Below are positions 1 to 64,000 of a stretch of 64,000 bases of DNA, one piece after another (positions within the stretch are counted from its first letter, which is position 1; each line of letters opens with the position of its first letter). A program made the position numbers and the translations under genes. The notes beneath the pieces are model-generated. The model saw only the letters and a program-made list of their open reading frames with translations, searched no databases and had not been told where the DNA came from. Source of the stretch: Clostridia bacterium (GTDB lineage Bacteria; Bacillota; Peptococcia; DRI-13; SM3-B62); assembly GCA_018433675.1 (NCBI GenBank), contig JAHDQS010000002.1, forward strand, positions 24,884 to 88,883, written 5' to 3'.

Positions 1-34
1 AAAAAAAGGAGCAAAGGAAGGAGGATGGAGCCGA

Positions 35-1369
35 ATGCTGGAGTTGGTAGCACTCATGCCTCATCCGCCGGCAATAGTACCGGAGGTAGGAGGTAACGAA
101 AGCCGCGTTATTTCTCTAACGGCGCAAAAGATGGGGGCTTTGGCACGTGAAATCAAAAGTATTGCACCTGAATTGATAGTTGTCGTTACACCTCATGGGA
201 ATGTCTTCAGTGATGCCGTAACCATAGCCTTGACGGATGTGTTAAGGGGTAATTTGGGAAGCTTTGGTGCACCTCATGTCGGAGTGGAATATCCACTTGA
301 TAAGGAGGCCGCTGAGGCTATTATTGTTTTTAACCGGGATAAACGAGCTTATTGTGCTGGCCTTGAGGAAAAAATGCTGAAGAAATTTGGCTTGTCTGAA
401 GAGCTGGATCACGGGGCGGTAGTTCCTTTACTCTTCATAAAAGAAGCCGGATGGCAGGGGAGTTTGCTGTCTGTAAACATTGGTCTGTTGCCGTATGAAG
501 AATTATATGAATTCGGGAGCGGGCTTGCACAGGCTTTAGCAGGTCTTAACAGGCGTTGGGTGCTTCTTGTGAGCGGAGATATGTCACACTGCCTTTCCCA
601 CGGGGCACCGGGAGGATATTCGCCTCAGGGGGTCGCTTTTGACGGAATAATCAGGGACTTTGTTAATAATCCCAATCCATATAAAATAGTGAAAATGGAT
701 GAGCAGATAATAAATAAGGCCGGGGAGTGCGGTTTGCGTCCTTTGATTATCGGTATAGGGGCCTTAGATGGTCGTAAGATCAAAGGTGAGGAGTTGTCGT
801 ATGAAGGTCCGTTTGGAGTGGGATACTTAGTGGCAAAGTTCATACCCGGGAAAAGAAAAACTGAGTCGGAACTGGTAAGTCTAGCCAGAGCAAGTATTGA
901 GTATTATCTTGAAAACGCTTCTTATTTGAAGCCGTCTGTCCTAAAAGAGGAGTATGGAGAAGACAACGGAGGGGTCTTTGTTTCTTTGAAGAAGAACTTT
1001 AATTTGCGCGGTTGTATCGGGACTATTGAACGTGTGCAAAACAGTCTGGCCGAGGAAATAATTCATAACGCGGTTGCGGCAGCGGTAAACGACCCTCGTT
1101 TTGAGCCGCTTATGCTTCAAGAATTGAAGAACTTGGAAATATCTGTGGATGTTCTGGGTAGACCTGAACCGGTCACGGAATTGAGCGAATTAGATCCTCA
1201 AGTGTATGGAGTGATAGTGACCCGGGGAACTCGAAAAGGCCTGCTACTACCGGCGTTGGAGGGCGTAAAGACCCCTGAAGAACAGTTGGAAATTGCCTTG
1301 GAGAAAGCAGGCATTGCTCTCGGAGAAAAATACAAGATTGCAAGATTCCGAGTGACTCGTCATACTTAA
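35..1369 (+). CDS. amrA: AmmeMemoRadiSam system protein A: LigB/Memo-like N-terminal domain fused to AMMECR1 domain
   Basis: N-terminal MPHPP, PH, DHG and SGDMSH LigB/Memo motifs; C-terminal GVFVSL..LRGCIG and GLLLP AMMECR1 motifs; adjacent to radical SAM gene. Confidence 0.9.
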   Translation: MLELVALMPHPPAIVPEVGGNESRVISLTAQKMGALAREIKSIAPELIVVVTPHGNVFSDAVTIALTDVLRGNLGSFGAPHVGVEYPLDKEAAEAIIVFNRDKRAYCAGLEEKMLKKFGLSEELDHGAVVPLLFIKEAGWQGSLLSVNIGLLPYEELYEFGSGLAQALAGLNRRWVLLVSGDMSHCLSHGAPGGYSPQGVAFDGIIRDFVNNPNPYKIVKMDEQIINKAGECGLRPLIIGIGALDGRKIKGEELSYEGPFGVGYLVAKFIPGKRKTESELVSLARASIEYYLENASYLKPSVLKEEYGEDNGGVFVSLKKNFNLRGCIGTIERVQNSLAEEIIHNAVAAAVNDPRFEPLMLQELKNLEISVDVLGRPEPVTELSELDPQVYGVIVTRGTRKGLLLPALEGVKTPEEQLEIALEKAGIALGEKYKIARFRVTRHT

Positions 1370-1385
1370 CAGGAGGCTGGTAAAA

Positions 1386-2252
1386 TTGCGTATTGCCTCT
1401 TTTTGGTCGCAGGAGGACAGTGATAATAACGATGTGCGGTGTCGGCTGTGTCCTCACTCGTGTCGTATCACCCCCGGGGGCTGGGGGAGGTGCGGAACAA
1501 GGTATAACGAGGACGGGAGACTGTATGCCATGAATTACGGGCGTGTAACCTCCTTGGCCCTTGATGATATTGAAAAAAAACCTTTTAAAATGTATAAACC
1601 GGGGAAAAAGGTATTGTCAATGGGCACGTTTGGCTGTAACTTCACCTGCGGATTTTGCCAGAACTGGACGATTGCCCAAGGAGATAAATCTACCGTTACA
1701 CGGCATATGTCTGCCGAAGAGGCCGTCAAGATGGCTTTGGAACTTGTAGAATACGACAATATAGGGTTGGCCTACACCTATTCAGAACCGTCAGTGTGGT
1801 ACGAATACGTTTTTGATACCGCTAAAATGGCGAAAGAAGCTGGCTTGAAAAACATTTTAGTCACAAACGGCTATCTCAATCCGGATCCGTTAAAGAAGCT
1901 TTTACCGTATATTGATGCAGTTAATCTTGATATAAAGGCGTTTAGTTCCGGTTTTTATCGAAAGGTGTGCGGAGGCAGCCTGGAGCCCGTTCTGGAAGCA
2001 GCCCGGCTTTTTGCAAAGGAATGTCACTTAGAGATAACCAATCTGCTTATTCCCTCCATGAATGATTCTTTAGAGGAAATAAGGAGTCTTTCCGAGTGGA
2101 TAGCCGGTATTGATAAAAGCATCCCGCTGCATTTGACCAGGTATTTTCCCCAGTATAAGTTTAATTTTCCTCCTACTCCCCCAAAAACCTTGATAAGGGC
2201 AAAAAAGATTGCGGAGAAAGGCTTAAACCACGTATTCTTAGGCAATATATAA
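1386..2252 (+). CDS. amrS: AmmeMemoRadiSam system radical SAM enzyme
   Basis: N-terminal CxLCPHxC, IEKKP, CNFTCGFC radical SAM motif, YTYSEP; TTG start after AGGAGG. Confidence 0.92.
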   Translation: MRIASFWSQEDSDNNDVRCRLCPHSCRITPGGWGRCGTRYNEDGRLYAMNYGRVTSLALDDIEKKPFKMYKPGKKVLSMGTFGCNFTCGFCQNWTIAQGDKSTVTRHMSAEEAVKMALELVEYDNIGLAYTYSEPSVWYEYVFDTAKMAKEAGLKNILVTNGYLNPDPLKKLLPYIDAVNLDIKAFSSGFYRKVCGGSLEPVLEAARLFAKECHLEITNLLIPSMNDSLEEIRSLSEWIAGIDKSIPLHLTRYFPQYKFNFPPTPPKTLIRAKKIAEKGLNHVFLGNI

Positions 2253-2395
2253 CTATTACCAATATTTTGTTTGCCTTGATAAGCAGGATATGGTAGTTTT
2301 ATGGAGAAAAACAGTAGCTATACTTGCTTTATCGGTAAGCGGCGGATTTCTGTCGAATCAGTCGGATAAATATAAAAAGGTTAGGATAGGTTGCT

Positions 2396-3439
2396 ATGCG
2401 TGCTATTGAAGTTGAGAGTTTAAAAGAAGGCATGAGGCTTGCTAGAACCATTTTTGATGACAGTGGGCGTACTCTGTTGAATTCCGGTACTAAACTCACG
2501 GAACGATACATTAAAAGGCTCATAGATTTAGGTATACCATTTATCTACGTTGAAGACGAAATCATCGGTCCAATTGAATGCGAGGATATCATCGACGATA
2601 GGGTAAGGCTGCAGACGATAAAAGCTTTGAAGAAGGTTGTTGAAACAGCCAAGATGCACGAAGAAATTGACCTTCTTCCGGTCAGCGGAATGGTCAACAC
2701 GATACTTGACGATTTAAAAGGCGTCCCCAATATGTTGATGCAGTTGTTGGACATCAGGACCAGCAATACGTACGTATATAATCATTCGGTGGCTGTATGC
2801 GTTTTAAGTATAATGGCCGGGATGTCATTGGAACTGGACGACTTAAAGATTAAGCTGCTTGGTATGGGTGCTCTTTTACATGATATCGGCAAATCGCTCA
2901 GCGAGGGTCCGGAGCACACGATTCATGGTTTTGAGATACTGCGTAACACCAAAGCACTGAATGTAGTTGTTGCTCATGTTGCTTATCAGCACCACGAGCG
3001 CTATGACGGCGAAGGGTTTCCCCGTAAGCTGAAGGGAGAGGATATTCATCTGTTTGGGGCGATTACCGGTATCGCAAACCTGTACGATAATCTTGTCTCT
3101 CATCCGGATGGGGATAAACGGCTTTACCCTTATCAAGCCTTAGAGACTGTTGTTGCTGAGAGCGGACGCGGTTTTCATCCTGAGGTTGTCAAAGCCTTTT
3201 GCCGCAATATTGCACCTTATCCGGTCGGAACTGCGGTTAAATTAAATAACGGGGCGGTAGGAGTAGTGGTATCGGTGCCGAGGAGTTTTAGCACCCGACC
3301 TGTGATAAAATTAATTTCCAGTGAGGTTGGGATACTAATGAAGGATTTTCCTGAAATAGATTTACTGAAAGAGAAAACTTTATTCATAAACGAAATACTA
3401 AGCGAAAAAGACCGTCGGGATATCGCAGTTTTAAAGTAA
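2396..3439 (+). CDS. HD-GYP domain protein (possibly degenerate c-di-GMP phosphodiesterase)
   Basis: HS..V, HDIGK, HHERYDGEGFP, C-terminal YPVGT.V.L. Confidence 0.85.
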   Translation: MRAIEVESLKEGMRLARTIFDDSGRTLLNSGTKLTERYIKRLIDLGIPFIYVEDEIIGPIECEDIIDDRVRLQTIKALKKVVETAKMHEEIDLLPVSGMVNTILDDLKGVPNMLMQLLDIRTSNTYVYNHSVAVCVLSIMAGMSLELDDLKIKLLGMGALLHDIGKSLSEGPEHTIHGFEILRNTKALNVVVAHVAYQHHERYDGEGFPRKLKGEDIHLFGAITGIANLYDNLVSHPDGDKRLYPYQALETVVAESGRGFHPEVVKAFCRNIAPYPVGTAVKLNNGAVGVVVSVPRSFSTRPVIKLISSEVGILMKDFPEIDLLKEKTLFINEILSEKDRRDIAVLK

Positions 3440-3522
3440 TAAGATAAACAGCAGCTATAGATTGAGGCTTTCGCCTGCGCCTTGAAAGGTCTTGCGCAGG
3501 CATAATTAATTTTAGTGCAGTA

Positions 3523-3554
3523 TTGCATATTTATGCATAATGATGTATTATAAT
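3523..3554 (+). promoter_or_regulatory. argC promoter overlapped by ARG box (ArgR/AhrC operator)
   Basis: Palindrome TGCATA-TT-TATGCA at 3524-3537 plus overlapping TGCATAATGATGTA; TTGCAT-17-TATTAT sigma-A-like promoter directly upstream of arg operon. Confidence 0.7.
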
Positions 3555-3586
3555 GAAAAGAATTACCGGGACGAAGAGGTGAGAAT

Positions 3587-4627
3587 GTGGTAAAAGTAAG
3601 TATTTTAGGTGCAACAGGATACACGGGGCAAGAACTGGCCAGGATGCTGCTCATGCATTCGCAGGTGGAATTGATAGGACTGGGTTCCAATACTTATGCG
3701 GGAAAGAGTTTCTCAAGCGTGTACCCGCATTTTGCAGGTGCTCTGGATTTAGTATGCTCGGATATGAAGGATGATGTGTTATTCGAGAAAGCTGATGTAA
3801 TATTTTTGGCCTTGCCCCATGGTTTAAGCGTTCCATACGCCGAAAAGGCCCTCGCTTTAGGTAAAAAGGTTGTTGATCTGGGGGCGGATTTTCGTTTAAA
3901 ATCACCGGATATCTATCAAAAATGGTATAAAACAGAAGCGGCAAAACCGGAACTTTTGGGGAAGGCGGTTTATGGCTTGCCTGAATTGTATCGTGATGAA
4001 ATTATAGGGACCGATTTGGTGGCAAATCCTGGTTGTTATCCTACTACAGCTATTTTAGGGTTGGCACCCCTCTTGAAGAACGGGTTGATCGATAAAAAGA
4101 GCATCATAATCGACAGCAAATCGGGTGTCAGCGGTGCCGGGCGCAGTTTAAAGGTAGGCTCTCTTTATAGTGAGGCAAACGAAGATTTCCAGGCGTATGG
4201 GTTCCCAGGCCATCGTCATGCTCCGGAGATAGAACAGGAACTGGGGAATCTTGCGGGTGAGGAAATAGCCGTTACCTTCGTGCCGCATTTGGTGCCGATG
4301 ACCAGGGGTATGCTCAGCACGATTTATGCTTCTTTGGTAAAAGAAACAGATACTCGGGGATTAGAAGAATTATATAGGGAATTTTATCAAGATGAGGTGT
4401 TTGTGAGAATCCTGCCCGGTGGGCGGCAACCTCATACTAAGTGGGTGCTTGGTACGAATAATTGTGACCTGGGGGTCAATATAGACGAAAGAACCGGACG
4501 GGTAACCGTTGTGTCTGTAATCGATAATTTGGTGAAAGGCGCTTCAGGCCAGGCGATACAGAATATGAATATCATGTGCGGCTATAAGGAAGAGCAGGGC
4601 TTAAACAGAATTGCTTTGTATCCGTGA
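3587..4627 (+). CDS. argC: N-acetyl-gamma-glutamyl-phosphate reductase
   Basis: GATGYTG, ANPGCYPT, DNLVKGASGQA motifs. Confidence 0.97.
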   Translation: MVKVSILGATGYTGQELARMLLMHSQVELIGLGSNTYAGKSFSSVYPHFAGALDLVCSDMKDDVLFEKADVIFLALPHGLSVPYAEKALALGKKVVDLGADFRLKSPDIYQKWYKTEAAKPELLGKAVYGLPELYRDEIIGTDLVANPGCYPTTAILGLAPLLKNGLIDKKSIIIDSKSGVSGAGRSLKVGSLYSEANEDFQAYGFPGHRHAPEIEQELGNLAGEEIAVTFVPHLVPMTRGMLSTIYASLVKETDTRGLEELYREFYQDEVFVRILPGGRQPHTKWVLGTNNCDLGVNIDERTGRVTVVSVIDNLVKGASGQAIQNMNIMCGYKEEQGLNRIALYP

Positions 4628-4651
4628 TGAGATAAAGGTAAGGATGGATGA

Positions 4652-5869
4652 ATGATGAGTATCAAAACAATAGAAAAAGGTGGGGTTACGGCACCACAAG
4701 GTTTTGTAGCGGGAGTGGCAAAGTCGGGGATAAAAAAAGAGGGCAGGTATGATCTGGCCCTGCTCCTGTCAAAGGTTACGGCTTCCGCGGCTGCGGTGTT
4801 TACGACAAATAAATTTCTAGCCGCGCCCGTTGTTTTATCAAAGCAACATCTGCAATCCGGCGTTTGCAAGGGTGTGGTGGCAAACAGTGGGTGTGCCAAT
4901 GCTTGTACAGGTGAAAAGGGCTATCAAGACGCCGTTACTATGGCGAAATCGGCTGCAGAAGTGGCCGGTTGTGAGGCAGAAGAAATCGTAACGGCCTCCA
5001 CAGGAGTTATCGGAGTACATTTGCCGATGGAAAAAATCATCGGGGGTATCAAAGAGGCAGGAGCCAATCTTACCGCAGCAAACGGACATTTAGCAGCTCA
5101 AGCCATTATGACTACGGATACCTTTCCGAAGGAAACCGCCGTGCAGTTTGAATTAGACGGAAAAATGATAACCATTGGTGCGATGGCTAAAGGATCAGGT
5201 ATGATTCATCCGAACATGGCTACCATGCTGGCCTTTATTACCACCGATGTGGCTATAGCCCCAGCTGTTCTGCAAAAGGCCTTGAACTGGGCAAACAAAG
5301 AATCATTTGCTATGATTAGTGTGGACGGTGATACCAGCACAAATGACAGTTTATTCGTCCTAGCTAACGGACTGGCCGAAAATCCTAGGATAGAAGATGA
5401 TAATAGTACGGCATACCGTGCCTTTAGGGATGCCTTGACTGAGATTTGTCTCGATCTGGCGAAGATGATAGCCAAGGACGGCGAGGGTGCCACCAAACTC
5501 CTTGAAGTCCGAGTGATAAATGCCGCAAGTCGGGAAGATGCGGCAAAAGGGGCGAAAAGTATCGTTGCCTCCAGTTTGGTAAAAACAGCTGTTTTCGGGG
5601 AAGATGCCAATTGGGGACGGATTGTGTGTGCCTTAGGTTATTCCGGAGCCGAATTTATTCCTGAATTAGTTGACGTTTATTTAGGAGATGTTAAGGTGGC
5701 AGAAAACGGCTGTGGGCTAGATTTTGACGAGGGTGCCGCGGCGGAGGTTTTAAAGAAGGATGCGGTTGCGATTAAGGTTGACTTGCAGCAAGGGGAGTGC
5801 GAGGCTACGGCCTGGGGTTGTGATTTGACCTACGATTACGTTAAGATAAACGGAGATTACCGAACGTAA
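4652..5869 (+). CDS. argJ: Bifunctional ornithine acetyltransferase/N-acetylglutamate synthase
   Basis: KGSGMIHPNMATML autoproteolysis motif, DGDTSTND, DGEGATK. Confidence 0.97.
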   Translation: MMSIKTIEKGGVTAPQGFVAGVAKSGIKKEGRYDLALLLSKVTASAAAVFTTNKFLAAPVVLSKQHLQSGVCKGVVANSGCANACTGEKGYQDAVTMAKSAAEVAGCEAEEIVTASTGVIGVHLPMEKIIGGIKEAGANLTAANGHLAAQAIMTTDTFPKETAVQFELDGKMITIGAMAKGSGMIHPNMATMLAFITTDVAIAPAVLQKALNWANKESFAMISVDGDTSTNDSLFVLANGLAENPRIEDDNSTAYRAFRDALTEICLDLAKMIAKDGEGATKLLEVRVINAASREDAAKGAKSIVASSLVKTAVFGEDANWGRIVCALGYSGAEFIPELVDVYLGDVKVAENGCGLDFDEGAAAEVLKKDAVAIKVDLQQGECEATAWGCDLTYDYVKINGDYRT

Positions 5870-5907
5870 GAAGTCAATCTGGACAAGAACAATGAGGAGG
5901 AGAAGAA

Positions 5908-6765
5908 ATGCTGACAGTTCTGGAGAAAGCCAATGTTCTAACAGAGGCTCTACCATATATCCAATCCTTTGCCGGTAAAACGATTGTTGTCAAATTTGGC
6001 GGTCATGCCATGGTAGACCCGAAATTGGAGGAAATGGTACTAAAAGATATCGTTTTGATGAAACTGGTAGGTATGAATCCGGTGGTGGTCCACGGCGGAG
6101 GGCCCTCCATCACCGAATGGCTTAAAAAAGTCGATATTCAGGCTGAGTTTGTGGACGGCCTGAGGGTTACGGATGAAGCCACGATGGAAGTTGCGGAAAT
6201 GGTCTTAGCCGGGAAAATAAACAAGGGATTGGTAAGTCAAATCAACCTTTATGGGGGCAAGGCCGTAGGGCTCTGCGGAAAAGACGGCGGGATGATTCTG
6301 GCGGAGAGGAAAAAATCAGAACAGGACCTAGGTTTAGTGGGAGAAGTTACTGAGATAAATACCGGTATTTTATCAACTCTTTCTGCTGAGGGATATATTC
6401 CTGTAGTGGCACCTATTGCAGCAGGAAAAGACGGAGAAACACTCAATATCAATGCGGATTATGTAGCCGGTGCCTTGGGGGGAGCGTTAAAGGCATATAA
6501 ATTGGTGCTTTTGACGGATGTAGAGGGTATCTACCTTGATGAAAACTCCGAGTCGTTAGCTTCGCGTCTAAACGAGTCTGAGATAAGGCAACTTATAGCA
6601 AAGGGTGTTATTAAGGGCGGCATGATCCCCAAGGTGGAAAGCTGTCTTGCGGCTTTGGAAAGCGGTGTTGAAAACATTCATATTGTTGATGGGAGAAAGC
6701 CTCATGCCCTTCTTTTAGAGATGTTTACCAAAGAGGGTATCGGCACTATGGTGGTGAAAGAGTAG
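5908..6765 (+). CDS. argB: Acetylglutamate kinase
   Basis: VKFGG, VHGGGP, GLRVTD, NINAD, GGMIPK. Confidence 0.97.
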   Translation: MLTVLEKANVLTEALPYIQSFAGKTIVVKFGGHAMVDPKLEEMVLKDIVLMKLVGMNPVVVHGGGPSITEWLKKVDIQAEFVDGLRVTDEATMEVAEMVLAGKINKGLVSQINLYGGKAVGLCGKDGGMILAERKKSEQDLGLVGEVTEINTGILSTLSAEGYIPVVAPIAAGKDGETLNINADYVAGALGGALKAYKLVLLTDVEGIYLDENSESLASRLNESEIRQLIAKGVIKGGMIPKVESCLAALESGVENIHIVDGRKPHALLLEMFTKEGIGTMVVKE

Positions 6766-6790
6766 GTTTGATGAGAGGAAGGATTAGGCT

Positions 6791-7987
6791 ATGAATAATG
6801 AGACAATCAAAGAAATGGGCTTAAAACACATCATGAATACTTATGGCCGTCATGAGTTTGCTCTGGTAAAGGGAGAGGGCAGCTGGGTATGGGATGCCGA
6901 CGGTAAAAAATATTTAGATATGGTAGCGGGCATTGCCGTTAACAATGTTGGGCATTGTCATCCGCGTGTTGTTGCGGCGATTCGGGAACAGGCCGGTACA
7001 TTGCTGCATTGCTCCAACCTTTATTGGATAGAGCCCCAAGTCAAGCTAGGCAAGCTGTTGGCTGATAATTCTTTTGCGGAGAATGTTTTTTTCTGTAACA
7101 GCGGGGCGGAAGCCAATGAGGCGGCCATTAAGCTGGCCAGAAAGTGGTCGTTTAACAAGTATGGTTCGGGTCGCTATGAAATTATTACGGCAAATAATTC
7201 TTTCCATGGGCGGACATTAACGGCTGTGACGGCAACCGGTCAGCCGAAATATCATCGAGGTTTCGAGCCCCTTACACCGGGATTTGTGCATGTGCCGTAT
7301 AATGATCTTACTGCCCTTAAGGAAGCAGTAGGGGAAAAAACCTGTGCTATTATGCTTGAACCGATGCAAGGGGAAGGCGGCGTGTATGCCGGTGCTTCGG
7401 AATATATCAAAGGTGTCAAAACACTATGCCAAGAAAAGGATTTACTTTTGATGTTTGATGAAGTTCAAACGGGGTTGGGACGTACCGGCAAGCTTTTCGC
7501 CTATCAACATTATGGAATTGAACCGGATGTTATGACTTTGGCGAAGGGTTTAGGCGGTGGCGTGCCCATTGGCGCGATGTTGGCCAAGGGTGAGGCGGCG
7601 GTAACATTCCAACCCGGAGAACATGCTTCGACATTTGGCGGCAATCCGTTGGCTACAACGGCGGCACTTGCGGCACTTGGAGTTATCATTGATGAAAAGC
7701 TTTTTTGCCAGGCAGAAGAAAAAGGGGCATACATCAAGAAAAAGGTAAATGCCATGAAGGTTGATAATCCATTGATTGTGGAAGTAAGGGGAATGGGCCT
7801 TTTGATAGGTATTGAGATCACAATAGCAGGTAAGCCTGTACAGGACTATTGCCTAAAGAAAGGTTTGATTATTAATTGCGTCCAGGAGAAGGTTCTGCGG
7901 CTGGTACCTCCTTTGAATATTGCATATGAAGAAATAGACGAAGCATTATCGATTATTGAGGAAGCTTTGCAGCACTTTTTGACCTAA
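6791..7987 (+). CDS. argD: Acetylornithine aminotransferase
   Basis: NSGAEANE, SFHGRT, DEVQTG, AKGLGGG (PLP lysine), STFGGNP. Confidence 0.95.
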   Translation: MNNETIKEMGLKHIMNTYGRHEFALVKGEGSWVWDADGKKYLDMVAGIAVNNVGHCHPRVVAAIREQAGTLLHCSNLYWIEPQVKLGKLLADNSFAENVFFCNSGAEANEAAIKLARKWSFNKYGSGRYEIITANNSFHGRTLTAVTATGQPKYHRGFEPLTPGFVHVPYNDLTALKEAVGEKTCAIMLEPMQGEGGVYAGASEYIKGVKTLCQEKDLLLMFDEVQTGLGRTGKLFAYQHYGIEPDVMTLAKGLGGGVPIGAMLAKGEAAVTFQPGEHASTFGGNPLATTAALAALGVIIDEKLFCQAEEKGAYIKKKVNAMKVDNPLIVEVRGMGLLIGIEITIAGKPVQDYCLKKGLIINCVQEKVLRLVPPLNIAYEEIDEALSIIEEALQHFLT

Positions 7988-8056
7988 ACTTTTCTGTGAA
8001 ATAATGAAACTCAAGATGGCATATGTATGAAATATAGCTTATCTTGAGGTGGCATT

Positions 8057-9226
8057 TTGGAGGCACAGCAAAAAGCAGTGCTTACGGTTATTGACCGTTT
8101 GCGTCCGACGTTGTTAGATATCAGTCATGATATTCATCACCGGCCTGAACAGGGCAATGCGGAGTATTATGCTGTTAGCAGATTGGTCTCGTTTTTAAAG
8201 AGGGTGGGTTTTCAGGTATGTGTAGGTGTTGCCGGTCTGCCGACAGCCTTTGTGGCTTGTGCCGGTGATAAAGAGGGCCCGGCCCTTGGTTTTGTGGCGG
8301 AATATGACGCTCTCCCCGGAATAGGGCATGGTTGCGGTCATAATTTAATAGCAGCAGCCGGTGTAGGGGCAGCGGTAGCGCTCCGGCGAGTATTACCTGC
8401 CGATGAGGGTAAAATATGCGTGTTAGGGACTCCGGCTGAAGAGACTACCGGGGGAAAAATAGCGATGCTGAGAAGCGGCTGTTTTGACGGGCTTGATGCT
8501 GTGATGATGTTTCACCCGGGGGTAGATAATGCGTTGCGTTGTACTTCTCTGGCTTTGGATGCCCTGGAAGTCCGGTTTTACGGTGAAGAAGGTCATTATG
8601 CTCTGCCTGGGCCGGGGGGGAGAAAAGGAGATGCCTTGGAAGCCCTTTTGCGGTTGTTTGAGTGGATCAGAGGATGGAAAGCAGGATTACCCCTATTTAG
8701 CAGTATACAGGGTGTGATCGTGGAGGGTGGTTTAGTGCCCAATATCAGGCCGGCAGTCGTAACGGCACGTTTCTACCTACGAAGCGTCGATGAAAATACA
8801 CTGGATAAGATGAACGGCGAGTTCAGGGAGCAGGCGGAGGAAACGGCGCTGGCTACGAATACTTCAGTGGTGATAGATGCTTTTGAGGGGAGATATTTAC
8901 CATTTCGAACAAATGAAACCCTAGCCGGTGTTTGCGCTCAAAGCTTACAGCGTTTAGGAATGTCTTGTCCTTCAGGGCCATGTATAAGTATGGGAGCGAT
9001 GGATTTAGGCAATGTCAGTCAGGTGGTGCCGTCAATCCATCCTTTTCTAACACAAAAGGGAGCGCCTGCTGCCATGCATAGCCCGGAATTCGCACAAGCG
9101 GCCGGTGGAGAGTGGGGCGATCTGTTATTGATTAAGGCTGCCAAAGTATTGGCTCTGACGGGTCTAAGACTGGTAAATGAAAAGCATATATGTGAAATGA
9201 TGCGATCAGAGCATGATAGAAAATAG
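8057..9226 (+). CDS. M20D-family amidohydrolase (ACY1L2/AbgB-like)
   Basis: EYDALPGIGHGCGHN, GTPAEE, MFHP, DLGNVS, C-terminal HS; TTG start after GAGGTGG. Confidence 0.85.
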   Translation: MEAQQKAVLTVIDRLRPTLLDISHDIHHRPEQGNAEYYAVSRLVSFLKRVGFQVCVGVAGLPTAFVACAGDKEGPALGFVAEYDALPGIGHGCGHNLIAAAGVGAAVALRRVLPADEGKICVLGTPAEETTGGKIAMLRSGCFDGLDAVMMFHPGVDNALRCTSLALDALEVRFYGEEGHYALPGPGGRKGDALEALLRLFEWIRGWKAGLPLFSSIQGVIVEGGLVPNIRPAVVTARFYLRSVDENTLDKMNGEFREQAEETALATNTSVVIDAFEGRYLPFRTNETLAGVCAQSLQRLGMSCPSGPCISMGAMDLGNVSQVVPSIHPFLTQKGAPAAMHSPEFAQAAGGEWGDLLLIKAAKVLALTGLRLVNEKHICEMMRSEHDRK

Positions 9227-9232
9227 TAAGGG

Positions 9233-10165
9233 GTGATTAGGGTGGATTTAAAGGGTAGGGATTTTATCACACTGGCCGATTTCAGTGAGAAAGAGCTGTG
9301 GTATCTGCTTGAACTGGCGAAAGAGTTAAAAGGCAAACAAAAAAAGGGCATTTCTCATGAGCTTCATAGGGGCAAAACCTTGGCGATGATCTTTCAAAAA
9401 TCATCGACCAGGACTAGGGTTTCCTTTGAGGTTGCTATGCATCATTTAGGCGGGCAGGCAATGTTTTTAAGCAAGAACGACCTGCAGATAGGACGAGGAG
9501 AACCACTACAGGATACGGCCAGGGTATTGGCCAGGTATTGTGACGGAATCCTCATCAGAACATACAGTCACCAAGAGGTCTTGGATTTGGCGAAATACGC
9601 TGACATTCCCGTTATCAACGGATTGACCGACGACTATCACCCGACCCAGGCGCTGGCTGATCTGCTTACTATTTGGGAGCATAAAGGTGTTTTGAAAGGA
9701 TTGAAGCTGGCCTATATCGGTGATGGTAATAACATGGTGCATAGCTTGCTCCTTGCCGGAGCCATCATGGGGATGGAGGTCGTGGTTTCTTCCCCCGAGG
9801 GCTACTTGCCGGATGAGAGCGTTGTTTGCAGAGCACAGGAGCTGGCCGGGGATGCTGTAAAGATCAAAATTATCGGTGACCCCCGGGAAGCTGTTAAAAA
9901 CGCTCAGGTGTTGTATACCGATGTCTGGGCAAGTATGGGACAGGAAGAGGAAGCCGCCGTGCGGAGAAAGGCTTTTCACGAATATCAGATAAATAGCGAG
10001 TTGTTAGCGCTAGCCGAAAAAGACGCTATTGTTATGCATTGTTTGCCTGCTCATCGTGGCGAAGAGATAACCGATGAGGTGATGGAGGGACCCCAGTCTG
10101 TTGTCTTTGATGAGGCCGAAAACAGGCTCCATGCTCATAAGGCCATTTTGGCTGCTGTGTTATGA
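9233..10165 (+). CDS. argF: Ornithine carbamoyltransferase
   Basis: STRTR, HPTQ, SMG, HCLP motifs. Confidence 0.97.
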   Translation: MIRVDLKGRDFITLADFSEKELWYLLELAKELKGKQKKGISHELHRGKTLAMIFQKSSTRTRVSFEVAMHHLGGQAMFLSKNDLQIGRGEPLQDTARVLARYCDGILIRTYSHQEVLDLAKYADIPVINGLTDDYHPTQALADLLTIWEHKGVLKGLKLAYIGDGNNMVHSLLLAGAIMGMEVVVSSPEGYLPDESVVCRAQELAGDAVKIKIIGDPREAVKNAQVLYTDVWASMGQEEEAAVRRKAFHEYQINSELLALAEKDAIVMHCLPAHRGEEITDEVMEGPQSVVFDEAENRLHAHKAILAAVL

Positions 10166-10183
10166 TAATTCAAGGAGGGAAAT

Positions 10184-11392
10184 ATGATGAAGAAGGTTGT
10201 TTTAGCATATTCCGGGGGTTTAGATACATCAATAATCATTCCTTGGCTCAAAGAGAATTACGGATATGAGGTTATCGCGATGGCTGCCGATGTGGGACAA
10301 GGGGAAGAGCTTGATCCTTTGCAGGAAAAGGCCATCAAGACAGGAGCCTCGAAGCTTTATATCGAAGATTTAAAAGAGGAGTTTATCAGGGGATATATTT
10401 ATCCTACCTTAAAAGCCGGAGCGGTGTACGAAGGGAAATACCTGTTGGGAACGTCTTTTGCCCGTCCGCTGATAGCGAAAAGATTGGTGGAAATCGCTAA
10501 AAAAGAAGGAGCGGAAGCAATCGCTCACGGAGCAACCGGCAAAGGTAACGATCAGGTGCGTTTTGAACTTACGGTGAAAGCCTTGGCACCCGAGATGAAG
10601 ATTATCGCGCCTTGGAGGTTATGGGACATCAAATCACGGGAACAGGCCATTGAATACGCTAAAGAACGTGATATTCCCGTTCCGGTGAGCAAGGAACACC
10701 CTTACAGCATGGATCGCAACATTTGGCACCTCAGTCATGAAGGGGCCGAACTGGAAGATCCGGCAAATGAGGCACCTGATAATGTCTTGTTGTTAATAAC
10801 GCCGCCGGAAAAAGCCCCGGATACCCCGAGCTATGTAGAAATTGATTTCGAACAGGGGATACCGGTTGCCGTGGACGGAAAGAAGCTTGGGCCGGTGGAA
10901 CTATTGGAGCGGCTCAATAAAATTGCCGGTGAAAACGGAGTCGGTATTGCGGATATGGTTGAAAACCGCTTGGTAGGAATGAAATCAAGAGGGATATATG
11001 AAACTCCCGGAGGAACTGTGCTGACCAAAGCCCACCAGGAACTGGAGTTGCTCACCCTGGATAGGATAACCCTGCACTACAAAGAAGTGATTGCCCAGCG
11101 CTATGCCGAGTTGGTGTATGACGGGGTTTGGTTCCATCCCCTTAGGGAAGCTATAGACGCTTTTGTTGACGTGACACAGCGTACGGTGACAGGAAAGGTA
11201 AGAATGAAGCTGTATAAGGGTAATTGTACGCCTGCGGGTATATCTTCCCCTTATTCGCTGTACAGCGAAGAATTTGCAACCTTTGGCGAGGATAGCGTGT
11301 ATAACCAAAAGGATGCGGAGGGTTTCATCAACCTTTTCGGTTTGCCGCTCAAGGTCCAGGCTTTGATGAAACAAAAAGCGGGCCTGAAGTAG
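10184..11392 (+). CDS. argG: Argininosuccinate synthase
   Basis: [31 protein letters not shown]. Confidence 0.98.
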
Positions 11393-11426
11393 AAAAGAGC
11401 CGAAGTAAAGAAGAGGGGTATGGCTT

Positions 11427-12866
11427 ATGAAATTGTGGGGAGGTCGTTTCCAAAAGAATACGAACAGCTTGGTAGAGGATTTTCATTCGTCCATCGGCTT
11501 TGACCAACGGCTCTACCTTCAGGATATTCGAGGTAGTATCGCTCATGCCGGAATGCTGGGAGCCGAAGGCATCATCGAGAAGGATGAGACCGCGAAGATC
11601 ATCGAGGAACTGAAAGCGATTGCTAAGGATATCGCAGAAGGTAAGGTCAATTTTTCTTTGGCAGCTGAAGATATCCACATGAATATCGAAACGCTCTTGA
11701 TTGAACGTATCGGCGATGTGGGTAAGAAGTTACATACCGGACGGAGTCGCAACGATCAGGTCGCCTTGGATATCAGGATGTACTTAAAAGACGAAATCAC
11801 AAACACACAGAAACTGTTGCTGGAACTGCTGGAGGCTTTGGTTGATACTGCTGATAAGCAGGCAGCAACTATTATGCCCGGCTTTACACATCTGCAAATA
11901 GCCCAGCCCATCACCCTTGGACATCATTTGATGGCTTATGCGGAGATGTTTAAGCGTGATTATCAGCGTCTGAGGGATTGTTACCGGCGGGTCGATGTGA
12001 TGCCGTTAGGTGCCGGTGCTCTGGCCGGGACAACCTTTCCGCTGAATAGGGATAAAGTAGCTGCTGAGCTTGGCTTTTCAAGCGTCTCGGAGAATAGCAT
12101 GGATAGTGTTTCCGACAGGGATTTTATTATAGAATTCCTGGCCGCAGCCTCTGTAATCATGATGCATCTTTCGCGTTTTTGTGAAGAGATAATACTATGG
12201 GCCAGCCAGGAATTTGCTTTTGTGGAGCTTGATGATGCGTACAGCACTGGTTCTTCCATCATGCCGCAAAAGAAAAACCCCGACGTGGCGGAATTAATCA
12301 GGGGTAAAACAGGAAGGGTCTACGGGGATTTGATGGCCATGTTGTCTGTTATGAAGGGCTTGCCCCTCGCTTACAATAAGGACATGCAGGAAGACAAGGA
12401 AGCCCTTTTTGACGGCATTGATACCGTGCAGAAATGTTTGCTTGTTTTTGCGTCTATGCTGAAGACCATGAAATTTAATACGGAAATTATGCATGTCAAT
12501 GCAAGCAAGGGATTTTCCAACGCCACGGATTTGGCCGATTATCTCGTCAAGAAGGGTCTGGGCTTTCGCGATGCTCACCACGTGGTGGGGCACCTTGTAA
12601 GCTATTGTATTGAGCAAGGAAAGTCCTTGGAGCAGCTCAAACTTACAGAATTGAGGGAAGGCTTGCAGGTATTGGACGAAACAGAGATCAACGGGGAAAA
12701 CGGTCGTGAAAAATATATTGATGAGGATGTTTATGACGCCTTAAAACTGGATAATGTGGTGGCTAGACGCACCACTTACGGCGGTACGTCGCCTGTGCGA
12801 GTTAAAGAAGCGGTGAAGAGAGCGTATGATTGGATAGCCGGACAAAAGGAAGAGTTAAAGGACTAG
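11427..12866 (+). CDS. argH: Argininosuccinate lyase
   Basis: LWGGRF, HTGRSRNDQ, GSSIMPQKKNPD. Confidence 0.98.
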   Translation: MKLWGGRFQKNTNSLVEDFHSSIGFDQRLYLQDIRGSIAHAGMLGAEGIIEKDETAKIIEELKAIAKDIAEGKVNFSLAAEDIHMNIETLLIERIGDVGKKLHTGRSRNDQVALDIRMYLKDEITNTQKLLLELLEALVDTADKQAATIMPGFTHLQIAQPITLGHHLMAYAEMFKRDYQRLRDCYRRVDVMPLGAGALAGTTFPLNRDKVAAELGFSSVSENSMDSVSDRDFIIEFLAAASVIMMHLSRFCEEIILWASQEFAFVELDDAYSTGSSIMPQKKNPDVAELIRGKTGRVYGDLMAMLSVMKGLPLAYNKDMQEDKEALFDGIDTVQKCLLVFASMLKTMKFNTEIMHVNASKGFSNATDLADYLVKKGLGFRDAHHVVGHLVSYCIEQGKSLEQLKLTELREGLQVLDETEINGENGREKYIDEDVYDALKLDNVVARRTTYGGTSPVRVKEAVKRAYDWIAGQKEELKD

Positions 12867-12886
12867 GTGATTACCTAGTCCTTTTT
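12857..12886. terminator. Bidirectional terminator built from the convergent stop codons of argH and the TauE gene
   Basis: AAAGGACTAGG (12857-12867) / CCTAGTCCTTT (12874-12884) inverted repeat with A/T tails. Confidence 0.7.
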
Positions 12887-13252
12887 AAATTTGTCCGTAT
12901 TTTCCCTTGTTCCACTACACAATTCATAAATCCCCATAGCTATCAAAAAGAAACCGAAAATTTTTTTAAGGATGGCTGCATCGAATGTGTTGGCTAGTGA
13001 GGCACCCAATATTGCCGCAGACAGAGTTCCGATAATCAAATAAAGGACAAGACGTAGATTGACGTTTCCTTGCCGATAGTGCGTAATGATGGCCACGGCT
13101 GCTGTTGGGATAAAAGCCGCTAAACACGTTCCCTGGGCGGTATGTTGCTCGATACCCAATAAAAACACTAAGGCCGGGACCAAAAACGTCCCCCCTCCGA
13201 TTGCCATACCGCTGAGGATGCCGGCCAAAAGACCAATCAAATAGATGAGCAC
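12875..13252 (-). CDS. Half-size TauE/SafE (sulfite exporter) family membrane protein
   Basis: GxxxGMAIGGG..LVP, QHTAQGT; hydrophobic; paired with paralog. Confidence 0.85.
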   Translation of the reverse strand: MLIYLIGLLAGILSGMAIGGGTFLVPALVFLLGIEQHTAQGTCLAAFIPTAAVAIITHYRQGNVNLRLVLYLIIGTLSAAILGASLANTFDAAILKKIFGFFLIAMGIYELCSGTRENTDKFKKD

Positions 13253-13617
13253 TAGAAAACCATCCCTATTCCGGCAATAATCATGAAGACGCCGAAAAGC
13301 TGTTTTAAGCGGAGGGCCGGTATTTTTTCCATCAAAATAGCCCCTAAGTACCCTCCGAATATACCGGTTGTTGCGATTTTAACGGCTAGCAAGAGGTCGA
13401 GGTTACTGTTGCTATGGTATATGTAACTGCTGGCAATAGCCGTAGGCAGGATTACAGCCAGGGAGGTTCCGTGAGCGGTGTGTTGCTTTTCACCCAGCAA
13501 AAGAACAATTGCCGGGACGAGAATCGTACCTCCTCCAATACCGATAAGACCGTTGATAAAGCCTGTAAAAGCGCCAATTAACAGTAATCGTGGAATTTTA
13601 TATGGTGTTTGCTCCAT
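13252..13617 (-). CDS. Half-size TauE/SafE family membrane protein
   Basis: GFINGLIGIGGG..LVP, QHTAHGTSL. Confidence 0.85.
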   Translation of the reverse strand: MEQTPYKIPRLLLIGAFTGFINGLIGIGGGTILVPAIVLLLGEKQHTAHGTSLAVILPTAIASSYIYHSNSNLDLLLAVKIATTGIFGGYLGAILMEKIPALRLKQLFGVFMIIAGIGMVF

Positions 13618-13687
13618 TTATTATTAACCCCTATTATGTTTTAATCTGAGTAAGTTCCTTTTACATTATTTGCAGGAAGGGGTTTTT

Positions 13688-14218
13688 TTACACTTGCTTT
13701 TGTTTGCGCAAACGATCTATTGCCGCTTTCCAATTTTCATATTTGGCTGTAAAAGTTTTTGCACATGCGCCGCTCGTTGACCATACCGTTTCGTGCGGTA
13801 TTTTATTGAATAAATCGGGGTAGGCTTTTTCAAACCCTTTTTTCGCTTTTCCACCATTAAAGATGATCCCTTTAAGATTAGGGTAAGTAGCAAAGAAGGA
13901 AACAAAATCATTGGCGATCTCATTTTTTATGGCCGCATCAGCAGCTCCTTCCCGCGAGGCAGAATGAAACACGTCCCATAAACCGATTTTATTCATCAAC
14001 AAGAAGGCGCACTTTTCGTCGTAATCGGATAGCGGAGTTTTTTCATGTAAGGCAAAGATGATTTTCCAGAAACTGTTGCCGACATACTTGTAGTATTCAC
14101 CGCTTGCTAATGATTCAGGACCCGGCAATGAACCCAGGATGAGGATATCCGCCTGTTTGTCGATAATGGGTTCGAAACTTAAATGCACCTGAGTTTGGAC
14201 GTCAGACATATACTCCAC
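13688..14218 (-). CDS. DNA-deoxyinosine (hypoxanthine) glycosylase, UDG superfamily
   Basis: ILILGSLPG..SL...YY...NSFW, GLWDV, FNG, STSG motifs. Confidence 0.82.
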   Translation of the reverse strand: MEYMSDVQTQVHLSFEPIIDKQADILILGSLPGPESLASGEYYKYVGNSFWKIIFALHEKTPLSDYDEKCAFLLMNKIGLWDVFHSASREGAADAAIKNEIANDFVSFFATYPNLKGIIFNGGKAKKGFEKAYPDLFNKIPHETVWSTSGACAKTFTAKYENWKAAIDRLRKQKQV

Positions 14219-14257
14219 CTACCGTATATTGAAGTTTGTGGTATTTCTTTATCTATT

Positions 14258-14992
14258 TTAGCATGCCAATTGGAAAAGGAGAAACAAAAGAAATCCTATC
14301 AAAAAGCCAAATCTGGCGTCTAGCGGGTAATGACGTTGAGCTTCGGGCAGCAGCTCATTTTTAACGATAAAGGTCATTGCTCCGCCGGCAAGAGCTAAAA
14401 GCAGGGAGATTAAATGGCGGGAAACCGAAACCATCAATAAGCCCAGCAAGGTGCCCAATGGAGTAAATATACTGGTCAACAGACAGATGAGGACAATTCT
14501 TGCTTTTGGCATATCTCCTTTAGCCAGGGGTGCTGCCGTGGCTATTCCCTCCGGTATGTTGTGGGCTCCTAAAGCGATAACAAGTAGAAGACCGAGATTT
14601 TCTCGGGCCGCATAGCCTGCAGCGATAGCCATACCCTCCGGCAGATTGTGAAGGGCAATACCTGTTGCAATTAGATAACCCATTTTTAGAAACTTTCCGC
14701 CCTCCGCTAAACTGTGAACCGAACGGGAATTTGTGAAACCAGAGATGACGGAGTTTAATAAACGCATAAGAATAAGCCCTAAGAGGAACCCTGCTGCTGT
14801 GGAAAAAACATTGCCTAAGTCTAAGGCAGAAGGAATAAGGTCGAAGATTATTACCGCGGTCATGATACCACCGGCAAATCCGAAAAGAACGGACAGGGTC
14901 TTTTCACTGGGGTGTCCGTAAGAGATTACAATAAGTGCTCCTAAGACTGTTGCCAGTCCAGCCAGAGTGCTTTGCAGGATTATTTCGTACAC
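14258..14992 (-). CDS. ZIP (ZupT-like) divalent metal transporter
   Basis: LHNLPEG and AHNIPEG metal motifs; start reassigned to GTG at 14992, preceded by AAAGGAG. Confidence 0.88.
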   Translation of the reverse strand: MYEIILQSTLAGLATVLGALIVISYGHPSEKTLSVLFGFAGGIMTAVIIFDLIPSALDLGNVFSTAAGFLLGLILMRLLNSVISGFTNSRSVHSLAEGGKFLKMGYLIATGIALHNLPEGMAIAAGYAARENLGLLLVIALGAHNIPEGIATAAPLAKGDMPKARIVLICLLTSIFTPLGTLLGLLMVSVSRHLISLLLALAGGAMTFIVKNELLPEAQRHYPLDARFGFLIGFLLFLLFQLAC

Positions 14993-15109
14993 TATATTTT
15001 GCTCCTTTACTTTTGTATTTGTTAATAGAGATAGTGTAAAAATAAGTAAAATATGATGGAAAATAAAGGGTGGACGTGACAAGTATACAGTATATATTAA
15101 GCTAATACC

Positions 15110-15217
15110 TTGCAAGATATAAGTGGGGACTATATAATGAAAACAAGACCCCGTTGTATAACAAAAGCAAGTAAAATAGGGTGTTATACAATAATACAGT
15201 ATACAGGAATACTGTAT
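15110..15217 (+). promoter_or_regulatory. Sigma-A promoter plus operator-like inverted repeats upstream of small ORF
   Basis: TTGCAA(15110)-17-TATAAT(15133); IRs TTGTATAACA/TGTTATACAA (15154-15191) and ATACAGTAT/ATACTGTAT (15194-15217). Confidence 0.6.
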
Positions 15218-15234
15218 ACAAAGGAGGCCTGAAA

Positions 15235-15348
15235 ATGAGCGAAAAAATACTGCGGGAAATTGAAGAAGAATTAGGAAGGCGTTTGGAAGCGGAGGAAAAT
15301 AGTGAAGACATCAAAAGGAACTATCCCTGTAGCTGTTGGGGTGAGTAA
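15235..15348 (+). CDS. Unannotated 37-aa peptide MSEKILREIEEELGRRLEAEENSEDIKRNYPCSCWGE
   Basis: AAGGAGG RBS 7 nt before ATG, own promoter, terminator right after stop; below ORF-track cutoff. Confidence 0.7.
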   Translation: MSEKILREIEEELGRRLEAEENSEDIKRNYPCSCWGE

Positions 15349-15387
15349 ATGACAAAGCCACCGGAAAAGGTGGCTTTGTCATTTTTG
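15348..15387 (+). terminator. Rho-independent terminator
   Basis: AATGACAAAGCCACC-ggaaaa-GGTGGCTTTGTCATT followed by T run. Confidence 0.85.
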
Positions 15388-15401
15388 GTGGGTCAAAACA
15401 A

Positions 15402-15430
15402 TTGACTTATCCTTTTTCAATACATATAAT
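15402..15430 (+). promoter_or_regulatory. Sigma-A promoter of tRNA-Pro
   Basis: TTGACT-17-TATAAT. Confidence 0.75.
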
Positions 15431-15477
15431 AGTATAGTGACGCTGATTTGAGTACAATAATGCTCAAGGCGCTATTT

Positions 15478-15554
15478 CGGGATGTAGCGCAGTTTGGTAG
15501 CGCGCCTGGTTCGGGACTAGGAGGCCGCAGGTTCGAATCCTGTCATCCCGACCA
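15478..15554 (+). tRNA. tRNA-Pro (anticodon CGG)
   Basis: Cloverleaf: acceptor CGGGATG/CATCCCG, D arm GCGC/GCGC, anticodon loop TT-CGG-GA, T loop TTCGAAT, encoded CCA. Confidence 0.97.
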
Positions 15555-15564
15555 TTTAAACAGT

Positions 15565-15597
15565 AAGGCTCGGTATTATGCCGGGTCTTTTCTTTTT
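15565..15597 (+). terminator. Terminator after tRNA-Pro
   Basis: AAGGCTCGGTA-tta-TGCCGGGTCTT followed by T-rich tail. Confidence 0.65.
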
Positions 15598-15657
15598 GTC
15601 GTTTTGAATCCAATGGTGTATACTAAGATTAGGCAGGAGAGAAAAGGAGTGGTGCTC

Positions 15658-16209
15658 GTGGAGAAACGGCTGGAGCGCGACCAGAGGCATTTAGAGTTGT
15701 TTGAGGAGATAACAAATACTATCCGGGGGTTCATGGAGAAATATAAGCAACCGGATGAAGAAAACCACCCCCAGATGGTGCGTTTACAGAATCTTATTGA
15801 AAGATTGACGACCGAAAGGAGACTGATTGAGGAAGTTAGTCTGCCTTGTCGGCTGATACTTGAACACTTTTCTACTTTTATGGGGAAACACGACCACGCT
15901 ATCAGTTTCCGGGTGGGTTTGATGGAAACCGGGAGGGGTATCTTGAATGATTTTTCCATCGATGAATGGGGAAACGTTTACTTGGTGATAGGTAATATCA
16001 GTCTAGGGTGGCGTGATGGAGACTATCAGTATCTCTTTTATCCCGATAAAGCTATTTTGCGTTCTTATGACAGGAGTAAGCCGGAGATACATTTGCTGTT
16101 TAATTTCGCTTTCAGGTATTCTAAACTATTATCAGAATTTCGAGGAGTTGTAGAGCACGAACAAACCCTCTATTGGCATCCTGATTTAAATGAGGATCTT
16201 GAGGGTTAG
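15658..16209 (+). CDS. Hypothetical protein (about 183 aa)
   Basis: Start reassigned to GTG 15658 after AAAAGGAG; the longer track ORF overlaps the tRNA; no recognised motif. Confidence 0.7.
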   Translation: MEKRLERDQRHLELFEEITNTIRGFMEKYKQPDEENHPQMVRLQNLIERLTTERRLIEEVSLPCRLILEHFSTFMGKHDHAISFRVGLMETGRGILNDFSIDEWGNVYLVIGNISLGWRDGDYQYLFYPDKAILRSYDRSKPEIHLLFNFAFRYSKLLSEFRGVVEHEQTLYWHPDLNEDLEG

Positions 16210-16227
16210 TATGATAAGGGGATAAGC

Positions 16228-17367
16228 ATGTTCTATTTTGTTTTCGGCATAATGATTATTGTTTTACTGCCTAGTTATTACTACGTGGGGCTTCGTTTTT
16301 GGCAAACTTTGAGTTTTTACTTACCTTCCTTCAATCCATACTACTATTGGATTGTTTTTATTGTTCTGTCTAATTCTTTTGTATTTGCACGGGTTTTTGG
16401 GGGAGTGCTGCCTGCGGTTACAAACACTATCCTGAACGCTTGCGGATATTTATGGATGGCAGCCATGCTGTACTTATTTTGTATGTTTTTTGCCATTGAT
16501 ATCTCCGGTTATTTAATTAAGTTAACAAAATTCAATGTTAGTATTGGTATGATCCATGGAGTCAGGATAATAGCGGTATTGTTGGTAATTGCGCTGTTTG
16601 CGTATGGGACTTGGAATGCCCGTACCCCCCGAGTGACTCGTTATGATATCGATATTCCAAAGACCGCGGGTGAGTTTAAACAATTAAAAATCGTGATGAT
16701 CAGTGATCTTCACCTGGGAAAGATCATTGGAAATATACGTTTGAGGGATATGATCGAAAGAGTAAATGCCCTGGAACCGGATCTGGTATTGATGCCGGGG
16801 GATATTATTCAAGATTTCAAGTATTTCTTGGAGAATGATATGGCTGCAGAGTTACAAGCCCTGACACCCTCTTTGGGTGTATTTGCCTCTTTGGGCAACC
16901 ATGAGTTTTACGGAGCCATGACCGAGGATGCCGTAAGCCTGTTGGAACTAGGGAACCTGATAGTTTTACAGGATAGCTATGTCAAAGTGGCAGATAGTCT
17001 TTACATTGTGGGAAAAAACGACCCGGCAGCAAAGCGAAGAAGTGATGCGCGCCATCTTGACATTGACGGGATTATGGAAGGTATTGACAGAAACTTACCG
17101 GTTATTCTCTTAAACCACCAGCCTATCGATTTGGAAGCGGCCCAAAAGGCAGGAATTGATCTACAGCTTTCAGGGCATACGCATGGTGGACAGTTATTTC
17201 CGGCTAATTTGCTTACCGGTCTTCTTTTTGAAGAGGATTGGGGATACTTGAAAAAAGATAGTCTGCAGTTGATTGTAACCTGCGGCCTCGGAAATTGGGG
17301 ACCTGATATGCGCATAGGCAGCAAATCTGAAATTGTAGAGATATTGATTAACTTCAGGTTGCAGTGA
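16228..17367 (+). CDS. Membrane-anchored metallophosphoesterase (YkuE/YkoQ-like)
   Basis: N-terminal TM helices; SDLH, GD, GNHE, HQP, SGHTHGGQ. Confidence 0.92.
   Translation: MFYFVFGIMIIVLLPSYYYVGLRFWQTLSFYLPSFNPYYYWIVFIVLSNSFVFARVFGGVLPAVTNTILNACGYLWMAAMLYLFCMFFAIDISGYLIKLTKFNVSIGMIHGVRIIAVLLVIALFAYGTWNARTPRVTRYDIDIPKTAGEFKQLKIVMISDLHLGKIIGNIRLRDMIERVNALEPDLVLMPGDIIQDFKYFLENDMAAELQALTPSLGVFASLGNHEFYGAMTEDAVSLLELGNLIVLQDSYVKVADSLYIVGKNDPAAKRRSDARHLDIDGIMEGIDRNLPVILLNHQPIDLEAAQKAGIDLQLSGHTHGGQLFPANLLTGLLFEEDWGYLKKDSLQLIVTCGLGNWGPDMRIGSKSEIVEILINFRLQ
17334..17357 (+). repeat. Left copy of 24-bp direct repeat bounding the island
   Basis: TGTAGAGATATTGATTAACTTCAG; matches 38766-38789 at 23/24 positions. 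Confidence 0.8.
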
Positions 17368-17387
17368 GAGTAGAGAAATCAATGGGA

Positions 17388-17510
17388 TCTATGAAATGCC
17401 TGGTCTAAGAAATGCCTCGCAATCGGTTCAAACGACGTTCTCTTATATCGAAGCACTGGGAGCCTGGCGGGTCTGATTTCCAAGGTCTCCTACTATGATA
17501 TCTTCATATA
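17388..17510 (+). pseudogene. Decayed fragment paralogous to the gene at 38799-40238
   Basis: YEMPGLRNASQSVQTTFSYIEALG vs YEMLNPTDEKQSVQMAFPYIEALD; shared DNA TATATCGAAGCACTGG, GCAATCGGT, TATGATATCT. Confidence 0.75.
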
Positions 17511-17587
17511 TCACAAAATTCAAAATAATACCCAAAACGTATATGTATTGTCCGACAAATAAATTGTGAATTAATATTAACAAACTA

Positions 17588-17723
17588 TTGTAGACAATAA
17601 ATTGATGTGATATAATTACAATAAAATAAAAACGAATTCCGACAGGTGGAAACTAAAAAGCCTATTGGTCTTAATGACCTTCTCTAATATAGATATAATA
17701 AAAATGATTTCCACTAGACGGGA
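17588..17723 (+). promoter_or_regulatory. Promoter with two putative IclR-family operators
   Basis: TTGTAG-17-(TGA)TATAAT; TTCCGACAGGTGGAA (17637-17651) and TTCCACTAGACGGGA (17709-17723). Confidence 0.6.
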
Positions 17724-17789
17724 TAAAAGAGGTGATTTAGAAAGGCAAAGTTTTAAATACAATAATGAATTTGAAAAGGAGATAAAAAA

Positions 17790-18728
17790 GTGAGAAAAAC
17801 TACCTATCTAAAAAAATTGTTGAGCTCAAAAGAAATACTAGTAATGCCTGGGGCATATGACTGCCTTTCCGCTAAGATTATAGAAAAAGTCGGTTTTAAG
17901 GCTATTCAGTGTTCAGGTTATGGTTTTGCAGCCTCCTTACTTGGTAAACCGGATATAGGATGGATGTCTTTCAATGAGGTTCTGGAGCACACGAAAAATA
18001 TTGTTAATAGTGTTGATATTCCGGTTATGGCCGATGGAGATACAGGGTATGGCAATGTGGTTAATGTTATTCGTACTGTACAAGAATTTGAAAAAATTGG
18101 TGCTGCCGGAATAAATCTGGAAGATCAGGTTTGGCCAAAACGTTGTGGACATATGGCAGGTAAAGAAGTTATTTCTATAGAGGAGATGTGTAACAAGATA
18201 AAAGCCGCTGCTTTTGCACGTCAGGATAAAGATTTTGTTATTAATGCCCGTACCGATTCTCGAGCAATATATGGACCGGAGGAAGCTGTGCGTAGAGCTG
18301 AGGCATATTGGGAAGCAGGTGCTGATCTGATATTTTTAGAAGCCCCCCAGTCTGTTGATGAATTAAAATATTATGCTGAAGAATTAATTTCCAAGGGGAT
18401 ATTATTAAGCGCCAATATGTTGGATGGCGGTAGGACGCCGCTTGTCACATTCGAACAACTGCAGGAAATGGGATACGCTAGGTGCAGTGTGCCTGTAATG
18501 ACGATATATGCAGCGGCAAAAGGAGTTATGGATGCCGTGAGTCAATTAATGGCCGACGGGACCAATACCAATCTGGGAGATAAGCTTATTGCATTCAGCG
18601 AATTCAATAAACTGATTGGCTTGCAAGAAATAAGAGAATTAGAAGAAAAATTTCTTTCGGAAGATATTATTATAAATAAATATGGGACTGTGGAAAAGTT
18701 GCGGGAAGAAAAGGCACTGGGCAGATAG
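17790..18728 (+). CDS. Isocitrate lyase/PEP mutase family C-C lyase (2-methylisocitrate or 2,3-dimethylmalate lyase-like)
   Basis: PGAYD, SGYG, DGDTGYG, EDQ..PKRCGH, ARTD. Confidence 0.9.
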   Translation: MRKTTYLKKLLSSKEILVMPGAYDCLSAKIIEKVGFKAIQCSGYGFAASLLGKPDIGWMSFNEVLEHTKNIVNSVDIPVMADGDTGYGNVVNVIRTVQEFEKIGAAGINLEDQVWPKRCGHMAGKEVISIEEMCNKIKAAAFARQDKDFVINARTDSRAIYGPEEAVRRAEAYWEAGADLIFLEAPQSVDELKYYAEELISKGILLSANMLDGGRTPLVTFEQLQEMGYARCSVPVMTIYAAAKGVMDAVSQLMADGTNTNLGDKLIAFSEFNKLIGLQEIRELEEKFLSEDIIINKYGTVEKLREEKALGR

Positions 18729-18743
18729 AACGGGGACGAGTTC

Positions 18744-18827
18744 ATGGTTAAATCAATTGTTGAAAAGATAATTTCTGCAGAGTCGAGCCATGATGCTACC
18801 GGATCTTTGGCTTTTGGCGCCTTTTAA
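18744..18827 (+). pseudogene. LeuC/DmdA-type dehydratase large subunit relic
   Basis: MVKSIVEKII...HDATGSLAFGAF* resembles the LeuC N-terminus (TIxEKI; HDxTGP); rest deleted. Confidence 0.6.
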
Positions 18828-18832
18828 GAGAT

Positions 18833-19135
18833 GAAAATTTAGGTTGAGGCTCCTTAAGGGAATATGCGCCTTTAGTTATAAAACTAGCCGGAATTTCGGT
18901 AGTGATAGCCAAACCATGTGCCCGGATATTCTTTCATAAAGCTGTGAATTTGGGACTTCCTGTGTGACGTATGACACAATAAGAATAGGGGAAGGGATAT
19001 TCTAAAGATATATTTAACAAAGGGCTCAGTTATAAAAGCTGATTCCCTTCTTGAATATATTGCGGATAATTCACGAGGATGGTATGGTGCAGTGTCTAAA
19101 GAAGTATGGATCGGGAGTGCTCAAGGAAATAATTA
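18833..19135 (+). pseudogene. LeuD/DmdB-type dehydratase small subunit relic
   Basis: [43 protein letters not shown] matches LeuD NFGCGSSREHA...IAKSFARIFxRNAxNxGLP; internal stops and frameshifts. Confidence 0.75.
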
Positions 19136-19272
19136 AAGAATGGAAAAGTTTTGTTTTAAGACTATAGTAGCCTTAGTAGCAAACAAACGAGTCTATATTC
19201 CTAAATGGGGGTGATAGAGAATGTCATAGGGTAGGGTACTCAATATTCAAAAAAAGTGGGGGTGAAGAAAAA

Positions 19273-20352
19273 ATGAAAAAGAGTAGACTGATACGATCGA
19301 TTTCAATGTTTTTAGTTCTTTGTTTTAGTATTATGATGCTGGCAAGTTGCGGTACCGAATCGGCAGAGGAAACAAAATCGCAGGAACAGTACACTTTAAG
19401 GATGTTTTCCGCGGGTGAAACTGGTATGACTTATGCTTCAATGTCCGCTATTACAGCCATGATCAAAAACCATAAACCTGAGATATGGAAAAGTACCAGT
19501 GCTATACCTTCCTCAGGTCCTTATGCCGGGTTCAGAGCAATACAAAGTGGTGAGGGTGAGGGGACATATTCAAATGTAGGCCAAATGGTTGAACTGTGGA
19601 CTGATACAGGGAACCTAGCCAAAGATCCAATCCCTAAAGAGAAAAAGGCATTAATGGGTCCCTGTCTCTGGGAACACCAAAATGTCCTTCTCGCCAGGTC
19701 AGACAGGGATGATATAAAAAGTGTATGGGATCTGAAAGGGAAAAAGGTTTGTCCCACCCTTCCCGGATATGTCACGGAAGTAGTGTCCTTAATGATCCAT
19801 GATGAATTGGATATTCCTGTTGAGATGGTCTATGTAGAGATGGATGCGATCTGCGATGCTCTTAAAGATGGAATAATCGATGCTTCGTGGGGTTATGTTC
19901 TATCCGGTGGGGGGGTTCCTGCTTGGATGTCGGAACTTGAATTAAGGATGGATGCTAAGGTAGTTCCTTTTTCAAAAGAAGATGCAGAGTTAATTGCCAG
20001 TAAAGTTAAAGGTGTAGCAGCACAGACGATAAAGTTAAGCGATTTTTCTTCAAAGCTTGAGGGACCCAACGAACAATATTCACCGGTTCTTGGTACGTAC
20101 TGGGTCTTCTCGCCTGATCTGTCCGAACAGGCGGTATATGAAATTATGGTGGCCCTTTATGAAAACAGGAAAGAGGTTGGAGAAGTGCACCCGGCCCACT
20201 GCGTATGGGCAGAGGATGCTTTGGGGATTCAGGAAAAGTATGTTGAGTCAGCAGCACAGGCGGGAGTACCTATTCATCCCGGTTTTGCCAAATGGCTCAA
20301 AGAGCAAAATGTGTGGCACGATAATTGGATCGTGGGTTCGGTAAATAAATAA
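19273..20352 (+). CDS. TAXI-family TRAP transporter solute-binding lipoprotein
   Basis: Lipobox LASC; DIKSVWDLKGKKV; DALKDG.IDA; C-terminal VPIHPG. Confidence 0.85.
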   Translation: MKKSRLIRSISMFLVLCFSIMMLASCGTESAEETKSQEQYTLRMFSAGETGMTYASMSAITAMIKNHKPEIWKSTSAIPSSGPYAGFRAIQSGEGEGTYSNVGQMVELWTDTGNLAKDPIPKEKKALMGPCLWEHQNVLLARSDRDDIKSVWDLKGKKVCPTLPGYVTEVVSLMIHDELDIPVEMVYVEMDAICDALKDGIIDASWGYVLSGGGVPAWMSELELRMDAKVVPFSKEDAELIASKVKGVAAQTIKLSDFSSKLEGPNEQYSPVLGTYWVFSPDLSEQAVYEIMVALYENRKEVGEVHPAHCVWAEDALGIQEKYVESAAQAGVPIHPGFAKWLKEQNVWHDNWIVGSVNK

Positions 20353-20360
20353 ACATAGCG

Positions 20361-20418
20361 GGAAAAGCCTTCAGTAAGTTAGGAGAGTTTTTGTTTGGAT
20401 AATACTGAAGGCTTTTCC
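20361..20418 (+). other. 16-bp stem-loop between SBP and permease genes (mRNA stabiliser or attenuator)
   Basis: GGAAAAGCCTTCAGTA / TACTGAAGGCTTTTCC perfect inverted repeat. Confidence 0.65.
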
Positions 20419-20476
20419 TAAAAAAACCTCGAAACTCGAAGTAGTTTCTCCACCTGCATAAAAGGAGGGAACATTA

Positions 20477-22447
20477 ATGGAGCAGCGAAAAAAAGATTTT
20501 TCACAGAAAATAATAATTGCACTTAGCTGCGTACTTTCTTTTGCAACAATACTTTATTCGCTAACATTTTTCGCCACGCGCGCTAAGTTCACTGCTACAG
20601 CACTTCCCATAGCGTTGGTTATAACAATGCTTAACTTGTATTTCAATAGTAATAAGTTTAAACCCAGACCTTGGAAAACGGTTTTAATTTGGATAGTTAC
20701 CATTACGATGTTGCTTTCGGTTCTTTATTATTGGACAGTGTTCTATGAGATGCTCCAATCTAGAGTCGCAAACTATAACAATTTAGATTATTTCTTTGTA
20801 TTTCTGACGATCCCCTTGGTTATATACCTTTCATTTAAAGCTTTGGGACCAGTTTTCGGTACAGTAATCTGTTTGCCATTTTTTCTTATTGTTTTTGGAG
20901 AATATTTACCTGAACCATTTACAATCGGTAAGATGGGCTTTGTCAGATTCCTTGGTTCTATTAGTTTGGATTTGGGCGGTATTTGGGGATCGCTAACACA
21001 GGCTATGGCTACCTATGTTGGTATATTTGTTGTATTTGCCGCTGTGGTAAGAGGCTTCGGCGGTCTTGAAAGTCTTATTGCCTTTTTCGTAAGGTTGCTT
21101 GGCAAACATGAGGTGTTATTTCCTCAGATTGCCACCATTTCAAGTATGATGTTCGGTTCGTTTTCAGGCAGTGCTATTGCAAACGTAGCAGGCACCGGGA
21201 CATTCACCATCCCAATGATGAAAATGAGGGGTATGAAGCCTGAAGATGCAGCCGCTGTAGAAACTATAGCTTCTACCGGGGGGGGGATAATGCCTCCGAT
21301 TATGGGAGCGGCGGCCTTTATCATGGCTGAACTGCTGGGTACCAGTTACTTAAATATCATAGCTGCCGGTATCCTTCCTGCTCTTGTATTTTACCTTACT
21401 ACGTTCTTAAGCACATATTGGATTAGACTGCGTCAAATGCGGCAAGAAGCTAAGAGCATGATAGAAAAGGATGAGAGTCAGCTTGAAAAAAGGATGGCGG
21501 AATTGGATAAAATGTATGATCCCACAATCTTGTGGTGTTTAGTAGCTACTCTTGTTGTGCTGATGTTCTTGCTTCTGACAGGGAGCAGCATCCTTGTGGC
21601 CGGTGGACGTAGTATCCTTGCATTTTACGGTTTTTACCTAATTAAACTAATAGTATCTCAAGTTGCTTCTTATAGAAAAGAGCCTAAGGGAAATATTATG
21701 AACAATATAAAGTCATGTGCGGTAACCTTTATAAAAGGAAGTATCAATGCTTTAAATGAAGCAGGAAAAAGCGCCTCCGAAGTTATCCTGTTGGGGGCGG
21801 CGTTGGGTATAATTTCGAGTACGCTTATGCGAACTGGACTATTATACAAATTGGGGACTGAACTGGTGCGCTTAGCGCAGGGTGAACCGTACTTGTTGCT
21901 ATTGGTGACCGTAGTATTATGCGTTCTATTAGGTATGGCTGTTTCAGGGCTGGCGACGTACCTGCTGGTGGCACCAATTGTTGTGGCAGCCTTTAAAACA
22001 GTCGGGATTGAGCCGTTAACAGCTCATTTTATTGTATTCTATGGTTCAATGCTGGCACCGATTACTCCGCCTATTGCGCCGGCCGCTGCGGTGGCGGCAA
22101 ATTTGGCACAGGCTAATTTTGTAAAAACATGTAAAGCGACCCTCATATTGTCCGTGGGATTAACAATGATGCCGTTGATCTTTTTAAATTTTCCATCTAT
22201 TTTGCATTTAGATTACTTAACGTCTTTAATAATGCTGGGGGCAATGTTTCTGATGTCAACGGGATTATATGTGGAATTCAAGGGTATGAAAAAAATACCC
22301 AACTTCCTGTTGTGCGTATTAGGGGTGTCAATGATGATAGTCCACTATCCCGTATATGTTAGTATAACTATTTCTTTGTGCGCATTTCTGCTCGTTATAT
22401 ATGGCATAAAAAATGTTGGCATGATTCGGATTTTCGGTCAAGAGTGA
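20477..22447 (+). CDS. TRAP transporter fused (4TM/12TM) permease
   Basis: SGSAIANV..TGTFTIPMMK, ASTGG.IMPPIMGAAAF, ITPPIA. Confidence 0.92.
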   Translation: MEQRKKDFSQKIIIALSCVLSFATILYSLTFFATRAKFTATALPIALVITMLNLYFNSNKFKPRPWKTVLIWIVTITMLLSVLYYWTVFYEMLQSRVANYNNLDYFFVFLTIPLVIYLSFKALGPVFGTVICLPFFLIVFGEYLPEPFTIGKMGFVRFLGSISLDLGGIWGSLTQAMATYVGIFVVFAAVVRGFGGLESLIAFFVRLLGKHEVLFPQIATISSMMFGSFSGSAIANVAGTGTFTIPMMKMRGMKPEDAAAVETIASTGGGIMPPIMGAAAFIMAELLGTSYLNIIAAGILPALVFYLTTFLSTYWIRLRQMRQEAKSMIEKDESQLEKRMAELDKMYDPTILWCLVATLVVLMFLLLTGSSILVAGGRSILAFYGFYLIKLIVSQVASYRKEPKGNIMNNIKSCAVTFIKGSINALNEAGKSASEVILLGAALGIISSTLMRTGLLYKLGTELVRLAQGEPYLLLLVTVVLCVLLGMAVSGLATYLLVAPIVVAAFKTVGIEPLTAHFIVFYGSMLAPITPPIAPAAAVAANLAQANFVKTCKATLILSVGLTMMPLIFLNFPSILHLDYLTSLIMLGAMFLMSTGLYVEFKGMKKIPNFLLCVLGVSMMIVHYPVYVSITISLCAFLLVIYGIKNVGMIRIFGQE

Positions 22448-22488
22448 AAGAACAGGCCATAAAACTGTAATGTTGGAGGTATTCATAC

Positions 22489-23013
22489 ATGGATTTAAGT
22501 GGTAATAAACAGGAGAGGATTAAGCGAGTTTCAAAAAAGGCAGGAGACTATGAAGAATTAACAGGGAATTGCGCTCAAGGGCCACTAGCGGCGCTGCAGG
22601 AAGAATTTAACTTGGGCGGTGGTACAGAGATGCTTAAAGCGGCTGTCCTTTGCCCAGGGGTTGCCAGTCACAAGGGAACCTGCGGTGCTTTACTGGGCGG
22701 ACTGATGGCATTGGGTATGGCATACTGCCGGGACAACATTCTTGACCCGGATTGGAATACCCCGGAGGCAATGGAAAAATACTATGCTGACCGAAAGAAG
22801 GCGTACGAGTTCTATGAAGCTTTTAAAAACGAGTTCGGTAGCACAACATGCGGTGAGATCCGTTGCTTATTAATGGGTAGGGATTATGACACGCTGTATA
22901 ATCTTGAGGACAGGAAACAGTTTATTGAAGATGGAGGCAGGTTAAAGTGCCGTATTCCCCCTGAAACTTCCGCGCGACTTGTTGCTGAAATGCTGCTTGA
23001 GGGTAAGGAATAG
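22489..23013 (+). CDS. C-GCAxxG-C-C family putative redox protein
   Basis: NCAQ, GTCGALLG, FGSTTC, C-terminal C. Confidence 0.85.
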   Translation: MDLSGNKQERIKRVSKKAGDYEELTGNCAQGPLAALQEEFNLGGGTEMLKAAVLCPGVASHKGTCGALLGGLMALGMAYCRDNILDPDWNTPEAMEKYYADRKKAYEFYEAFKNEFGSTTCGEIRCLLMGRDYDTLYNLEDRKQFIEDGGRLKCRIPPETSARLVAEMLLEGKE

Positions 23014-23057
23014 TTAGATAGTAGTTACCACAAGCGAAGTTCGGATGGAAGAAAAGA

Positions 23058-23745
23058 ATGACAATTTTTTCGACGTCACATGAGCAGGGGGCACTTGGAA
23101 CATATTACGTTTTCCAAAATTTAAAACCAGGGACAGACGCTTTTGACCCGGGGAATGTCATTGTTTTTACCGGCATTTCCGACATATATACGGTATGCAG
23201 AGCTAACGAGCTGTGCAGTAAATATTCTCTGATACCATTCCTGCCGGATTATCCATAGCTTTTGCCGTGGATTGCTATGTGAAAAGGAATTGGCGATTTT
23301 TTGGCGGAAGACGTAAAAAATGTCCCAAAAGCTGGGCACGAAGGCCCAAAAACTGGCTGCCGATTCAAGCTGATGGGGATCTACAAGTCTTTGGAGATTG
23401 ATGAGCTAGGACCTAAGAAAGTAAAATGCTTTTCTCAATTGCCTCCTGTTTTTAGTATCTACAGTTGTTTAGATGTCTGTATATTCGTCATGGCGACGGC
23501 TCGTGCACTCAACTTTAATGAACTGGGTAGCCGCAGGTTTAGTTAAAGAAGATAATCTTTTGCCGCTATGTGGGTATGAACCAATGATTGGCGGGAGTAT
23601 AGACGGTAAAAAGATTGACCGGATAGAATATCAAAGAGCGCTGGCTATGGCAAATGAGCTTGCCGACTGGGACGAGAATGGCAAGCTCAGGAAATCTGGG
23701 ATGGGTGAGCCTAGCCTTGACTGGGTTGCTGAAAAATTTGCGTAA
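23058..23745 (+). pseudogene. Heavily deleted tungsten/molybdenum aldehyde:ferredoxin oxidoreductase (AOR) relic
   Basis: Fragments in different frames: PGTDAFDPGNVIVF (N-term), VCRANELCSKY (middle), SCLDVCIF, EDNLLP...WDENGK...SLDWV (C-term). Confidence 0.7.
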
Positions 23746-23774
23746 TAAAACAGATCAGGAGAATTTAGGAGGTT

Positions 23775-24959
23775 ATGATCGTGAATTATCCATTTGATGT
23801 GACATCTTACGAAACACATACTAGGATTATTTTGGGCTTTGATAGTATAAAAATGCTTACCCCTGAATTAAAAAACATTAAACCTAAGAAAGTTATGGTA
23901 ATGTGCGGTAGTAATATCAAAAAAACAGGGTTCTATAGTAAATGCATTGAGTATATTATACAAGCCGGTTTCCCGTATGTCATTTTTGACGAAGTATTGC
24001 CCGAAGTCCCGGTATCGGTTGTAATGAAAGCATGTGAGGTCATTAAAAAAGAAGGTTGCGAATTGCTGATAGCAATAGGCGGAGGAAGCTGTATCGATAC
24101 GGCTAAAGCAGCCGGGGTAGTTGTAACTAACGGCGGTAAACCGCAGGACCATGCCGGTTATGAGCAATATAAAATACCTCCGATACCGTTTATTGCAATA
24201 CCTACAACAGCAGGTACCTCTTCCGAAGTAACTTCTATGACAGTGATTAATGATGAGGAAAACAAAGTAAAATTCACGATCGGACATAAAGAACTGGGTT
24301 GCTCAAAAATTGCGATCCTTGATCCCCAAGGTTTGGAAAGTTGCCCGCCAAAGGTAGTTGCCGAAGCAGGTTTCGATGCGTTTACCCATGCTTTCGAATC
24401 TTTTATTTCTTTAAAGGCTAACCCCCATACAGAAGCACTTTCTTTGCAGGGGATAAAACTTATCAGTGAAAACTTGCGGCCATTATATGCAAACCGAAAA
24501 AATATTCACGCGGCATCGAATATGCTTGCTGGCTCTACTATGGGCGGAATGGCTTTTACGACTACAGGTTGTGGAAACGTTCACTGCATAGGAAGGCATG
24601 TAGGTCCATTGCTGCATGTAAGCCACGGTCTTGCTGTTGCTATGGTGTTGCCTGCCGTAGCCCGTTTTAATTACCTGGCCTGTCCTGAGAAATTTGTTCA
24701 AATAGCTCAGGCAATGGGTGAAGATGTTCGGGGACTTTCTGTGTATGAAGCTGGCAAAAAGGCCATCAAGGCTATAGAGGAATTGTGTTCTGATGTCAAT
24801 TTGCTGAAAAAGATGAAGGATTTTGGTTGCAAGGAAGATGATTTTGAACCGTTGGCACAGGACTGTTGGAATGTGTATGAAAGGCATTATCAATATATTA
24901 ATCCGCGTCAGACAACTAAAAATGACTATATTGATATCATTAAAGATGCCTATATGTAG
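23775..24959 (+). CDS. Iron-containing alcohol dehydrogenase
   Basis: GGGSCIDTAK, PTTAGTSSE, DAFTHAFE, H...SHG. Confidence 0.92.
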   Translation: MIVNYPFDVTSYETHTRIILGFDSIKMLTPELKNIKPKKVMVMCGSNIKKTGFYSKCIEYIIQAGFPYVIFDEVLPEVPVSVVMKACEVIKKEGCELLIAIGGGSCIDTAKAAGVVVTNGGKPQDHAGYEQYKIPPIPFIAIPTTAGTSSEVTSMTVINDEENKVKFTIGHKELGCSKIAILDPQGLESCPPKVVAEAGFDAFTHAFESFISLKANPHTEALSLQGIKLISENLRPLYANRKNIHAASNMLAGSTMGGMAFTTTGCGNVHCIGRHVGPLLHVSHGLAVAMVLPAVARFNYLACPEKFVQIAQAMGEDVRGLSVYEAGKKAIKAIEELCSDVNLLKKMKDFGCKEDDFEPLAQDCWNVYERHYQYINPRQTTKNDYIDIIKDAYM

Positions 24960-24991
24960 TTTATAATAAATAAGAGGGAGACCGACTATGT

Positions 24992-25291
24992 ATGAGTGGG
25001 GAAAAATACTATATCTCAATAGTCGATGCGGCTAATTCTGTTGTTTTTGTGCGGGCGGAGGAACTCGGACTTGCGGGGATAGAAATGCCGTGGGAAGTGG
25101 AAAGAAGACCGGATGCAAAAAGGATTATGGATCTGGCGGAAAGAATAAGAGGAACAGTAGCGACTCTATGCCCTGCTCTACATAAAGTAGGTTTTTATAT
25201 AGTTCCGACAACGTATGCGGATGCAACGGGACGTGTTGTTCAGCCGAACAGATTGATCTGGTCGGAAGGTTGGGTTTATATTCAGAAATAG
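24992..25291 (+). pseudogene. Internal fragment of a PrpF-family isomerase
   Basis: SIVDAANSVVFVRAEELGLAGIEMPWE...IRGT aligns with SFVDAANPVVFVRAELFGLTGTEMPWE...IRGT in the intact copy at 37537; lacks N- and C-termini. Confidence 0.8.
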
Positions 25292-25312
25292 GTTTGGAGG
25301 TAAAAGACGCAG

Positions 25313-26668
25313 ATGAGCATATCGGAACAGATAGCAGAATATGTTGTCGCCGCAAAGTTTAGTGATATTCCTGCAAGTACCTTGAGTTATACGAAGGAAC
25401 GTATTTTAGACATCGCCGGGGCTTGCTTAGCCGGTTCGCGTGGATGGGAATACAGTACCGAAGTCATCAAAGGTTTTAGGGAATTTTCTGTGGGTTCTTC
25501 GACAATAATCGGACACGGAGAACGCTTATCCTGTCCTGCTGCTGCTATGGTAAATTCTGCTTTCGGACATGCCGTTGAACTTGACGACGGGCATAGAAAC
25601 GCGGGAGTTCATGCTGGAACCGTAGTTGTGCCAACTGCCCTTGCGGTTGGTGAAACTTTACATTCTTCCGGGAAAGAAGTCCTAGTTTCAATCATCCTGG
25701 GATATGATATTGTTTATCGTATTGCACGAAGCCTTAATCCGGCACAGATCAAAAAGGGCTTCCATCCCAGTGCTTCCTGCGGAACGTTTGGCGCAGCCGT
25801 TGCAGCCGCCAAACTACTTGGATTAAATAAAAGACAGGTCTCTGCTGCACTTGGTCTTGCCGGGTTGCAGACGGCGGGGTTAATGGAGGCTACCATTTCA
25901 GGCCAAGCTTCAAAAGGCATTATGGTAGGGCATGCTGCATCTGCAGGGATAATATCAGCATGGTTAGCCAAGCAGGACATTGTTGGTCCTGATTCCATTT
26001 TTGAAGGGAAACACGGGATCTTCAATACAATATCGGAAAATGTTGACCAGGAAAGCGTTTTGCGGGATATTGGAAAAAGATTTGAAATAGTAGACACATA
26101 TACCAAGCTTTATCCGACATGCCGACACACTCACCCGGTTATAGAAAGCATAATCGACTTAAAAAAAGAACACCATTTTTCAGAGGAAGATATATGCAAA
26201 GTGGTTGTAGGTACTCACGAGGTCGCGGTTAGACTTACTGGGAGCATATGTACGCCGGTAGTTTCCGCAGAAGCAAGGTTCAGTACGCCTTTCATTACTG
26301 CGGTTACTATACGGGAAGGCACGGTGGCAATGCAGCATTTGGAAACAGGGTTCTTGACTGATGAAAACATTAGGAAAATAGCCCGGCTTGTCGAGGTGAG
26401 AGTAGATGAGAAAATAAATGATCTTTTTCCCCAAAAAAGGGGGGCTAAGGTAGAGATTTACTTAAATGATGGCACGAGGCTCGAAAAAACAACTTTTACG
26501 TTAAAAGGATCCCCTGATTTCCCGGTAGATTCGACCGTGATTGATCAAAAATTTCTTAACTGTGCTTCGGGAATAGTGTCACAGGAGAAGATATCCCGAT
26601 TTATTACAATGATCGAAAAGTTTGAAGAGTTGCTGGATATTAGCAGTATTATGAGATTACTGTCTTAA
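25313..26668 (+). CDS. MmgE/PrpD family protein (2-methylcitrate dehydratase-like)
   Basis: GHAVELDDGH...H, GFHPS, KLYPTCRHTH, KGSP. Confidence 0.9.
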   Translation: MSISEQIAEYVVAAKFSDIPASTLSYTKERILDIAGACLAGSRGWEYSTEVIKGFREFSVGSSTIIGHGERLSCPAAAMVNSAFGHAVELDDGHRNAGVHAGTVVVPTALAVGETLHSSGKEVLVSIILGYDIVYRIARSLNPAQIKKGFHPSASCGTFGAAVAAAKLLGLNKRQVSAALGLAGLQTAGLMEATISGQASKGIMVGHAASAGIISAWLAKQDIVGPDSIFEGKHGIFNTISENVDQESVLRDIGKRFEIVDTYTKLYPTCRHTHPVIESIIDLKKEHHFSEEDICKVVVGTHEVAVRLTGSICTPVVSAEARFSTPFITAVTIREGTVAMQHLETGFLTDENIRKIARLVEVRVDEKINDLFPQKRGAKVEIYLNDGTRLEKTTFTLKGSPDFPVDSTVIDQKFLNCASGIVSQEKISRFITMIEKFEELLDISSIMRLLS

Positions 26669-26701
26669 CTTTTGTAAAAAATCAAAAGGAGTGGTATTTA
26701 C

Positions 26702-27343
26702 ATGCAGACCCCTAAACAATGGCATGCCGAAACCATTGGGCGAAGGATGGTTGAGGTGCTTAAAAAAAATAACTTTTATGCTCACTATGTGGCTTCAAAG
26801 GAAGAGGCAGCGCAAAAAGCGCTTGCTTTGGTTGGAGAGAGTCAAAGTATAGGCGTTGGCGGATCTGTTACCATAAGGGAATTAGGTATTATAGAACGGC
26901 TGGAGCAGGAAGGCAAAGAGATTCTTGACGCAACCGTACCTGGTTATTCACCCGAAGAGAACATTGCAATTCGCCATAAGCAGTTTATAAGTGACTGTTT
27001 TCTTTGTAGCACCAATGCTATAACTTTAGACGGTAAATTGGTGAATACGGATAGTACCGGAAACCGCGTGGGGGCAATGGCGTTTGGACCTAAAAAGGTA
27101 GTTATCGTGGCGGGTACTAATAAAATTGTTAAGGATATGCAAGCTGCTATGGAGAGAATAGAAATGTATGTTGCGCCGATGAATAATAGGCGTATGAACA
27201 GGTCGACACCATGTACTCAAAGCGGTATGTGCATAGACTGTTCAAGTGATATTCGTTTATGTAATATCACTACAATAATTAAAAAACAGCCCCCTCGTTC
27301 CAACATTAACATAATTATTGTCGGAGAAGAACTTGGATATTGA
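26702..27343 (+). CDS. LUD-domain (lactate utilisation LutC/YkgG-like) protein
   Basis: GGS.T, STNAIT.DG.LVN.D..GNRV, C-terminal PC...G.C.DC...R.C, GEELGY. Confidence 0.85.
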   Translation: MQTPKQWHAETIGRRMVEVLKKNNFYAHYVASKEEAAQKALALVGESQSIGVGGSVTIRELGIIERLEQEGKEILDATVPGYSPEENIAIRHKQFISDCFLCSTNAITLDGKLVNTDSTGNRVGAMAFGPKKVVIVAGTNKIVKDMQAAMERIEMYVAPMNNRRMNRSTPCTQSGMCIDCSSDIRLCNITTIIKKQPPRSNINIIIVGEELGY

Positions 27344-27407
27344 TATAGATTGATTTAGACTCTTAGTTTAGAAAGAAGGGTTAGCAACGGTAATCGTAAA
27401 TACTTTT

Positions 27408-28427
27408 TTGTTAATATGTATTGGTTATATAGGATATTTTATATTCTCATCGCTTCGTATACCTGCCCCGGCTTTAATGGGATCCTTTACTATAATTGGT
27501 CTGTCTAATCTTTTTGGGGTAATGACATTGCCGGCACCTCATCCCTATTTTTTTATCGCAATGCAAATACTATTGGGAATGTTTGTAGGGATAATGATTA
27601 CCCCGAAGGTGTATAGGGAGTTAATAAAAATAAAAATCCCTGCTATAATTATGATAATATGGGCCCTAAGTATAGCCATAGGGGTAGGATTTCTCCTCTC
27701 CAGGGTAACACCAGTAGACTTCAGAACAGGCATTTTGGCGGCTAGCCCGGCCGGACTGGCCGAGATGGGGATAGTAGCTATTTCAATAGGGGCAGATGTT
27801 GGTTATGTTAGTTTATTGCAGGTACTACGCTTAATCTTAACTCTGCTGATAATTCCATTTTTAGTTAAACATAACATGCCTGTTGCAGAGAAGATACCTG
27901 ATTCAACTAATAAAAAACAAAAAGAGGACATAGCTAAATTGTTCTCTTACCCTATTTTTAAAACAATTGCCATAGCTACAGGGGGTGGCTTGTTGGGCAA
28001 TTATCTTTCCTTACCGGCAGGAGGAATGATCGGGGCACTATTTGCTACTTCTATTATCTCGCTGAGTGGAATTGAACTAAAGAAACCGCCTCAAAATGTT
28101 AACAAGTTTATGCAAATCGGTATCGGGGTAGTTATTGGTTTCAATTTATCACCTCAGACACTGAACCTTTTTGGAGAAATGTTTCTTCCCATATTCTTAT
28201 GTACAATGTTCGTTATATTAACGTCATTCTTAATGGCGGTTATCACAAAAAAAATAACCGGATGGGAGTGGGTTAGTTGCATTTTAGCAGCCGCTCCTTC
28301 CGGGTTTACAGTTGTTACGGTGATTGCTTCTGAAATAGATGCCCATCCTTTGGAAGTGACCTTGTTACAATTGACTAGACTATTGATCATAAAAACATTG
28401 ATACCCTTCTTGGTTATTTATATATAA
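27408..28427 (+). CDS. AbrB-family (putative ammonia monooxygenase-like) membrane protein
   Basis: Duplicated hydrophobic halves with PAGLAEM...QVLR and PSGF...QLTR; start uncertain. Confidence 0.8.
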   Translation: MLICIGYIGYFIFSSLRIPAPALMGSFTIIGLSNLFGVMTLPAPHPYFFIAMQILLGMFVGIMITPKVYRELIKIKIPAIIMIIWALSIAIGVGFLLSRVTPVDFRTGILAASPAGLAEMGIVAISIGADVGYVSLLQVLRLILTLLIIPFLVKHNMPVAEKIPDSTNKKQKEDIAKLFSYPIFKTIAIATGGGLLGNYLSLPAGGMIGALFATSIISLSGIELKKPPQNVNKFMQIGIGVVIGFNLSPQTLNLFGEMFLPIFLCTMFVILTSFLMAVITKKITGWEWVSCILAAAPSGFTVVTVIASEIDAHPLEVTLLQLTRLLIIKTLIPFLVIYI

Positions 28428-28477
28428 AATTTTATAAAGATTTAAATACTTTTCTTTTCAAAGAAAGAGGCAAAAAA

Positions 28478-29461
28478 ATGCATAGCTCACTCCTTTCTCC
28501 GTTAGCTATTAAAAACATGATTATAAGAAACCGCATCGTGATGTCACCTATGGCAATATATAAAGCAGATAATGAAGGATATATTACTAGCAGAATAAAA
28601 GAGCATTACCTGCAAAGAGCCGCTAACGGCGTAGGACTGATTATTGTCGAATCAACATATGTGACAGAACGCGGAAAAAGTAAAGGAAAACAGTTGGGTA
28701 TATATAGCGATAGACAAGTACCGGCACTTAAGAGTTTTACGGAAGAGATAAAAAGAACCGGTTGCAAAATAGCATTACAGCTTAACCACAGTGGTAGTTT
28801 AGGCCAGAAAGAACTTTTAGGTGTATCACCGGAAGCTCCTTCAGCATTGCTGCATCCTGTTTCCCCGTACGATATGCCTGAAGAATTAAACGAAAAACGC
28901 CTTCGTCAGTTGGTGAATGAATTTGGGGATGCCGCCTTTCGAGGTTGCCGGGCTGGCTTTGATGCTGTTGAAATACACGGAGCTAATGGCTATTTGCTTA
29001 ACCAGTTCTATTCACCCTTGACCAATAAAAGGAGGGACTCTTATGGTGGGACCCGTGAAAAAAGGCTGCGTTTTTTGCTAGAAGTTATTCAGAAGGTGCG
29101 AAGCATGATACCTAGCACTATGCCGCTCTTGTTTCGTCTTAGCACTGGTGATCGTATGAAGGGAGGTCTTACCGACGAAGATACCTATTATGCCGCGCCG
29201 CGCATAGTTGAAGCGGGAGTCGATATAATTGATGTATCTGGAGGATTACGCGGATCAAGACCGGAGGAGATGGATAATACTGAGGGTTATTTCGTTCCTT
29301 TAAGCAGAGAAATAAAAAAAATTGTTAAAGTGCCAGTAATAGTTACCGGTGGTATCAAAAAAACCGAATTTGCCGAACGGGTTTTGCTTAACGGGGAAGC
29401 CGATCTAATAGGAATCGGAAGGGCTTTGTTAGAGGATCCGGAGTGGGCAAAGAAAATATGA
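28478..29461 (+). CDS. NADH:flavin oxidoreductase, old yellow enzyme family
   Basis: RNRIVMSPM, GFDAVEIHGANGYLL.QF.SP.TN.R.D.YGG, IGRALL. Confidence 0.92.
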   Translation: MHSSLLSPLAIKNMIIRNRIVMSPMAIYKADNEGYITSRIKEHYLQRAANGVGLIIVESTYVTERGKSKGKQLGIYSDRQVPALKSFTEEIKRTGCKIALQLNHSGSLGQKELLGVSPEAPSALLHPVSPYDMPEELNEKRLRQLVNEFGDAAFRGCRAGFDAVEIHGANGYLLNQFYSPLTNKRRDSYGGTREKRLRFLLEVIQKVRSMIPSTMPLLFRLSTGDRMKGGLTDEDTYYAAPRIVEAGVDIIDVSGGLRGSRPEEMDNTEGYFVPLSREIKKIVKVPVIVTGGIKKTEFAERVLLNGEADLIGIGRALLEDPEWAKKI

Positions 29462-29493
29462 CTATATATAATCATAAGTAGGGATATACATTG

Positions 29494-29829
29494 ATGAAAA
29501 AGGAACCTAATGCTCGTTCAGTGGAACGAGCATTAGATATTTTGAATTGTTATGGCAAAAACCAGAAATATTCTTTAGAACCCAAAATTGCACAGTTAGG
29601 GATGCTTTGCTTTTCCAACCTCGATTTTAGAAATATTGCGGAGCCTTATATGGTAAGACTGCGTGATTATTACAATGAGAGTGTAAGCTGATATATTGTC
29701 CAGGGTGATGATAGGGTATGTGTGGAAAGGGTAGAAAGCACTCAGCCTTTAGGAAGGGTAATTAATGTTGGCGACTGCTTGAATTTGACCGGAGAAGCCT
29801 CAGGCAGAGTGCTTTTGGCTTATTTATGA
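29494..29829 (+). pseudogene. IclR-family regulator pseudogene (paralog of 34737-35486)
   Basis: RSVERALDILNC followed by HTH deletion; in-frame TGA at 29689, then YIVQGDDRVCVERVESTQPL...ASGRVLLAYL*. Confidence 0.85.
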
Positions 29830-29891
29830 AGGGAAAAAATAAAGGAAGTACTAGATAAATTGCGATAACCACACACACAATGTGATGTGCC

Positions 29892-29955
29892 TTGACAAGC
29901 TATACCCATTATTATATAATTGCAATAAAATGAAAACCAATTCCGGCAGACGGAA
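29892..29955 (+). promoter_or_regulatory. Consensus sigma-A promoter plus putative IclR operator, paralog of 17588-17651
   Basis: TTGACA-17-TATAAT; TTCCGGCAGACGGAA at 29941-29955; sequence between -10 and operator nearly identical to the first copy. Confidence 0.7.
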
Positions 29956-30197
29956 AAAACAAAATAATAAAAATCAAAAACATCAGGAATAAACAATGTA
30001 TTGTGGCAGGCGATTTTGCTAGATGGAACTAAGTTTGAGGAATATAGTCTAGCACATGGAATGAACAGTACTTCATTTTGAAGCTATTTAATGATTTTTG
30101 TCGTACTCATGTAGATAAATCAGGCGAAAACCATGATAAAAGTTGCGGCATAGGTGTTTTGATGACCATCGTTGTATTTACCAGAACGACATAATGA

Positions 30198-30659
30198 ATG
30201 ACCAAAGAAGTTGTTTCAATAGAAGAGATGTGCAACAAAATTAAGGCAGATGCTAGGGCTGTCTACGGCTCCGAGGAAGCTGTTCGTAGGGTAGAGGTCT
30301 ATTGGGAAGCAGGGGCTAACCTGATCATTTTAGAGGCCCCGAAGTCGCTGGAAGAGTTGGAATACTATGCTAAGACTCTGGTGCCAAAGGGTATTATGCT
30401 AAGCGCCAATATGCTGGATGGAGGAAGAACACCGCTGGTAACGTTTAAGCAGCTTGAAGAGATGGACTTTTCAAGCTGCAGCGTGCCTGTAATGATTATA
30501 TATGCGGCTGCTAAAGGCGTAATGGATGCTGTGAGCCGGCTTATGGCTGATGGAAAGAATGCCAACCTTGGTGATGGGTTGATTACTTTTAGCGAATTCA
30601 ATAAGTTAATCGGTTTGCATGAGATTAGAGACTTGGAAGAAAAACAGCTAGGTAGATAG
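30198..30659 (+). pseudogene. 5'-truncated, internally deleted duplicate of the ICL/PEPM-family lyase
   Basis: Near-identical to the C-terminal half of 17790-18728 (SIEEMCNKIKA, LSANMLDGGRTPLVTF); lacks KRCGH loop and N-terminus. Confidence 0.88.
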
Positions 30660-30839
30660 CAACCAAACCCGCTAACCTTACATGGATAGTACCTATAGTA
30701 ATGGTCCTTTTAAGTGAATCAACACAAGTCATAGATCCTGGCAGTTTTATGTTCTGTAAGCATTCCGTCGGAGCATATTATGCTTATTCTCTATAGTTTG
30801 GTTCCAAGCAAAGAGTGGATATAAGGCAGCCAGGGGAAA

Positions 30840-31310
30840 TTGGGAGGTGATACCGGGGAGAAAACTGTTGATGAGTACTGTATCGCGAACTGCGGGGTCA
30901 ATATGTGGCTTCTCACTGGCACCTATGTCGTGTCGTGGGTCAGGCGTCACCGGTATCATGAGTTGGTCAAGCCTCGCGTACCGCCAGGGCGTTGTATACA
31001 GCATTTGGACATACGGTTTATGGGATGTCCTTCTTTCGGATGGTTGACCGAGACTGGAAAAGCAGCTTGAAAAACCTGAATGGCAAGTTTGATAAGGAAT
31101 TATTGACTATCAAACGGGTTTTCTGAAATTGAGTCAAAGGAATAGTCAACAGTTTTTCGGAGAATATCCTAAACACTACACGGTAAGGTCTGCGTTTTGT
31201 AAGAGTTCAAAAATAGGATGGGACACAGGTAGCCTGGTCGTTTCTGCACCCTACGTCATTACCTCGGCTGATGTATATATTAGCTACCGCGATCATTGTG
31301 AATATAATAT
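30840..31310 (+). pseudogene. Probable sodium:solute symporter relic
   Basis: KTVDEY.IA..GVNMWLLTGTYVVSW, frameshift, GVTGIMSWSSLAYRQG...W resembles the SSS N-terminus; fragmented. Confidence 0.45.
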
Positions 31311-31506
31311 CTGAAGGTAAATGACAACGATTTTGTTTTCGCCGGACCATTCTTCTATCCGTTAAAAATTACTAGTGGATAGCATCTTGGAAAATTTGAC
31401 TGTTTATCGACTATAAGCTTATGATTTGCGTTTGTTTAAGTATAATAAGCATAAATAAATAAGAGAATATAGCAGGAATTATAAGAAAGTGAAAGAAGGG
31501 GAAAAA

Positions 31507-34338
31507 ATGCAGCTTAGAAAAATATGGCTTAATATTAATGGCGTGGATAGAATGCTGGTATGCAATCCTGAAAAAGATACGTTGGCTGAAGTGCTCAGAA
31601 GAATCGGATTAACAGGGGTGAAAATTGGATGCGATACGGGTCAATGTGGTTCATGCACAGTTATGTTAGATGGTGTTCCTGTTAGGAGCTGTGTAAGGAA
31701 AATGAAATCCGTGCCAGAATATGCAAAAATTATAACGATTGAAGGCATTGGTACACCCCAGCATCTTCATCCGCTGCAGATGGCGTGGATCACCTATGGC
31801 GGGGTGCAGTGCGGTTTTTGCACACCCGGCTTTATCGTGTCCGCAAAAGCGTTGCTTGATGTTAATCCAGCTCCTTCCAGGAAAGAGGTGCGTGCGTGGT
31901 TTCAGAAGCATCGCAATGTTTGCCGTTGCACGGGATATAAGCCTTTAGTTGATGCTGTAATGGCTGCCGCTGAAGTAATGCGCGGCGAAAAGACCATGGA
32001 AGACATTACTTGGAAATCAGGTGAAAGTGATGATATATATGGTACTCGTTACCCCAAACCGACTGCAGTGGCAAAAGTTACCGGGCTCTGTGATTTTGGC
32101 GATGATATCGCGCTGAAAATGCCTGCCGGTACTTTGCATTTGGCAATTGTGCAGCCCAAGGTTTCCCATGCGAAAATTTTGAATATCGATTTTACTGCAG
32201 TAGAAGCGATGTCCGGTGTTGTCAAGGTCATTACCGCCAAAGATATTAAAGGGACGAATATAGTTACGGGCGGAACGAAACATCCACGTGCAACTTCTGA
32301 TACGAAGCTTAAACCAATAATTTGCGGTGATAAAATTTACCGTTATGGGGATGTGGTTGCGGTTGTCGCCGCTAATACCAGAGAAGAGGCCCGAACTGCA
32401 GCAGAAAAAGTGGTTGTTGAATTTGAAGAATTGCCGGCTAATATGACAGCATTGGAATCCCTGGCGCCCGGAGCGCCGCAAATTCATTCGCAAACCCCGA
32501 ATATTTATGGGATACATCGTGTGACTAAGGGCGAAGATACTCGCAATATTATTCCAAAGGCTGAATATGTGGTGGAAGGCAGTTTCCATTCTTCCCGCGA
32601 ACCGCACTTGCCGATTGAGCCTGATGTCATGCAGGCCTACTGGGATGAAGAAGGCAGGATTACGATTCAGTGTAAGAGCCAGAATATTCATGGCAATAAA
32701 AACGCAATCGCTGACGGTATTGGGTTGCCGCCTGAAAAGATACGCATCATTCAAAACCCTACCGGAGCTAGTTTCGGTTATTCCATGAGTCCCACTGGGT
32801 ACGCGCTGGTGGCGGCATGTGCCATGGCGGTAGACGCTCCGGTGGCATTGACCATGTCTTATCCTGAGCACCAGGCTTTCAGTGGCAAACGAGCTCCGTC
32901 ATATACGAATGCCCGTCTGGCCTGTGATGAAGATGGCAAGATTATCGCTCTTGAATATGATATGGTTTTGGAAAGCGGTGCTTATCCGGAAACGTCCATG
33001 AAATTGGCGGATAAAGCCATTCGGTTTATTGGCAATCCCTATAATGTCCCGAATATTAATGGCATCTGCAAATCTGTTTTAAGCAACAATTCCTTTGGCG
33101 TTCAGTACCGCGGTTATGGTTCGCCACAAAGTTATACTTCCTCCGAAGCGCTTATGGACATGATGGCGGAAAAAATCGGCATGGACCGCTTCGAATTTAG
33201 GTACCTTAATATTGCGCGTCCCAATGATTTAACGGTCAACAGTTATCCCTATCGTGAATATCCAATGCAGGAAATGATGGATATTATTCGTCCTTATTAC
33301 AAGGAAATGGTGGGCAGAGCCAAAGCCGAAAGCACAGAGACAATAAAACGTGGTGTTGGCATCGTTTGGGGCGGCTATCATGTGGGTTCGCCCAAAGACA
33401 AATGCGAGGTTGAGCTGGAACTCAACCCGGACGGCAGCATTACGCATCTGAATTCTTGGGAACAGATGGGGCAGGGCTCAGATACTGGTACTCTTGCCCA
33501 TACCCATGCGGCTCTGCGCCCATTGGGGATTACCCCAGATCAGATCAAGCTTGTACAAAACGATACCGCGATTACGCCGGTAACAGGTCCTGCGGCAGGT
33601 AGCCGCTCGCACTATATGGCTGGCAACGCAACCATCCTTGCCGCGAATGCGTTGATGGATGCAATGCGCAAACCTGATGGCAGTTTTCGGACATATAGCG
33701 AAATGGTCGCCGAAGGTATTCCTACTAAACATATGGGTGTATCCGACACTATTGACAACACGATTCCGATAGATCCCGATACAGGTCACGGCAATGCCTC
33801 GCCGGAAGCCAACTATCTGTTAATGCTGATGGAAGTCGAAGTCAACCTGCAAACATGCAAAACAAAAGTGCTATCTGTAAAGGCGGTTTCCGATATCGGC
33901 AAAGTTGGCAACTTATTGGCGGTGGAAGGACAAGCTTATGGCGGTCTTTCTCATTCAATAGGTTTTGCACTCACTGAGGATTACAGTGATTTTAAAAAGC
34001 ATTCCACACTGCAGGGTGCCGGTATTCCCAATATTGAAGATGTTCCTGACGATATCGAATATATATTCCATGAAACTCCGCGGGAACGAGGACCGCATGG
34101 CTCCAGTGGCTGCTCTGAAAGTTATCAAAGTGTGGGTCATATGGCGATTATTAACGCCATCTATGATGCGATCGGAGTGAGAATTTATGAATTGCCCGCT
34201 ACGCCAGAAAAAATCAAAGCAGCTTTAGAGGCAAAAGCGCGTGGAGAAGAATTGAAGCCGAAGAAATATTTTTTAGGCGGCGATTTCTACGAAACCTTTG
34301 ATTACATTAAAAACAACCCGCTAAAAAAACAGGAATAA
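31507..34338 (+). CDS. Molybdopterin aldehyde oxidoreductase, xanthine oxidase family (Desulfovibrio Mop type; 2x[2Fe-2S] plus Mo domain, no FAD domain)
   Basis: GCDTGQCGSC..C, QCGFCTPG..CRCTGY, GASFG, YRGYG.PQ, MGQG, VEGQ, GCSE; ATG 31507 after GAAGGGG. Confidence 0.92.
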   Translation: MQLRKIWLNINGVDRMLVCNPEKDTLAEVLRRIGLTGVKIGCDTGQCGSCTVMLDGVPVRSCVRKMKSVPEYAKIITIEGIGTPQHLHPLQMAWITYGGVQCGFCTPGFIVSAKALLDVNPAPSRKEVRAWFQKHRNVCRCTGYKPLVDAVMAAAEVMRGEKTMEDITWKSGESDDIYGTRYPKPTAVAKVTGLCDFGDDIALKMPAGTLHLAIVQPKVSHAKILNIDFTAVEAMSGVVKVITAKDIKGTNIVTGGTKHPRATSDTKLKPIICGDKIYRYGDVVAVVAANTREEARTAAEKVVVEFEELPANMTALESLAPGAPQIHSQTPNIYGIHRVTKGEDTRNIIPKAEYVVEGSFHSSREPHLPIEPDVMQAYWDEEGRITIQCKSQNIHGNKNAIADGIGLPPEKIRIIQNPTGASFGYSMSPTGYALVAACAMAVDAPVALTMSYPEHQAFSGKRAPSYTNARLACDEDGKIIALEYDMVLESGAYPETSMKLADKAIRFIGNPYNVPNINGICKSVLSNNSFGVQYRGYGSPQSYTSSEALMDMMAEKIGMDRFEFRYLNIARPNDLTVNSYPYREYPMQEMMDIIRPYYKEMVGRAKAESTETIKRGVGIVWGGYHVGSPKDKCEVELELNPDGSITHLNSWEQMGQGSDTGTLAHTHAALRPLGITPDQIKLVQNDTAITPVTGPAAGSRSHYMAGNATILAANALMDAMRKPDGSFRTYSEMVAEGIPTKHMGVSDTIDNTIPIDPDTGHGNASPEANYLLMLMEVEVNLQTCKTKVLSVKAVSDIGKVGNLLAVEGQAYGGLSHSIGFALTEDYSDFKKHSTLQGAGIPNIEDVPDDIEYIFHETPRERGPHGSSGCSESYQSVGHMAIINAIYDAIGVRIYELPATPEKIKAALEAKARGEELKPKKYFLGGDFYETFDYIKNNPLKKQE

Positions 34339-34402
34339 TTATTTTATTTGCAGCGTTGTGAAGTTGTACTTTGCCCCAAATTAGCAAATATAGGGACTGC
34401 TA

Positions 34403-34431
34403 TTGACAACTCCAAATTATGTTAGTATTTT
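34403..34431 (+). promoter_or_regulatory. Putative sigma-A promoter for leader-iclR-acn-prpF
   Basis: TTGACA(34403)-17-TATTTT. Confidence 0.5.
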
Positions 34432-34482
34432 AATAGTGTCAAAGATACATCTGTACAAAAATAAAAAATAGTTTTAAGTTGT

Positions 34483-34646
34483 GGGGGACGATCTGGAGTA
34501 TAGGCGGTCGATGTGGCTATGATAGCGAATAGTTGTTAGGATAGCGTTACCTGCGTGATGCCGGTCTGGCGTTTGCGAAGTTGCGGCGCCCGCCATACTT
34601 ACAGTAGCGTTTCTGTGAAAGGCTGAAGTAAGATCGTCCTTTTTTT
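34483..34646 (+). ncRNA. Unidentified structured RNA (candidate cis-regulatory leader or sRNA)
   Basis: GC-rich stretch in AT-rich intergenic DNA; GGACGATCT/AGATCGTCC closing stem followed by T7; nested GAGTATAGGCGG/CCGCCATACTT helix. Confidence 0.55.
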
Positions 34647-34736
34647 CTGTGTTGCTTTGAAATGGCCGGTTGTGCTTGCAGGCGGCAAACAGCTTTTCAT
34701 ATGGGCTAGTTTACAGTTAAAGAAACAGGAGTGATA

Positions 34737-35486
34737 ATGATGCTTGAGAAAGACGCGAATGTGCGCTCTGTAGAACGCGCGATAGATATTTTGAATTGTT
34801 TTACAAAAGAGCGGCTTGCATTGACTTTGACTGAGATTTCAAAGCAAGTAGGGTTAGCCCCGAGTACTGCTTTACGCATAGTGACTACGCTTGTAAACAA
34901 CAATTTTCTTGCCAAGAATGAAGAAACTCAAAAGTATTGTTTGGGCTACAACATTGCGCAGTTAGGTTTACTCTGTTTTTATAATATGGACTTAAGAGAC
35001 ATATCAAAGCCTTATATGTATAGGTTGAAAGATATCTATAATGAGAGTGTTAGCTTGTATACCACGCAAGGAAATTACAGAGTATGCATTGAAAGGATTG
35101 AAAGCACACATCCACTGCGGAGGGTAGTAAATATAGGCGATAATCTACCATTAACGCGAGGCGCATCCGGTAGGTTATTGTTGGCTTATATGGAGAAGGA
35201 AGTAATAAGGTATCTGCTTGAAGATGATCCTTATACAACAGAAGAGGCAATTGTCAGAGTGCGCCAGCTGGGTTATGCTGTGAGCCAGGGAGAACGTGAG
35301 GAGGGTGTTACATCAATTGCCGCCCCTATTTTTAATGCGCAAAATAAAGTGATCGCTGCTTTGAGCATATCCGGTCCGTCAATAAGATTTGCAGAGGAAG
35401 AAATGCCGGAGAGAATTAACAGCGTTAAGGAGTGTGCAGAAAAAGTCTCCCTTGAACTAGGACATAAAAAAGAACACAGTTATTAA
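34737..35486 (+). CDS. IclR-family transcriptional regulator
   Basis: VRSVERAIDIL, HTH (LTEISKQVGLAPSTALRIV), GASGRLLLA, GYAVS.GE..EGVTSIAAPI. Confidence 0.95.
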   Translation: MMLEKDANVRSVERAIDILNCFTKERLALTLTEISKQVGLAPSTALRIVTTLVNNNFLAKNEETQKYCLGYNIAQLGLLCFYNMDLRDISKPYMYRLKDIYNESVSLYTTQGNYRVCIERIESTHPLRRVVNIGDNLPLTRGASGRLLLAYMEKEVIRYLLEDDPYTTEEAIVRVRQLGYAVSQGEREEGVTSIAAPIFNAQNKVIAALSISGPSIRFAEEEMPERINSVKECAEKVSLELGHKKEHSY

Positions 35487-35597
35487 AAAGCCCAACAACT
35501 GTTTGACAAAAACCGTACTCTCGTTCTGATGGAACACGCGGCGTCTTTTGGCGTTAAACTATCAGAATTGTCAAGGTATCGATAGGAGATGAGAATC

Positions 35598-37544
35598 ATG
35601 GGTCAGCACATATTTTGTAAGATTATAGATGCGCATAAGGTGTCCGGCGAGCTCCAAGTCGGCAAAGAAGTAGCTATCAGAATAGACCAGACATTAACAC
35701 AGGATTCATTGGGCGCAATGGCCTATTTGCAATTTGAGGCAATGAAGAAAGAAAAGGTCGAAACCGAGTTGTCGGTTTCCTATGTCGATCACTTGATGCT
35801 GCAATTGGGAGAAGGCAATGGAGATGTACATAGATATCTTGAAACTGTTGCCGACAGGCATGGTATTGTTTACTCCAAGGCTGGTAATGGAATTTGCCAT
35901 CAGGTGCATCTTGAACGTTTTTCCCGGCCGGGGAAAACACTTATAGGCAGTGACAGCCACACGGTAACCTGCGGAGCCGTTGGTATGGCGGCATTTGGTG
36001 TGGGCGGGCTGGATGTGGCGCTGGCAATGGGAGGCGTACCCTTTTATTTCACATACCCCCGTGCTATCCGCGTCGTGCTTGAAGGGGAGTTGGCTCCCTG
36101 GACAACCGCTAAGGATATAATCTTGGAATTGTTAGGCCGTATTACGACAAAGGGCAATGTAGGTACCATTATCGAGTACAGCGGATCGGCGTTAAAGAGC
36201 CTGAATGTACCCCAACGAGCTACGATAGCCAACATGGGTGCAGAGGCCGGTATTACTACTTCTATTTTCCCCAGTGATGAAATGACGCGGGCCTTTTTCA
36301 GAGCCCAAGGCAGAGAACAGGATTGGCTCCCCTTGGAATCCGACCCGGACGCCGAATATGATAAAGAAATAGTTCTTAATTTGGCGGAAATTGAGCCCAG
36401 CGTTGCGATTCCCCATTCCCCGGACTTTGTTAAGAAAGTTAGAGAAATAGAGGATTTGAAGGTTAATCAGGTACTTATCGGAAGCTGCACGAACTCGTCT
36501 TATCAGGATATGATGCGGACAGCGTTGATATTAAAGGATAAAAAGATTTATCCGGATGTAGAACTTGGAATTTCTGCGGGCTCCAGGCAGGTGCTTTCCA
36601 TGCTGGCAGAAGTCGGTGCGCTTGGCTGGATGATAGACGCGGGGGCTCGTATTCTCGAAAGCGGCTGCGGGTTCTGCGTAGGGCAAGGGCAGGCGCCCGA
36701 AAAAGGTGCGGTATCGATACGTACCAACAATCGCAATTACAAAGGCAGAAGCGGAACTCAGGATGCAAAAGTCTATCTGGTAAGCCCGGAGACAGCTGCT
36801 GCCACAGCACTAGCCGGCGTGTTGACCGATCCTAGGACGATGGGGATGGATTACCCGAATGTACAGATGCCGGAAAAGTTTAAGCATGATGACAGTATGT
36901 TTCTGTTTCCTACTGGTACTAAGAAGATATATCGAAGTTCACTCATTGGTGAACCGCCGATCAACACACCAATGCCAGAATCCTTCGAAGGCAAGGTTGC
37001 AATCAAGGTAGGTGATATGATAAACACGGATGATATTATCCCCGGTGGCCCTGCCATGACATTCCGTGCGAATATACAGAAATCGTGTGACTTCGTTTTT
37101 CAGTTTATAGATGAAGAGTTCCCCGAAAACTGTGCAGCAATACGTGAAGAGGGTCGTTCTCCCATAATAGTAGGAGGTGTCAGTTATGGACAGGGGTCTT
37201 CACGGGAGCATGCCGCCCTTTGTCCGATGGTAATGGGAGTACGCTGTTTGCTGGCAAAGAGCATTGAACGAATCCATCAAGCCAACCTGATTAATTTTGG
37301 TATATTGCCGTTGCTTTTTGAAAACGAGGCGGACTATGAGCACATAGGCCAGGGAGATATTATTTCTATCGAAAATATTCACAATGCTGTTTTGCGGGAT
37401 CGTGTATCAGTTGTCAATAAAACAAAGAATGAAACCTATATCACAAAGAACGGTACGACCGAGCGGCAGCGCTCCATTATTCTGGCAGGTGGGCTGCTCA
37501 ACTCTATTAGAAATAAACAAGAAAGCAGGGATCTATATGTATAA
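35598..37544 (+). CDS. Single-chain aconitase-family hydratase (about 650 aa, LeuC+LeuD-like domains)
   Basis: GICHQ, GSDSHT, IGSCTN, CGFCVG, NRNYKGRSG, NTDDIIP, YGQGSSREHA; alternative start 35589. Confidence 0.92.
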   Translation: MGQHIFCKIIDAHKVSGELQVGKEVAIRIDQTLTQDSLGAMAYLQFEAMKKEKVETELSVSYVDHLMLQLGEGNGDVHRYLETVADRHGIVYSKAGNGICHQVHLERFSRPGKTLIGSDSHTVTCGAVGMAAFGVGGLDVALAMGGVPFYFTYPRAIRVVLEGELAPWTTAKDIILELLGRITTKGNVGTIIEYSGSALKSLNVPQRATIANMGAEAGITTSIFPSDEMTRAFFRAQGREQDWLPLESDPDAEYDKEIVLNLAEIEPSVAIPHSPDFVKKVREIEDLKVNQVLIGSCTNSSYQDMMRTALILKDKKIYPDVELGISAGSRQVLSMLAEVGALGWMIDAGARILESGCGFCVGQGQAPEKGAVSIRTNNRNYKGRSGTQDAKVYLVSPETAAATALAGVLTDPRTMGMDYPNVQMPEKFKHDDSMFLFPTGTKKIYRSSLIGEPPINTPMPESFEGKVAIKVGDMINTDDIIPGGPAMTFRANIQKSCDFVFQFIDEEFPENCAAIREEGRSPIIVGGVSYGQGSSREHAALCPMVMGVRCLLAKSIERIHQANLINFGILPLLFENEADYEHIGQGDIISIENIHNAVLRDRVSVVNKTKNETYITKNGTTERQRSIILAGGLLNSIRNKQESRDLYV

Positions 37545-38703
37545 ACCAAACACCAAAATTCCGTGTGTTTATATGAGAGGCGGCACCAGCAAGGCGTGTT
37601 TCTTCCATGACAAGGATATTCCTAAGGACCCTGCCCAAAGAGACAAGGTGATTTTAAGTGCATTCGGGAGTCCTGACCGTCGTCAAATAGACGGTATGGG
37701 CGGTGCTGACACTTCAACAAGTAAAGTTGCCATAATCAGCAAGAGCGAGCGTGAGGGCGTTGACATTGATTACGATTTCGGCCAGGTTAGTATTGACTTA
37801 CCGATTGTAGGTAAAACAATGAACTGCGGAAACATCTCCTCGGCTGTAGGCCCCTTTGCCATTGATGAAGGATTGGTTGAAGCGGTGGAACCGATAACGG
37901 TTGTCCGTATATTCAATACCAATACCAATAAGAGGATAATTGCGCATGTTCCCGTTAAGGACGGCAAAGCGCTGACTGAAGGGGATTTCCATATAGATGG
38001 TGTTCCTGGTACCGGTGCTAAGATTCGCCTTGAATTCCAAAATCCTCAGGGCTCCGTATCGGGAAAGCTGCTACCTACAGGAAATCCTAAAGATACTATC
38101 GAGATTGAGGGTAAAACCTACGAATATTCTTTCGTAGATGCTGCAAACCCTGTGGTTTTTGTCCGGGCAGAACTGTTCGGGCTTACTGGGACAGAAATGC
38201 CCTGGGAGTTCGAGGCTCGTTCGGATGCCAAGGAAATATGCCGCATACTTGAGATTATTCGGGGTACCTGTGCAATAAAAATAGGACTTGCCAGCAGTCT
38301 TGAGGATGCTGCGGTCAACAGCCAAACCCTTCCCAAGATACTGTATTGTACAGAGCCCAAGGATTATACCTCTGGCAGCGGCAAAGAGATTAAGAAAGAA
38401 GACGTTGATTATGTAGGACGTATGTTCTCATTAGGCATGAAAATGATTCAAGCTTACATGGGTACTGGCAGTATTTGCACCATTGTTGCCGCAAATACTG
38501 CCGGTACAATAGTAAATGACATTTTATGCAAAGATAAGGCGGGGCACAAGGTAAAGAAGGTTCGCATAGGACATCCTTTCGGTATTATGGAAGTAGAAGC
38601 CAATTTGGAGGATATGGATTGTGGCGGCCACATTGTAAAATCCGGAATACTGGGAAGAACTGCAAGAAGAATCATGGAAGGATACGTTTATGTTCGTGAT
38701 TGA
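37537..38703 (+). CDS. PrpF/methylitaconate isomerase family protein
   Basis: MRGGTSK, RQIDGMGG..STSKV, NCGN, HPFG, RTARRIMEG; ATG overlaps aconitase 3' end. Confidence 0.92.
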   Translation: MYKPNTKIPCVYMRGGTSKACFFHDKDIPKDPAQRDKVILSAFGSPDRRQIDGMGGADTSTSKVAIISKSEREGVDIDYDFGQVSIDLPIVGKTMNCGNISSAVGPFAIDEGLVEAVEPITVVRIFNTNTNKRIIAHVPVKDGKALTEGDFHIDGVPGTGAKIRLEFQNPQGSVSGKLLPTGNPKDTIEIEGKTYEYSFVDAANPVVFVRAELFGLTGTEMPWEFEARSDAKEICRILEIIRGTCAIKIGLASSLEDAAVNSQTLPKILYCTEPKDYTSGSGKEIKKEDVDYVGRMFSLGMKMIQAYMGTGSICTIVAANTAGTIVNDILCKDKAGHKVKKVRIGHPFGIMEVEANLEDMDCGGHIVKSGILGRTARRIMEGYVYVRD

Positions 38704-38765
38704 ATGAAGAGCCATATCTGGAACAACACCTGCCGTGCAAGTCAAGCTTGGTGTAGATGATACTG

Positions 38766-38789
38766 TGTAGAGATATTAATTAACTTCAG
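38766..38789 (+). repeat. Right copy of 24-bp direct repeat
   Basis: TGTAGAGATATTAATTAACTTCAG followed by ATAA (reads VEILINFR*, the phosphoesterase C-terminus). Confidence 0.8.
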
Positions 38790-38798
38790 ATAAGAGAG

Positions 38799-40238
38799 GT
38801 GATTGCTTTGAGAAAACTCATAACGGGTATTTTTCTCTTGTCTCTTATCTTTTGTTTTTCTACTGAAGCCCTTGCCAATTCCGGGCCTGTTTTTTGGCAG
38901 GGCTACCCATCTTCGGAAATGATGGCAGTAGATAAGAATTCTCCGATTGTAGTGAAAAATGAAGACCTTGTTTTTGATTTTTCCGGTCACGAGGAAGGCT
39001 CTCATTATACAATCAGCGGGGAAGTTACAGCGACTTATGAAATGCTAAATCCAACAGACGAAAAGCAATCGGTGCAAATGGCCTTTCCCTATATCGAAGC
39101 ACTGGATAGCCTGTCTGGGGCAGATATTTCAATAACTGACGGCGGTACCCTGCTGCCTTATGATATCTATATTGGGGATGCGGTGCAAAGAAAGGAAGTT
39201 TTTGGACAAAATGCCCAGGATCCGAGTCTTGCCTTTGCCGATATCATAGGCAGTCTTACTAATGATTTCTATGAGGCGAAAAGCTTTTCGGCCAATGAAA
39301 AGGGTAAGCTCTATGTAATCGAAGCGAGCCCGACTACAGAGCAGAGAATAAATCTTGCAGTTGATTTTGATCTTGACTTTGCAAGAACAAAAGTGATTAC
39401 AAAGGGATTTAACCGCTATGAACGTCATGATAAAAAAACCAAAATTGCCGCTTGGTGCTATGAAACGGAGACTCTAGAACTATTTGTTTTAGGTGAGGAT
39501 ATTGATTTTACCGTAAAAGCTTATACCGACGGCGAACTCAAAGAGGAAACCGAGGCCTGTGCTTATCATGTTTCCGAAAGAGAAGTAGAGTTAAAGGCTT
39601 ATTTGTCGGAGTATATTAAAAAGAATACCAGGGTAGCAGAAGACAGTTCGAGTTTTGCCACTCAATCATATAATCTGTATGCAAAGTATCTTGATGAGCA
39701 TTTTTCATATAACATGGGATATATTTCCGTGGAGGATTTATTAGCAGTGGAGAACAGGAAACGCGTCTTAGTTCTTTTATATACTGTTGAGTTTCCTCCC
39801 GAAAGTGAAAAAGAGATAAGTGTCGGTTACATGACGACCGGGACCATGGATATGACAAAGACGGCTAAACCCCAATACAAATTTGACTATATTTTGAATC
39901 CCGCCGATAACTGGGTGGATTTTCAAAACCTCAATATCGAAATCATAACCCCACAGACAGCTCCGTATATTATAGAAAACAGTATTGAACTAAATAAGGC
40001 AGGGCAGAATCTTTATTCTAAAACCTTAAGCGAGTTGCCCCAAAATGACCTTTTCTTTACTCTCTATGAGAAGGAAAAAATATCGGTTTGGGATATGGCT
40101 GCAGGAAAATTACAGAACAGTTTTGGATACATTACTATCCTGCTGGCAATTGCGGCAGTATTACTGGTCGCTGCATTAATTGTGGTCATGATCGTCACGG
40201 TTGTATCCCGGTTGGCGAGCAGGCACCGCAGACCATAA
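38799..40238 (+). CDS. Hypothetical exported protein with C-terminal membrane anchor
   Basis: Signal peptide ending ALA-NSGP; C-terminal TM helix plus basic tail; GTG after GAGAG. Confidence 0.8.
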   Translation: MIALRKLITGIFLLSLIFCFSTEALANSGPVFWQGYPSSEMMAVDKNSPIVVKNEDLVFDFSGHEEGSHYTISGEVTATYEMLNPTDEKQSVQMAFPYIEALDSLSGADISITDGGTLLPYDIYIGDAVQRKEVFGQNAQDPSLAFADIIGSLTNDFYEAKSFSANEKGKLYVIEASPTTEQRINLAVDFDLDFARTKVITKGFNRYERHDKKTKIAAWCYETETLELFVLGEDIDFTVKAYTDGELKEETEACAYHVSEREVELKAYLSEYIKKNTRVAEDSSSFATQSYNLYAKYLDEHFSYNMGYISVEDLLAVENRKRVLVLLYTVEFPPESEKEISVGYMTTGTMDMTKTAKPQYKFDYILNPADNWVDFQNLNIEIITPQTAPYIIENSIELNKAGQNLYSKTLSELPQNDLFFTLYEKEKISVWDMAAGKLQNSFGYITILLAIAAVLLVAALIVVMIVTVVSRLASRHRRP

Positions 40239-40244
40239 AGGACG

Positions 40245-40290
40245 AAAAAAAACCTTCAGATGGAGTAAAATTCATCTGGAGGTTTTTTCA
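40245..40290. terminator. Rho-independent terminator (bidirectional)
   Basis: A8-CCTTCAGATGG...TTCATCTGGAGG-T6. Confidence 0.8.
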
Positions 40291-40369
40291 TATTTTCAGA
40301 AAGGATAAGTGCAACATCTGAGTAACCTTTTTCGCTTATTTTAATAATTTAATAAGCGAAGGGAGGTCG

Positions 40370-41359
40370 TTGATGATAATGCATCAGGTATTGGATTGCA
40401 TCGATGCCGGCACGGAATATTGCCCTTGTTTCCTGGCAGAAACCGGCGATTGCATCATGTGTTCGCAATTGCAGGGAAGGGAGTTTTGTGATTGTCAAAA
40501 CTGGAAAGGTGTCTGTATTTACCAGGAATATGTTTGGAACGGGTCAAAAATAAAGGAACAAAGAAAAGATCATTTATGCAGGATAATATCCAAACGACAA
40601 ATCACTGAGGGCGTGGTGCTTTGCAGGATAAAGGTTAGTACGACCTTGGCCAGGGAATTGAACCAGCCCGGGGCATATGTTTTTTTAAGAAACGTGAATG
40701 AACCGGGTTACTTTGATACTCCCATGTCTGTGATGGCTGCTGATGGTAGAGAAGGCACAATCGATATTGTGATACACACAAAAGGGACAAAAACGAAAGC
40801 ATTAGTCTTTAATAGCGGAGAGTTCTATTTGCGGGGCCCTTACTGGAATGGAATACTGGGTCTTAAGTATATTAAAGGATTGCGGAATAGTAGGGTGTTG
40901 CTGATTGCCAGGGGTGTAGGACAAAGCCCCGTTGTTAATGTGGCCAGAAAGCTGCTTGCAGCCGGGAATGAAGCGATAATAATTCTTGATAAGGGAAGAT
41001 TAGGTATCAATATTGCGGAGGAGTATTTACGGGAGATGCCCTGCGAGATTGTAAACAAGCAGGTGCTGGATTTAAATAGTCTGGAAATACCAAAGGATAC
41101 GGTGGAATATATCCAAGAGGTTGCTGCAAAAAGGCAAATTAGCTTGATTTACAGTGGGGGCACAGAAAAGCTTCATGAGGGTATCGTTAAAATAATAGAT
41201 TCTTTGGAAGGGAACATCATGTTTGCTTGCTCAAATAATGCTAAGTTTTGTTGCGGAGAAGGAATATGCGGCAGCTGCCAGATTCGACTGCAAGACGGCA
41301 GTAGAATAAGAACCTGTAAAACACAGATAAATCCACGGGAGATATTCAGAGGGAGGTAG
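40370..41359 (+). CDS. PyrK/sulfide dehydrogenase-like FAD/NAD-binding Fe-S protein
   Basis: Cys-rich N-terminus (CIDAGTEYCPC..C..C..C.C..W.G.C), RGPYWNG, RGVGQSP, CCGEGICGSC...C. Confidence 0.8.
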   Translation: MMIMHQVLDCIDAGTEYCPCFLAETGDCIMCSQLQGREFCDCQNWKGVCIYQEYVWNGSKIKEQRKDHLCRIISKRQITEGVVLCRIKVSTTLARELNQPGAYVFLRNVNEPGYFDTPMSVMAADGREGTIDIVIHTKGTKTKALVFNSGEFYLRGPYWNGILGLKYIKGLRNSRVLLIARGVGQSPVVNVARKLLAAGNEAIIILDKGRLGINIAEEYLREMPCEIVNKQVLDLNSLEIPKDTVEYIQEVAAKRQISLIYSGGTEKLHEGIVKIIDSLEGNIMFACSNNAKFCCGEGICGSCQIRLQDGSRIRTCKTQINPREIFRGR

Positions 41360-41366
41360 TTTTGTC

Positions 41367-42647
41367 ATGGCCAAGGTAGTAATAATTGGCGGGGGATGGT
41401 CGGGTTGCGCGGCCGCTATTTCAGCTAAAAAAGCCGGTGCCGATGTGACGGTTCTGGAAAAGACCGACCTGCTTTTAGGCCTGGGTAATGTCGGAGGAAT
41501 TATGAGGAATAACGGTAGGTATACGGCTGCCGAAGAAATTTGTTTTTTGGGCGCCCGGGAATTGATCGATATCACGGATCAGGTGGCCCGGCATAAAAAC
41601 ATAGATTTTCCCGGGCATCAGCACGCCAGTCTTTATGACGTGATAAAGGTCGAGCCAATTGTTCGCAAGAAGTTGAGGGAAATGGGAATCAATATATTGT
41701 TTGAAACAAGAGCTATTGATGTAAAGATGACCTGTGCAGAGATTACAGGTGTTTTGACAGCCAAAGAGGAATGGATTGAGGGCGATGTATTCATCGAGAC
41801 AACGGGTTCCACAGGTCCGATGGGGAACTGCCTGCGCTATGGAAATGGTTGTTCGATGTGTATTCTGCGTTGCCCGGCCTTTGGACCTCGTGTCAGCATT
41901 AGTCAAAGGGCCGGGGTAGAGGACATCTTAGGACAAAGAGGGGACGATTCTTACGGAGCAATGAGCGGTTCATGCAAATTAAGTAAAGAATCTTTGAGCA
42001 AGGAGCTGGTTGATAAGCTCAATGAAAAAGGGGTCTTGGTGTTGCCGGTTCTGCCTGAGGATATCAATATGGGGAAGTTGGAGTTAAAAGTGTGTCAACA
42101 ATATGCTTTGAAGGAATATGCGGAGAATCTGGTTCTTTTAGATACGGGATATGCCAAACTGATGACTTCGTTTTACCCCTTGGAGAAGCTAAGGAGAATA
42201 CCGGGGTTGGAATATGCGCGCTATGACGATCCATATGCGGGAGGAAAAGGCAACTCTATACGTTATCTCTCCATGGCACCTCGGAGCAATACGTTGAAGG
42301 TCAAGGGGCTTTCTAACTTGCTGTGTGCAGGGGAAAAATCCGGGCTTTTTGTAGGCCATACAGAGGCTATAGCCACAGGTAGTTTAGCCGGACATAACAG
42401 TGTCAGACTCTATCTAGGAATGCCTCTCCTTGAATTGCCGCGGTCTATAGCCGTAGGCGACATTATTGCCTATACAAATGAAATGACAAGGGATCCGGAA
42501 GGAATAAAAAATAGGTATACTTTTTCCGGAGGAAAATATTTTGCCCGTATGAAAGAAAAAAGCTTGTATACTATAAACATTGAGCTAATAAAAAAACGGA
42601 TCGACAGGATGGGAATGCTGAACATTTATGACGAAAAGTTGATATGA
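41367..42647 (+). CDS. GidA-related FAD-dependent oxidoreductase
   Basis: GGGWSGCAAA, CLRYGNGCSMCILRC, AGEKSG..VGHTEA. Confidence 0.8.
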   Translation: MAKVVIIGGGWSGCAAAISAKKAGADVTVLEKTDLLLGLGNVGGIMRNNGRYTAAEEICFLGARELIDITDQVARHKNIDFPGHQHASLYDVIKVEPIVRKKLREMGINILFETRAIDVKMTCAEITGVLTAKEEWIEGDVFIETTGSTGPMGNCLRYGNGCSMCILRCPAFGPRVSISQRAGVEDILGQRGDDSYGAMSGSCKLSKESLSKELVDKLNEKGVLVLPVLPEDINMGKLELKVCQQYALKEYAENLVLLDTGYAKLMTSFYPLEKLRRIPGLEYARYDDPYAGGKGNSIRYLSMAPRSNTLKVKGLSNLLCAGEKSGLFVGHTEAIATGSLAGHNSVRLYLGMPLLELPRSIAVGDIIAYTNEMTRDPEGIKNRYTFSGGKYFARMKEKSLYTINIELIKKRIDRMGMLNIYDEKLI

Positions 42648-42718
42648 AATAATAGCAGGTAATAGCAGGGACAGAGGATGACAATAATAATTTCAGCCGG
42701 GTTTTCAGGAAATAGGGG

Positions 42719-42937
42719 GTGAGAAGCAGAGTGAAGGGTAAAAAAAAGAAGGTAAAAAGCGAAAAGACCCTGACGGAACAAGAGCTATTAAAATATGAAA
42801 TCGCCAAAGAATTAGGCTTGTGGGAGAAGATACAAAAGCATGGCTGGGGAGAGTTGACTGCGGAGGAATCCGGAAGGATCGGAGGGATAATGGCCAGGAG
42901 AAATAAGAATACTGTTCTACTACACGATGACCGATAA
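42719..42937 (+). CDS. Small acid-soluble spore protein (alpha/beta, SspF-like)
   Basis: KYEIAKELGL...GWG.LTA.E.GRIGG. Confidence 0.85.
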   Translation: MRSRVKGKKKKVKSEKTLTEQELLKYEIAKELGLWEKIQKHGWGELTAEESGRIGGIMARRNKNTVLLHDDR

Positions 42938-43029
42938 AAAGAATATTGTAACAGGACGGACGATTTGATATACTGTTCTTGATAGTTGAAATTGAGTAAC
43001 AGGAAAAAGAGACGAGAGGTACTGGTGAA

Positions 43030-44340
43030 ATGGGAACCGACCTGACAAAGCATGAACAGATAATAAGGCATATTAAATCGTTGAATGTTAATACTAAGGT
43101 TTCTGTACGTCAAATTGCCAGGGAACTTGAGGTCAGTGAAGGTACTGCTTATCGTGCAATTAAAGGTGCCGAGTCCCAAGGGTTGGTAAGTTCGATTCCC
43201 AAAGTAGGGACAATTAGGATACAGTCAGAAGAGGAAAGAGAAATAGAAGATCTGACGCTACGGGAAATAGCCAGGATTGTTGACGGAGAGATATTGACCG
43301 GGGAGGATTGTTTGGATATTGTTCCTTCCCGTTTTGTTGTAGGCAGTAACAGCGTTGAAGTATTAAAAAAGTATTTGAGCGGTGATGCCCTTTTAATAGT
43401 CGGGGATATTTATGAATTGCAGATGCTGGCGGTTGAAAAGAACACCCATTTGTTTATTGCAGGGGCTTTTAAAATCTCTCAGGATGTCATTGATGCCGCC
43501 CAAAGAAGGGGATTAGTCATTATCTCCTCGCCTTATGATACTTTTGAAGCAGTTTCCGTACTCAGCCGTTCGCTCTATGAACGTTTGAAGGAAAAGGAAC
43601 TGCTGCTCGTGGAAGATATCATGGTGACCAATGTTCATTATCTAACAGCCGACGATACCGTGGAAGATTGGCATCGTTTGTCTCAGCAGACAGGGCACAG
43701 CCGTTTTCCTGTTGTAGACCAGAATATGACGGTGGTCGGTATCATAACGGCTGTGGATGTAGCAGGGATGGACAAGAATATCAGTGTTTTGTCGTTAATG
43801 ACGTCCGATGTGCTTAAAGTTGAGGCCAGGATGTTGGTTACGCATTTATCACGAGTTTTATTATGGGAGGGCTTTGAACTCGTACCGATAGTAAAAAAAG
43901 GACGTTTGATCGGCGTGGTGAGCCGTCAGGATATCTTGCAGGCTTTTCAACAAATGCAAAAACAGCCTCATGTGGGAGAAACTGTTGATAACCTGGTAAT
44001 GAGCGGTTTTAAGCTGGAAAAGTGGGAGGAAGGAACCCGCTTGACGGGTGAGATAACTCAATTTATGATAAATGAATACGGCTCGGCGAGTCCGGGCGTG
44101 ATAGCTATGATTTTAACAACGACAGCATATATTGCGGTAAGAAAGCAATTAAAGATGGATACCTTCGTAAATGAAATGACTATGTATCATATGGAACCGT
44201 TGGAAGTAGGCGGTAAAGTGGATGCCTATGCAAGAATAATCAATTATGAGAAGAAGTCGTGCGTGGTGGACTTGAACGTATATTGTAACAGCAAGTTAAA
44301 GGTTAAGGGACTTTTGAGCTTGAGATTTGTTAAGAAATAG
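43030..44340 (+). CDS. YtoI/SpxR-like protein (HTH-DRTGG-CBS-hotdog)
   Basis: TKHEQI...SVRQIA..L.VSEGTAYRAIK, DRTGG-like region, CBS pair (GHSRFPV). Confidence 0.88.
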   Translation: MGTDLTKHEQIIRHIKSLNVNTKVSVRQIARELEVSEGTAYRAIKGAESQGLVSSIPKVGTIRIQSEEEREIEDLTLREIARIVDGEILTGEDCLDIVPSRFVVGSNSVEVLKKYLSGDALLIVGDIYELQMLAVEKNTHLFIAGAFKISQDVIDAAQRRGLVIISSPYDTFEAVSVLSRSLYERLKEKELLLVEDIMVTNVHYLTADDTVEDWHRLSQQTGHSRFPVVDQNMTVVGIITAVDVAGMDKNISVLSLMTSDVLKVEARMLVTHLSRVLLWEGFELVPIVKKGRLIGVVSRQDILQAFQQMQKQPHVGETVDNLVMSGFKLEKWEEGTRLTGEITQFMINEYGSASPGVIAMILTTTAYIAVRKQLKMDTFVNEMTMYHMEPLEVGGKVDAYARIINYEKKSCVVDLNVYCNSKLKVKGLLSLRFVKK

Positions 44341-44537
44341 CCGCACATATGGTGTGTTTTATTTATAGGCCTTAACAGGCCTCCTTTTTTTTGCAGTTAT
44401 ACTTATGTTGGTGCCTGCATAAAGCATATTTTAAAGATTCAGATTAAAAAATAAAAAAATAAAGAAAATAATTTATCTATGGGAAAAATATTGTGGTAAA
44501 ATAAACGAAGCAATTAAAATATAAAAATTTAGGACCA

Positions 44538-46286
44538 ATGTCCGAAGGAGGAGGGAAAAAGGTGTTAGGCAGAATGAGGACAACAACCAAGATATGGGCA
44601 TTTTCAATAATCGTCATTATTATAGTTTGTTCACTGGGTTATTTTGCTTATACCCTAAATGAAAGAGCGAATGAGCGGGTAACCTTTATGTATGAAGAAT
44701 GTCTTAAGCCGATAGAGCTGATTAACGATATGCGAGCTCAGGAGGCAGGAAACGAGGCGAATCTGTCACAGGTTGTTATGCATGCCCTGCAGGGCAACCA
44801 GGCCTCGCAGAGGGGTGCATCAACAGATATTGAGGAACGTAATAATATAACACAAGAAGATATCAATAAATTGGAGGAGATGAACCTCAGTCTAGACCAG
44901 TTGACGGTTCTGGGTTCAGTAAAGAGTTCCCGGTCAAATATTATTGAACGGCGCAATAAGGTAGTTGCTTTGGCCAAAGATCTTAAAGCCAACGAAGCAT
45001 ATCAAGAGTATATACAAGTGAGGGCTATGATGGATGGATACCATAGCAATCTTAATTATTTAGCCGGAATAATCAGTAAGGAAGTTGAGGAAATCAATCA
45101 AAAAAACGAGGCAGAAGCAGCCAGTGCGATGCTTTTACTGGCGGTTATAATAGGTACGGCAATATTACTTACTTTATTAATGTCCATCATGATCATTAGA
45201 GCAATTGTTGACCCTCTGAAGGGATGCACGAAACAGTTGGGGTTAATTGCTGCGGGCGACTATAGAACGCATATGAAGGATAAGTATTTAAAAAGAAAAG
45301 ATGAAATGGGTGAGATCGCACGTTCTGTTGACGATGTGCAGCAGTCGGTCAAAAACATTTTGGTTAGGGTCGCAGACGTTGCCGGTGAGTTGAGTGCGAG
45401 CAGCGAACAATTAAATGATACTACTCAGAGAGTTGCTGTGAATATGCGAGGTGTTTCGCTTTCAACTGACGAAATATCCTCCGGTATTGAGGAGGTTTCA
45501 GCCTCGTCTGAAGAAATATCAGCTTCCAGTGAAGAGATGAATGCCTCAGTGAGTAGCTTGAATGAAAAACTGTTGGAAACGAGCGAAAATGCTAAGAAGG
45601 TTGAAGAAAAAGCGGTGAGGATACATAAAGAAATAGTTCAAGCACAGCAGAACAGCCAAGAAGTGGCTAGTACACTTGATGCCAAGATGAAAGAAGCCAT
45701 CAAGAAAGCAGAAATCGTTAAAGAGATTTCTGAAATGGCCGATTTGATTTCAGGTGTTGCCGAGCAGACGAATCTACTGGCTTTAAACGCAGCTATTGAA
45801 GCGGCTAGAGCGGGCGAACACGGACGTGGTTTTGCTGTTGTTGCCGAGGAGGTACGAACCCTTGCGGAAGAATCATCCAATACGGTGGAGAAAATTAAGG
45901 ATCTAACGTCACAAGTACAGGCGACGATTTCCGTGCTGGTAGAAGATGTGCAAAAAATGCTCGAATTTATGAGCACAGAGGTAGAGAAAGATTATCGAGG
46001 ATATCTTGAATTGGCGGACAGGTACAAGAAGGATGCCAATAACTATTATGAAACTACTTATGGGGCATCACAGATGGTAAATGAAGTATTGAATGCGGTC
46101 ACAGAGGTAAGCAGCGCTATTGCGGAAATCACAGCGAGCATCAGCCAAAGTGCGGAGGGAATCCAGTTAATAGCCAAGGATGCTAAGGAAACAGATCAAA
46201 CTGTTGAAAATGTGAATCGGGCTTCTGAGAATTTGACAAGAATTGCCGTGGAACTGGTAGAGATAAAGCAAAAGTTTCAAATCTGA
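44538..46286 (+). CDS. Methyl-accepting chemotaxis protein (4HB-HAMP-MA)
   Basis: Two TM helices, HAMP (RKDEMG), QTNLLALNAAIEAARAGEHGRGFAVVAEEVR; true start may be GTG 44562. Confidence 0.95.
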   Translation: MSEGGGKKVLGRMRTTTKIWAFSIIVIIIVCSLGYFAYTLNERANERVTFMYEECLKPIELINDMRAQEAGNEANLSQVVMHALQGNQASQRGASTDIEERNNITQEDINKLEEMNLSLDQLTVLGSVKSSRSNIIERRNKVVALAKDLKANEAYQEYIQVRAMMDGYHSNLNYLAGIISKEVEEINQKNEAEAASAMLLLAVIIGTAILLTLLMSIMIIRAIVDPLKGCTKQLGLIAAGDYRTHMKDKYLKRKDEMGEIARSVDDVQQSVKNILVRVADVAGELSASSEQLNDTTQRVAVNMRGVSLSTDEISSGIEEVSASSEEISASSEEMNASVSSLNEKLLETSENAKKVEEKAVRIHKEIVQAQQNSQEVASTLDAKMKEAIKKAEIVKEISEMADLISGVAEQTNLLALNAAIEAARAGEHGRGFAVVAEEVRTLAEESSNTVEKIKDLTSQVQATISVLVEDVQKMLEFMSTEVEKDYRGYLELADRYKKDANNYYETTYGASQMVNEVLNAVTEVSSAIAEITASISQSAEGIQLIAKDAKETDQTVENVNRASENLTRIAVELVEIKQKFQI

Positions 46287-46297
46287 TTTGTTTTTTA

Positions 46298-46348
46298 GAC
46301 GAAAGAGGCGGAAGACTGCCGGTAGGGCGGTCTTCCGCCTCTTTCGTT
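46298..46348. terminator. Long hairpin terminator after MCP
   Basis: GACGAAAGAGGCGGAAGACTGCC / GGCGGTCTTCCGCCTCTTTCGTT. Confidence 0.75.
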
Positions 46349-46414
46349 GCCGTAATTGCTATAAATCTGGTACAATTAAAGGTGAGTAAGATTGTAAGGA
46401 TTGAGGGATAAGCG

Positions 46415-49400
46415 ATGGGGTTTGTTCATTTGCATGTACATACTTGTTATAGTCTGTTGGATGGGGCTGTTAAGATACCTGATTTAATCAGGCAAACGAA
46501 AGAGTTGGGGATGGAGGCCGTTGCTATTACCGACCACGGTGCAATGTACGGCGTTGTGGAGTTTTATAAAGAAGCAAAAAAGGCGGGAGTAAAGCCGATA
46601 ATTGGCTGCGAGGTGTACGTTGCCCCCCGTTCGCTGCGGGATAAGGCAGCGGGAAAGGATGATTCACCGTACCATTTGGTTCTGCTGGCAGAAAACGAAG
46701 AAGGTTATCGTAACCTTCTTAAGATCGTGTCGGTTTCTTGGTTGGAAGGATTTTATTACAAACCCCGAGTCGATAGGGATCTTTTAAGAAAATACAGTAC
46801 AGGATTGATTGCGCTTTCTGCCTGTCTGGCCGGAGAAATACCGACTTTGCTGTTGCAGGGAAAAGAGGATGAGGCATATCAGACAGCGCTCTTATATCGG
46901 GAAATGTTCGGAAGTGAAAACTTTTTCTTGGAGTTGCAGGACCACCACTTGGCAGAACAGCGGTTAGTCAACGCCAAATTACTTTCCCTGGCAGAAAAAA
47001 GCGGAATCCCCTTGGTTGCCAGCAATGATGTTCATTATTTGACGAAAAGCGATGCCTTTGTGCAGGATGTTATGCTTTGCATTCAGACCGGCAAGAATTT
47101 AAGGGATCAGGAGAGAATGAAGTTCGGCTCGGACGAGTTTTATTTAAAATCGGAACAGGAAATAAGGCTTCTTTTCGGCGATTATCCGGAGGCACTGGCC
47201 AATACGGAAAGAATCGCCGAACGATGTACTGTGGATTTTACCTTTGGAGAAAACCACCTGCCCTTTTACGAGGTGCCCGACGGTTTTACAGTCGACACTT
47301 ATCTTGAGGAACTATGCCGGATTGGACTGAAAAAGAGGTATTCTCAGTTTACGGCGACCCATGAGGAGAGGTTGAACTTTGAGCTTTCCGTTATCAAAAA
47401 AATGGACTACAGCAGTTATTTTCTTATTGTCTGGGACTTTATCAAATATGCCAAGCAACAAGGTATCTTTGTCGGGCCGGGTAGGGGTTCGGCCGCCGGC
47501 AGTCTCGTGTCCTATTGCCTGGAGATCACCGATATCGATCCTCTGAAATATGACCTTCTTTTTGAGAGGTTTTTAAATCCCGAAAGAGTCAGTATGCCGG
47601 ATATTGACATCGATTTTTGTTATGAGCGCAGAGGCGAAGTGATAGAGTATGTTGTGGGGAAATACGGTCATGATAGGGTTGCCCAAATCATAACTTTTGG
47701 TACGATGGCTGCACGTATAGCCATTCGTGATACCGGACGGGTAATGGGAGTGCCTCTTTCACTGGTGGACAAGGTTGCTAAGCTGGTGCCGGGAGAGCCG
47801 GGTATGACGATAAAAAGGGCCTTAGAAGTTTCTCCCGAATTGGTCGGAATGATGAACAATGATGAGACCGTCAAGGAACTTCTTTCAGTAGCCCAGGCTT
47901 TGGAAGGTATGCCCCGTCATGCGGGAACACATGCCGCAGGAGTGGTTATTTCCCAAAAACCGCTGGTAGAGTATTTGCCGTTGCAGAGAACATCGGAGGG
48001 TTTTGTTTCTACCCAATTTGCCAAGGAAGCCGTGGAAGAAATAGGACTTTTAAAAATGGACCTTTTGGGCTTACGAACCCTCACTGTCATAAATAACGCG
48101 GTAAGGCTTGTCGGAAACAGCAAGGGTGACACGATAGATTTAAGCGAAATACCTCTGGATGATGAAGATACTTACAAGTTGTTGTCTTTAGGCGATACCA
48201 TCGGTGTATTCCAATTAGAAAGTGTAGGTTTGAGAAGCATCCTGCGGGAATTGAAACTTCAGACCTTTGAGGATATAATTGCCCTGGTTGCCCTCTATCG
48301 TCCGGGACCCCTAGGCAGTGGTATGATAGAGGATTTTATCAAGCGCAGGCATGGTGAGGTAGCGATTTCTTATCTTCATCCTGTTTTGGAGCCAATCCTT
48401 AAACCCACTTACGGGGTAATCATTTACCAGGAACAGGTCATGCGAATTGCAAGTGAGCTGGCCGGTTTTACGCTGGGAGAGGCAGATCTTTTGCGCCGTG
48501 CCATGGGAAAAAAGAAGCCGGAGATAATATCCGGGCTACGTAAACAGTTTATTGAAGGGGCTGAAAAAAACGGGATCGAGGGAAATACTGCCGCTAAAAT
48601 ATTTGATCTGATGGAATATTTTGCGGGCTATGGTTTTAACAAGAGCCATTCCGCCGCTTATGCCCTTTTGGCTTATCAAACAGCTTATCTTAAGGCTCAT
48701 TACCCCGTTGAATTTATGGCAGCCTTATTGACAAGTGTGATAGAAACTAAGGACAAAGTTCCCTTTTACATTGAAGAGTGTCGGCAGAGGAAAATCAATA
48801 TCTTATCGCCCGACGTTAATGAGAGCGGAGAAAGCTTCTTAGTGAGCGGCAACAGTATTCGTTTTGGCTTGGCAGCTATCAAGCAGGTAGGTCACCAGGC
48901 GATCGAAGCAATTATTGCAGAGCGGGAAAAAGAAAAGTTTTCTTCCCTGCAGGATTTCTGTGCCAGGGTGGATTTGGGACAAGTCAACAGAAGGGTCATC
49001 GAAAACCTTATTAAGGCTGGGGCCTTTGAAGAGATACATGCCTCTCGAGCCCAGTTGTTGCAGGTGTCACATGCCTGTATTGAGCTGGGAATAGCCCGGC
49101 AGGAAAGAGAGAATTCCAAACAGCTTTCCTTGTTTGATTTGACGGGAAGTGGGGTAATAAATGATCCGCCAATACCTTTGCCTGATGTGCGAGAGTATAC
49201 GAAAAAGGAAATATTGCAAATGGAAAAGGAAACCTTGGGTCTCTACTTGAGTGGGCATCCCTTGGATGAATACAAGGAAGTCATCAGGGAATGTACCAGC
49301 CATACCGTGGAAGGGTTGTCTCAGGTCAATGATTCCGAGAAGGTTGCTCTGGCAGGTCTGGTCACAGCCTTAAAGCGCAGTGTGACAAAAAGAGGAGAAA

Positions 49401-49846
49401 CCATGGCATATTTCGTTTTAGAAGATTTGACCGGTAGTCTTGATGCTCTGGTGTTTCCTAAAACGCTGCCTCAATACAACAACTATCTGCAAAATGATTT
49501 ACCGGTAATTGTAACAGGCAGAGTAAACCGGCAGGAGGAAAAAGTCAAGCTGTTTGTGGAGAAAATGGGTATGCTGGAGGCAAAAGCAGTAAAGCATAAC
49601 AGAGAGACTCTTTATTTAAAAATGCCTTTGTATGAAGAAAATGAAACGTTAAACGGGCTTCAGAAAATATTGAACGAGCACCCCGGGGACACACCCTTGT
49701 ACCTTTTTTATCCCAGTGATAAAAAATTGATTGCCGGTGACCGAAAAAATTGGGTTACTATTACCCCGAAACTGCTGGAAGAGCTTGAAGAGTATCTAGG
49801 AAAGGAAGCAGTGAGTATTAGGAATGCAAAAAAACTGCTATTTTGA
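46415..49846 (+). CDS. dnaE: DNA polymerase III alpha subunit
   Basis: PHP domain HLHVHT/TDHG, GRGSAAGS, PDIDIDF, GYGFNKSH, OB fold. Confidence 0.98.
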   Translation: MGFVHLHVHTCYSLLDGAVKIPDLIRQTKELGMEAVAITDHGAMYGVVEFYKEAKKAGVKPIIGCEVYVAPRSLRDKAAGKDDSPYHLVLLAENEEGYRNLLKIVSVSWLEGFYYKPRVDRDLLRKYSTGLIALSACLAGEIPTLLLQGKEDEAYQTALLYREMFGSENFFLELQDHHLAEQRLVNAKLLSLAEKSGIPLVASNDVHYLTKSDAFVQDVMLCIQTGKNLRDQERMKFGSDEFYLKSEQEIRLLFGDYPEALANTERIAERCTVDFTFGENHLPFYEVPDGFTVDTYLEELCRIGLKKRYSQFTATHEERLNFELSVIKKMDYSSYFLIVWDFIKYAKQQGIFVGPGRGSAAGSLVSYCLEITDIDPLKYDLLFERFLNPERVSMPDIDIDFCYERRGEVIEYVVGKYGHDRVAQIITFGTMAARIAIRDTGRVMGVPLSLVDKVAKLVPGEPGMTIKRALEVSPELVGMMNNDETVKELLSVAQALEGMPRHAGTHAAGVVISQKPLVEYLPLQRTSEGFVSTQFAKEAVEEIGLLKMDLLGLRTLTVINNAVRLVGNSKGDTIDLSEIPLDDEDTYKLLSLGDTIGVFQLESVGLRSILRELKLQTFEDIIALVALYRPGPLGSGMIEDFIKRRHGEVAISYLHPVLEPILKPTYGVIIYQEQVMRIASELAGFTLGEADLLRRAMGKKKPEIISGLRKQFIEGAEKNGIEGNTAAKIFDLMEYFAGYGFNKSHSAAYALLAYQTAYLKAHYPVEFMAALLTSVIETKDKVPFYIEECRQRKINILSPDVNESGESFLVSGNSIRFGLAAIKQVGHQAIEAIIAEREKEKFSSLQDFCARVDLGQVNRRVIENLIKAGAFEEIHASRAQLLQVSHACIELGIARQERENSKQLSLFDLTGSGVINDPPIPLPDVREYTKKEILQMEKETLGLYLSGHPLDEYKEVIRECTSHTVEGLSQVNDSEKVALAGLVTALKRSVTKRGETMAYFVLEDLTGSLDALVFPKTLPQYNNYLQNDLPVIVTGRVNRQEEKVKLFVEKMGMLEAKAVKHNRETLYLKMPLYEENETLNGLQKILNEHPGDTPLYLFYPSDKKLIAGDRKNWVTITPKLLEELEEYLGKEAVSIRNAKKLLF

Positions 49847-49939
49847 TAATTAGGTAGTTTTTTCAGCGAGAAGGAGGATTATACGGCAATGGTCGCGAAA
49901 TAGCTGAGGGAAGGAAAGGAGATTATTTGGAGGGGATAA

Positions 49940-50428
49940 GTGGTGCGTATTGCTGTTTATCCGGGTACTTTTGATCCTGTGACTAATGGACATATTGATA
50001 TTTTAGAAAGGGCCAGCGGTTTGTTTGATGAGATTATTATCGGCATTGCCGAGGATAATTACAAGAATACCCTCTTCACATTAGAAGAAAGGTTATACTT
50101 GATGAAAGAAAGCGTCGGTCATTTAAAGAATGTCAGTGTGGAGAGTTTTACGGGATTATCTGTAGAGTACGCGGTGAAAAAAAATGCTCAAGCCCTGCTG
50201 AGAGGGCTGAGAGTTGTTTCCGACTTTGAGTACGAAATGCAGGTTGCAACTATAAACAAACATTTGAACGATGAATTGGAAACGGTGTTTTTGATGACGT
50301 CTGATCGCTATGCTTTTTTGAGTTCAAGTATCGTCAAACAGGTAGCGAGTTTGGGCGGCAGGGTGACAGGATTAGTTCCGCCCCTGGTAGAAGAAAGTCT
50401 CAAGAAAAAATATGGTTTATCAGACTAG
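49940..50428 (+). CDS. coaD: Pantetheine-phosphate adenylyltransferase
   Basis: YPGTFDPVTNGH, RGLR..SDFEYE, SSS.VK. Confidence 0.97.
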   Translation: MVRIAVYPGTFDPVTNGHIDILERASGLFDEIIIGIAEDNYKNTLFTLEERLYLMKESVGHLKNVSVESFTGLSVEYAVKKNAQALLRGLRVVSDFEYEMQVATINKHLNDELETVFLMTSDRYAFLSSSIVKQVASLGGRVTGLVPPLVEESLKKKYGLSD

Positions 50429-50439
50429 GAGGGGTATAA

Positions 50440-50673
50440 ATGGCAGAAGATGGTTGCCGCTCTCAGGACGATTATATTATCATCAAGGCCTTGGAAAAAG
50501 GCGTTACTATTATTGGTTTGACGAGGGGAAAGGATACAAAATTTCATCACTCCGAAAAGCTTGATACCGGTGAAGTGATGATAGCCCAATTTACCGAGCA
50601 TACATCGGCTATTAAGATAAGAGGGAAGGCCCGAATCTATTCTAAGCATGGTTCGTTGGATTCAGGGGAATAA
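50440..50673 (+). CDS. mtrB: trp RNA-binding attenuation protein (TRAP)
   Basis: [43 protein letters not shown]. Confidence 0.95.
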
Positions 50674-50690
50674 GAAAGGAGGCCGTATTC

Positions 50691-50894
50691 ATGTGGACCG
50701 TTGTTTATATTTGTTCCGGCAGAACATTGGCAGAACAGATAAAACAATTACTTTCTAGCGAAGGAATATTGGTGTCCTTACGTTCGGTAGGTGCTCCTCT
50801 CATGAGCGAAACGGGCTCTTATGAAGTGATGGTCCCTGAATTAGAAGCGGAAGAAGCTCATGAAATTATTAACAACTCCCAGTTATTTGTCTAG
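50691..50894 (+). CDS. Small conserved protein (DUF2007-like)
   Basis: MWTVVYI...L..EGI...YEVMVPE.EAEEA; AAGGAGG RBS. Confidence 0.7.
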   Translation: MWTVVYICSGRTLAEQIKQLLSSEGILVSLRSVGAPLMSETGSYEVMVPELEAEEAHEIINNSQLFV

Positions 50895-50948
50895 ATATCC
50901 CAGTTGTTTACATGAAAACTAATGTATTAATTCAGGAGGTGAAGGAGC

Positions 50949-52715
50949 TTGCCTGCTCCAATTATTAGGAAAACAAAAATTGTATGTACGATAGGCCCTG
51001 CAAGTCAAGAAACAGACACCTTAGAAAAGTTTCTGGTCAACGGTATGAACGTAGCCCGTCTTAATTTTTCACACGGTACTTATGAGGAGCATCGCAGCCG
51101 CATTGCTTCAATCCGCCAGGCTTCGAAAAACACTGGTATACCGGTTGCTATCATGCTTGATACTAAGGGTCCGGAAATAAGGGTGGGCTTTTTTAAAAAT
51201 GGGAGAATAAAGTTGAGCGAGGGAAATGAATTTGTTTTGACGACAAGGCAAATAACAGGGACAGAAAAAGAGGCCTCAGTGAATTATGAAAAGTTGCCTG
51301 AAGATGTGAAGGTAGGGAACCAAGTTCTGTTGGACGATGGGTTGATATCCCTCCGTGTTAAGAAAGTAGAGGGCACGGAAATAATTTGTGAGGTCGAAAA
51401 CGGCGGTGAGCTCAGCGATAGAAAGAAAGTGAACATTCCCGGAGTAAATGTTAATTTACCGGGGCTTACGGAAAAAGACATTGACGATATCAGGCTGGGA
51501 ATTGAAGAGGACGTTGATATCATTGCGGCTTCCTTTATTCGTAACGCCGAAGACGTAATTAATATCAGGAGGGTGTTGGAAAGGTACGATTCCGAAATCA
51601 ATATCATTTCTAAAATTGAAAACCGACAAGGTGTGGAAAATCTGGATGAAATCATCAGAGTCTCCGACGGGATCATGGTGGCACGAGGAGATCTTGGTGT
51701 TGAAATACCTGCAGAAGAGGTCCCGATCGTTCAGAAAAAGCTGATAAGCAGATGTAATACTGCCGGCAAGCCCGTTATTACCGCTACCCAAATGCTGGAA
51801 TCAATGATTAGAAACCCCCGACCGACCAGGGCGGAGGCCAGTGATGTAGCGAATGCCATTTATGACGGTACAGATGCCATTATGCTTTCGGCTGAAACGG
51901 CAACAGGAAAGTATCCGGTAGAAGCCGTGCAGACCATGAGCAGGATTGCTGTAAGGATTGAGGAATCTCTTGATTGGGAGGAATTCAGCAAAAAACGGGC
52001 TTCGACCGTGGCAAAAAGCACCACAGAGGCAATAAGTTATGCTACCTGTGCTTCAGCCCACAGTCTGGGAGCCGCGGCGATAATCACCGCAACAAAGTCC
52101 GGTTCGACCGCACGAATGGTCTCCAAGTATTCACCCAAGGTACCGATCGTTGCGGTAACGCCAAACCAGAAAACGCGGCAACAGCTGCTTCTGGTAAAAG
52201 GGGTATACCCTCTTATTTCGCCGGAAAGCGAAACTACGGATGGAATGATTACGATTGCTGTTGACACGGCGGTTCAGGCCGGGTATGTCAAAAACGGAGA
52301 GCTTGTTGTCATAACTGCTGGAGTCCCAGTGGGAATACCGGGTTCGACAAACCTAATCAAAATCCATACGGTGGGTGAAGTGATTGCCAGGGGAATGGGA
52401 ATCGGCAAAAAACCTGTGGCCGGTAAAGTTGTGATTGCTAAAAAGCCTGCTGAAGCGATAGAAAAGGTGGGTAAAGGGGATATTCTTGTAACCGTATCAG
52501 CCGACAGTGATTTTCTGCCCGCTCTAAAAAAGGCGGCAGCCCTCATTACGGAAGAGGGAGGCCTTACTTCGAATGGAGCGATAATGGGGATTAATCTTGG
52601 CATCGAAGTTATTGTAGGCGTTAAGAATGCCACGGCCAAATTGGAACAGTCGGAGTTGGTTACGGTTGATCCACTGCGAGGGCTGATTTACCGGGGAAAT
52701 GCGAAAGTACTATAG
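50949..52715 (+). CDS. pyk: Pyruvate kinase with C-terminal PEP-utiliser mobile domain
   Basis: RKTKIVCTIGP, ARLNFSHG, DTKGPEIR, KIEN, MVARGDLG, ATQMLESM. Confidence 0.98.
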   Translation: MPAPIIRKTKIVCTIGPASQETDTLEKFLVNGMNVARLNFSHGTYEEHRSRIASIRQASKNTGIPVAIMLDTKGPEIRVGFFKNGRIKLSEGNEFVLTTRQITGTEKEASVNYEKLPEDVKVGNQVLLDDGLISLRVKKVEGTEIICEVENGGELSDRKKVNIPGVNVNLPGLTEKDIDDIRLGIEEDVDIIAASFIRNAEDVINIRRVLERYDSEINIISKIENRQGVENLDEIIRVSDGIMVARGDLGVEIPAEEVPIVQKKLISRCNTAGKPVITATQMLESMIRNPRPTRAEASDVANAIYDGTDAIMLSAETATGKYPVEAVQTMSRIAVRIEESLDWEEFSKKRASTVAKSTTEAISYATCASAHSLGAAAIITATKSGSTARMVSKYSPKVPIVAVTPNQKTRQQLLLVKGVYPLISPESETTDGMITIAVDTAVQAGYVKNGELVVITAGVPVGIPGSTNLIKIHTVGEVIARGMGIGKKPVAGKVVIAKKPAEAIEKVGKGDILVTVSADSDFLPALKKAAALITEEGGLTSNGAIMGINLGIEVIVGVKNATAKLEQSELVTVDPLRGLIYRGNAKVL

Positions 52716-52738
52716 CAAAAGAGAGGTGAAGCCCTGTC

Positions 52739-53065
52739 ATGATCTATAACTCCCGCTTGAAAAGTGAAATACTGGATAGACTTTTTGAGGCGATCCTGCT
52801 GTTGGAAACGAAAGAGGAATGCTACAGGTTTTTTGAGGATATCTGTACTATTGGCGAGATCAAGACAATTGCCCAACGGTGGGAGGTTGCCAAGATGTTG
52901 GATCAAAACCAGACCTATACCGATATCGTTGAGAAATCCGGGGCCAGTACCGCTACGGTCAGCAGGGTCAAGCGCAGTCTCTTTTTCGGAGCCGATGGCT
53001 ATAGGTTGGTTCTCAACCGGCTTCAGGAAAGGAAAGAGGAAACAAGGGAAAATGAAACCGAATAA
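52739..53065 (+). CDS. yerC: YerC/YecD TrpR-like regulator (HisR)
   Basis: LFEAIL.L...EECYRFFEDICT..E....QR, GASTATVSRV; immediately upstream of his operon. Confidence 0.9.
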   Translation: MIYNSRLKSEILDRLFEAILLLETKEECYRFFEDICTIGEIKTIAQRWEVAKMLDQNQTYTDIVEKSGASTATVSRVKRSLFFGADGYRLVLNRLQERKEETRENETE

Positions 53066-53141
53066 GAATGAATAAATATTCGTTACATGATAGGTCGGCA
53101 GTATTTCCGGCCTGTTGTTTTTGCCTGGGGGAAATTACTGC

Positions 53142-53225
53142 TTGACAAATCATTTTTCAATTCATACAATTACTATATTATTGTGTTAACATATTAGCGA
53201 ATTATCACTTTAAAATGCTAAAGAG
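53142..53225 (+). promoter_or_regulatory. his operon promoter and HisR-type operator
   Basis: TTGACA-17-TACAAT (53142-53170); CACTTTA-N6-TAAAGAG palindrome at 53206-53225. Confidence 0.75.
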
Positions 53226-53233
53226 ACGAAGGT

Positions 53234-54430
53234 GTGATCGTATTGAAAAACGGCAATAACTTAAAAATACCGGCAGGTATGCGTGACTGGCTTCCCGGTG
53301 AGGCTGAAAGAAGAAGACACCTGATCAACCGCATCATGGAGAAAATATCATTATGGGGTTACCGGGAGATAGCAACGCCTCTGCTGGAATATTGCCATAT
53401 ACTTACTAAAGGAGAAAAACAGACAGGTGACGATCAGTTATATAAGCTGGTAGACCGTGACGGAAGTGTCTTAGCACTTAGACCGGAGATGACGATCCCT
53501 ATCGCTCGGGTACTGGGCAGCAAAAAACTATCTACTGTTCCGTTGAGGCTGATGTACGGTGGGCAGGTCTTCAGATATGAAAACGTACAAGCAGGAAGGC
53601 TCCGAGAATTCAATCAGGTTGGAGTAGAATTGATTGGTGAAAAAGGGCCTGAAGCCGATGGGGAAATCCTGGCTCTGGTCATTGAAGCACTCAAGTGCAT
53701 CGGTTTAAAGGAGTTTACGGTGAGTTTAGGACACACCGGGGTATTGGAAGGCTTGCAGGAAGGATTATCTTGGAGGGAAGAAGACCTGGATGAATTGAGA
53801 AGCCTTATTCTGGAAAAGGATTTTGCCGGGTTATGCCATCTCTTTGAGAAGGCGGGAATGCAAGCAAAAAAACAGGAGGAATTGATTCGACTGTTGACCC
53901 ATCCCGTTCCACTGGAGAGAATAAACGAAATCAATGGGGGGTTGCCCGAGGGTATAGAGAGGGCCTTAAATGAGTTAAAGCGTATGGCAGAAGTACTCGG
54001 TTTGTATGGCTATGAGTCCTACATTCAGGTGGATTTAAGCACTTTACGGCGACAGGCCTATTATTCTGGTATGGTGTTTGAGATATATACGGCAGGACTG
54101 GGATATCCCATTGGCGGCGGAGGACGTTACGATAATCTGCTGCAGCTGTTTGGCAAGAAATGTCCGGCAACAGGGTTTGCCCTGGGGATTGAAAGGCTGC
54201 TTTTGAGTCTGCAGGAGGAGGATGCCGGAGAAAAAACCATTTTATTAGCCGGCACCGGTGATGAAAAGGACAGGAAGGCTATGGTCGAAAAGGCCCGACA
54301 GCTGCGAGTACAGGGGAATGCCGCTGTAGTCAGCCTTACGGCAAGTGACAAAGAAGAAGCGGAAAGGCATGCGGTTCGCATAAATGCTGAGCTTATCTGG
54401 TATAAGGGAGGAAGCAATGATGAAATTTAA
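53234..54430 (+). CDS. hisZ: ATP phosphoribosyltransferase regulatory subunit
   Basis: P.GMRD.LP, LRPEMT.PIAR, REF.QVGVE, YYSG, GGGRYD. Confidence 0.95.
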   Translation: MIVLKNGNNLKIPAGMRDWLPGEAERRRHLINRIMEKISLWGYREIATPLLEYCHILTKGEKQTGDDQLYKLVDRDGSVLALRPEMTIPIARVLGSKKLSTVPLRLMYGGQVFRYENVQAGRLREFNQVGVELIGEKGPEADGEILALVIEALKCIGLKEFTVSLGHTGVLEGLQEGLSWREEDLDELRSLILEKDFAGLCHLFEKAGMQAKKQEELIRLLTHPVPLERINEINGGLPEGIERALNELKRMAEVLGLYGYESYIQVDLSTLRRQAYYSGMVFEIYTAGLGYPIGGGGRYDNLLQLFGKKCPATGFALGIERLLLSLQEEDAGEKTILLAGTGDEKDRKAMVEKARQLRVQGNAAVVSLTASDKEEAERHAVRINAELIWYKGGSNDEI

Positions 54431-55064
54431 TCTTACGATAGCCCTGCCCAAAGGTAAGCTGTTTGAGCCCAGCATTGATATCCTAAGCAAAGTAGGATTT
54501 AATACCGAAGGCTTTTCCGATAAGTCACGTACCCTGGTGTTTATGGATGAGGCAAAAAAGATACGGTTTATTGTCTGCCGCCCCACAGATATTCCTACTT
54601 ATGTCGAGCACGGAGCTGCTGACCTGGGATTTGTCGGTAAGGACAGCATTGTTGAGGCCGGAAAAGACCTGTATGAGATGGTTGATTTGAAATATGGGTT
54701 CTGCCGTTTTGTGGTGGCGGCACCGAGGAAAAGACTTGATGACGCCGGAGAATTCCCTTGGAAACAGGGAATTCGTATCGCCACAAAATTTCCTGCTATT
54801 GCCGGAGAATACCTGAGCAAAAAGGGATTGCAGGGAGAGATAATCAAGCTGCACGGTAATATTGAGCTTGCTCCCTGTGTAGGGCTTGCGGAGCTTATTG
54901 TAGATATAGTGTCTACGGGTAAGACCTTGAAAGAAAATGATCTCGTCCCCTTGGAAGAGATTGGTCAGGCCTCGGCGCGTCTCATCGTCAATAGGGCCAG
55001 TTATCGCTTGAAGGCCGCAGAAATCAATGATCTTGTCGATAGGATTAAACAGTTGGTGGGATAA
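54417..55064 (+). CDS. hisG: ATP phosphoribosyltransferase (short form)
   Basis: IALPKG, DIPTYVE.G.ADLG, ATKFP, ELAP..GLA..IVDIVSTG.TL; start reassigned after GGAGG. Confidence 0.96.
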   Translation: MMKFNLTIALPKGKLFEPSIDILSKVGFNTEGFSDKSRTLVFMDEAKKIRFIVCRPTDIPTYVEHGAADLGFVGKDSIVEAGKDLYEMVDLKYGFCRFVVAAPRKRLDDAGEFPWKQGIRIATKFPAIAGEYLSKKGLQGEIIKLHGNIELAPCVGLAELIVDIVSTGKTLKENDLVPLEEIGQASARLIVNRASYRLKAAEINDLVDRIKQLVG

Positions 55065-55080
55065 AGGGGGTGTGAAGGTA

Positions 55081-56373
55081 TTGTTGAAAAGATACGAATG
55101 GCCCTCGGAGGAAGCCCGCGCGAGGATAAAAACTTCTTTTTTCGAGGATGGGAAAATATGGAACGCAGTCAGCGAAATCGTGGAAAGAGTCAAAAAAGAC
55201 CAAGACAAAGCCTTGCTAGAGTATACAGCCTCCTTTGATGAGTGTGTGCTTAATGAGGGGGATCTGCGGATCAAAGATGAGGAGATTGAAAAGGCCTATG
55301 GCAAGGTTGAAAAGGGATTTATCGAGGCCTTGCGGCAGGCTAAGGATAACATACTACGGTTTCATTCCATGCAAAAAAGTAAGAACTGGTTCGATCAGGA
55401 TAAACAAGGTTCGATTGTCGGACAGCTTATCGAGCCTTTGGAAAGGGTCGGTCTTTACATACCGGGCGGTACCGCCAATTATCCGTCTTCCGTTTTGATG
55501 ACCTGCCTGCCGGCTGTTGTGGCGGGTGTTGAAGAAATTGTCATGGTGACGCCTCCCGGGAAGAATAAGGAAGTGCCAGCGGCAACGTTGGTGGCAGCAA
55601 AGGAAGCCGGTGTTGACGAGATTTATCGTGTAGGCGGGGCTCAGGCCATAGCCGCTCTTGCCTATGGGACAAAGACCATTAAGCCCGTCGATAAGATAGT
55701 GGGGCCGGGCAATGCTTTTGTGACCCTGGCCAAGAAGATGGTATTTGGGCAAGTTGGTATTGATATGCTGGCCGGTCCCAGCGAAATTGTGGTGATTGGT
55801 GATGGAAGCATAGACCCGGCATATGCGGCTGCTGATTTATTATCACAGGCCGAGCATGATTCTCATGCCCGAGCTATCTTGGTAACACCCGATAGCCGTT
55901 GGGCACAGCAGGTCATTACCGAGGTGGACGTGCAGTTGACAAAACTGGCACGCCGTGAAACAGCTGTGGAAGCACTGGAAAAATACGGAGCAGTAATAGT
56001 GGTGAAAGACCTGGCGGAAGCCCTGGAGGTGGCGAATTTCATTGCTCCGGAGCATTTGGAACTGCTGGTTTGTGAGCCGTGGAACTGTTTAGCCCAAATC
56101 AGGCATGCGGGGGCAATCTTTTTAGGGCCTTATTCTCCGGAGCCCTTAGGTGATTACTGGGCTGGTCCGAATCATGTTTTGCCCACCGGTGGTTCGGCTC
56201 GTTTCAGCTCGCCTCTTACGGTGGATGATTTTTGCAAACGTTCAAGTCTAATCAATTACAGTAGAGAAGGACTATTGCAAGCGGTCGGACCGGTATCGGT
56301 GCTGACAAAAGCCGAAGGTCTGGCGGCTCACGGTGTTGCTCTGACAATACGTTGTGAAAAAGAGGAGGTATGA
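55081..56373 (+). CDS. hisD: Histidinol dehydrogenase
   Basis: GLYIPGG, GGAQAIAALAYGT, GPGN, AGPSE, SQAEHD, APEHL; start reassigned to TTG 55081 after GGGGGTG. Confidence 0.96.
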   Translation: MLKRYEWPSEEARARIKTSFFEDGKIWNAVSEIVERVKKDQDKALLEYTASFDECVLNEGDLRIKDEEIEKAYGKVEKGFIEALRQAKDNILRFHSMQKSKNWFDQDKQGSIVGQLIEPLERVGLYIPGGTANYPSSVLMTCLPAVVAGVEEIVMVTPPGKNKEVPAATLVAAKEAGVDEIYRVGGAQAIAALAYGTKTIKPVDKIVGPGNAFVTLAKKMVFGQVGIDMLAGPSEIVVIGDGSIDPAYAAADLLSQAEHDSHARAILVTPDSRWAQQVITEVDVQLTKLARRETAVEALEKYGAVIVVKDLAEALEVANFIAPEHLELLVCEPWNCLAQIRHAGAIFLGPYSPEPLGDYWAGPNHVLPTGGSARFSSPLTVDDFCKRSSLINYSREGLLQAVGPVSVLTKAEGLAAHGVALTIRCEKEEV

Positions 56374-56954
56374 GAATGCGTAAAGGCATGGTGGCAAGAA
56401 AGACCAGCGAAACCGATATCAAGCTGAGCCTTTGCCTGGAAGGGGATGGAAACTTACAGGGCGATAGCGGCAGCGGTTTTCTGAATCACATGCTGCAGCA
56501 ATTGGTTAAGCACGGTGGATTCAATCTGCAGATGGAGGTACAGGGTGATTACGAGGTAGACAACCATCATACGGTGGAAGACATCGGATTGTGCTTAGGT
56601 AAGGCTTTCTTTGAGGCGCTGGGGGACAAGAAGGGGATAGCACGCTATGCCTCGTTGGCACTGCCTCTTGATGAGGCCCTGGTGCTGTGTGTTGTAGATG
56701 TCAGCGGTCGGCCCGGTTTGTTTTATGACGTCGATTTTACAACGGAAAAAATCGGGGAGTTTGAAACGGAATTGGTGCAAGTTTTCTGGCAAGCCTTTGC
56801 GATTGAGGCTAGGGTTACCTTGCATATTCGCAAACTTGCCGGGGAGAATTCCCACCATCTTGCCGAGGCTGTGTTTAAAGGAATGGCCAGAGTCTTAAAA
56901 AGTGCTGTGAAGATTGAGAGTAAAGATATACCCTCATCCAAGGGGGTACTGTGA
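56370..56954 (+). CDS. hisB: Imidazoleglycerol-phosphate dehydratase
   Basis: R.T.ET, HHTVED, NSHHLAEA.FK, PSSKGVL. Confidence 0.97.
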   Translation: MRMRKGMVARKTSETDIKLSLCLEGDGNLQGDSGSGFLNHMLQQLVKHGGFNLQMEVQGDYEVDNHHTVEDIGLCLGKAFFEALGDKKGIARYASLALPLDEALVLCVVDVSGRPGLFYDVDFTTEKIGEFETELVQVFWQAFAIEARVTLHIRKLAGENSHHLAEAVFKGMARVLKSAVKIESKDIPSSKGVL

Positions 56955-57584
56955 TTGAAGACAGTAGTGCTTGACTATGGAGTGGGGAATCTGGCAAGTG
57001 TGTCTCAGGGACTCGAACACGCCGGTCTTAAACCCCTGGTCACAAACAATAAAGAAGAAATATTGCGGGCTAAAGCAATTGTCCTGCCGGGGGTAGGGGC
57101 ATTTCCCCAGGGAATGGAGAACCTGCAGAAATTTGGCTTGTTGCCGGTTATCAAGCAAGCGGTTGCGGCAGGGACTCCTTTTCTGGGCATTTGCTTGGGG
57201 ATGCAGCTGCTTTTTGAAGAAAGCGATGAATACGGCAGACATCAAGGGTTGGGGTTTCTCCCCGGTCGAGTCGGACGGTTTCCTCCCGGCCTTAAGGTGC
57301 CCCACATGGGCTGGAATACGTTGTTGCCCAGCGGCGAACATCCCTTGCTTAAAGGTATCAAGAAGGAAAGCTATGTATATTTTGTTCATTCGTACCGGGC
57401 GTGTGGTTGTGATCCGTCACAAATAGTAGCCAGTACGATTTATGGGGTAGAATTTCCGGCGATTGTGTGTTTTAATAACATCGTGGGAACTCAGTTTCAT
57501 CCGGAAAAAAGCAGTAGGATCGGGCTGACAATATTGAGAAATTTTAGGGAGATGGTCGACAATGGAGGTAATCCCAGCCATTGA
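56955..57584 (+). CDS. hisH: Imidazole glycerol phosphate synthase, glutaminase subunit
   Basis: DYG.GN, PGVG, GICLGMQ, HMGWN, YFVHSY, QFHPEKS. Confidence 0.97.
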   Translation: MKTVVLDYGVGNLASVSQGLEHAGLKPLVTNNKEEILRAKAIVLPGVGAFPQGMENLQKFGLLPVIKQAVAAGTPFLGICLGMQLLFEESDEYGRHQGLGFLPGRVGRFPPGLKVPHMGWNTLLPSGEHPLLKGIKKESYVYFVHSYRACGCDPSQIVASTIYGVEFPAIVCFNNIVGTQFHPEKSSRIGLTILRNFREMVDNGGNPSH

Positions 57585-58287
57585 CTTAAGGGATGGCAGC
57601 TGTGTACGCCTGGTACAGGGTGAGTTAGGCACGGAAACTATTTATTCGGACGAGCCGGTGGAAATGGCTCGGCGTTGGGAAAGGATGGGAGCCTCGAGAC
57701 TGCATGTAGTCGATTTAGATGGCGCTTTTACCGGTTCTCCGCAAAACCTTGATGTTATCAAGGACATGCTGGAAGCGGTAAAGATACCTTTGCAGGTAGG
57801 CGGAGGCATTCGTACCATGGAAACCGTCAAAGAGGTTTTGGACATTGGAGTAGACAGGGTTATTCTTGGAACCGCCGCTATTCTTTCTCCGGAGCTCGTT
57901 GCGCAGTGCTGCGGGGAATATGGGGAGAGAATTGTCGTGGGGATTGACGGAAAGAACGGGCTGGTAGCCATCGAGGGCTGGGAAGCTACGGTGGAGATGA
58001 CTATAGAAAAGCTAGCCATGAAAATTCGGGAACTTGGTATAAAAAGGGTTATATTTACTGATACCAGGCGTGACGGAACGTTACGCGGGCCTAATATGGA
58101 AGCAACGAAAGGGCTTGCCGAGGCAAGTGGTTTAAAGGTAATAGCGTCCGGTGGTGTATCTTCGTTGGACGACTTACGCGCCTTAAAGTCTCTTAAGAAA
58201 TATGGAGTCGAGGGTGTGATTATGGGTAAAGCTTTGTATTCAGGGGCGATTAGCCTGTCAGATGCCCTAAAGGTGATGGAGGGTTAG
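57562..58287 (+). CDS. hisA: ProFAR isomerase
   Basis: [40 protein letters not shown]. Confidence 0.97.
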
Positions 58288-58291
58288 CTTA

Positions 58292-59050
58292 ATGCTTGCA
58301 AAACGGATTATTCCATGTTTGGATGTAAACAAGGGTCGTGTGGTTAAGGGTACAAAATTCATTAACCTGATTGATGCCGGCGATCCCGTCGAGCTGGCGG
58401 AGTATTACGACAAAGCCGGAGCCGACGAGTTAGTATTCCTTGATATTACCGCATCGGCTGAGGACAGGGATACTATAATTGACGTTGTGTCACAAGTGGC
58501 CGAAAAGGTATTTATTCCTTTCACGGTGGGCGGAGGTATCCGTACAGTCGAAGACATGAAAAAAATACTAAAGGCCGGAGCCGACAAGGTTGCCATCAAT
58601 ACGGCCGCTGTTTTGAATCCTGAGCTGATTAAAGAAGGTGCTGAACATTTTGGCAGCCAGTGTATCATTGTTGCCGTGGATGCTCGGCAAAGGGGAGAGG
58701 ATAGCTGGGAAGTATATACTCACGGCGGTCGCAAATCCACAGGTATTGATGTTGTCGATTGGGTCAAACAGGCCGAGTCCTTAGGAGCAGGAGAAATACT
58801 GTTGACCAGCATGGACCGGGACGGAACAAAAGATGGCTATGATATTGCTCTTACCCGAACCGTGAGCCGGGCTGTCAATATTCCGGTAATAGCTTCCGGG
58901 GGAATCGGCGACAAAGAGCATTTTTACGAAGGTGCCGAATTTGGTGAGGCTGACGGATTGTTGGCGGCCTCTATTTTCCATTTCAATGAAATGACGATTA
59001 AAGAGGTCAAAGAATATCTCCATTACAAGGGAGTTGTTGTCAGGTTATGA
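58292..59050 (+). CDS. hisF: Imidazole glycerol phosphate synthase, cyclase subunit
   Basis: [33 protein letters not shown]. Confidence 0.98.
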
Positions 59051-59682
59051 TGGTAACCTCGGATAAGATAGAAACATTAAAGTTTGACGATAAGGGTTTG
59101 ATACCGGCCGTTGTCCAGGATGTGAAAAGCGGTACGGTTTTGATGGTTGCCTATATGAACAGGGAGGCCTTAGAAAAAACCTTGGCGGACGGCAGGACCT
59201 GGTTTTTCAGCCGCAGCAGGCAATCCCTTTGGGCCAAGGGTGAGACCTCGGGTCATATCCAAAAGGTGGCTGGTATCTATTACGACTGTGATGCCGATAC
59301 TCTGCTGGTTCAAGTGCATCAGACCGGGGTGGCTTGCCACGAAGGGAATTTTTCTTGCTTTTCCAGATCCTTGGTAGAGAATGAAGAAACCGTATCTTTT
59401 GATTGGGCGGTGCTTTCCTACCTGGAGACTCTGATTAAGGAGAGGAAGGAAAAGCTGCCCGAAGGGTCTTATACTACATATTTATTCGAGAAAGGCATCG
59501 ACAAGATCTTAAAGAAGGTGGGAGAAGAAGCCACGGAGGTCGTTATTGCGGCCAAAGGCGGGAAAGAAGAGGAAATCGTTTACGAAACAGCGGACTTATT
59601 CTATCATATACTGGTGCTTTTGCGAGACTGTGAGATCGACTTAAAGGACATCTGGCAAGAACTTTTTAAGAGGCATAAATAA
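59047..59682 (+). CDS. hisIE: Bifunctional PR-AMP cyclohydrolase/PR-ATP pyrophosphatase
   Basis: [32 protein letters not shown]. Confidence 0.96.
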
Positions 59683-59708
59683 ATATATTATTTAGAAACC
59701 GTGCATTT

Positions 59709-59748
59709 AATCCAAGCGGTGGCCTTTTTTAAGCCGTCGCTTGGATTT
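59709..59748. terminator. Terminator between convergent hisIE and ATPase genes
   Basis: AATCCAAGCGGTGGC...GCCGTCGCTTGGATT. Confidence 0.65.
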
Positions 59749-59789
59749 ATATATTCTTCCTGCATGTCGAGGCGAACTGACGCCTGCAT

Positions 59790-61238
59790 TCATTCAATAC
59801 CTTTGTATCCGTTTTTTTCTGCATGGCCCAGCAAATACAGAAAGGCAAAAGCTGGAATACGAATGAGTTCGTCGCCATCAGTAGTATTGTGGACGCCATA
59901 GTCATTTGCATTTTTGGTTATAATGATTGCGGCAGATGCTTCTTTGCAGAGTTGGCAGATAACGTCATTATCGGCAACGGGTGCACCTTCCCGGTATTTC
60001 ACTTCAATCAGAATGTTCTTGTTATTGGAATATTCGACTACAATGTCAACTTCTTTATCCTTGCGCCCACCTCGATAGTAACCGACTGAGGTTGTTTTTT
60101 GATAATAGAATGCTGCTACATGCTTATAAACAGCGGTTTCCACTACTTTACCCATTTCGACCGGATCGGTGAGAATGGAATCATCCATTAGAACTGCGTT
60201 GCGAAGGGCCGCATCCGCGATGTAGATTTTAGGACTGGCTTTCAGTATCTTTTTTCCTGCCATATCAATTGGCCAACTTTGATAAATCAGATTGGCACTT
60301 TCTAAGTAGCGAATATAGTTTTCTACAGTTGGGCGGGAGACACCCTGCAATTCCTTAGCAATAGCTTCAATGGATACAATAGAAGACGATACATTGCAAA
60401 GGTAAAGGAAGATGCGCTCCAACTCTGTGGAATTTCGGATAGGATAAAGAGAGGGCAGATCTCTTTTTAAGACCTTGTCAACAACATCTTCACGCAATAT
60501 CTGTTGGGCCATCAAATCATTGTCTGCCAGTGCCAGTTCTGGGAAGCCGCCAATCTGCAAATAACGCGCAAAGTGATTATAAACCTTTGATAGCTGCAGC
60601 ATGGTCTGCGTTCGCTCCTGCTGGGACGTATGGAGCAGAGAGGTGATATTAACGGAAGGAGCCAAATCAGGCTTCTCGATATTCATCAGCTCACAGTATT
60701 CGTAGAAGGACATGGTGGGAACCTGGATGACTGACCATCTACCGGCTCCGCTTTCATTGGTTCCTTTCATTAAAACGGGGCTGGCAGAGCCGGTGGCTAC
60801 AACTTTTGTGTCCGGCTGCATATCATAAATGGTTTTCAGCCACTTATCCCAATCCTGGGCATACTGAATTTCATCAAAAAAGTAGTAGCAGTCCCGTTCG
60901 GCATAAATATTTTCGTGATAACAATCCAATATCTCGTTGATAGCGCTCAGCTTCAGCATGGGATGATCCATCGAAATATAGATAATTTTCGTTGGATCAA
61001 TTACACTTTTTAGCAGGCTTTCAATCATCTGATATTGTATGGTTGTCTTTCCAACGCGACGCGTTCCCGTAAGAACAACAGAACGGCGAATTTCAGTCTG
61101 CTCCAAACGCTTCATTGCTTCATAAAACGCGAATCTTCTATATGTTTTAGCAAACTTCGTATTGACCATGCCCGTTTTCCACCACGGGTTATAAGCTGTC
61201 AAAACCTTCAGGATACCTTCCTTTGTTGTAATTGGCAT
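59790..61238 (-). CDS. AAA+ ATP-binding protein (AAA_14 plus DUF4143-type C-terminus)
   Basis: NPWW, G.RRVGKTT Walker A, FFDEIQ Walker B, TGS, GGFPE, EVDIV...IEVK; start at ATG 61238 after AGGTGG. Confidence 0.88.
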   Translation of the reverse strand: MPITTKEGILKVLTAYNPWWKTGMVNTKFAKTYRRFAFYEAMKRLEQTEIRRSVVLTGTRRVGKTTIQYQMIESLLKSVIDPTKIIYISMDHPMLKLSAINEILDCYHENIYAERDCYYFFDEIQYAQDWDKWLKTIYDMQPDTKVVATGSASPVLMKGTNESGAGRWSVIQVPTMSFYEYCELMNIEKPDLAPSVNITSLLHTSQQERTQTMLQLSKVYNHFARYLQIGGFPELALADNDLMAQQILREDVVDKVLKRDLPSLYPIRNSTELERIFLYLCNVSSSIVSIEAIAKELQGVSRPTVENYIRYLESANLIYQSWPIDMAGKKILKASPKIYIADAALRNAVLMDDSILTDPVEMGKVVETAVYKHVAAFYYQKTTSVGYYRGGRKDKEVDIVVEYSNNKNILIEVKYREGAPVADNDVICQLCKEASAAIIITKNANDYGVHNTTDGDELIRIPAFAFLYLLGHAEKNGYKGIE

Positions 61239-61381
61239 AAAACCACCTACTTTCAAGCATAAGAGTAGCATTTACTTTCATTATTGTCAACTATTATTAT
61301 AAATATACTTATAATATATAATTATAATTATTAATTTTAATATGATACTGCCTACTCTTTCATTGAGCTAATTTTATCCTA

Positions 61382-61432
61382 TTGACTTTTATTACGGTTA
61401 CTGATATATTAATTACAGTAACCGTAATAAAA
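61382..61432 (+). promoter_or_regulatory. padR promoter with palindromic auto-operator
   Basis: TTGACT-17-TATATT; 17-bp inverted repeat TTTTATTACGGTTACTG / CAGTAACCGTAATAAAA. Confidence 0.7.
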
Positions 61433-61445
61433 TGGAGGTCTAAAG

Positions 61446-61772
61446 TTGAGAGATAATGTGAAAGGTGGTGCTTTAACAGAGGTGACATTCTTTGTACTTT
61501 TATCTCTGTATCAGCCGAAGCACGGATATGCCATTATGCAGTTCATTGAGGATAAAACCGCAGGCCGTCTTTCCTTGGGGGCAGGTACTTTATATGGTGC
61601 GTTAAATTCTTTACAGGGCAAAGGTTGGATTGCATCATATGGAAACAATGAGGGACGCAAAAAAGAGTACCTAATAACGCAACAAGGAAAAGAAATTGCG
61701 GAAAAGGAACTGTGTAGGCTTAACGAGCTTCTGCATATTGCAACAGAAATTGTGGGAGGCAGTAAATTATGA
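61446..61772 (+). CDS. PadR-family transcriptional regulator
   Basis: LLSL..P.HGY.IM, GAGTLYG.L, RKK.Y.IT..G. Confidence 0.93.
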   Translation: MRDNVKGGALTEVTFFVLLSLYQPKHGYAIMQFIEDKTAGRLSLGAGTLYGALNSLQGKGWIASYGNNEGRKKEYLITQQGKEIAEKELCRLNELLHIATEIVGGSKL

Positions 61773-62356
61773 GCAAAACGTGTTACCGCTATTTTGGGGG
61801 ATTACTTAATGTACAAGAAAAGTGGCTTAATAAGATGGCTGCAAAAGGATACAGGCTTGTGCGATCAGACAAGATGTTATATGAATTTGAGGAATGTGCG
61901 CCGAATGATGTGCAATATCGCATGGAGTTCATTGGGCAAAAAACCAAAAATAGTGCTGAGGATTACCGTGATTTCCTGGAAGGTATGGGTTATAAGGTCT
62001 TTTATAAAAGCATTAATCTCAACTATTCAATAGGTAAGGTTCGTTATCGACCATGGGCCCAAAAGGGCGCCCGAATAGCAACGAACTCCACGACATTTAA
62101 TCGGGAACTTTTCATTGTTGAAAAAGATAACGATGGAAAACCTTTTGAATTGCATACTTCATTTGAGGATAGAGCGAAGTATTACCAAAACATAAGAAAT
62201 GCATGGCTTTGGGTATTCATCGTTGTTGCCCTCAGCGGTGCATTGGTGCGTTCTATATTTTGGGGAATCATTGCGTTAATTGCTTTAATTCCCGTTGTTG
62301 TTTACCAGATACAAATTTTTAAAAACAGGCATAATGCAAATATACAAGAATGGTGA
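61769..62356 (+). CDS. DUF2812-domain membrane protein
   Basis: EKWLNKMAAKGY.L, YEFE, C-terminal TM pair; typical PadR partner. Confidence 0.8.
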   Translation: MSKTCYRYFGGLLNVQEKWLNKMAAKGYRLVRSDKMLYEFEECAPNDVQYRMEFIGQKTKNSAEDYRDFLEGMGYKVFYKSINLNYSIGKVRYRPWAQKGARIATNSTTFNRELFIVEKDNDGKPFELHTSFEDRAKYYQNIRNAWLWVFIVVALSGALVRSIFWGIIALIALIPVVVYQIQIFKNRHNANIQEW

Positions 62357-62392
62357 TGGTTTTTTTACTCTTGTTTAGTGGTATGTGTGGTC

Positions 62393-64000
62393 TTATTCCT
62401 CCTGCGTTTTCAAAGCTTCGCTCAACGTTAATTTGTCGATCTTCGTTGTGGAGATGGTCTTTGCAACTTCAAATGTAGACATAATAATAGTAAATCCAAC
62501 CAGGTAGTACAGGGGTTTCATTGTCGCCGTCAGGGAAATATCGAAGTATTCCAGTACTATAAACAAGAGCTTAGCTGTAGCAAATCCCATAGGAGCCCCT
62601 ATCAAGTAACCGAGTACAACGAAAATGCGTGAGCTGTTCAGCATCATCGAACTGACTTCCTTGCTCTTATAGCCGAATACCTTCATCAAAGATATCTGCT
62701 CCTTGCTTTCGTCGATACTGATAGAAGCGATTATATAAAGTATGATAATTCCGAGGGCAAATGCAACTGCGCAAATACCATATACGAACAAACGCATCAG
62801 GGCAGTATATTTTTTCATATCGGAGGCCATTGTTTCGGCAGATTTAGTTTTAAACGCGTGTTCACCAAGCTCGAGAGGGGAGGTTGCCATGATTGCGTTG
62901 TATGAGCCTTGTTCCCATCCCATAAGTGCATCGAAGCCGTCAAGCGACATAAATACATAATCGCCTTTGTCCACGTCGGCAATATCGGTGATCAGAAGCT
63001 CGTATTCGCCATCGTTAATAACATCAATAAAAGAAAGCGTATCGCCAACTGCCAAACCGTATCTGTTTGCCATTGGCGCGCTTATAACGACCATATCCCC
63101 GCTTACTATAAGCGGACTTCCGGATCTGTCTTTGAGCGTAATAAGCTGCGCGTCATCGGTGATACCGGCAAGTTGGAAGCGATCGGAAAAGTTTTTTGTG
63201 GGTATCATGTTCCATGCGGCGATTGTCTCGCCGCCTTCGGGAACGGGATCGGTCCGGGGCGTTGTGGAGGCGTATTCGATTGAATGGTGGAAGGTTTCGC
63301 TTTCAGGAGGATTGAGCATTGAAGCAAAGGAACTGTCTCCGGCAAAACCGTACAGAATAAACATAGATGCTATCATAACGCCGATAACGGTGAAAATAAG
63401 GTTCGGGATAGAACGCAGTCGTTCACGAACGGCAAATTTCGTTTTAAATGGCAGTCTGCTTAAATTTATTTTCCGTTCAAGAATATTAATATTCTTTTCT
63501 TTGCCGTCGTTGCGGAGCAACTCAGAAGGCATACGACGGAATATTTTTTTCAGCGATATAAAGCTACCAAGACTGAATATAAAACAGCAGAGTATTGTTC
63601 CGAAAAGCAAATACAAAGGATTGTAAGAAATGTTTTGTACGGGCATTTGGAAGAAACCGAGCATCATTGCAAGTGCGGGTTTCAGCGCCGCCATACCCGC
63701 AAGACCGCCTAACACACTGCCGAAAACAGCAATTATAACGGGATAGCACAGATAGTGGGTGATAAGCTCTTTTCTTCTGTACCCTTGTGCATAAAGAGTG
63801 CCAATGATTTTTGACTGGCTTTTTATCAGTCTGCTTTGAACGATAGCTATGAGAAATGCCGTGATTAGCATAAAAATAGTGGGGATGAGCGCCGAACAAA
63901 TTACGATAGCGGTGACCTCTATATCCAGCAGGGATATTTTCATATTGTATTTTGCATAATCCCATGAGGCTATAGCAACGCCCTGTTCGTTAAGATAGGC
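62393..64000 (-). CDS. ABC transporter permease (FtsX-like), 5' part beyond window
   Basis: IGTLYAQGY and ISLMKVFGY FtsX motifs; frame open to window edge. Confidence 0.85.
   Translation of the reverse strand, partial: AYLNEQGVAIASWDYAKYNMKISLLDIEVTAIVICSALIPTIFMLITAFLIAIVQSRLIKSQSKIIGTLYAQGYRRKELITHYLCYPVIIAVFGSVLGGLAGMAALKPALAMMLGFFQMPVQNISYNPLYLLFGTILCCFIFSLGSFISLKKIFRRMPSELLRNDGKEKNINILERKINLSRLPFKTKFAVRERLRSIPNLIFTVIGVMIASMFILYGFAGDSSFASMLNPPESETFHHSIEYASTTPRTDPVPEGGETIAAWNMIPTKNFSDRFQLAGITDDAQLITLKDRSGSPLIVSGDMVVISAPMANRYGLAVGDTLSFIDVINDGEYELLITDIADVDKGDYVFMSLDGFDALMGWEQGSYNAIMATSPLELGEHAFKTKSAETMASDMKKYTALMRLFVYGICAVAFALGIIILYIIASISIDESKEQISLMKVFGYKSKEVSSMMLNSSRIFVVLGYLIGAPMGFATAKLLFIVLEYFDISLTATMKPLYYLVGFTIIMSTFEVAKTISTTKIDKLTLSEALKTQEE

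Follow-up and report, generated by a model that had tools for sequence, protein, structure and literature searches.

Among the closest described systems is the lower nicotinate fermentation of Eubacterium barkeri, which reportedly runs through Mgm/MgmL, Mii, DmdAB and Dml. It shares with the locus described here a delta-isomerase of the PrpF family, a hydratase of the LeuCD type and an ICL-family lyase, which there act one after another, and like the pathway which we propose it is CoA-free and ends in pyruvate plus a short acid; the present locus has no B12 mutase or reactivase, and adds PrpD-like, Fe-ADH, AOR/Mop, TAXI-TRAP, LUD and AbrB genes. The carnation petal death protein (PDB 1zlp) has a broad 2-alkylmalate lyase/oxaloacetate hydrolase activity. 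It comes from a plant, where it has no operon context; our lyase is likened to it by sequence. The 2-methylcitrate cycle, with its PrpD route and its AcnD/PrpF route (PMC5690661), draws like our locus on the PrpB, PrpD, aconitase and PrpF families and on a dehydrate-isomerise-rehydrate-cleave logic, whereas here there was no methylcitrate synthase or PrpE and all equivalog models scored far under cut-off. Acidaminococcus fermentans ferments trans-aconitate and citrate by a route that passes through citrate, oxaloacetate and pyruvate (PMC3035267, citing Hartel and Buckel 1996). This route is anaerobic and CoA-free, and it degrades an unsaturated tricarboxylate by means of MatC-type carriers, aconitase-domain proteins and a C-C lyase. 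Within the PrpD-like subfamily, sister clusters of the CitDEF type resemble it, but our locus has an ICL-family lyase instead of citrate lyase, and its PrpD-like enzyme and pair of alcohol dehydrogenase and aldehyde oxidoreductase are not needed by the A. fermentans route. Finally, an itaconate/methylsuccinate cluster of Pseudomonas/Cupriavidus includes an MmgE/PrpD-family (S)-(R)-methylsuccinate isomerase which acts on a free C5-branched dicarboxylate in a catabolic cluster and has carboxylate-binding and catalytic His/Lys residues in common with our PrpD-like protein, although that route is CoA-dependent and aerobic and has other partner genes (PMC12290011).

Pfam and NCBIfam profile searches of the window (the whole stretch of 64,000 nucleotides that was analysed) recovered all of the domains named in an earlier note on this DNA, on the + strand throughout. 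The features, comprising 13 intact genes and five relics, are given below.

17334..17357 (.) 24-nt direct repeat, left copy, TGTAGAGATATTGATTAACTTCAG, located where the metallophosphoesterase gene has its 3' end
17790..18728 (+) intact C-C lyase of the ICL/PEPM family, 312 aa, resembling the petal death protein (PF13714, 191.6 bits)
18821..19140 (+) relic of LeuD, the small hydratase subunit (matches G003 LeuD)
19273..20352 (+) TRAP solute-binding protein of the TAXI family (TIGR02122, 94.8 bits with a cut-off of 84.35; 76% identical to its counterpart in the G003 operon)
20477..22447 (+) fused TRAP permease (TIGR02123, 330.4 bits with a cut-off of 320.65; 70% identical to G003)
22489..23013 (+) C-GCAxxG-C-C family protein (71% identity to G003)
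23088..23736 (+) aldehyde:ferredoxin oxidoreductase of the tungsten type (W-AOR), a relic in three fragments (matches G003 AOR)
23775..24959 (+) intact iron-type alcohol dehydrogenase, Fe-ADH (73% identity to G003)
24980..25291 (+) PrpF relic, 5' truncated, two internal deletions
25313..26668 (+) intact MmgE/PrpD-family protein of an uncharacterised subfamily (both Pfam domains)
26702..27343 (+) LUD-domain protein (73% identity to G003)
27408..28427 (+) membrane protein with an AbrB duplication, putative carrier (51% identical to its counterpart in the G003 operon)
28478..29461 (+) Old-yellow-enzyme flavoprotein, OYE (PF00724, 258 bits)
29491..29856 (+) relic of an IclR regulator (46% identical to the intact IclR over its residues 4-164)
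30204..30650 (+) relic of another lyase, of more divergent sequence (71% identical to the intact lyase over its residues 125-289)
31489..34338 (+) intact Mop-type molybdenum aldehyde oxidoreductase (NF045668, 1236.8 bits with a cut-off of 1100)
34731..35486 (+) intact IclR-family regulator (Pfam and homologue comparison)
35589..37544 (+) intact single-chain aconitase-family hydratase (PRK07229, 843.6 bits)
37537..38703 (+) intact PrpF-family isomerase, 388 aa, starting at ATG 37537
38766..38789 (.) right copy of the direct repeat, TGTAGAGATATTAATTAACTTCAG; one copy in G001, two in the window

The block 17358-38765 is an accessory island of 21 kb. In G001, a genome of the same genus, the two genes flanking the island (a metallophosphoesterase gene, then orf479) are joined directly, with flanks 92-94% identical in nucleotides to ours, and a single 24-nt stretch aligns to both ends of the block; the repeat copies bracketing the island agree at 23 of 24 bases. 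Since the block is an insertion relative to this congener, the earlier grouping of genes was no arbitrary cut, and the limits then proposed for the region fit the insertion. The AOR relic reported earlier was confirmed, its three pieces covering residues 36-64, 325-527 and 550-629 of the 631-aa G003 AOR. The LeuCD relics named with it were reduced to LeuD, which is 71% identical to the G003 protein over residues 56-103 and 61% over residues 144-171, no remnant of LeuC being found in the island. The IclR relic and the second-lyase relic, the latter with two stops (one TGA, one TAA) within its match, were not on the earlier list.

Genome G003, of the same order and another family, carries an intact operon in one direction: sigma54 activator, TAXI-TRAP, C-GCAxxG (directly upstream of W-AOR), W-AOR, Fe-ADH, lyase, LeuCD, PrpF, PrpD-like, AbrB and LUD, with genes 51-81% identical to those of the window. 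That 13 of these gene types stand there in one tight co-directional operon favours a functional neighbourhood, as the earlier note had it, over a chance run. The window is a rearranged, decayed operon of the G003 type joined to another, related module made up of Mop, IclR, aconitase and PrpF; G003 holds the clean example and the window a damaged one. The neighbourhood proposed earlier thus stood, but the region is no single clean operon, being a composite of two related clusters with five pseudogenes, and the aconitase and Mop belong to the second module and not to the original operon. Both are accessory paralogues: the aconitase is 52% identical to the other aconitase of the genome, which is of the type common to G001, and the Mop is 55% identical to the other copy, the one common to the congener. 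The island aconitase was 64%-78% identical, and the intact PrpF 80%-83%, to copies in L059, L060 and L064, where the aconitases lie beside PrpD-like and PrpF genes, and the intact IclR was 57% identical to that of L060 (genome G046) and 44% to that of Enterocloster L064.

On these comparisons we give a probability of about 0.5 to the reading that a single, uncharacterised set of catabolic genes is present in the island as two related copies and would encode the CoA-free pathway set out below. Copy A would be of the G003 type, here minus AOR, LeuCD and PrpF; copy B would comprise the IclR relic, lyase relic, Mop, IclR, aconitase and PrpF, minus one lyase and one IclR. Elsewhere copy B carries its own PrpD-like gene and transporter, both of which are absent here and have left no relics. 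Every function present twice in the island has exactly one intact copy, from which we infer that the pathway in the window probably still runs, though the pattern is statistically weak (five losses among ten genes would give it by chance in 32 of 252 cases, about 0.13).

The presence of five pseudogenes within 21 kb shows that decay is active, and the island may be inactive in part or in whole. The island would then be metabolic debris, its pathway broken by recombination between the clusters and its intact reading frames either not yet degraded or moonlighting. Besides the five relics, several observations agree with this: the window has neither the sigma54 activator of G003 nor the -24/-12 element found there upstream of the TAXI gene, the 830 bp at 30660-31488 had no match to anything, the OYE is possibly short at its C-terminus (the NamA model matched to position 319 of 339 only), and the congener lives without the island. 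No operator common to the promoters of the island was found. We nevertheless consider debris unlikely. The intact genes compared have the length of their homologues, with OYE as a possible exception, and each lost function has an intact analogue within the island. Against metagenome contig L104, dN/dS could be obtained for two genes and was 0.19 for the PrpD-like gene and 0.12 for LUD over its first 91 codons, values which indicate that both are under purifying selection. The intact PrpF gene probably starts at ATG 37537 and so overlaps the stop codon of the aconitase gene, an arrangement that suggests translational coupling. As to the composite origin of the island, the PrpF relic matches L104 with 87-91% nucleotide identity but lacks 37 nt and 245 nt of it; the C-terminal part of the gene present on L104 is uninterrupted, and its product groups with the G003 PrpF. 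The LUD gene also lies 3' of the PrpD-like gene in L104 and L057.

Two known pathways use the same enzyme families. A plain 2-methylcitrate cycle for propionate (PrpB, PrpD, AcnD or Acn, PrpF) would account for all four protein families, and the G003 activator carries a PrpR_N sensor domain. Scores were, however, under cut-off for prpB (274.5 vs 354.4), prpD (43.4 vs 458, with 43-45 bits only for true PrpD models), prpF (319.1 vs 440.55) and AcnD (139.5 vs 1419.85). As noted earlier, methylcitrate synthase is missing from the window; the only citrate-synthase-family gene of the genome, on contig C44 and alone beside a malate/lactate dehydrogenase gene, scored 706.9 on the citrate synthase model PRK14032 and 259.9, against a cut-off of 421.3, on the methylcitrate/citrate synthase II model. 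With no prpC and no grouping of the enzymes with PrpB, PrpD or AcnD, this cycle, which the earlier note had held up as its own refutation, was rejected as barely credible.

If the island were a leftover or a variant form of the lower nicotinate fermentation, cleaving dimethylmalate to propionate and pyruvate, the three shared families would be explained. The closest solved structure to the intact PrpF is 3-methylitaconate isomerase (Mii) 3g7k (328 bits, with 271 for PrpF 2pvz), and the relatives G001 and G002 cluster LeuCD, a B12-domain protein, PrpF, MutL and a lyase. We rejected this reading also, as very improbable, for both enzymes fell outside the mutase-linked, nicotinate-type clades in the trees proposed in the earlier note. 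The eight MutL-linked lyases formed their own clade (96/98) and are 48%-53% identical to the window lyase, which grouped with those of G003 and Enterocloster (98/99) and was joined by Oscillospiraceae L080 (100/99); all four adjoin hydratase or PrpD-like genes. The nicotinate-type PrpFs lay outside a 27-row clade containing the intact copy, which grouped with aconitase-linked copies, nearest L060 (83%). The island has no mutase or MutL (no B12 mutase domain was present among 25 ORFs scanned in 15448-49846, as the note held), that fermentation has no place for PrpD-like, ADH or AOR genes, and G001 has a nicotinate-type cluster yet lacks the island. The closest solved structure to the window lyase is 1zlp (244 bits, residues 2-289); the KxCGH loop and DGDTG metal motif align, and the KRCGH loop and SGYG motif reported earlier are visible in the alignment as WPKRCGHM and SGYG. 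This lyase clade is rare, with none of 400 other sampled genomes of the phylum matching at E <= 1e-115.

Neighbourhoods of the PrpD-like subfamily were sampled at 34 loci in Bacillota, Synergistota and other phyla. The search, suggested in the earlier note, showed a core of PrpD-like, PrpF and hydratase genes recurring across phyla: PrpF was adjacent in 25 loci (at least 60% identical in 23), an aconitase-family hydratase in 18 (five aconitase-type, 13 LeuCD) and both in 16. IclR was found in eight loci and an ICL-family lyase in two, the cleavage partner differing among loci (ICL-type lyase, CitDEF, or CoA-transferase III with an HMGL-like lyase). Fe-ADH with AOR/Mop occurred in only 3/34 and is therefore not part of the core. 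This scarcity is what one would see if the island held two independent modules with no common substrate, one for alcohol/aldehyde oxidation with TAXI-TRAP and one an acid isomerase-hydratase-lyase set. TAXI, C-GCAxxG and AOR homologues of the window type were likewise found only in G003 and the window, and no known chemistry links an aldehyde to the established PrpD, PrpF, LeuCD and ICL-family reactions. Yet Fe-ADH and a Mo or W aldehyde oxidoreductase stand beside the core in the window, G003, L063, L075 and L069 (the last three with Fe-ADHs 47-51% identical to ours beside Mop), so that the pairing, with W-AOR or Mop, spans three lineages (Peptococcaceae-like, Synergistota, Oscillospiraceae). 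In L063 and L075 the two sets are interleaved, in the order Fe-ADH, PrpF, Mop, PrpD-like; the gap between Fe-ADH and lyase in the single G003 run is only 65 bp; and neither of two other Mop paralogues with usable flanks has an Fe-ADH beside it. We regard unrelated modules as somewhat less probable than debris.

Returning to a single gene set in two copies, it would most likely import a di- or tricarboxylic acid, either unsaturated or branched, and cleave it without coenzyme A, our best guess at the substrate family being the aconitate, itaconate or citraconate type. Carboxylate would enter by TAXI-TRAP; a hydroxymethyl or aldehyde precursor, where so supplied, would be oxidised to the acid by Fe-ADH and then Mop. 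The PrpD-like enzyme may carry out a one-base C2 deprotonation of a 1,4-dicarboxylate backbone (decarboxylation or dehydration) to give an alkene di- or tricarboxylate. It retains the catalytic set of His and Lys residues: H86, E89, H100, H151, K201 and K265 align to H85, D88, H99, H150, K198 and K266 of IDS epimerase, whose second catalytic base, Tyr145, aligns to Ile146. The Mii-like PrpF would then move the double bond to a maleate-type position, the aconitase-family hydratase would add water, and the petal-death-protein-like lyase would split the 2-hydroxy acid to give a short acid and a 2-oxo acid, either pyruvate or glyoxylate, with CoA used in none of the steps; the end route might pass via citramalate to pyruvate and acetate. 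The island aconitase scores as an ordinary aconitate hydratase, which would fit a tricarboxylate better than citraconate. A literature search found no published description of this gene set. The host is a wastewater anaerobe, a fermenter with eight PrpD paralogues.

The domains named in the earlier note were borne out by Pfam and NCBIfam for 13 intact genes in the block at 17358-38765. Five pseudogene remnants were mapped in the same block, using as probes the proteins of the intact operon of a relative, G003, a member of a different family within the order.

Table. Intact genes and gene remnants of the block, all on the plus strand (intact genes by Pfam and NCBIfam unless a model is named)
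17790-18728, +, ICL/PEPM lyase
18821-19140, +, LeuD relic, pseudogene remnant
19273-22447, +, TAXI binding protein and fused TRAP permease
+, C-GCAxxG-C-C protein, intact
23088-23736, +, tungsten-type aldehyde:ferredoxin oxidoreductase (AOR) relic, three pieces
+, iron alcohol dehydrogenase (Fe-ADH), intact
24980-25291, +, PrpF relic, pseudogene remnant
25313-26668, +, MmgE/PrpD-family (PrpD-like) protein
+, LUD-domain protein, intact
+, AbrB-duplication membrane protein, intact
28478-29461, +, old yellow enzyme (OYE)
29491-29856, +, IclR relic, pseudogene remnant
30204-30650, +, second lyase relic with two stops, 71% identical to the intact lyase
+, Mop-type (molybdenum) aldehyde oxidoreductase (NF045668, 1236.8 bits, cut-off 1100)
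+, IclR regulator, intact
+, aconitase, 651 aa (PRK07229, 843.6 bits)
+, PrpF-family isomerase, intact

The AOR relic that had been claimed from the sequence was thus located, and the claim of LeuCD relics stood for LeuD and not for LeuC, of which no remnant was found in the island with these probes. The intact PrpF most likely starts at the ATG at 37537, which overlaps the aconitase stop codon; the protein would then have 388 aa, as its homologues do. The PrpF relic is 87-91% identical in nucleotide sequence to a metagenome contig (L104) in which the reading frame is uninterrupted over the C-terminal 238 residues that the contig covers; relative to L104 the relic has lost 37 nt, 245 nt and its 5' half. 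The OYE gene ends 30 bp upstream of the IclR relic, its match to the NamA model stops at position 319 of 339, and the C-terminal tail of its product may be absent. The approximately 830 bp between the lyase relic and the Mop gene (30660-31488) gave no protein, RNA-family or repeat match.

In G001, a genome of the same genus, the gene next after a metallophosphoesterase gene is the homologue of the window ORF at 38799-40238, and in nucleotide alignment the flanks of the two genomes share 92-94% identity. One stretch of 24 nt in G001 aligned to both ends of the block in the window, indicating a direct repeat (17334-17357 and 38766-38789, identical at 23 of 24 positions) which encloses about 21.4 kb that is extra relative to G001. 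The block appears to be an accessory island, and gain in this lineage or loss in G001 both fit. No integrase or transposase domain was found by Pfam among the island ORFs; no further copies of the repeat were found in the genome itself, where parts of the island recur only as its own paralogues. The island aconitase and Mop are such extra paralogues, each 52-55% identical to a second genome copy which is of the type common to G001.

The G003 operon runs in one direction and encodes a sigma54 activator with a PrpR_N sensor, TAXI protein, TRAP permease, C-GCAxxG protein, tungsten-type AOR, Fe-ADH, lyase (65 bp after Fe-ADH), LeuC, LeuD, PrpF, PrpD-like protein, AbrB and LUD. Its products are 76% (TAXI), 70% (permease), 71% (C-GCAxxG), 73% (Fe-ADH), 81% (lyase), 68% (PrpD-like), 51% (AbrB) and 73% (LUD) identical to those of the window. 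The first part of the island (part A, 17790-29461) is a rearranged operon of the G003 type in which AOR, LeuCD and PrpF are dead and the lyase, with the LeuD stump, now stands ahead of the transporter genes. The second part (part B, 29491-38703) holds the IclR and lyase relics, Mop, IclR, aconitase and PrpF. When 32 PrpF sequences were placed in a FastTree phylogeny, the L104 PrpF grouped with that of G003, and the intact window PrpF grouped with copies found beside single-chain aconitases, the nearest being that of cluster L060 (83% identity, local support 95).

Each function present twice has kept one intact copy, the lyase in part A and the hydratase, isomerase, aldehyde oxidoreductase and IclR in part B, which we read as a sign that both clusters serve one task and that a complete set has been preserved by selection. 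We regard this reciprocal survival as suggestive only; by our own arithmetic, five losses among ten genes would by chance leave one intact copy of each function in 32 of 252 cases. Against L104, dN/dS came to 0.19 in the PrpD-like gene and, over the first 91 codons, to 0.12 in LUD. The window copy is a decayed patchwork and the intact G003 operon the clean exemplar, and the main use of the window is as a natural experiment in which two clusters have merged and undergone reciprocal losses. Read as a natural complementation test, these losses suggest that, in the pathway, tungsten-type AOR and Mop may replace each other, as may LeuCD and single-chain aconitase, and likewise the two PrpF lineages.

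A plain methylcitrate cycle would draw on proteins of the same families. The equivalog models of that cycle all scored below their NCBIfam cut-offs (prpB 274.5 against 354.4; prpD 43.4 against 458; prpF 319.1 against 440.55; AcnD 139.5 against 1419.85). The absence of the methylcitrate entry enzyme, noticed earlier for the window, extends to the whole genome, where no PrpC was found. The single citrate-synthase-family gene there, on contig C44, stands among unrelated genes and scored 706.9 with the PRK14032 citrate synthase model (cut-off 426), and 259.9, 210.1 and 205.9 with the methylcitrate synthase models (cut-offs 421.3, 550 and 479). The island is thus not a plain methylcitrate cycle.

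The lower nicotinate pathway (Mgm, Mii, DmdAB, Dml) was the second known route to be weighed. Among solved structures, the window PrpF came closest to 3-methylitaconate isomerase (328 bits); PrpF proper (271) and oxalomesaconate isomerase (208) followed. For the lyase the top match was petal death protein (244 bits), with methylisocitrate lyases at about 165-177 bits and dimethylmalate lyase at 160. As the earlier note had said of the mutase, no B12-binding or MutL domain was found by Pfam in the island. In G001 and in a further relative, G002, LeuC, LeuD, a B12-domain protein, PrpF, MutL and lyase form one cluster, with B12 and MutL between LeuCD and the lyase. An IQ-TREE phylogeny of 16 lyases placed eight MutL-adjacent lyases in their own clade (96/98) and those of the window, G003 and an Enterocloster genome in another (98/99), which is joined by an Oscillospiraceae copy found beside LeuCD and a PrpD-like gene (100/99). 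The PrpFs of G001 and G002 likewise fell outside the 27-row clade that holds the window PrpF in the FastTree phylogeny. The phylogenetic check proposed for the two enzymes therefore put both outside the mutase-linked clades, in trees composed of sequences other than experimentally characterised ones, and the nicotinate pathway was rejected on these grounds together with the missing mutase. The window-type lyase clade is rare, with no member at E <= 1e-115 among 400 other genomes sampled from the phylum.

The nicotinate-type clusters lie at 61-6910 of locus L036 (G001 contig C58) and at 576-7618 of locus L037 (G002), and their B12-domain proteins are of 615-621 aa. In G001, xanthine-dehydrogenase-like genes stand about 10 kb upstream of the cluster. 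In the genome of the window, matches to the PEP_mutase and PrpF families over the cut-off occur only in the island.

Two described systems for trans-aconitate were also compared. According to PMC11495376, tarRAB of Bacillus velezensis comprises a LysR-type regulator TarR, an MFS importer TarB and a PrpF-family aconitate isomerase TarA; the window has IclR and TAXI-TRAP in place of LysR and MFS, so that architecture was rejected, the PrpF isomerase family being the only feature in common. A. fermentans, according to PMC3035267, ferments trans-aconitate via citrate with aconitase-domain proteins, MatC carriers and citrate lyase. No description of the present gene set was found in the open-access PMC and bioRxiv literature; a preprint there on riboflavin degradation mentions none of the genes by name.

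The PrpD-like protein contains both MmgE/PrpD Pfam domains, and its closest solved relative is IDS epimerase (143 bits), followed by B. subtilis IRG1 and cis-aconitate decarboxylases. Residues of the family that bind the 1,4-dicarboxylate, and the catalytic histidine, are listed in PMC12290011. In the PrpD-like protein H86, E89, H100, H151, K201 and K265 align with H85, D88, H99, H150, K198 and K266 of IDS epimerase. The second catalytic base of the two-base epimerases is Tyr145 in IDS epimerase and Tyr148 in methylsuccinate isomerase (PMC12290011). Tyr145 of IDS epimerase (2hp3) aligns with Ile146 of the PrpD-like protein, a residue conserved in at least 90% of the 30 aligned members of the subfamily. 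The two-base class was rejected on this replacement, seen in the alignment with IDS epimerase. Since the His/Lys set is retained and the tyrosine replaced, the enzyme is expected to catalyze a one-base decarboxylation or dehydration at C2, not an epimerisation. Alignment with cis-aconitate decarboxylase (94 bits overall) paired His103, His159 and Lys272 with H100, H151 and K265; the lid residue Tyr318 of ACOD1, which is Phe in Aspergillus (residue roles in ACOD1/CadA from PMC13495696), aligns with Ser311 in a gapped stretch of this weak alignment.

The remaining proteins gave the following picture. The lyase (PF13714, 191.6 bits) has the features of the lyase branch of the ICL/PEP-mutase family, namely the fold, the K(R/K)CGH loop and the DxDTG metal site, and its WPKRCGHM loop, SGYG and DGDTGYG align with petal death protein; the loop cysteine we take to be catalytic. 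Mop scored above the NF045668 cut-off and contains Fer2, Fer2_2, hammerhead and two MoCo-binding domains and no FAD domain. Most of the residues which we take to form the active site of pig mitochondrial aconitase align with the island aconitase, and the stretch that presumably carries the gamma-carboxylate-binding residue gave no alignment. The TAXI protein matched only TAXI proteins among solved structures, at 25 bits, so that no ligand can be inferred from it.

Orthologues of the PrpD-like protein are sparse close by. Among 34 genomes of the order, that of the window included, G003 alone of the others has one (68% identical, the rest no more than 37%), and a search of 88 genomes of the class at E <= 1e-100 gave three matches, in the genome itself, in G003 and in G046, the genome with cluster L060 (46%). 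Of 8000 candidates scored in a large protein database, 240 reached E <= 1e-40, and among the 120 matches listed identity ran from 83% down to about 35%. A scan of metagenome contigs gave one short contig only. The 30 aligned relatives, taken from the database, were used for a profile search which returned 47 loci from named genomes. The 34 listed first (L057-L090; best-segment identities 33-57%; six loci shorter than 10 kb) were analyzed, and 13 with best segments mostly 23-32% identical, and often partial, were set aside.

PrpF was present in 25 of the 34 loci, in 23 of them at least 60% identical to the window PrpF, and an aconitase-family hydratase in 18 (five single-chain, 13 LeuCD), the two occurring together in 16. 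IclR was found in eight loci, Fe-ADH with Mop in three (two Synergistota, one Oscillospiraceae) and the ICL-family lyase in two. Clustering of all ORFs in the loci, followed by Pfam annotation, gave as recurrent partners a nitroreductase-family protein (17/34), a LysR regulator (15/34), CoA-transferase III (11/34), CitE (10/34), CitF (7/34) and an HMGL-like lyase (6/34). These counts indicate a conserved core of PrpD-like protein, PrpF and hydratase, combined from locus to locus with different regulators, carriers and enzymes of C-C cleavage, and the check for co-occurrence in other genomes proposed in the earlier note is borne out for this core within the 34 loci. An Enterocloster MAG (L064) has IclR, PrpD-like protein, aconitase (78%), PrpF (80%) and lyase (71%) together, the enzyme set of the window.

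Near-identical PrpF genes occur in two cases among the loci. Locus L074, on a contig labelled Paludibacteraceae (Bacteroidota), and L076, from an uncultured Clostridium, have similar gene order and PrpF branch lengths of 0 and 0.015, which points to mis-binning or very recent transfer. In a Synergistales MAG (L057) two PrpF copies, at 1093 and 6719, have branch lengths of 0 and 0.006; the locus also holds an OYE gene, a LUD gene and three genes of the PrpD-like type.

Plants, fungi and inflamed host tissue are rich in branched and unsaturated C5-C6 polycarboxylates, among them itaconate, citraconate, mesaconate, the aconitates and methylcitrate, and the breakdown routes of such acids known to us are aerobic and CoA-dependent, or proceed via citrate lyase. 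We consider it possible, at a probability of roughly 0.3, that the PrpD-like protein, the Mii-like PrpF clade and the aconitase-family hydratase make up the core of a so far undescribed anaerobic route that is widespread, acts on acids of the aconitate, itaconate or citraconate type, has a one-base PrpD-like enzyme, is independent of CoA in the window and G003, and is built of interchangeable parts. The route would be present in Bacillota and Synergistota of gut, rumen and digester. The PrpD-like enzyme would act as a one-base decarboxylase or dehydratase feeding a double-bond shift, followed by hydration and then C-C cleavage to pyruvate and acetate; in the window and G003 the whole route would be CoA-free via the petal-death-protein-like lyase. 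The undescribed isomerase-hydratase-lyase pathway originally proposed is, on gene neighbourhood and comparative genomics, plausible in this CoA-free form, its substrate and order of steps staying proposals. An aconitate-, itaconate- or citraconate-type acid is our guess for the substrate. Three alternative cleavage systems stand beside the core (the ICL-type lyase, CitDEF, and CoA-transferase with HMGL-like lyase), and for each of them citramalate or its CoA ester, or citrate/isocitrate, could be a substrate.

Two Synergistota loci have the gene order Fe-ADH, PrpF, Mop, PrpD-like, and no ADH neighbour was found at the two other Mop paralogues with readable flanks; from these arrangements we take the redox pair to be genuinely linked to the core. 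The alcohol dehydrogenase and aldehyde oxidoreductase would funnel a hydroxymethyl or aldehyde precursor into the pathway. Anaerobes of several phyla from gut, rumen and digester carry the gene set, and its MmgE/PrpD subfamily and PrpF clade have no assigned reaction. Were the substrate assigned, a catabolic pathway would be added to the metabolism of anaerobes, a large enzyme subfamily would cease to be an orphan, and the removal of itaconate or aconitate by gut anaerobes would possibly be explained.

A -24/-12-like element lies upstream of the G003 TAXI gene; in the window neither such an element upstream of TAXI nor a sigma54 activator was found. The search of the island for -24/-12 sites gave no intergenic site, the matches at 20303-20329 falling within the TAXI coding sequence, with a similar match near the 3' end of the G003 TAXI gene. 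A palindrome search of six upstream regions gave no common operator, and promoter and terminator scans were at chance level only. Rfam returned, for the whole window, only a tRNA, and no riboswitch upstream of Mop or elsewhere. This tRNA (15478-15551, 67.7 bits) lies inside ORF 15448-16209, a mechanical call without Pfam match that is probably not a gene.

The 3.0 Mb genome is well supplied with chemistry of the kind proposed for the island and encodes eight MmgE/PrpD paralogues, twice as tandem pairs. The paralogue loci (L107-L111, on contigs C56, C5, C7, C6 and C26 of the genome) include as neighbours TctABC, class I fumarase-type subunits, citrate-lyase-like CitCEFX, glutamate-mutase-like MutL/MutE/MutS, AcnX, a LarA-like protein and an RraA-like aldolase, and form an extensive group of orphan clusters for acid catabolism. 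The G003 operon is followed, about 9 kb downstream (locus L034, 471-4124), by a gene for a 1217-aa protein in which an N-terminal B12-binding domain is combined with a MutL reactivase domain at the C-terminus, among neighbours that are octopine-dehydrogenase-like, DctM, peptidase C26, AtuA and SSF. Elsewhere in the window, a LigB-AMMECR1 fusion followed by a radical SAM protein (2-2252) stands ahead of a complete arginine biosynthesis operon (3587-12866), and the minus strand at 12875-13617 carries two neighbouring TauE/SafE ORFs of half size (121 and 125 aa), which correspond to one half each of a 237-position profile.
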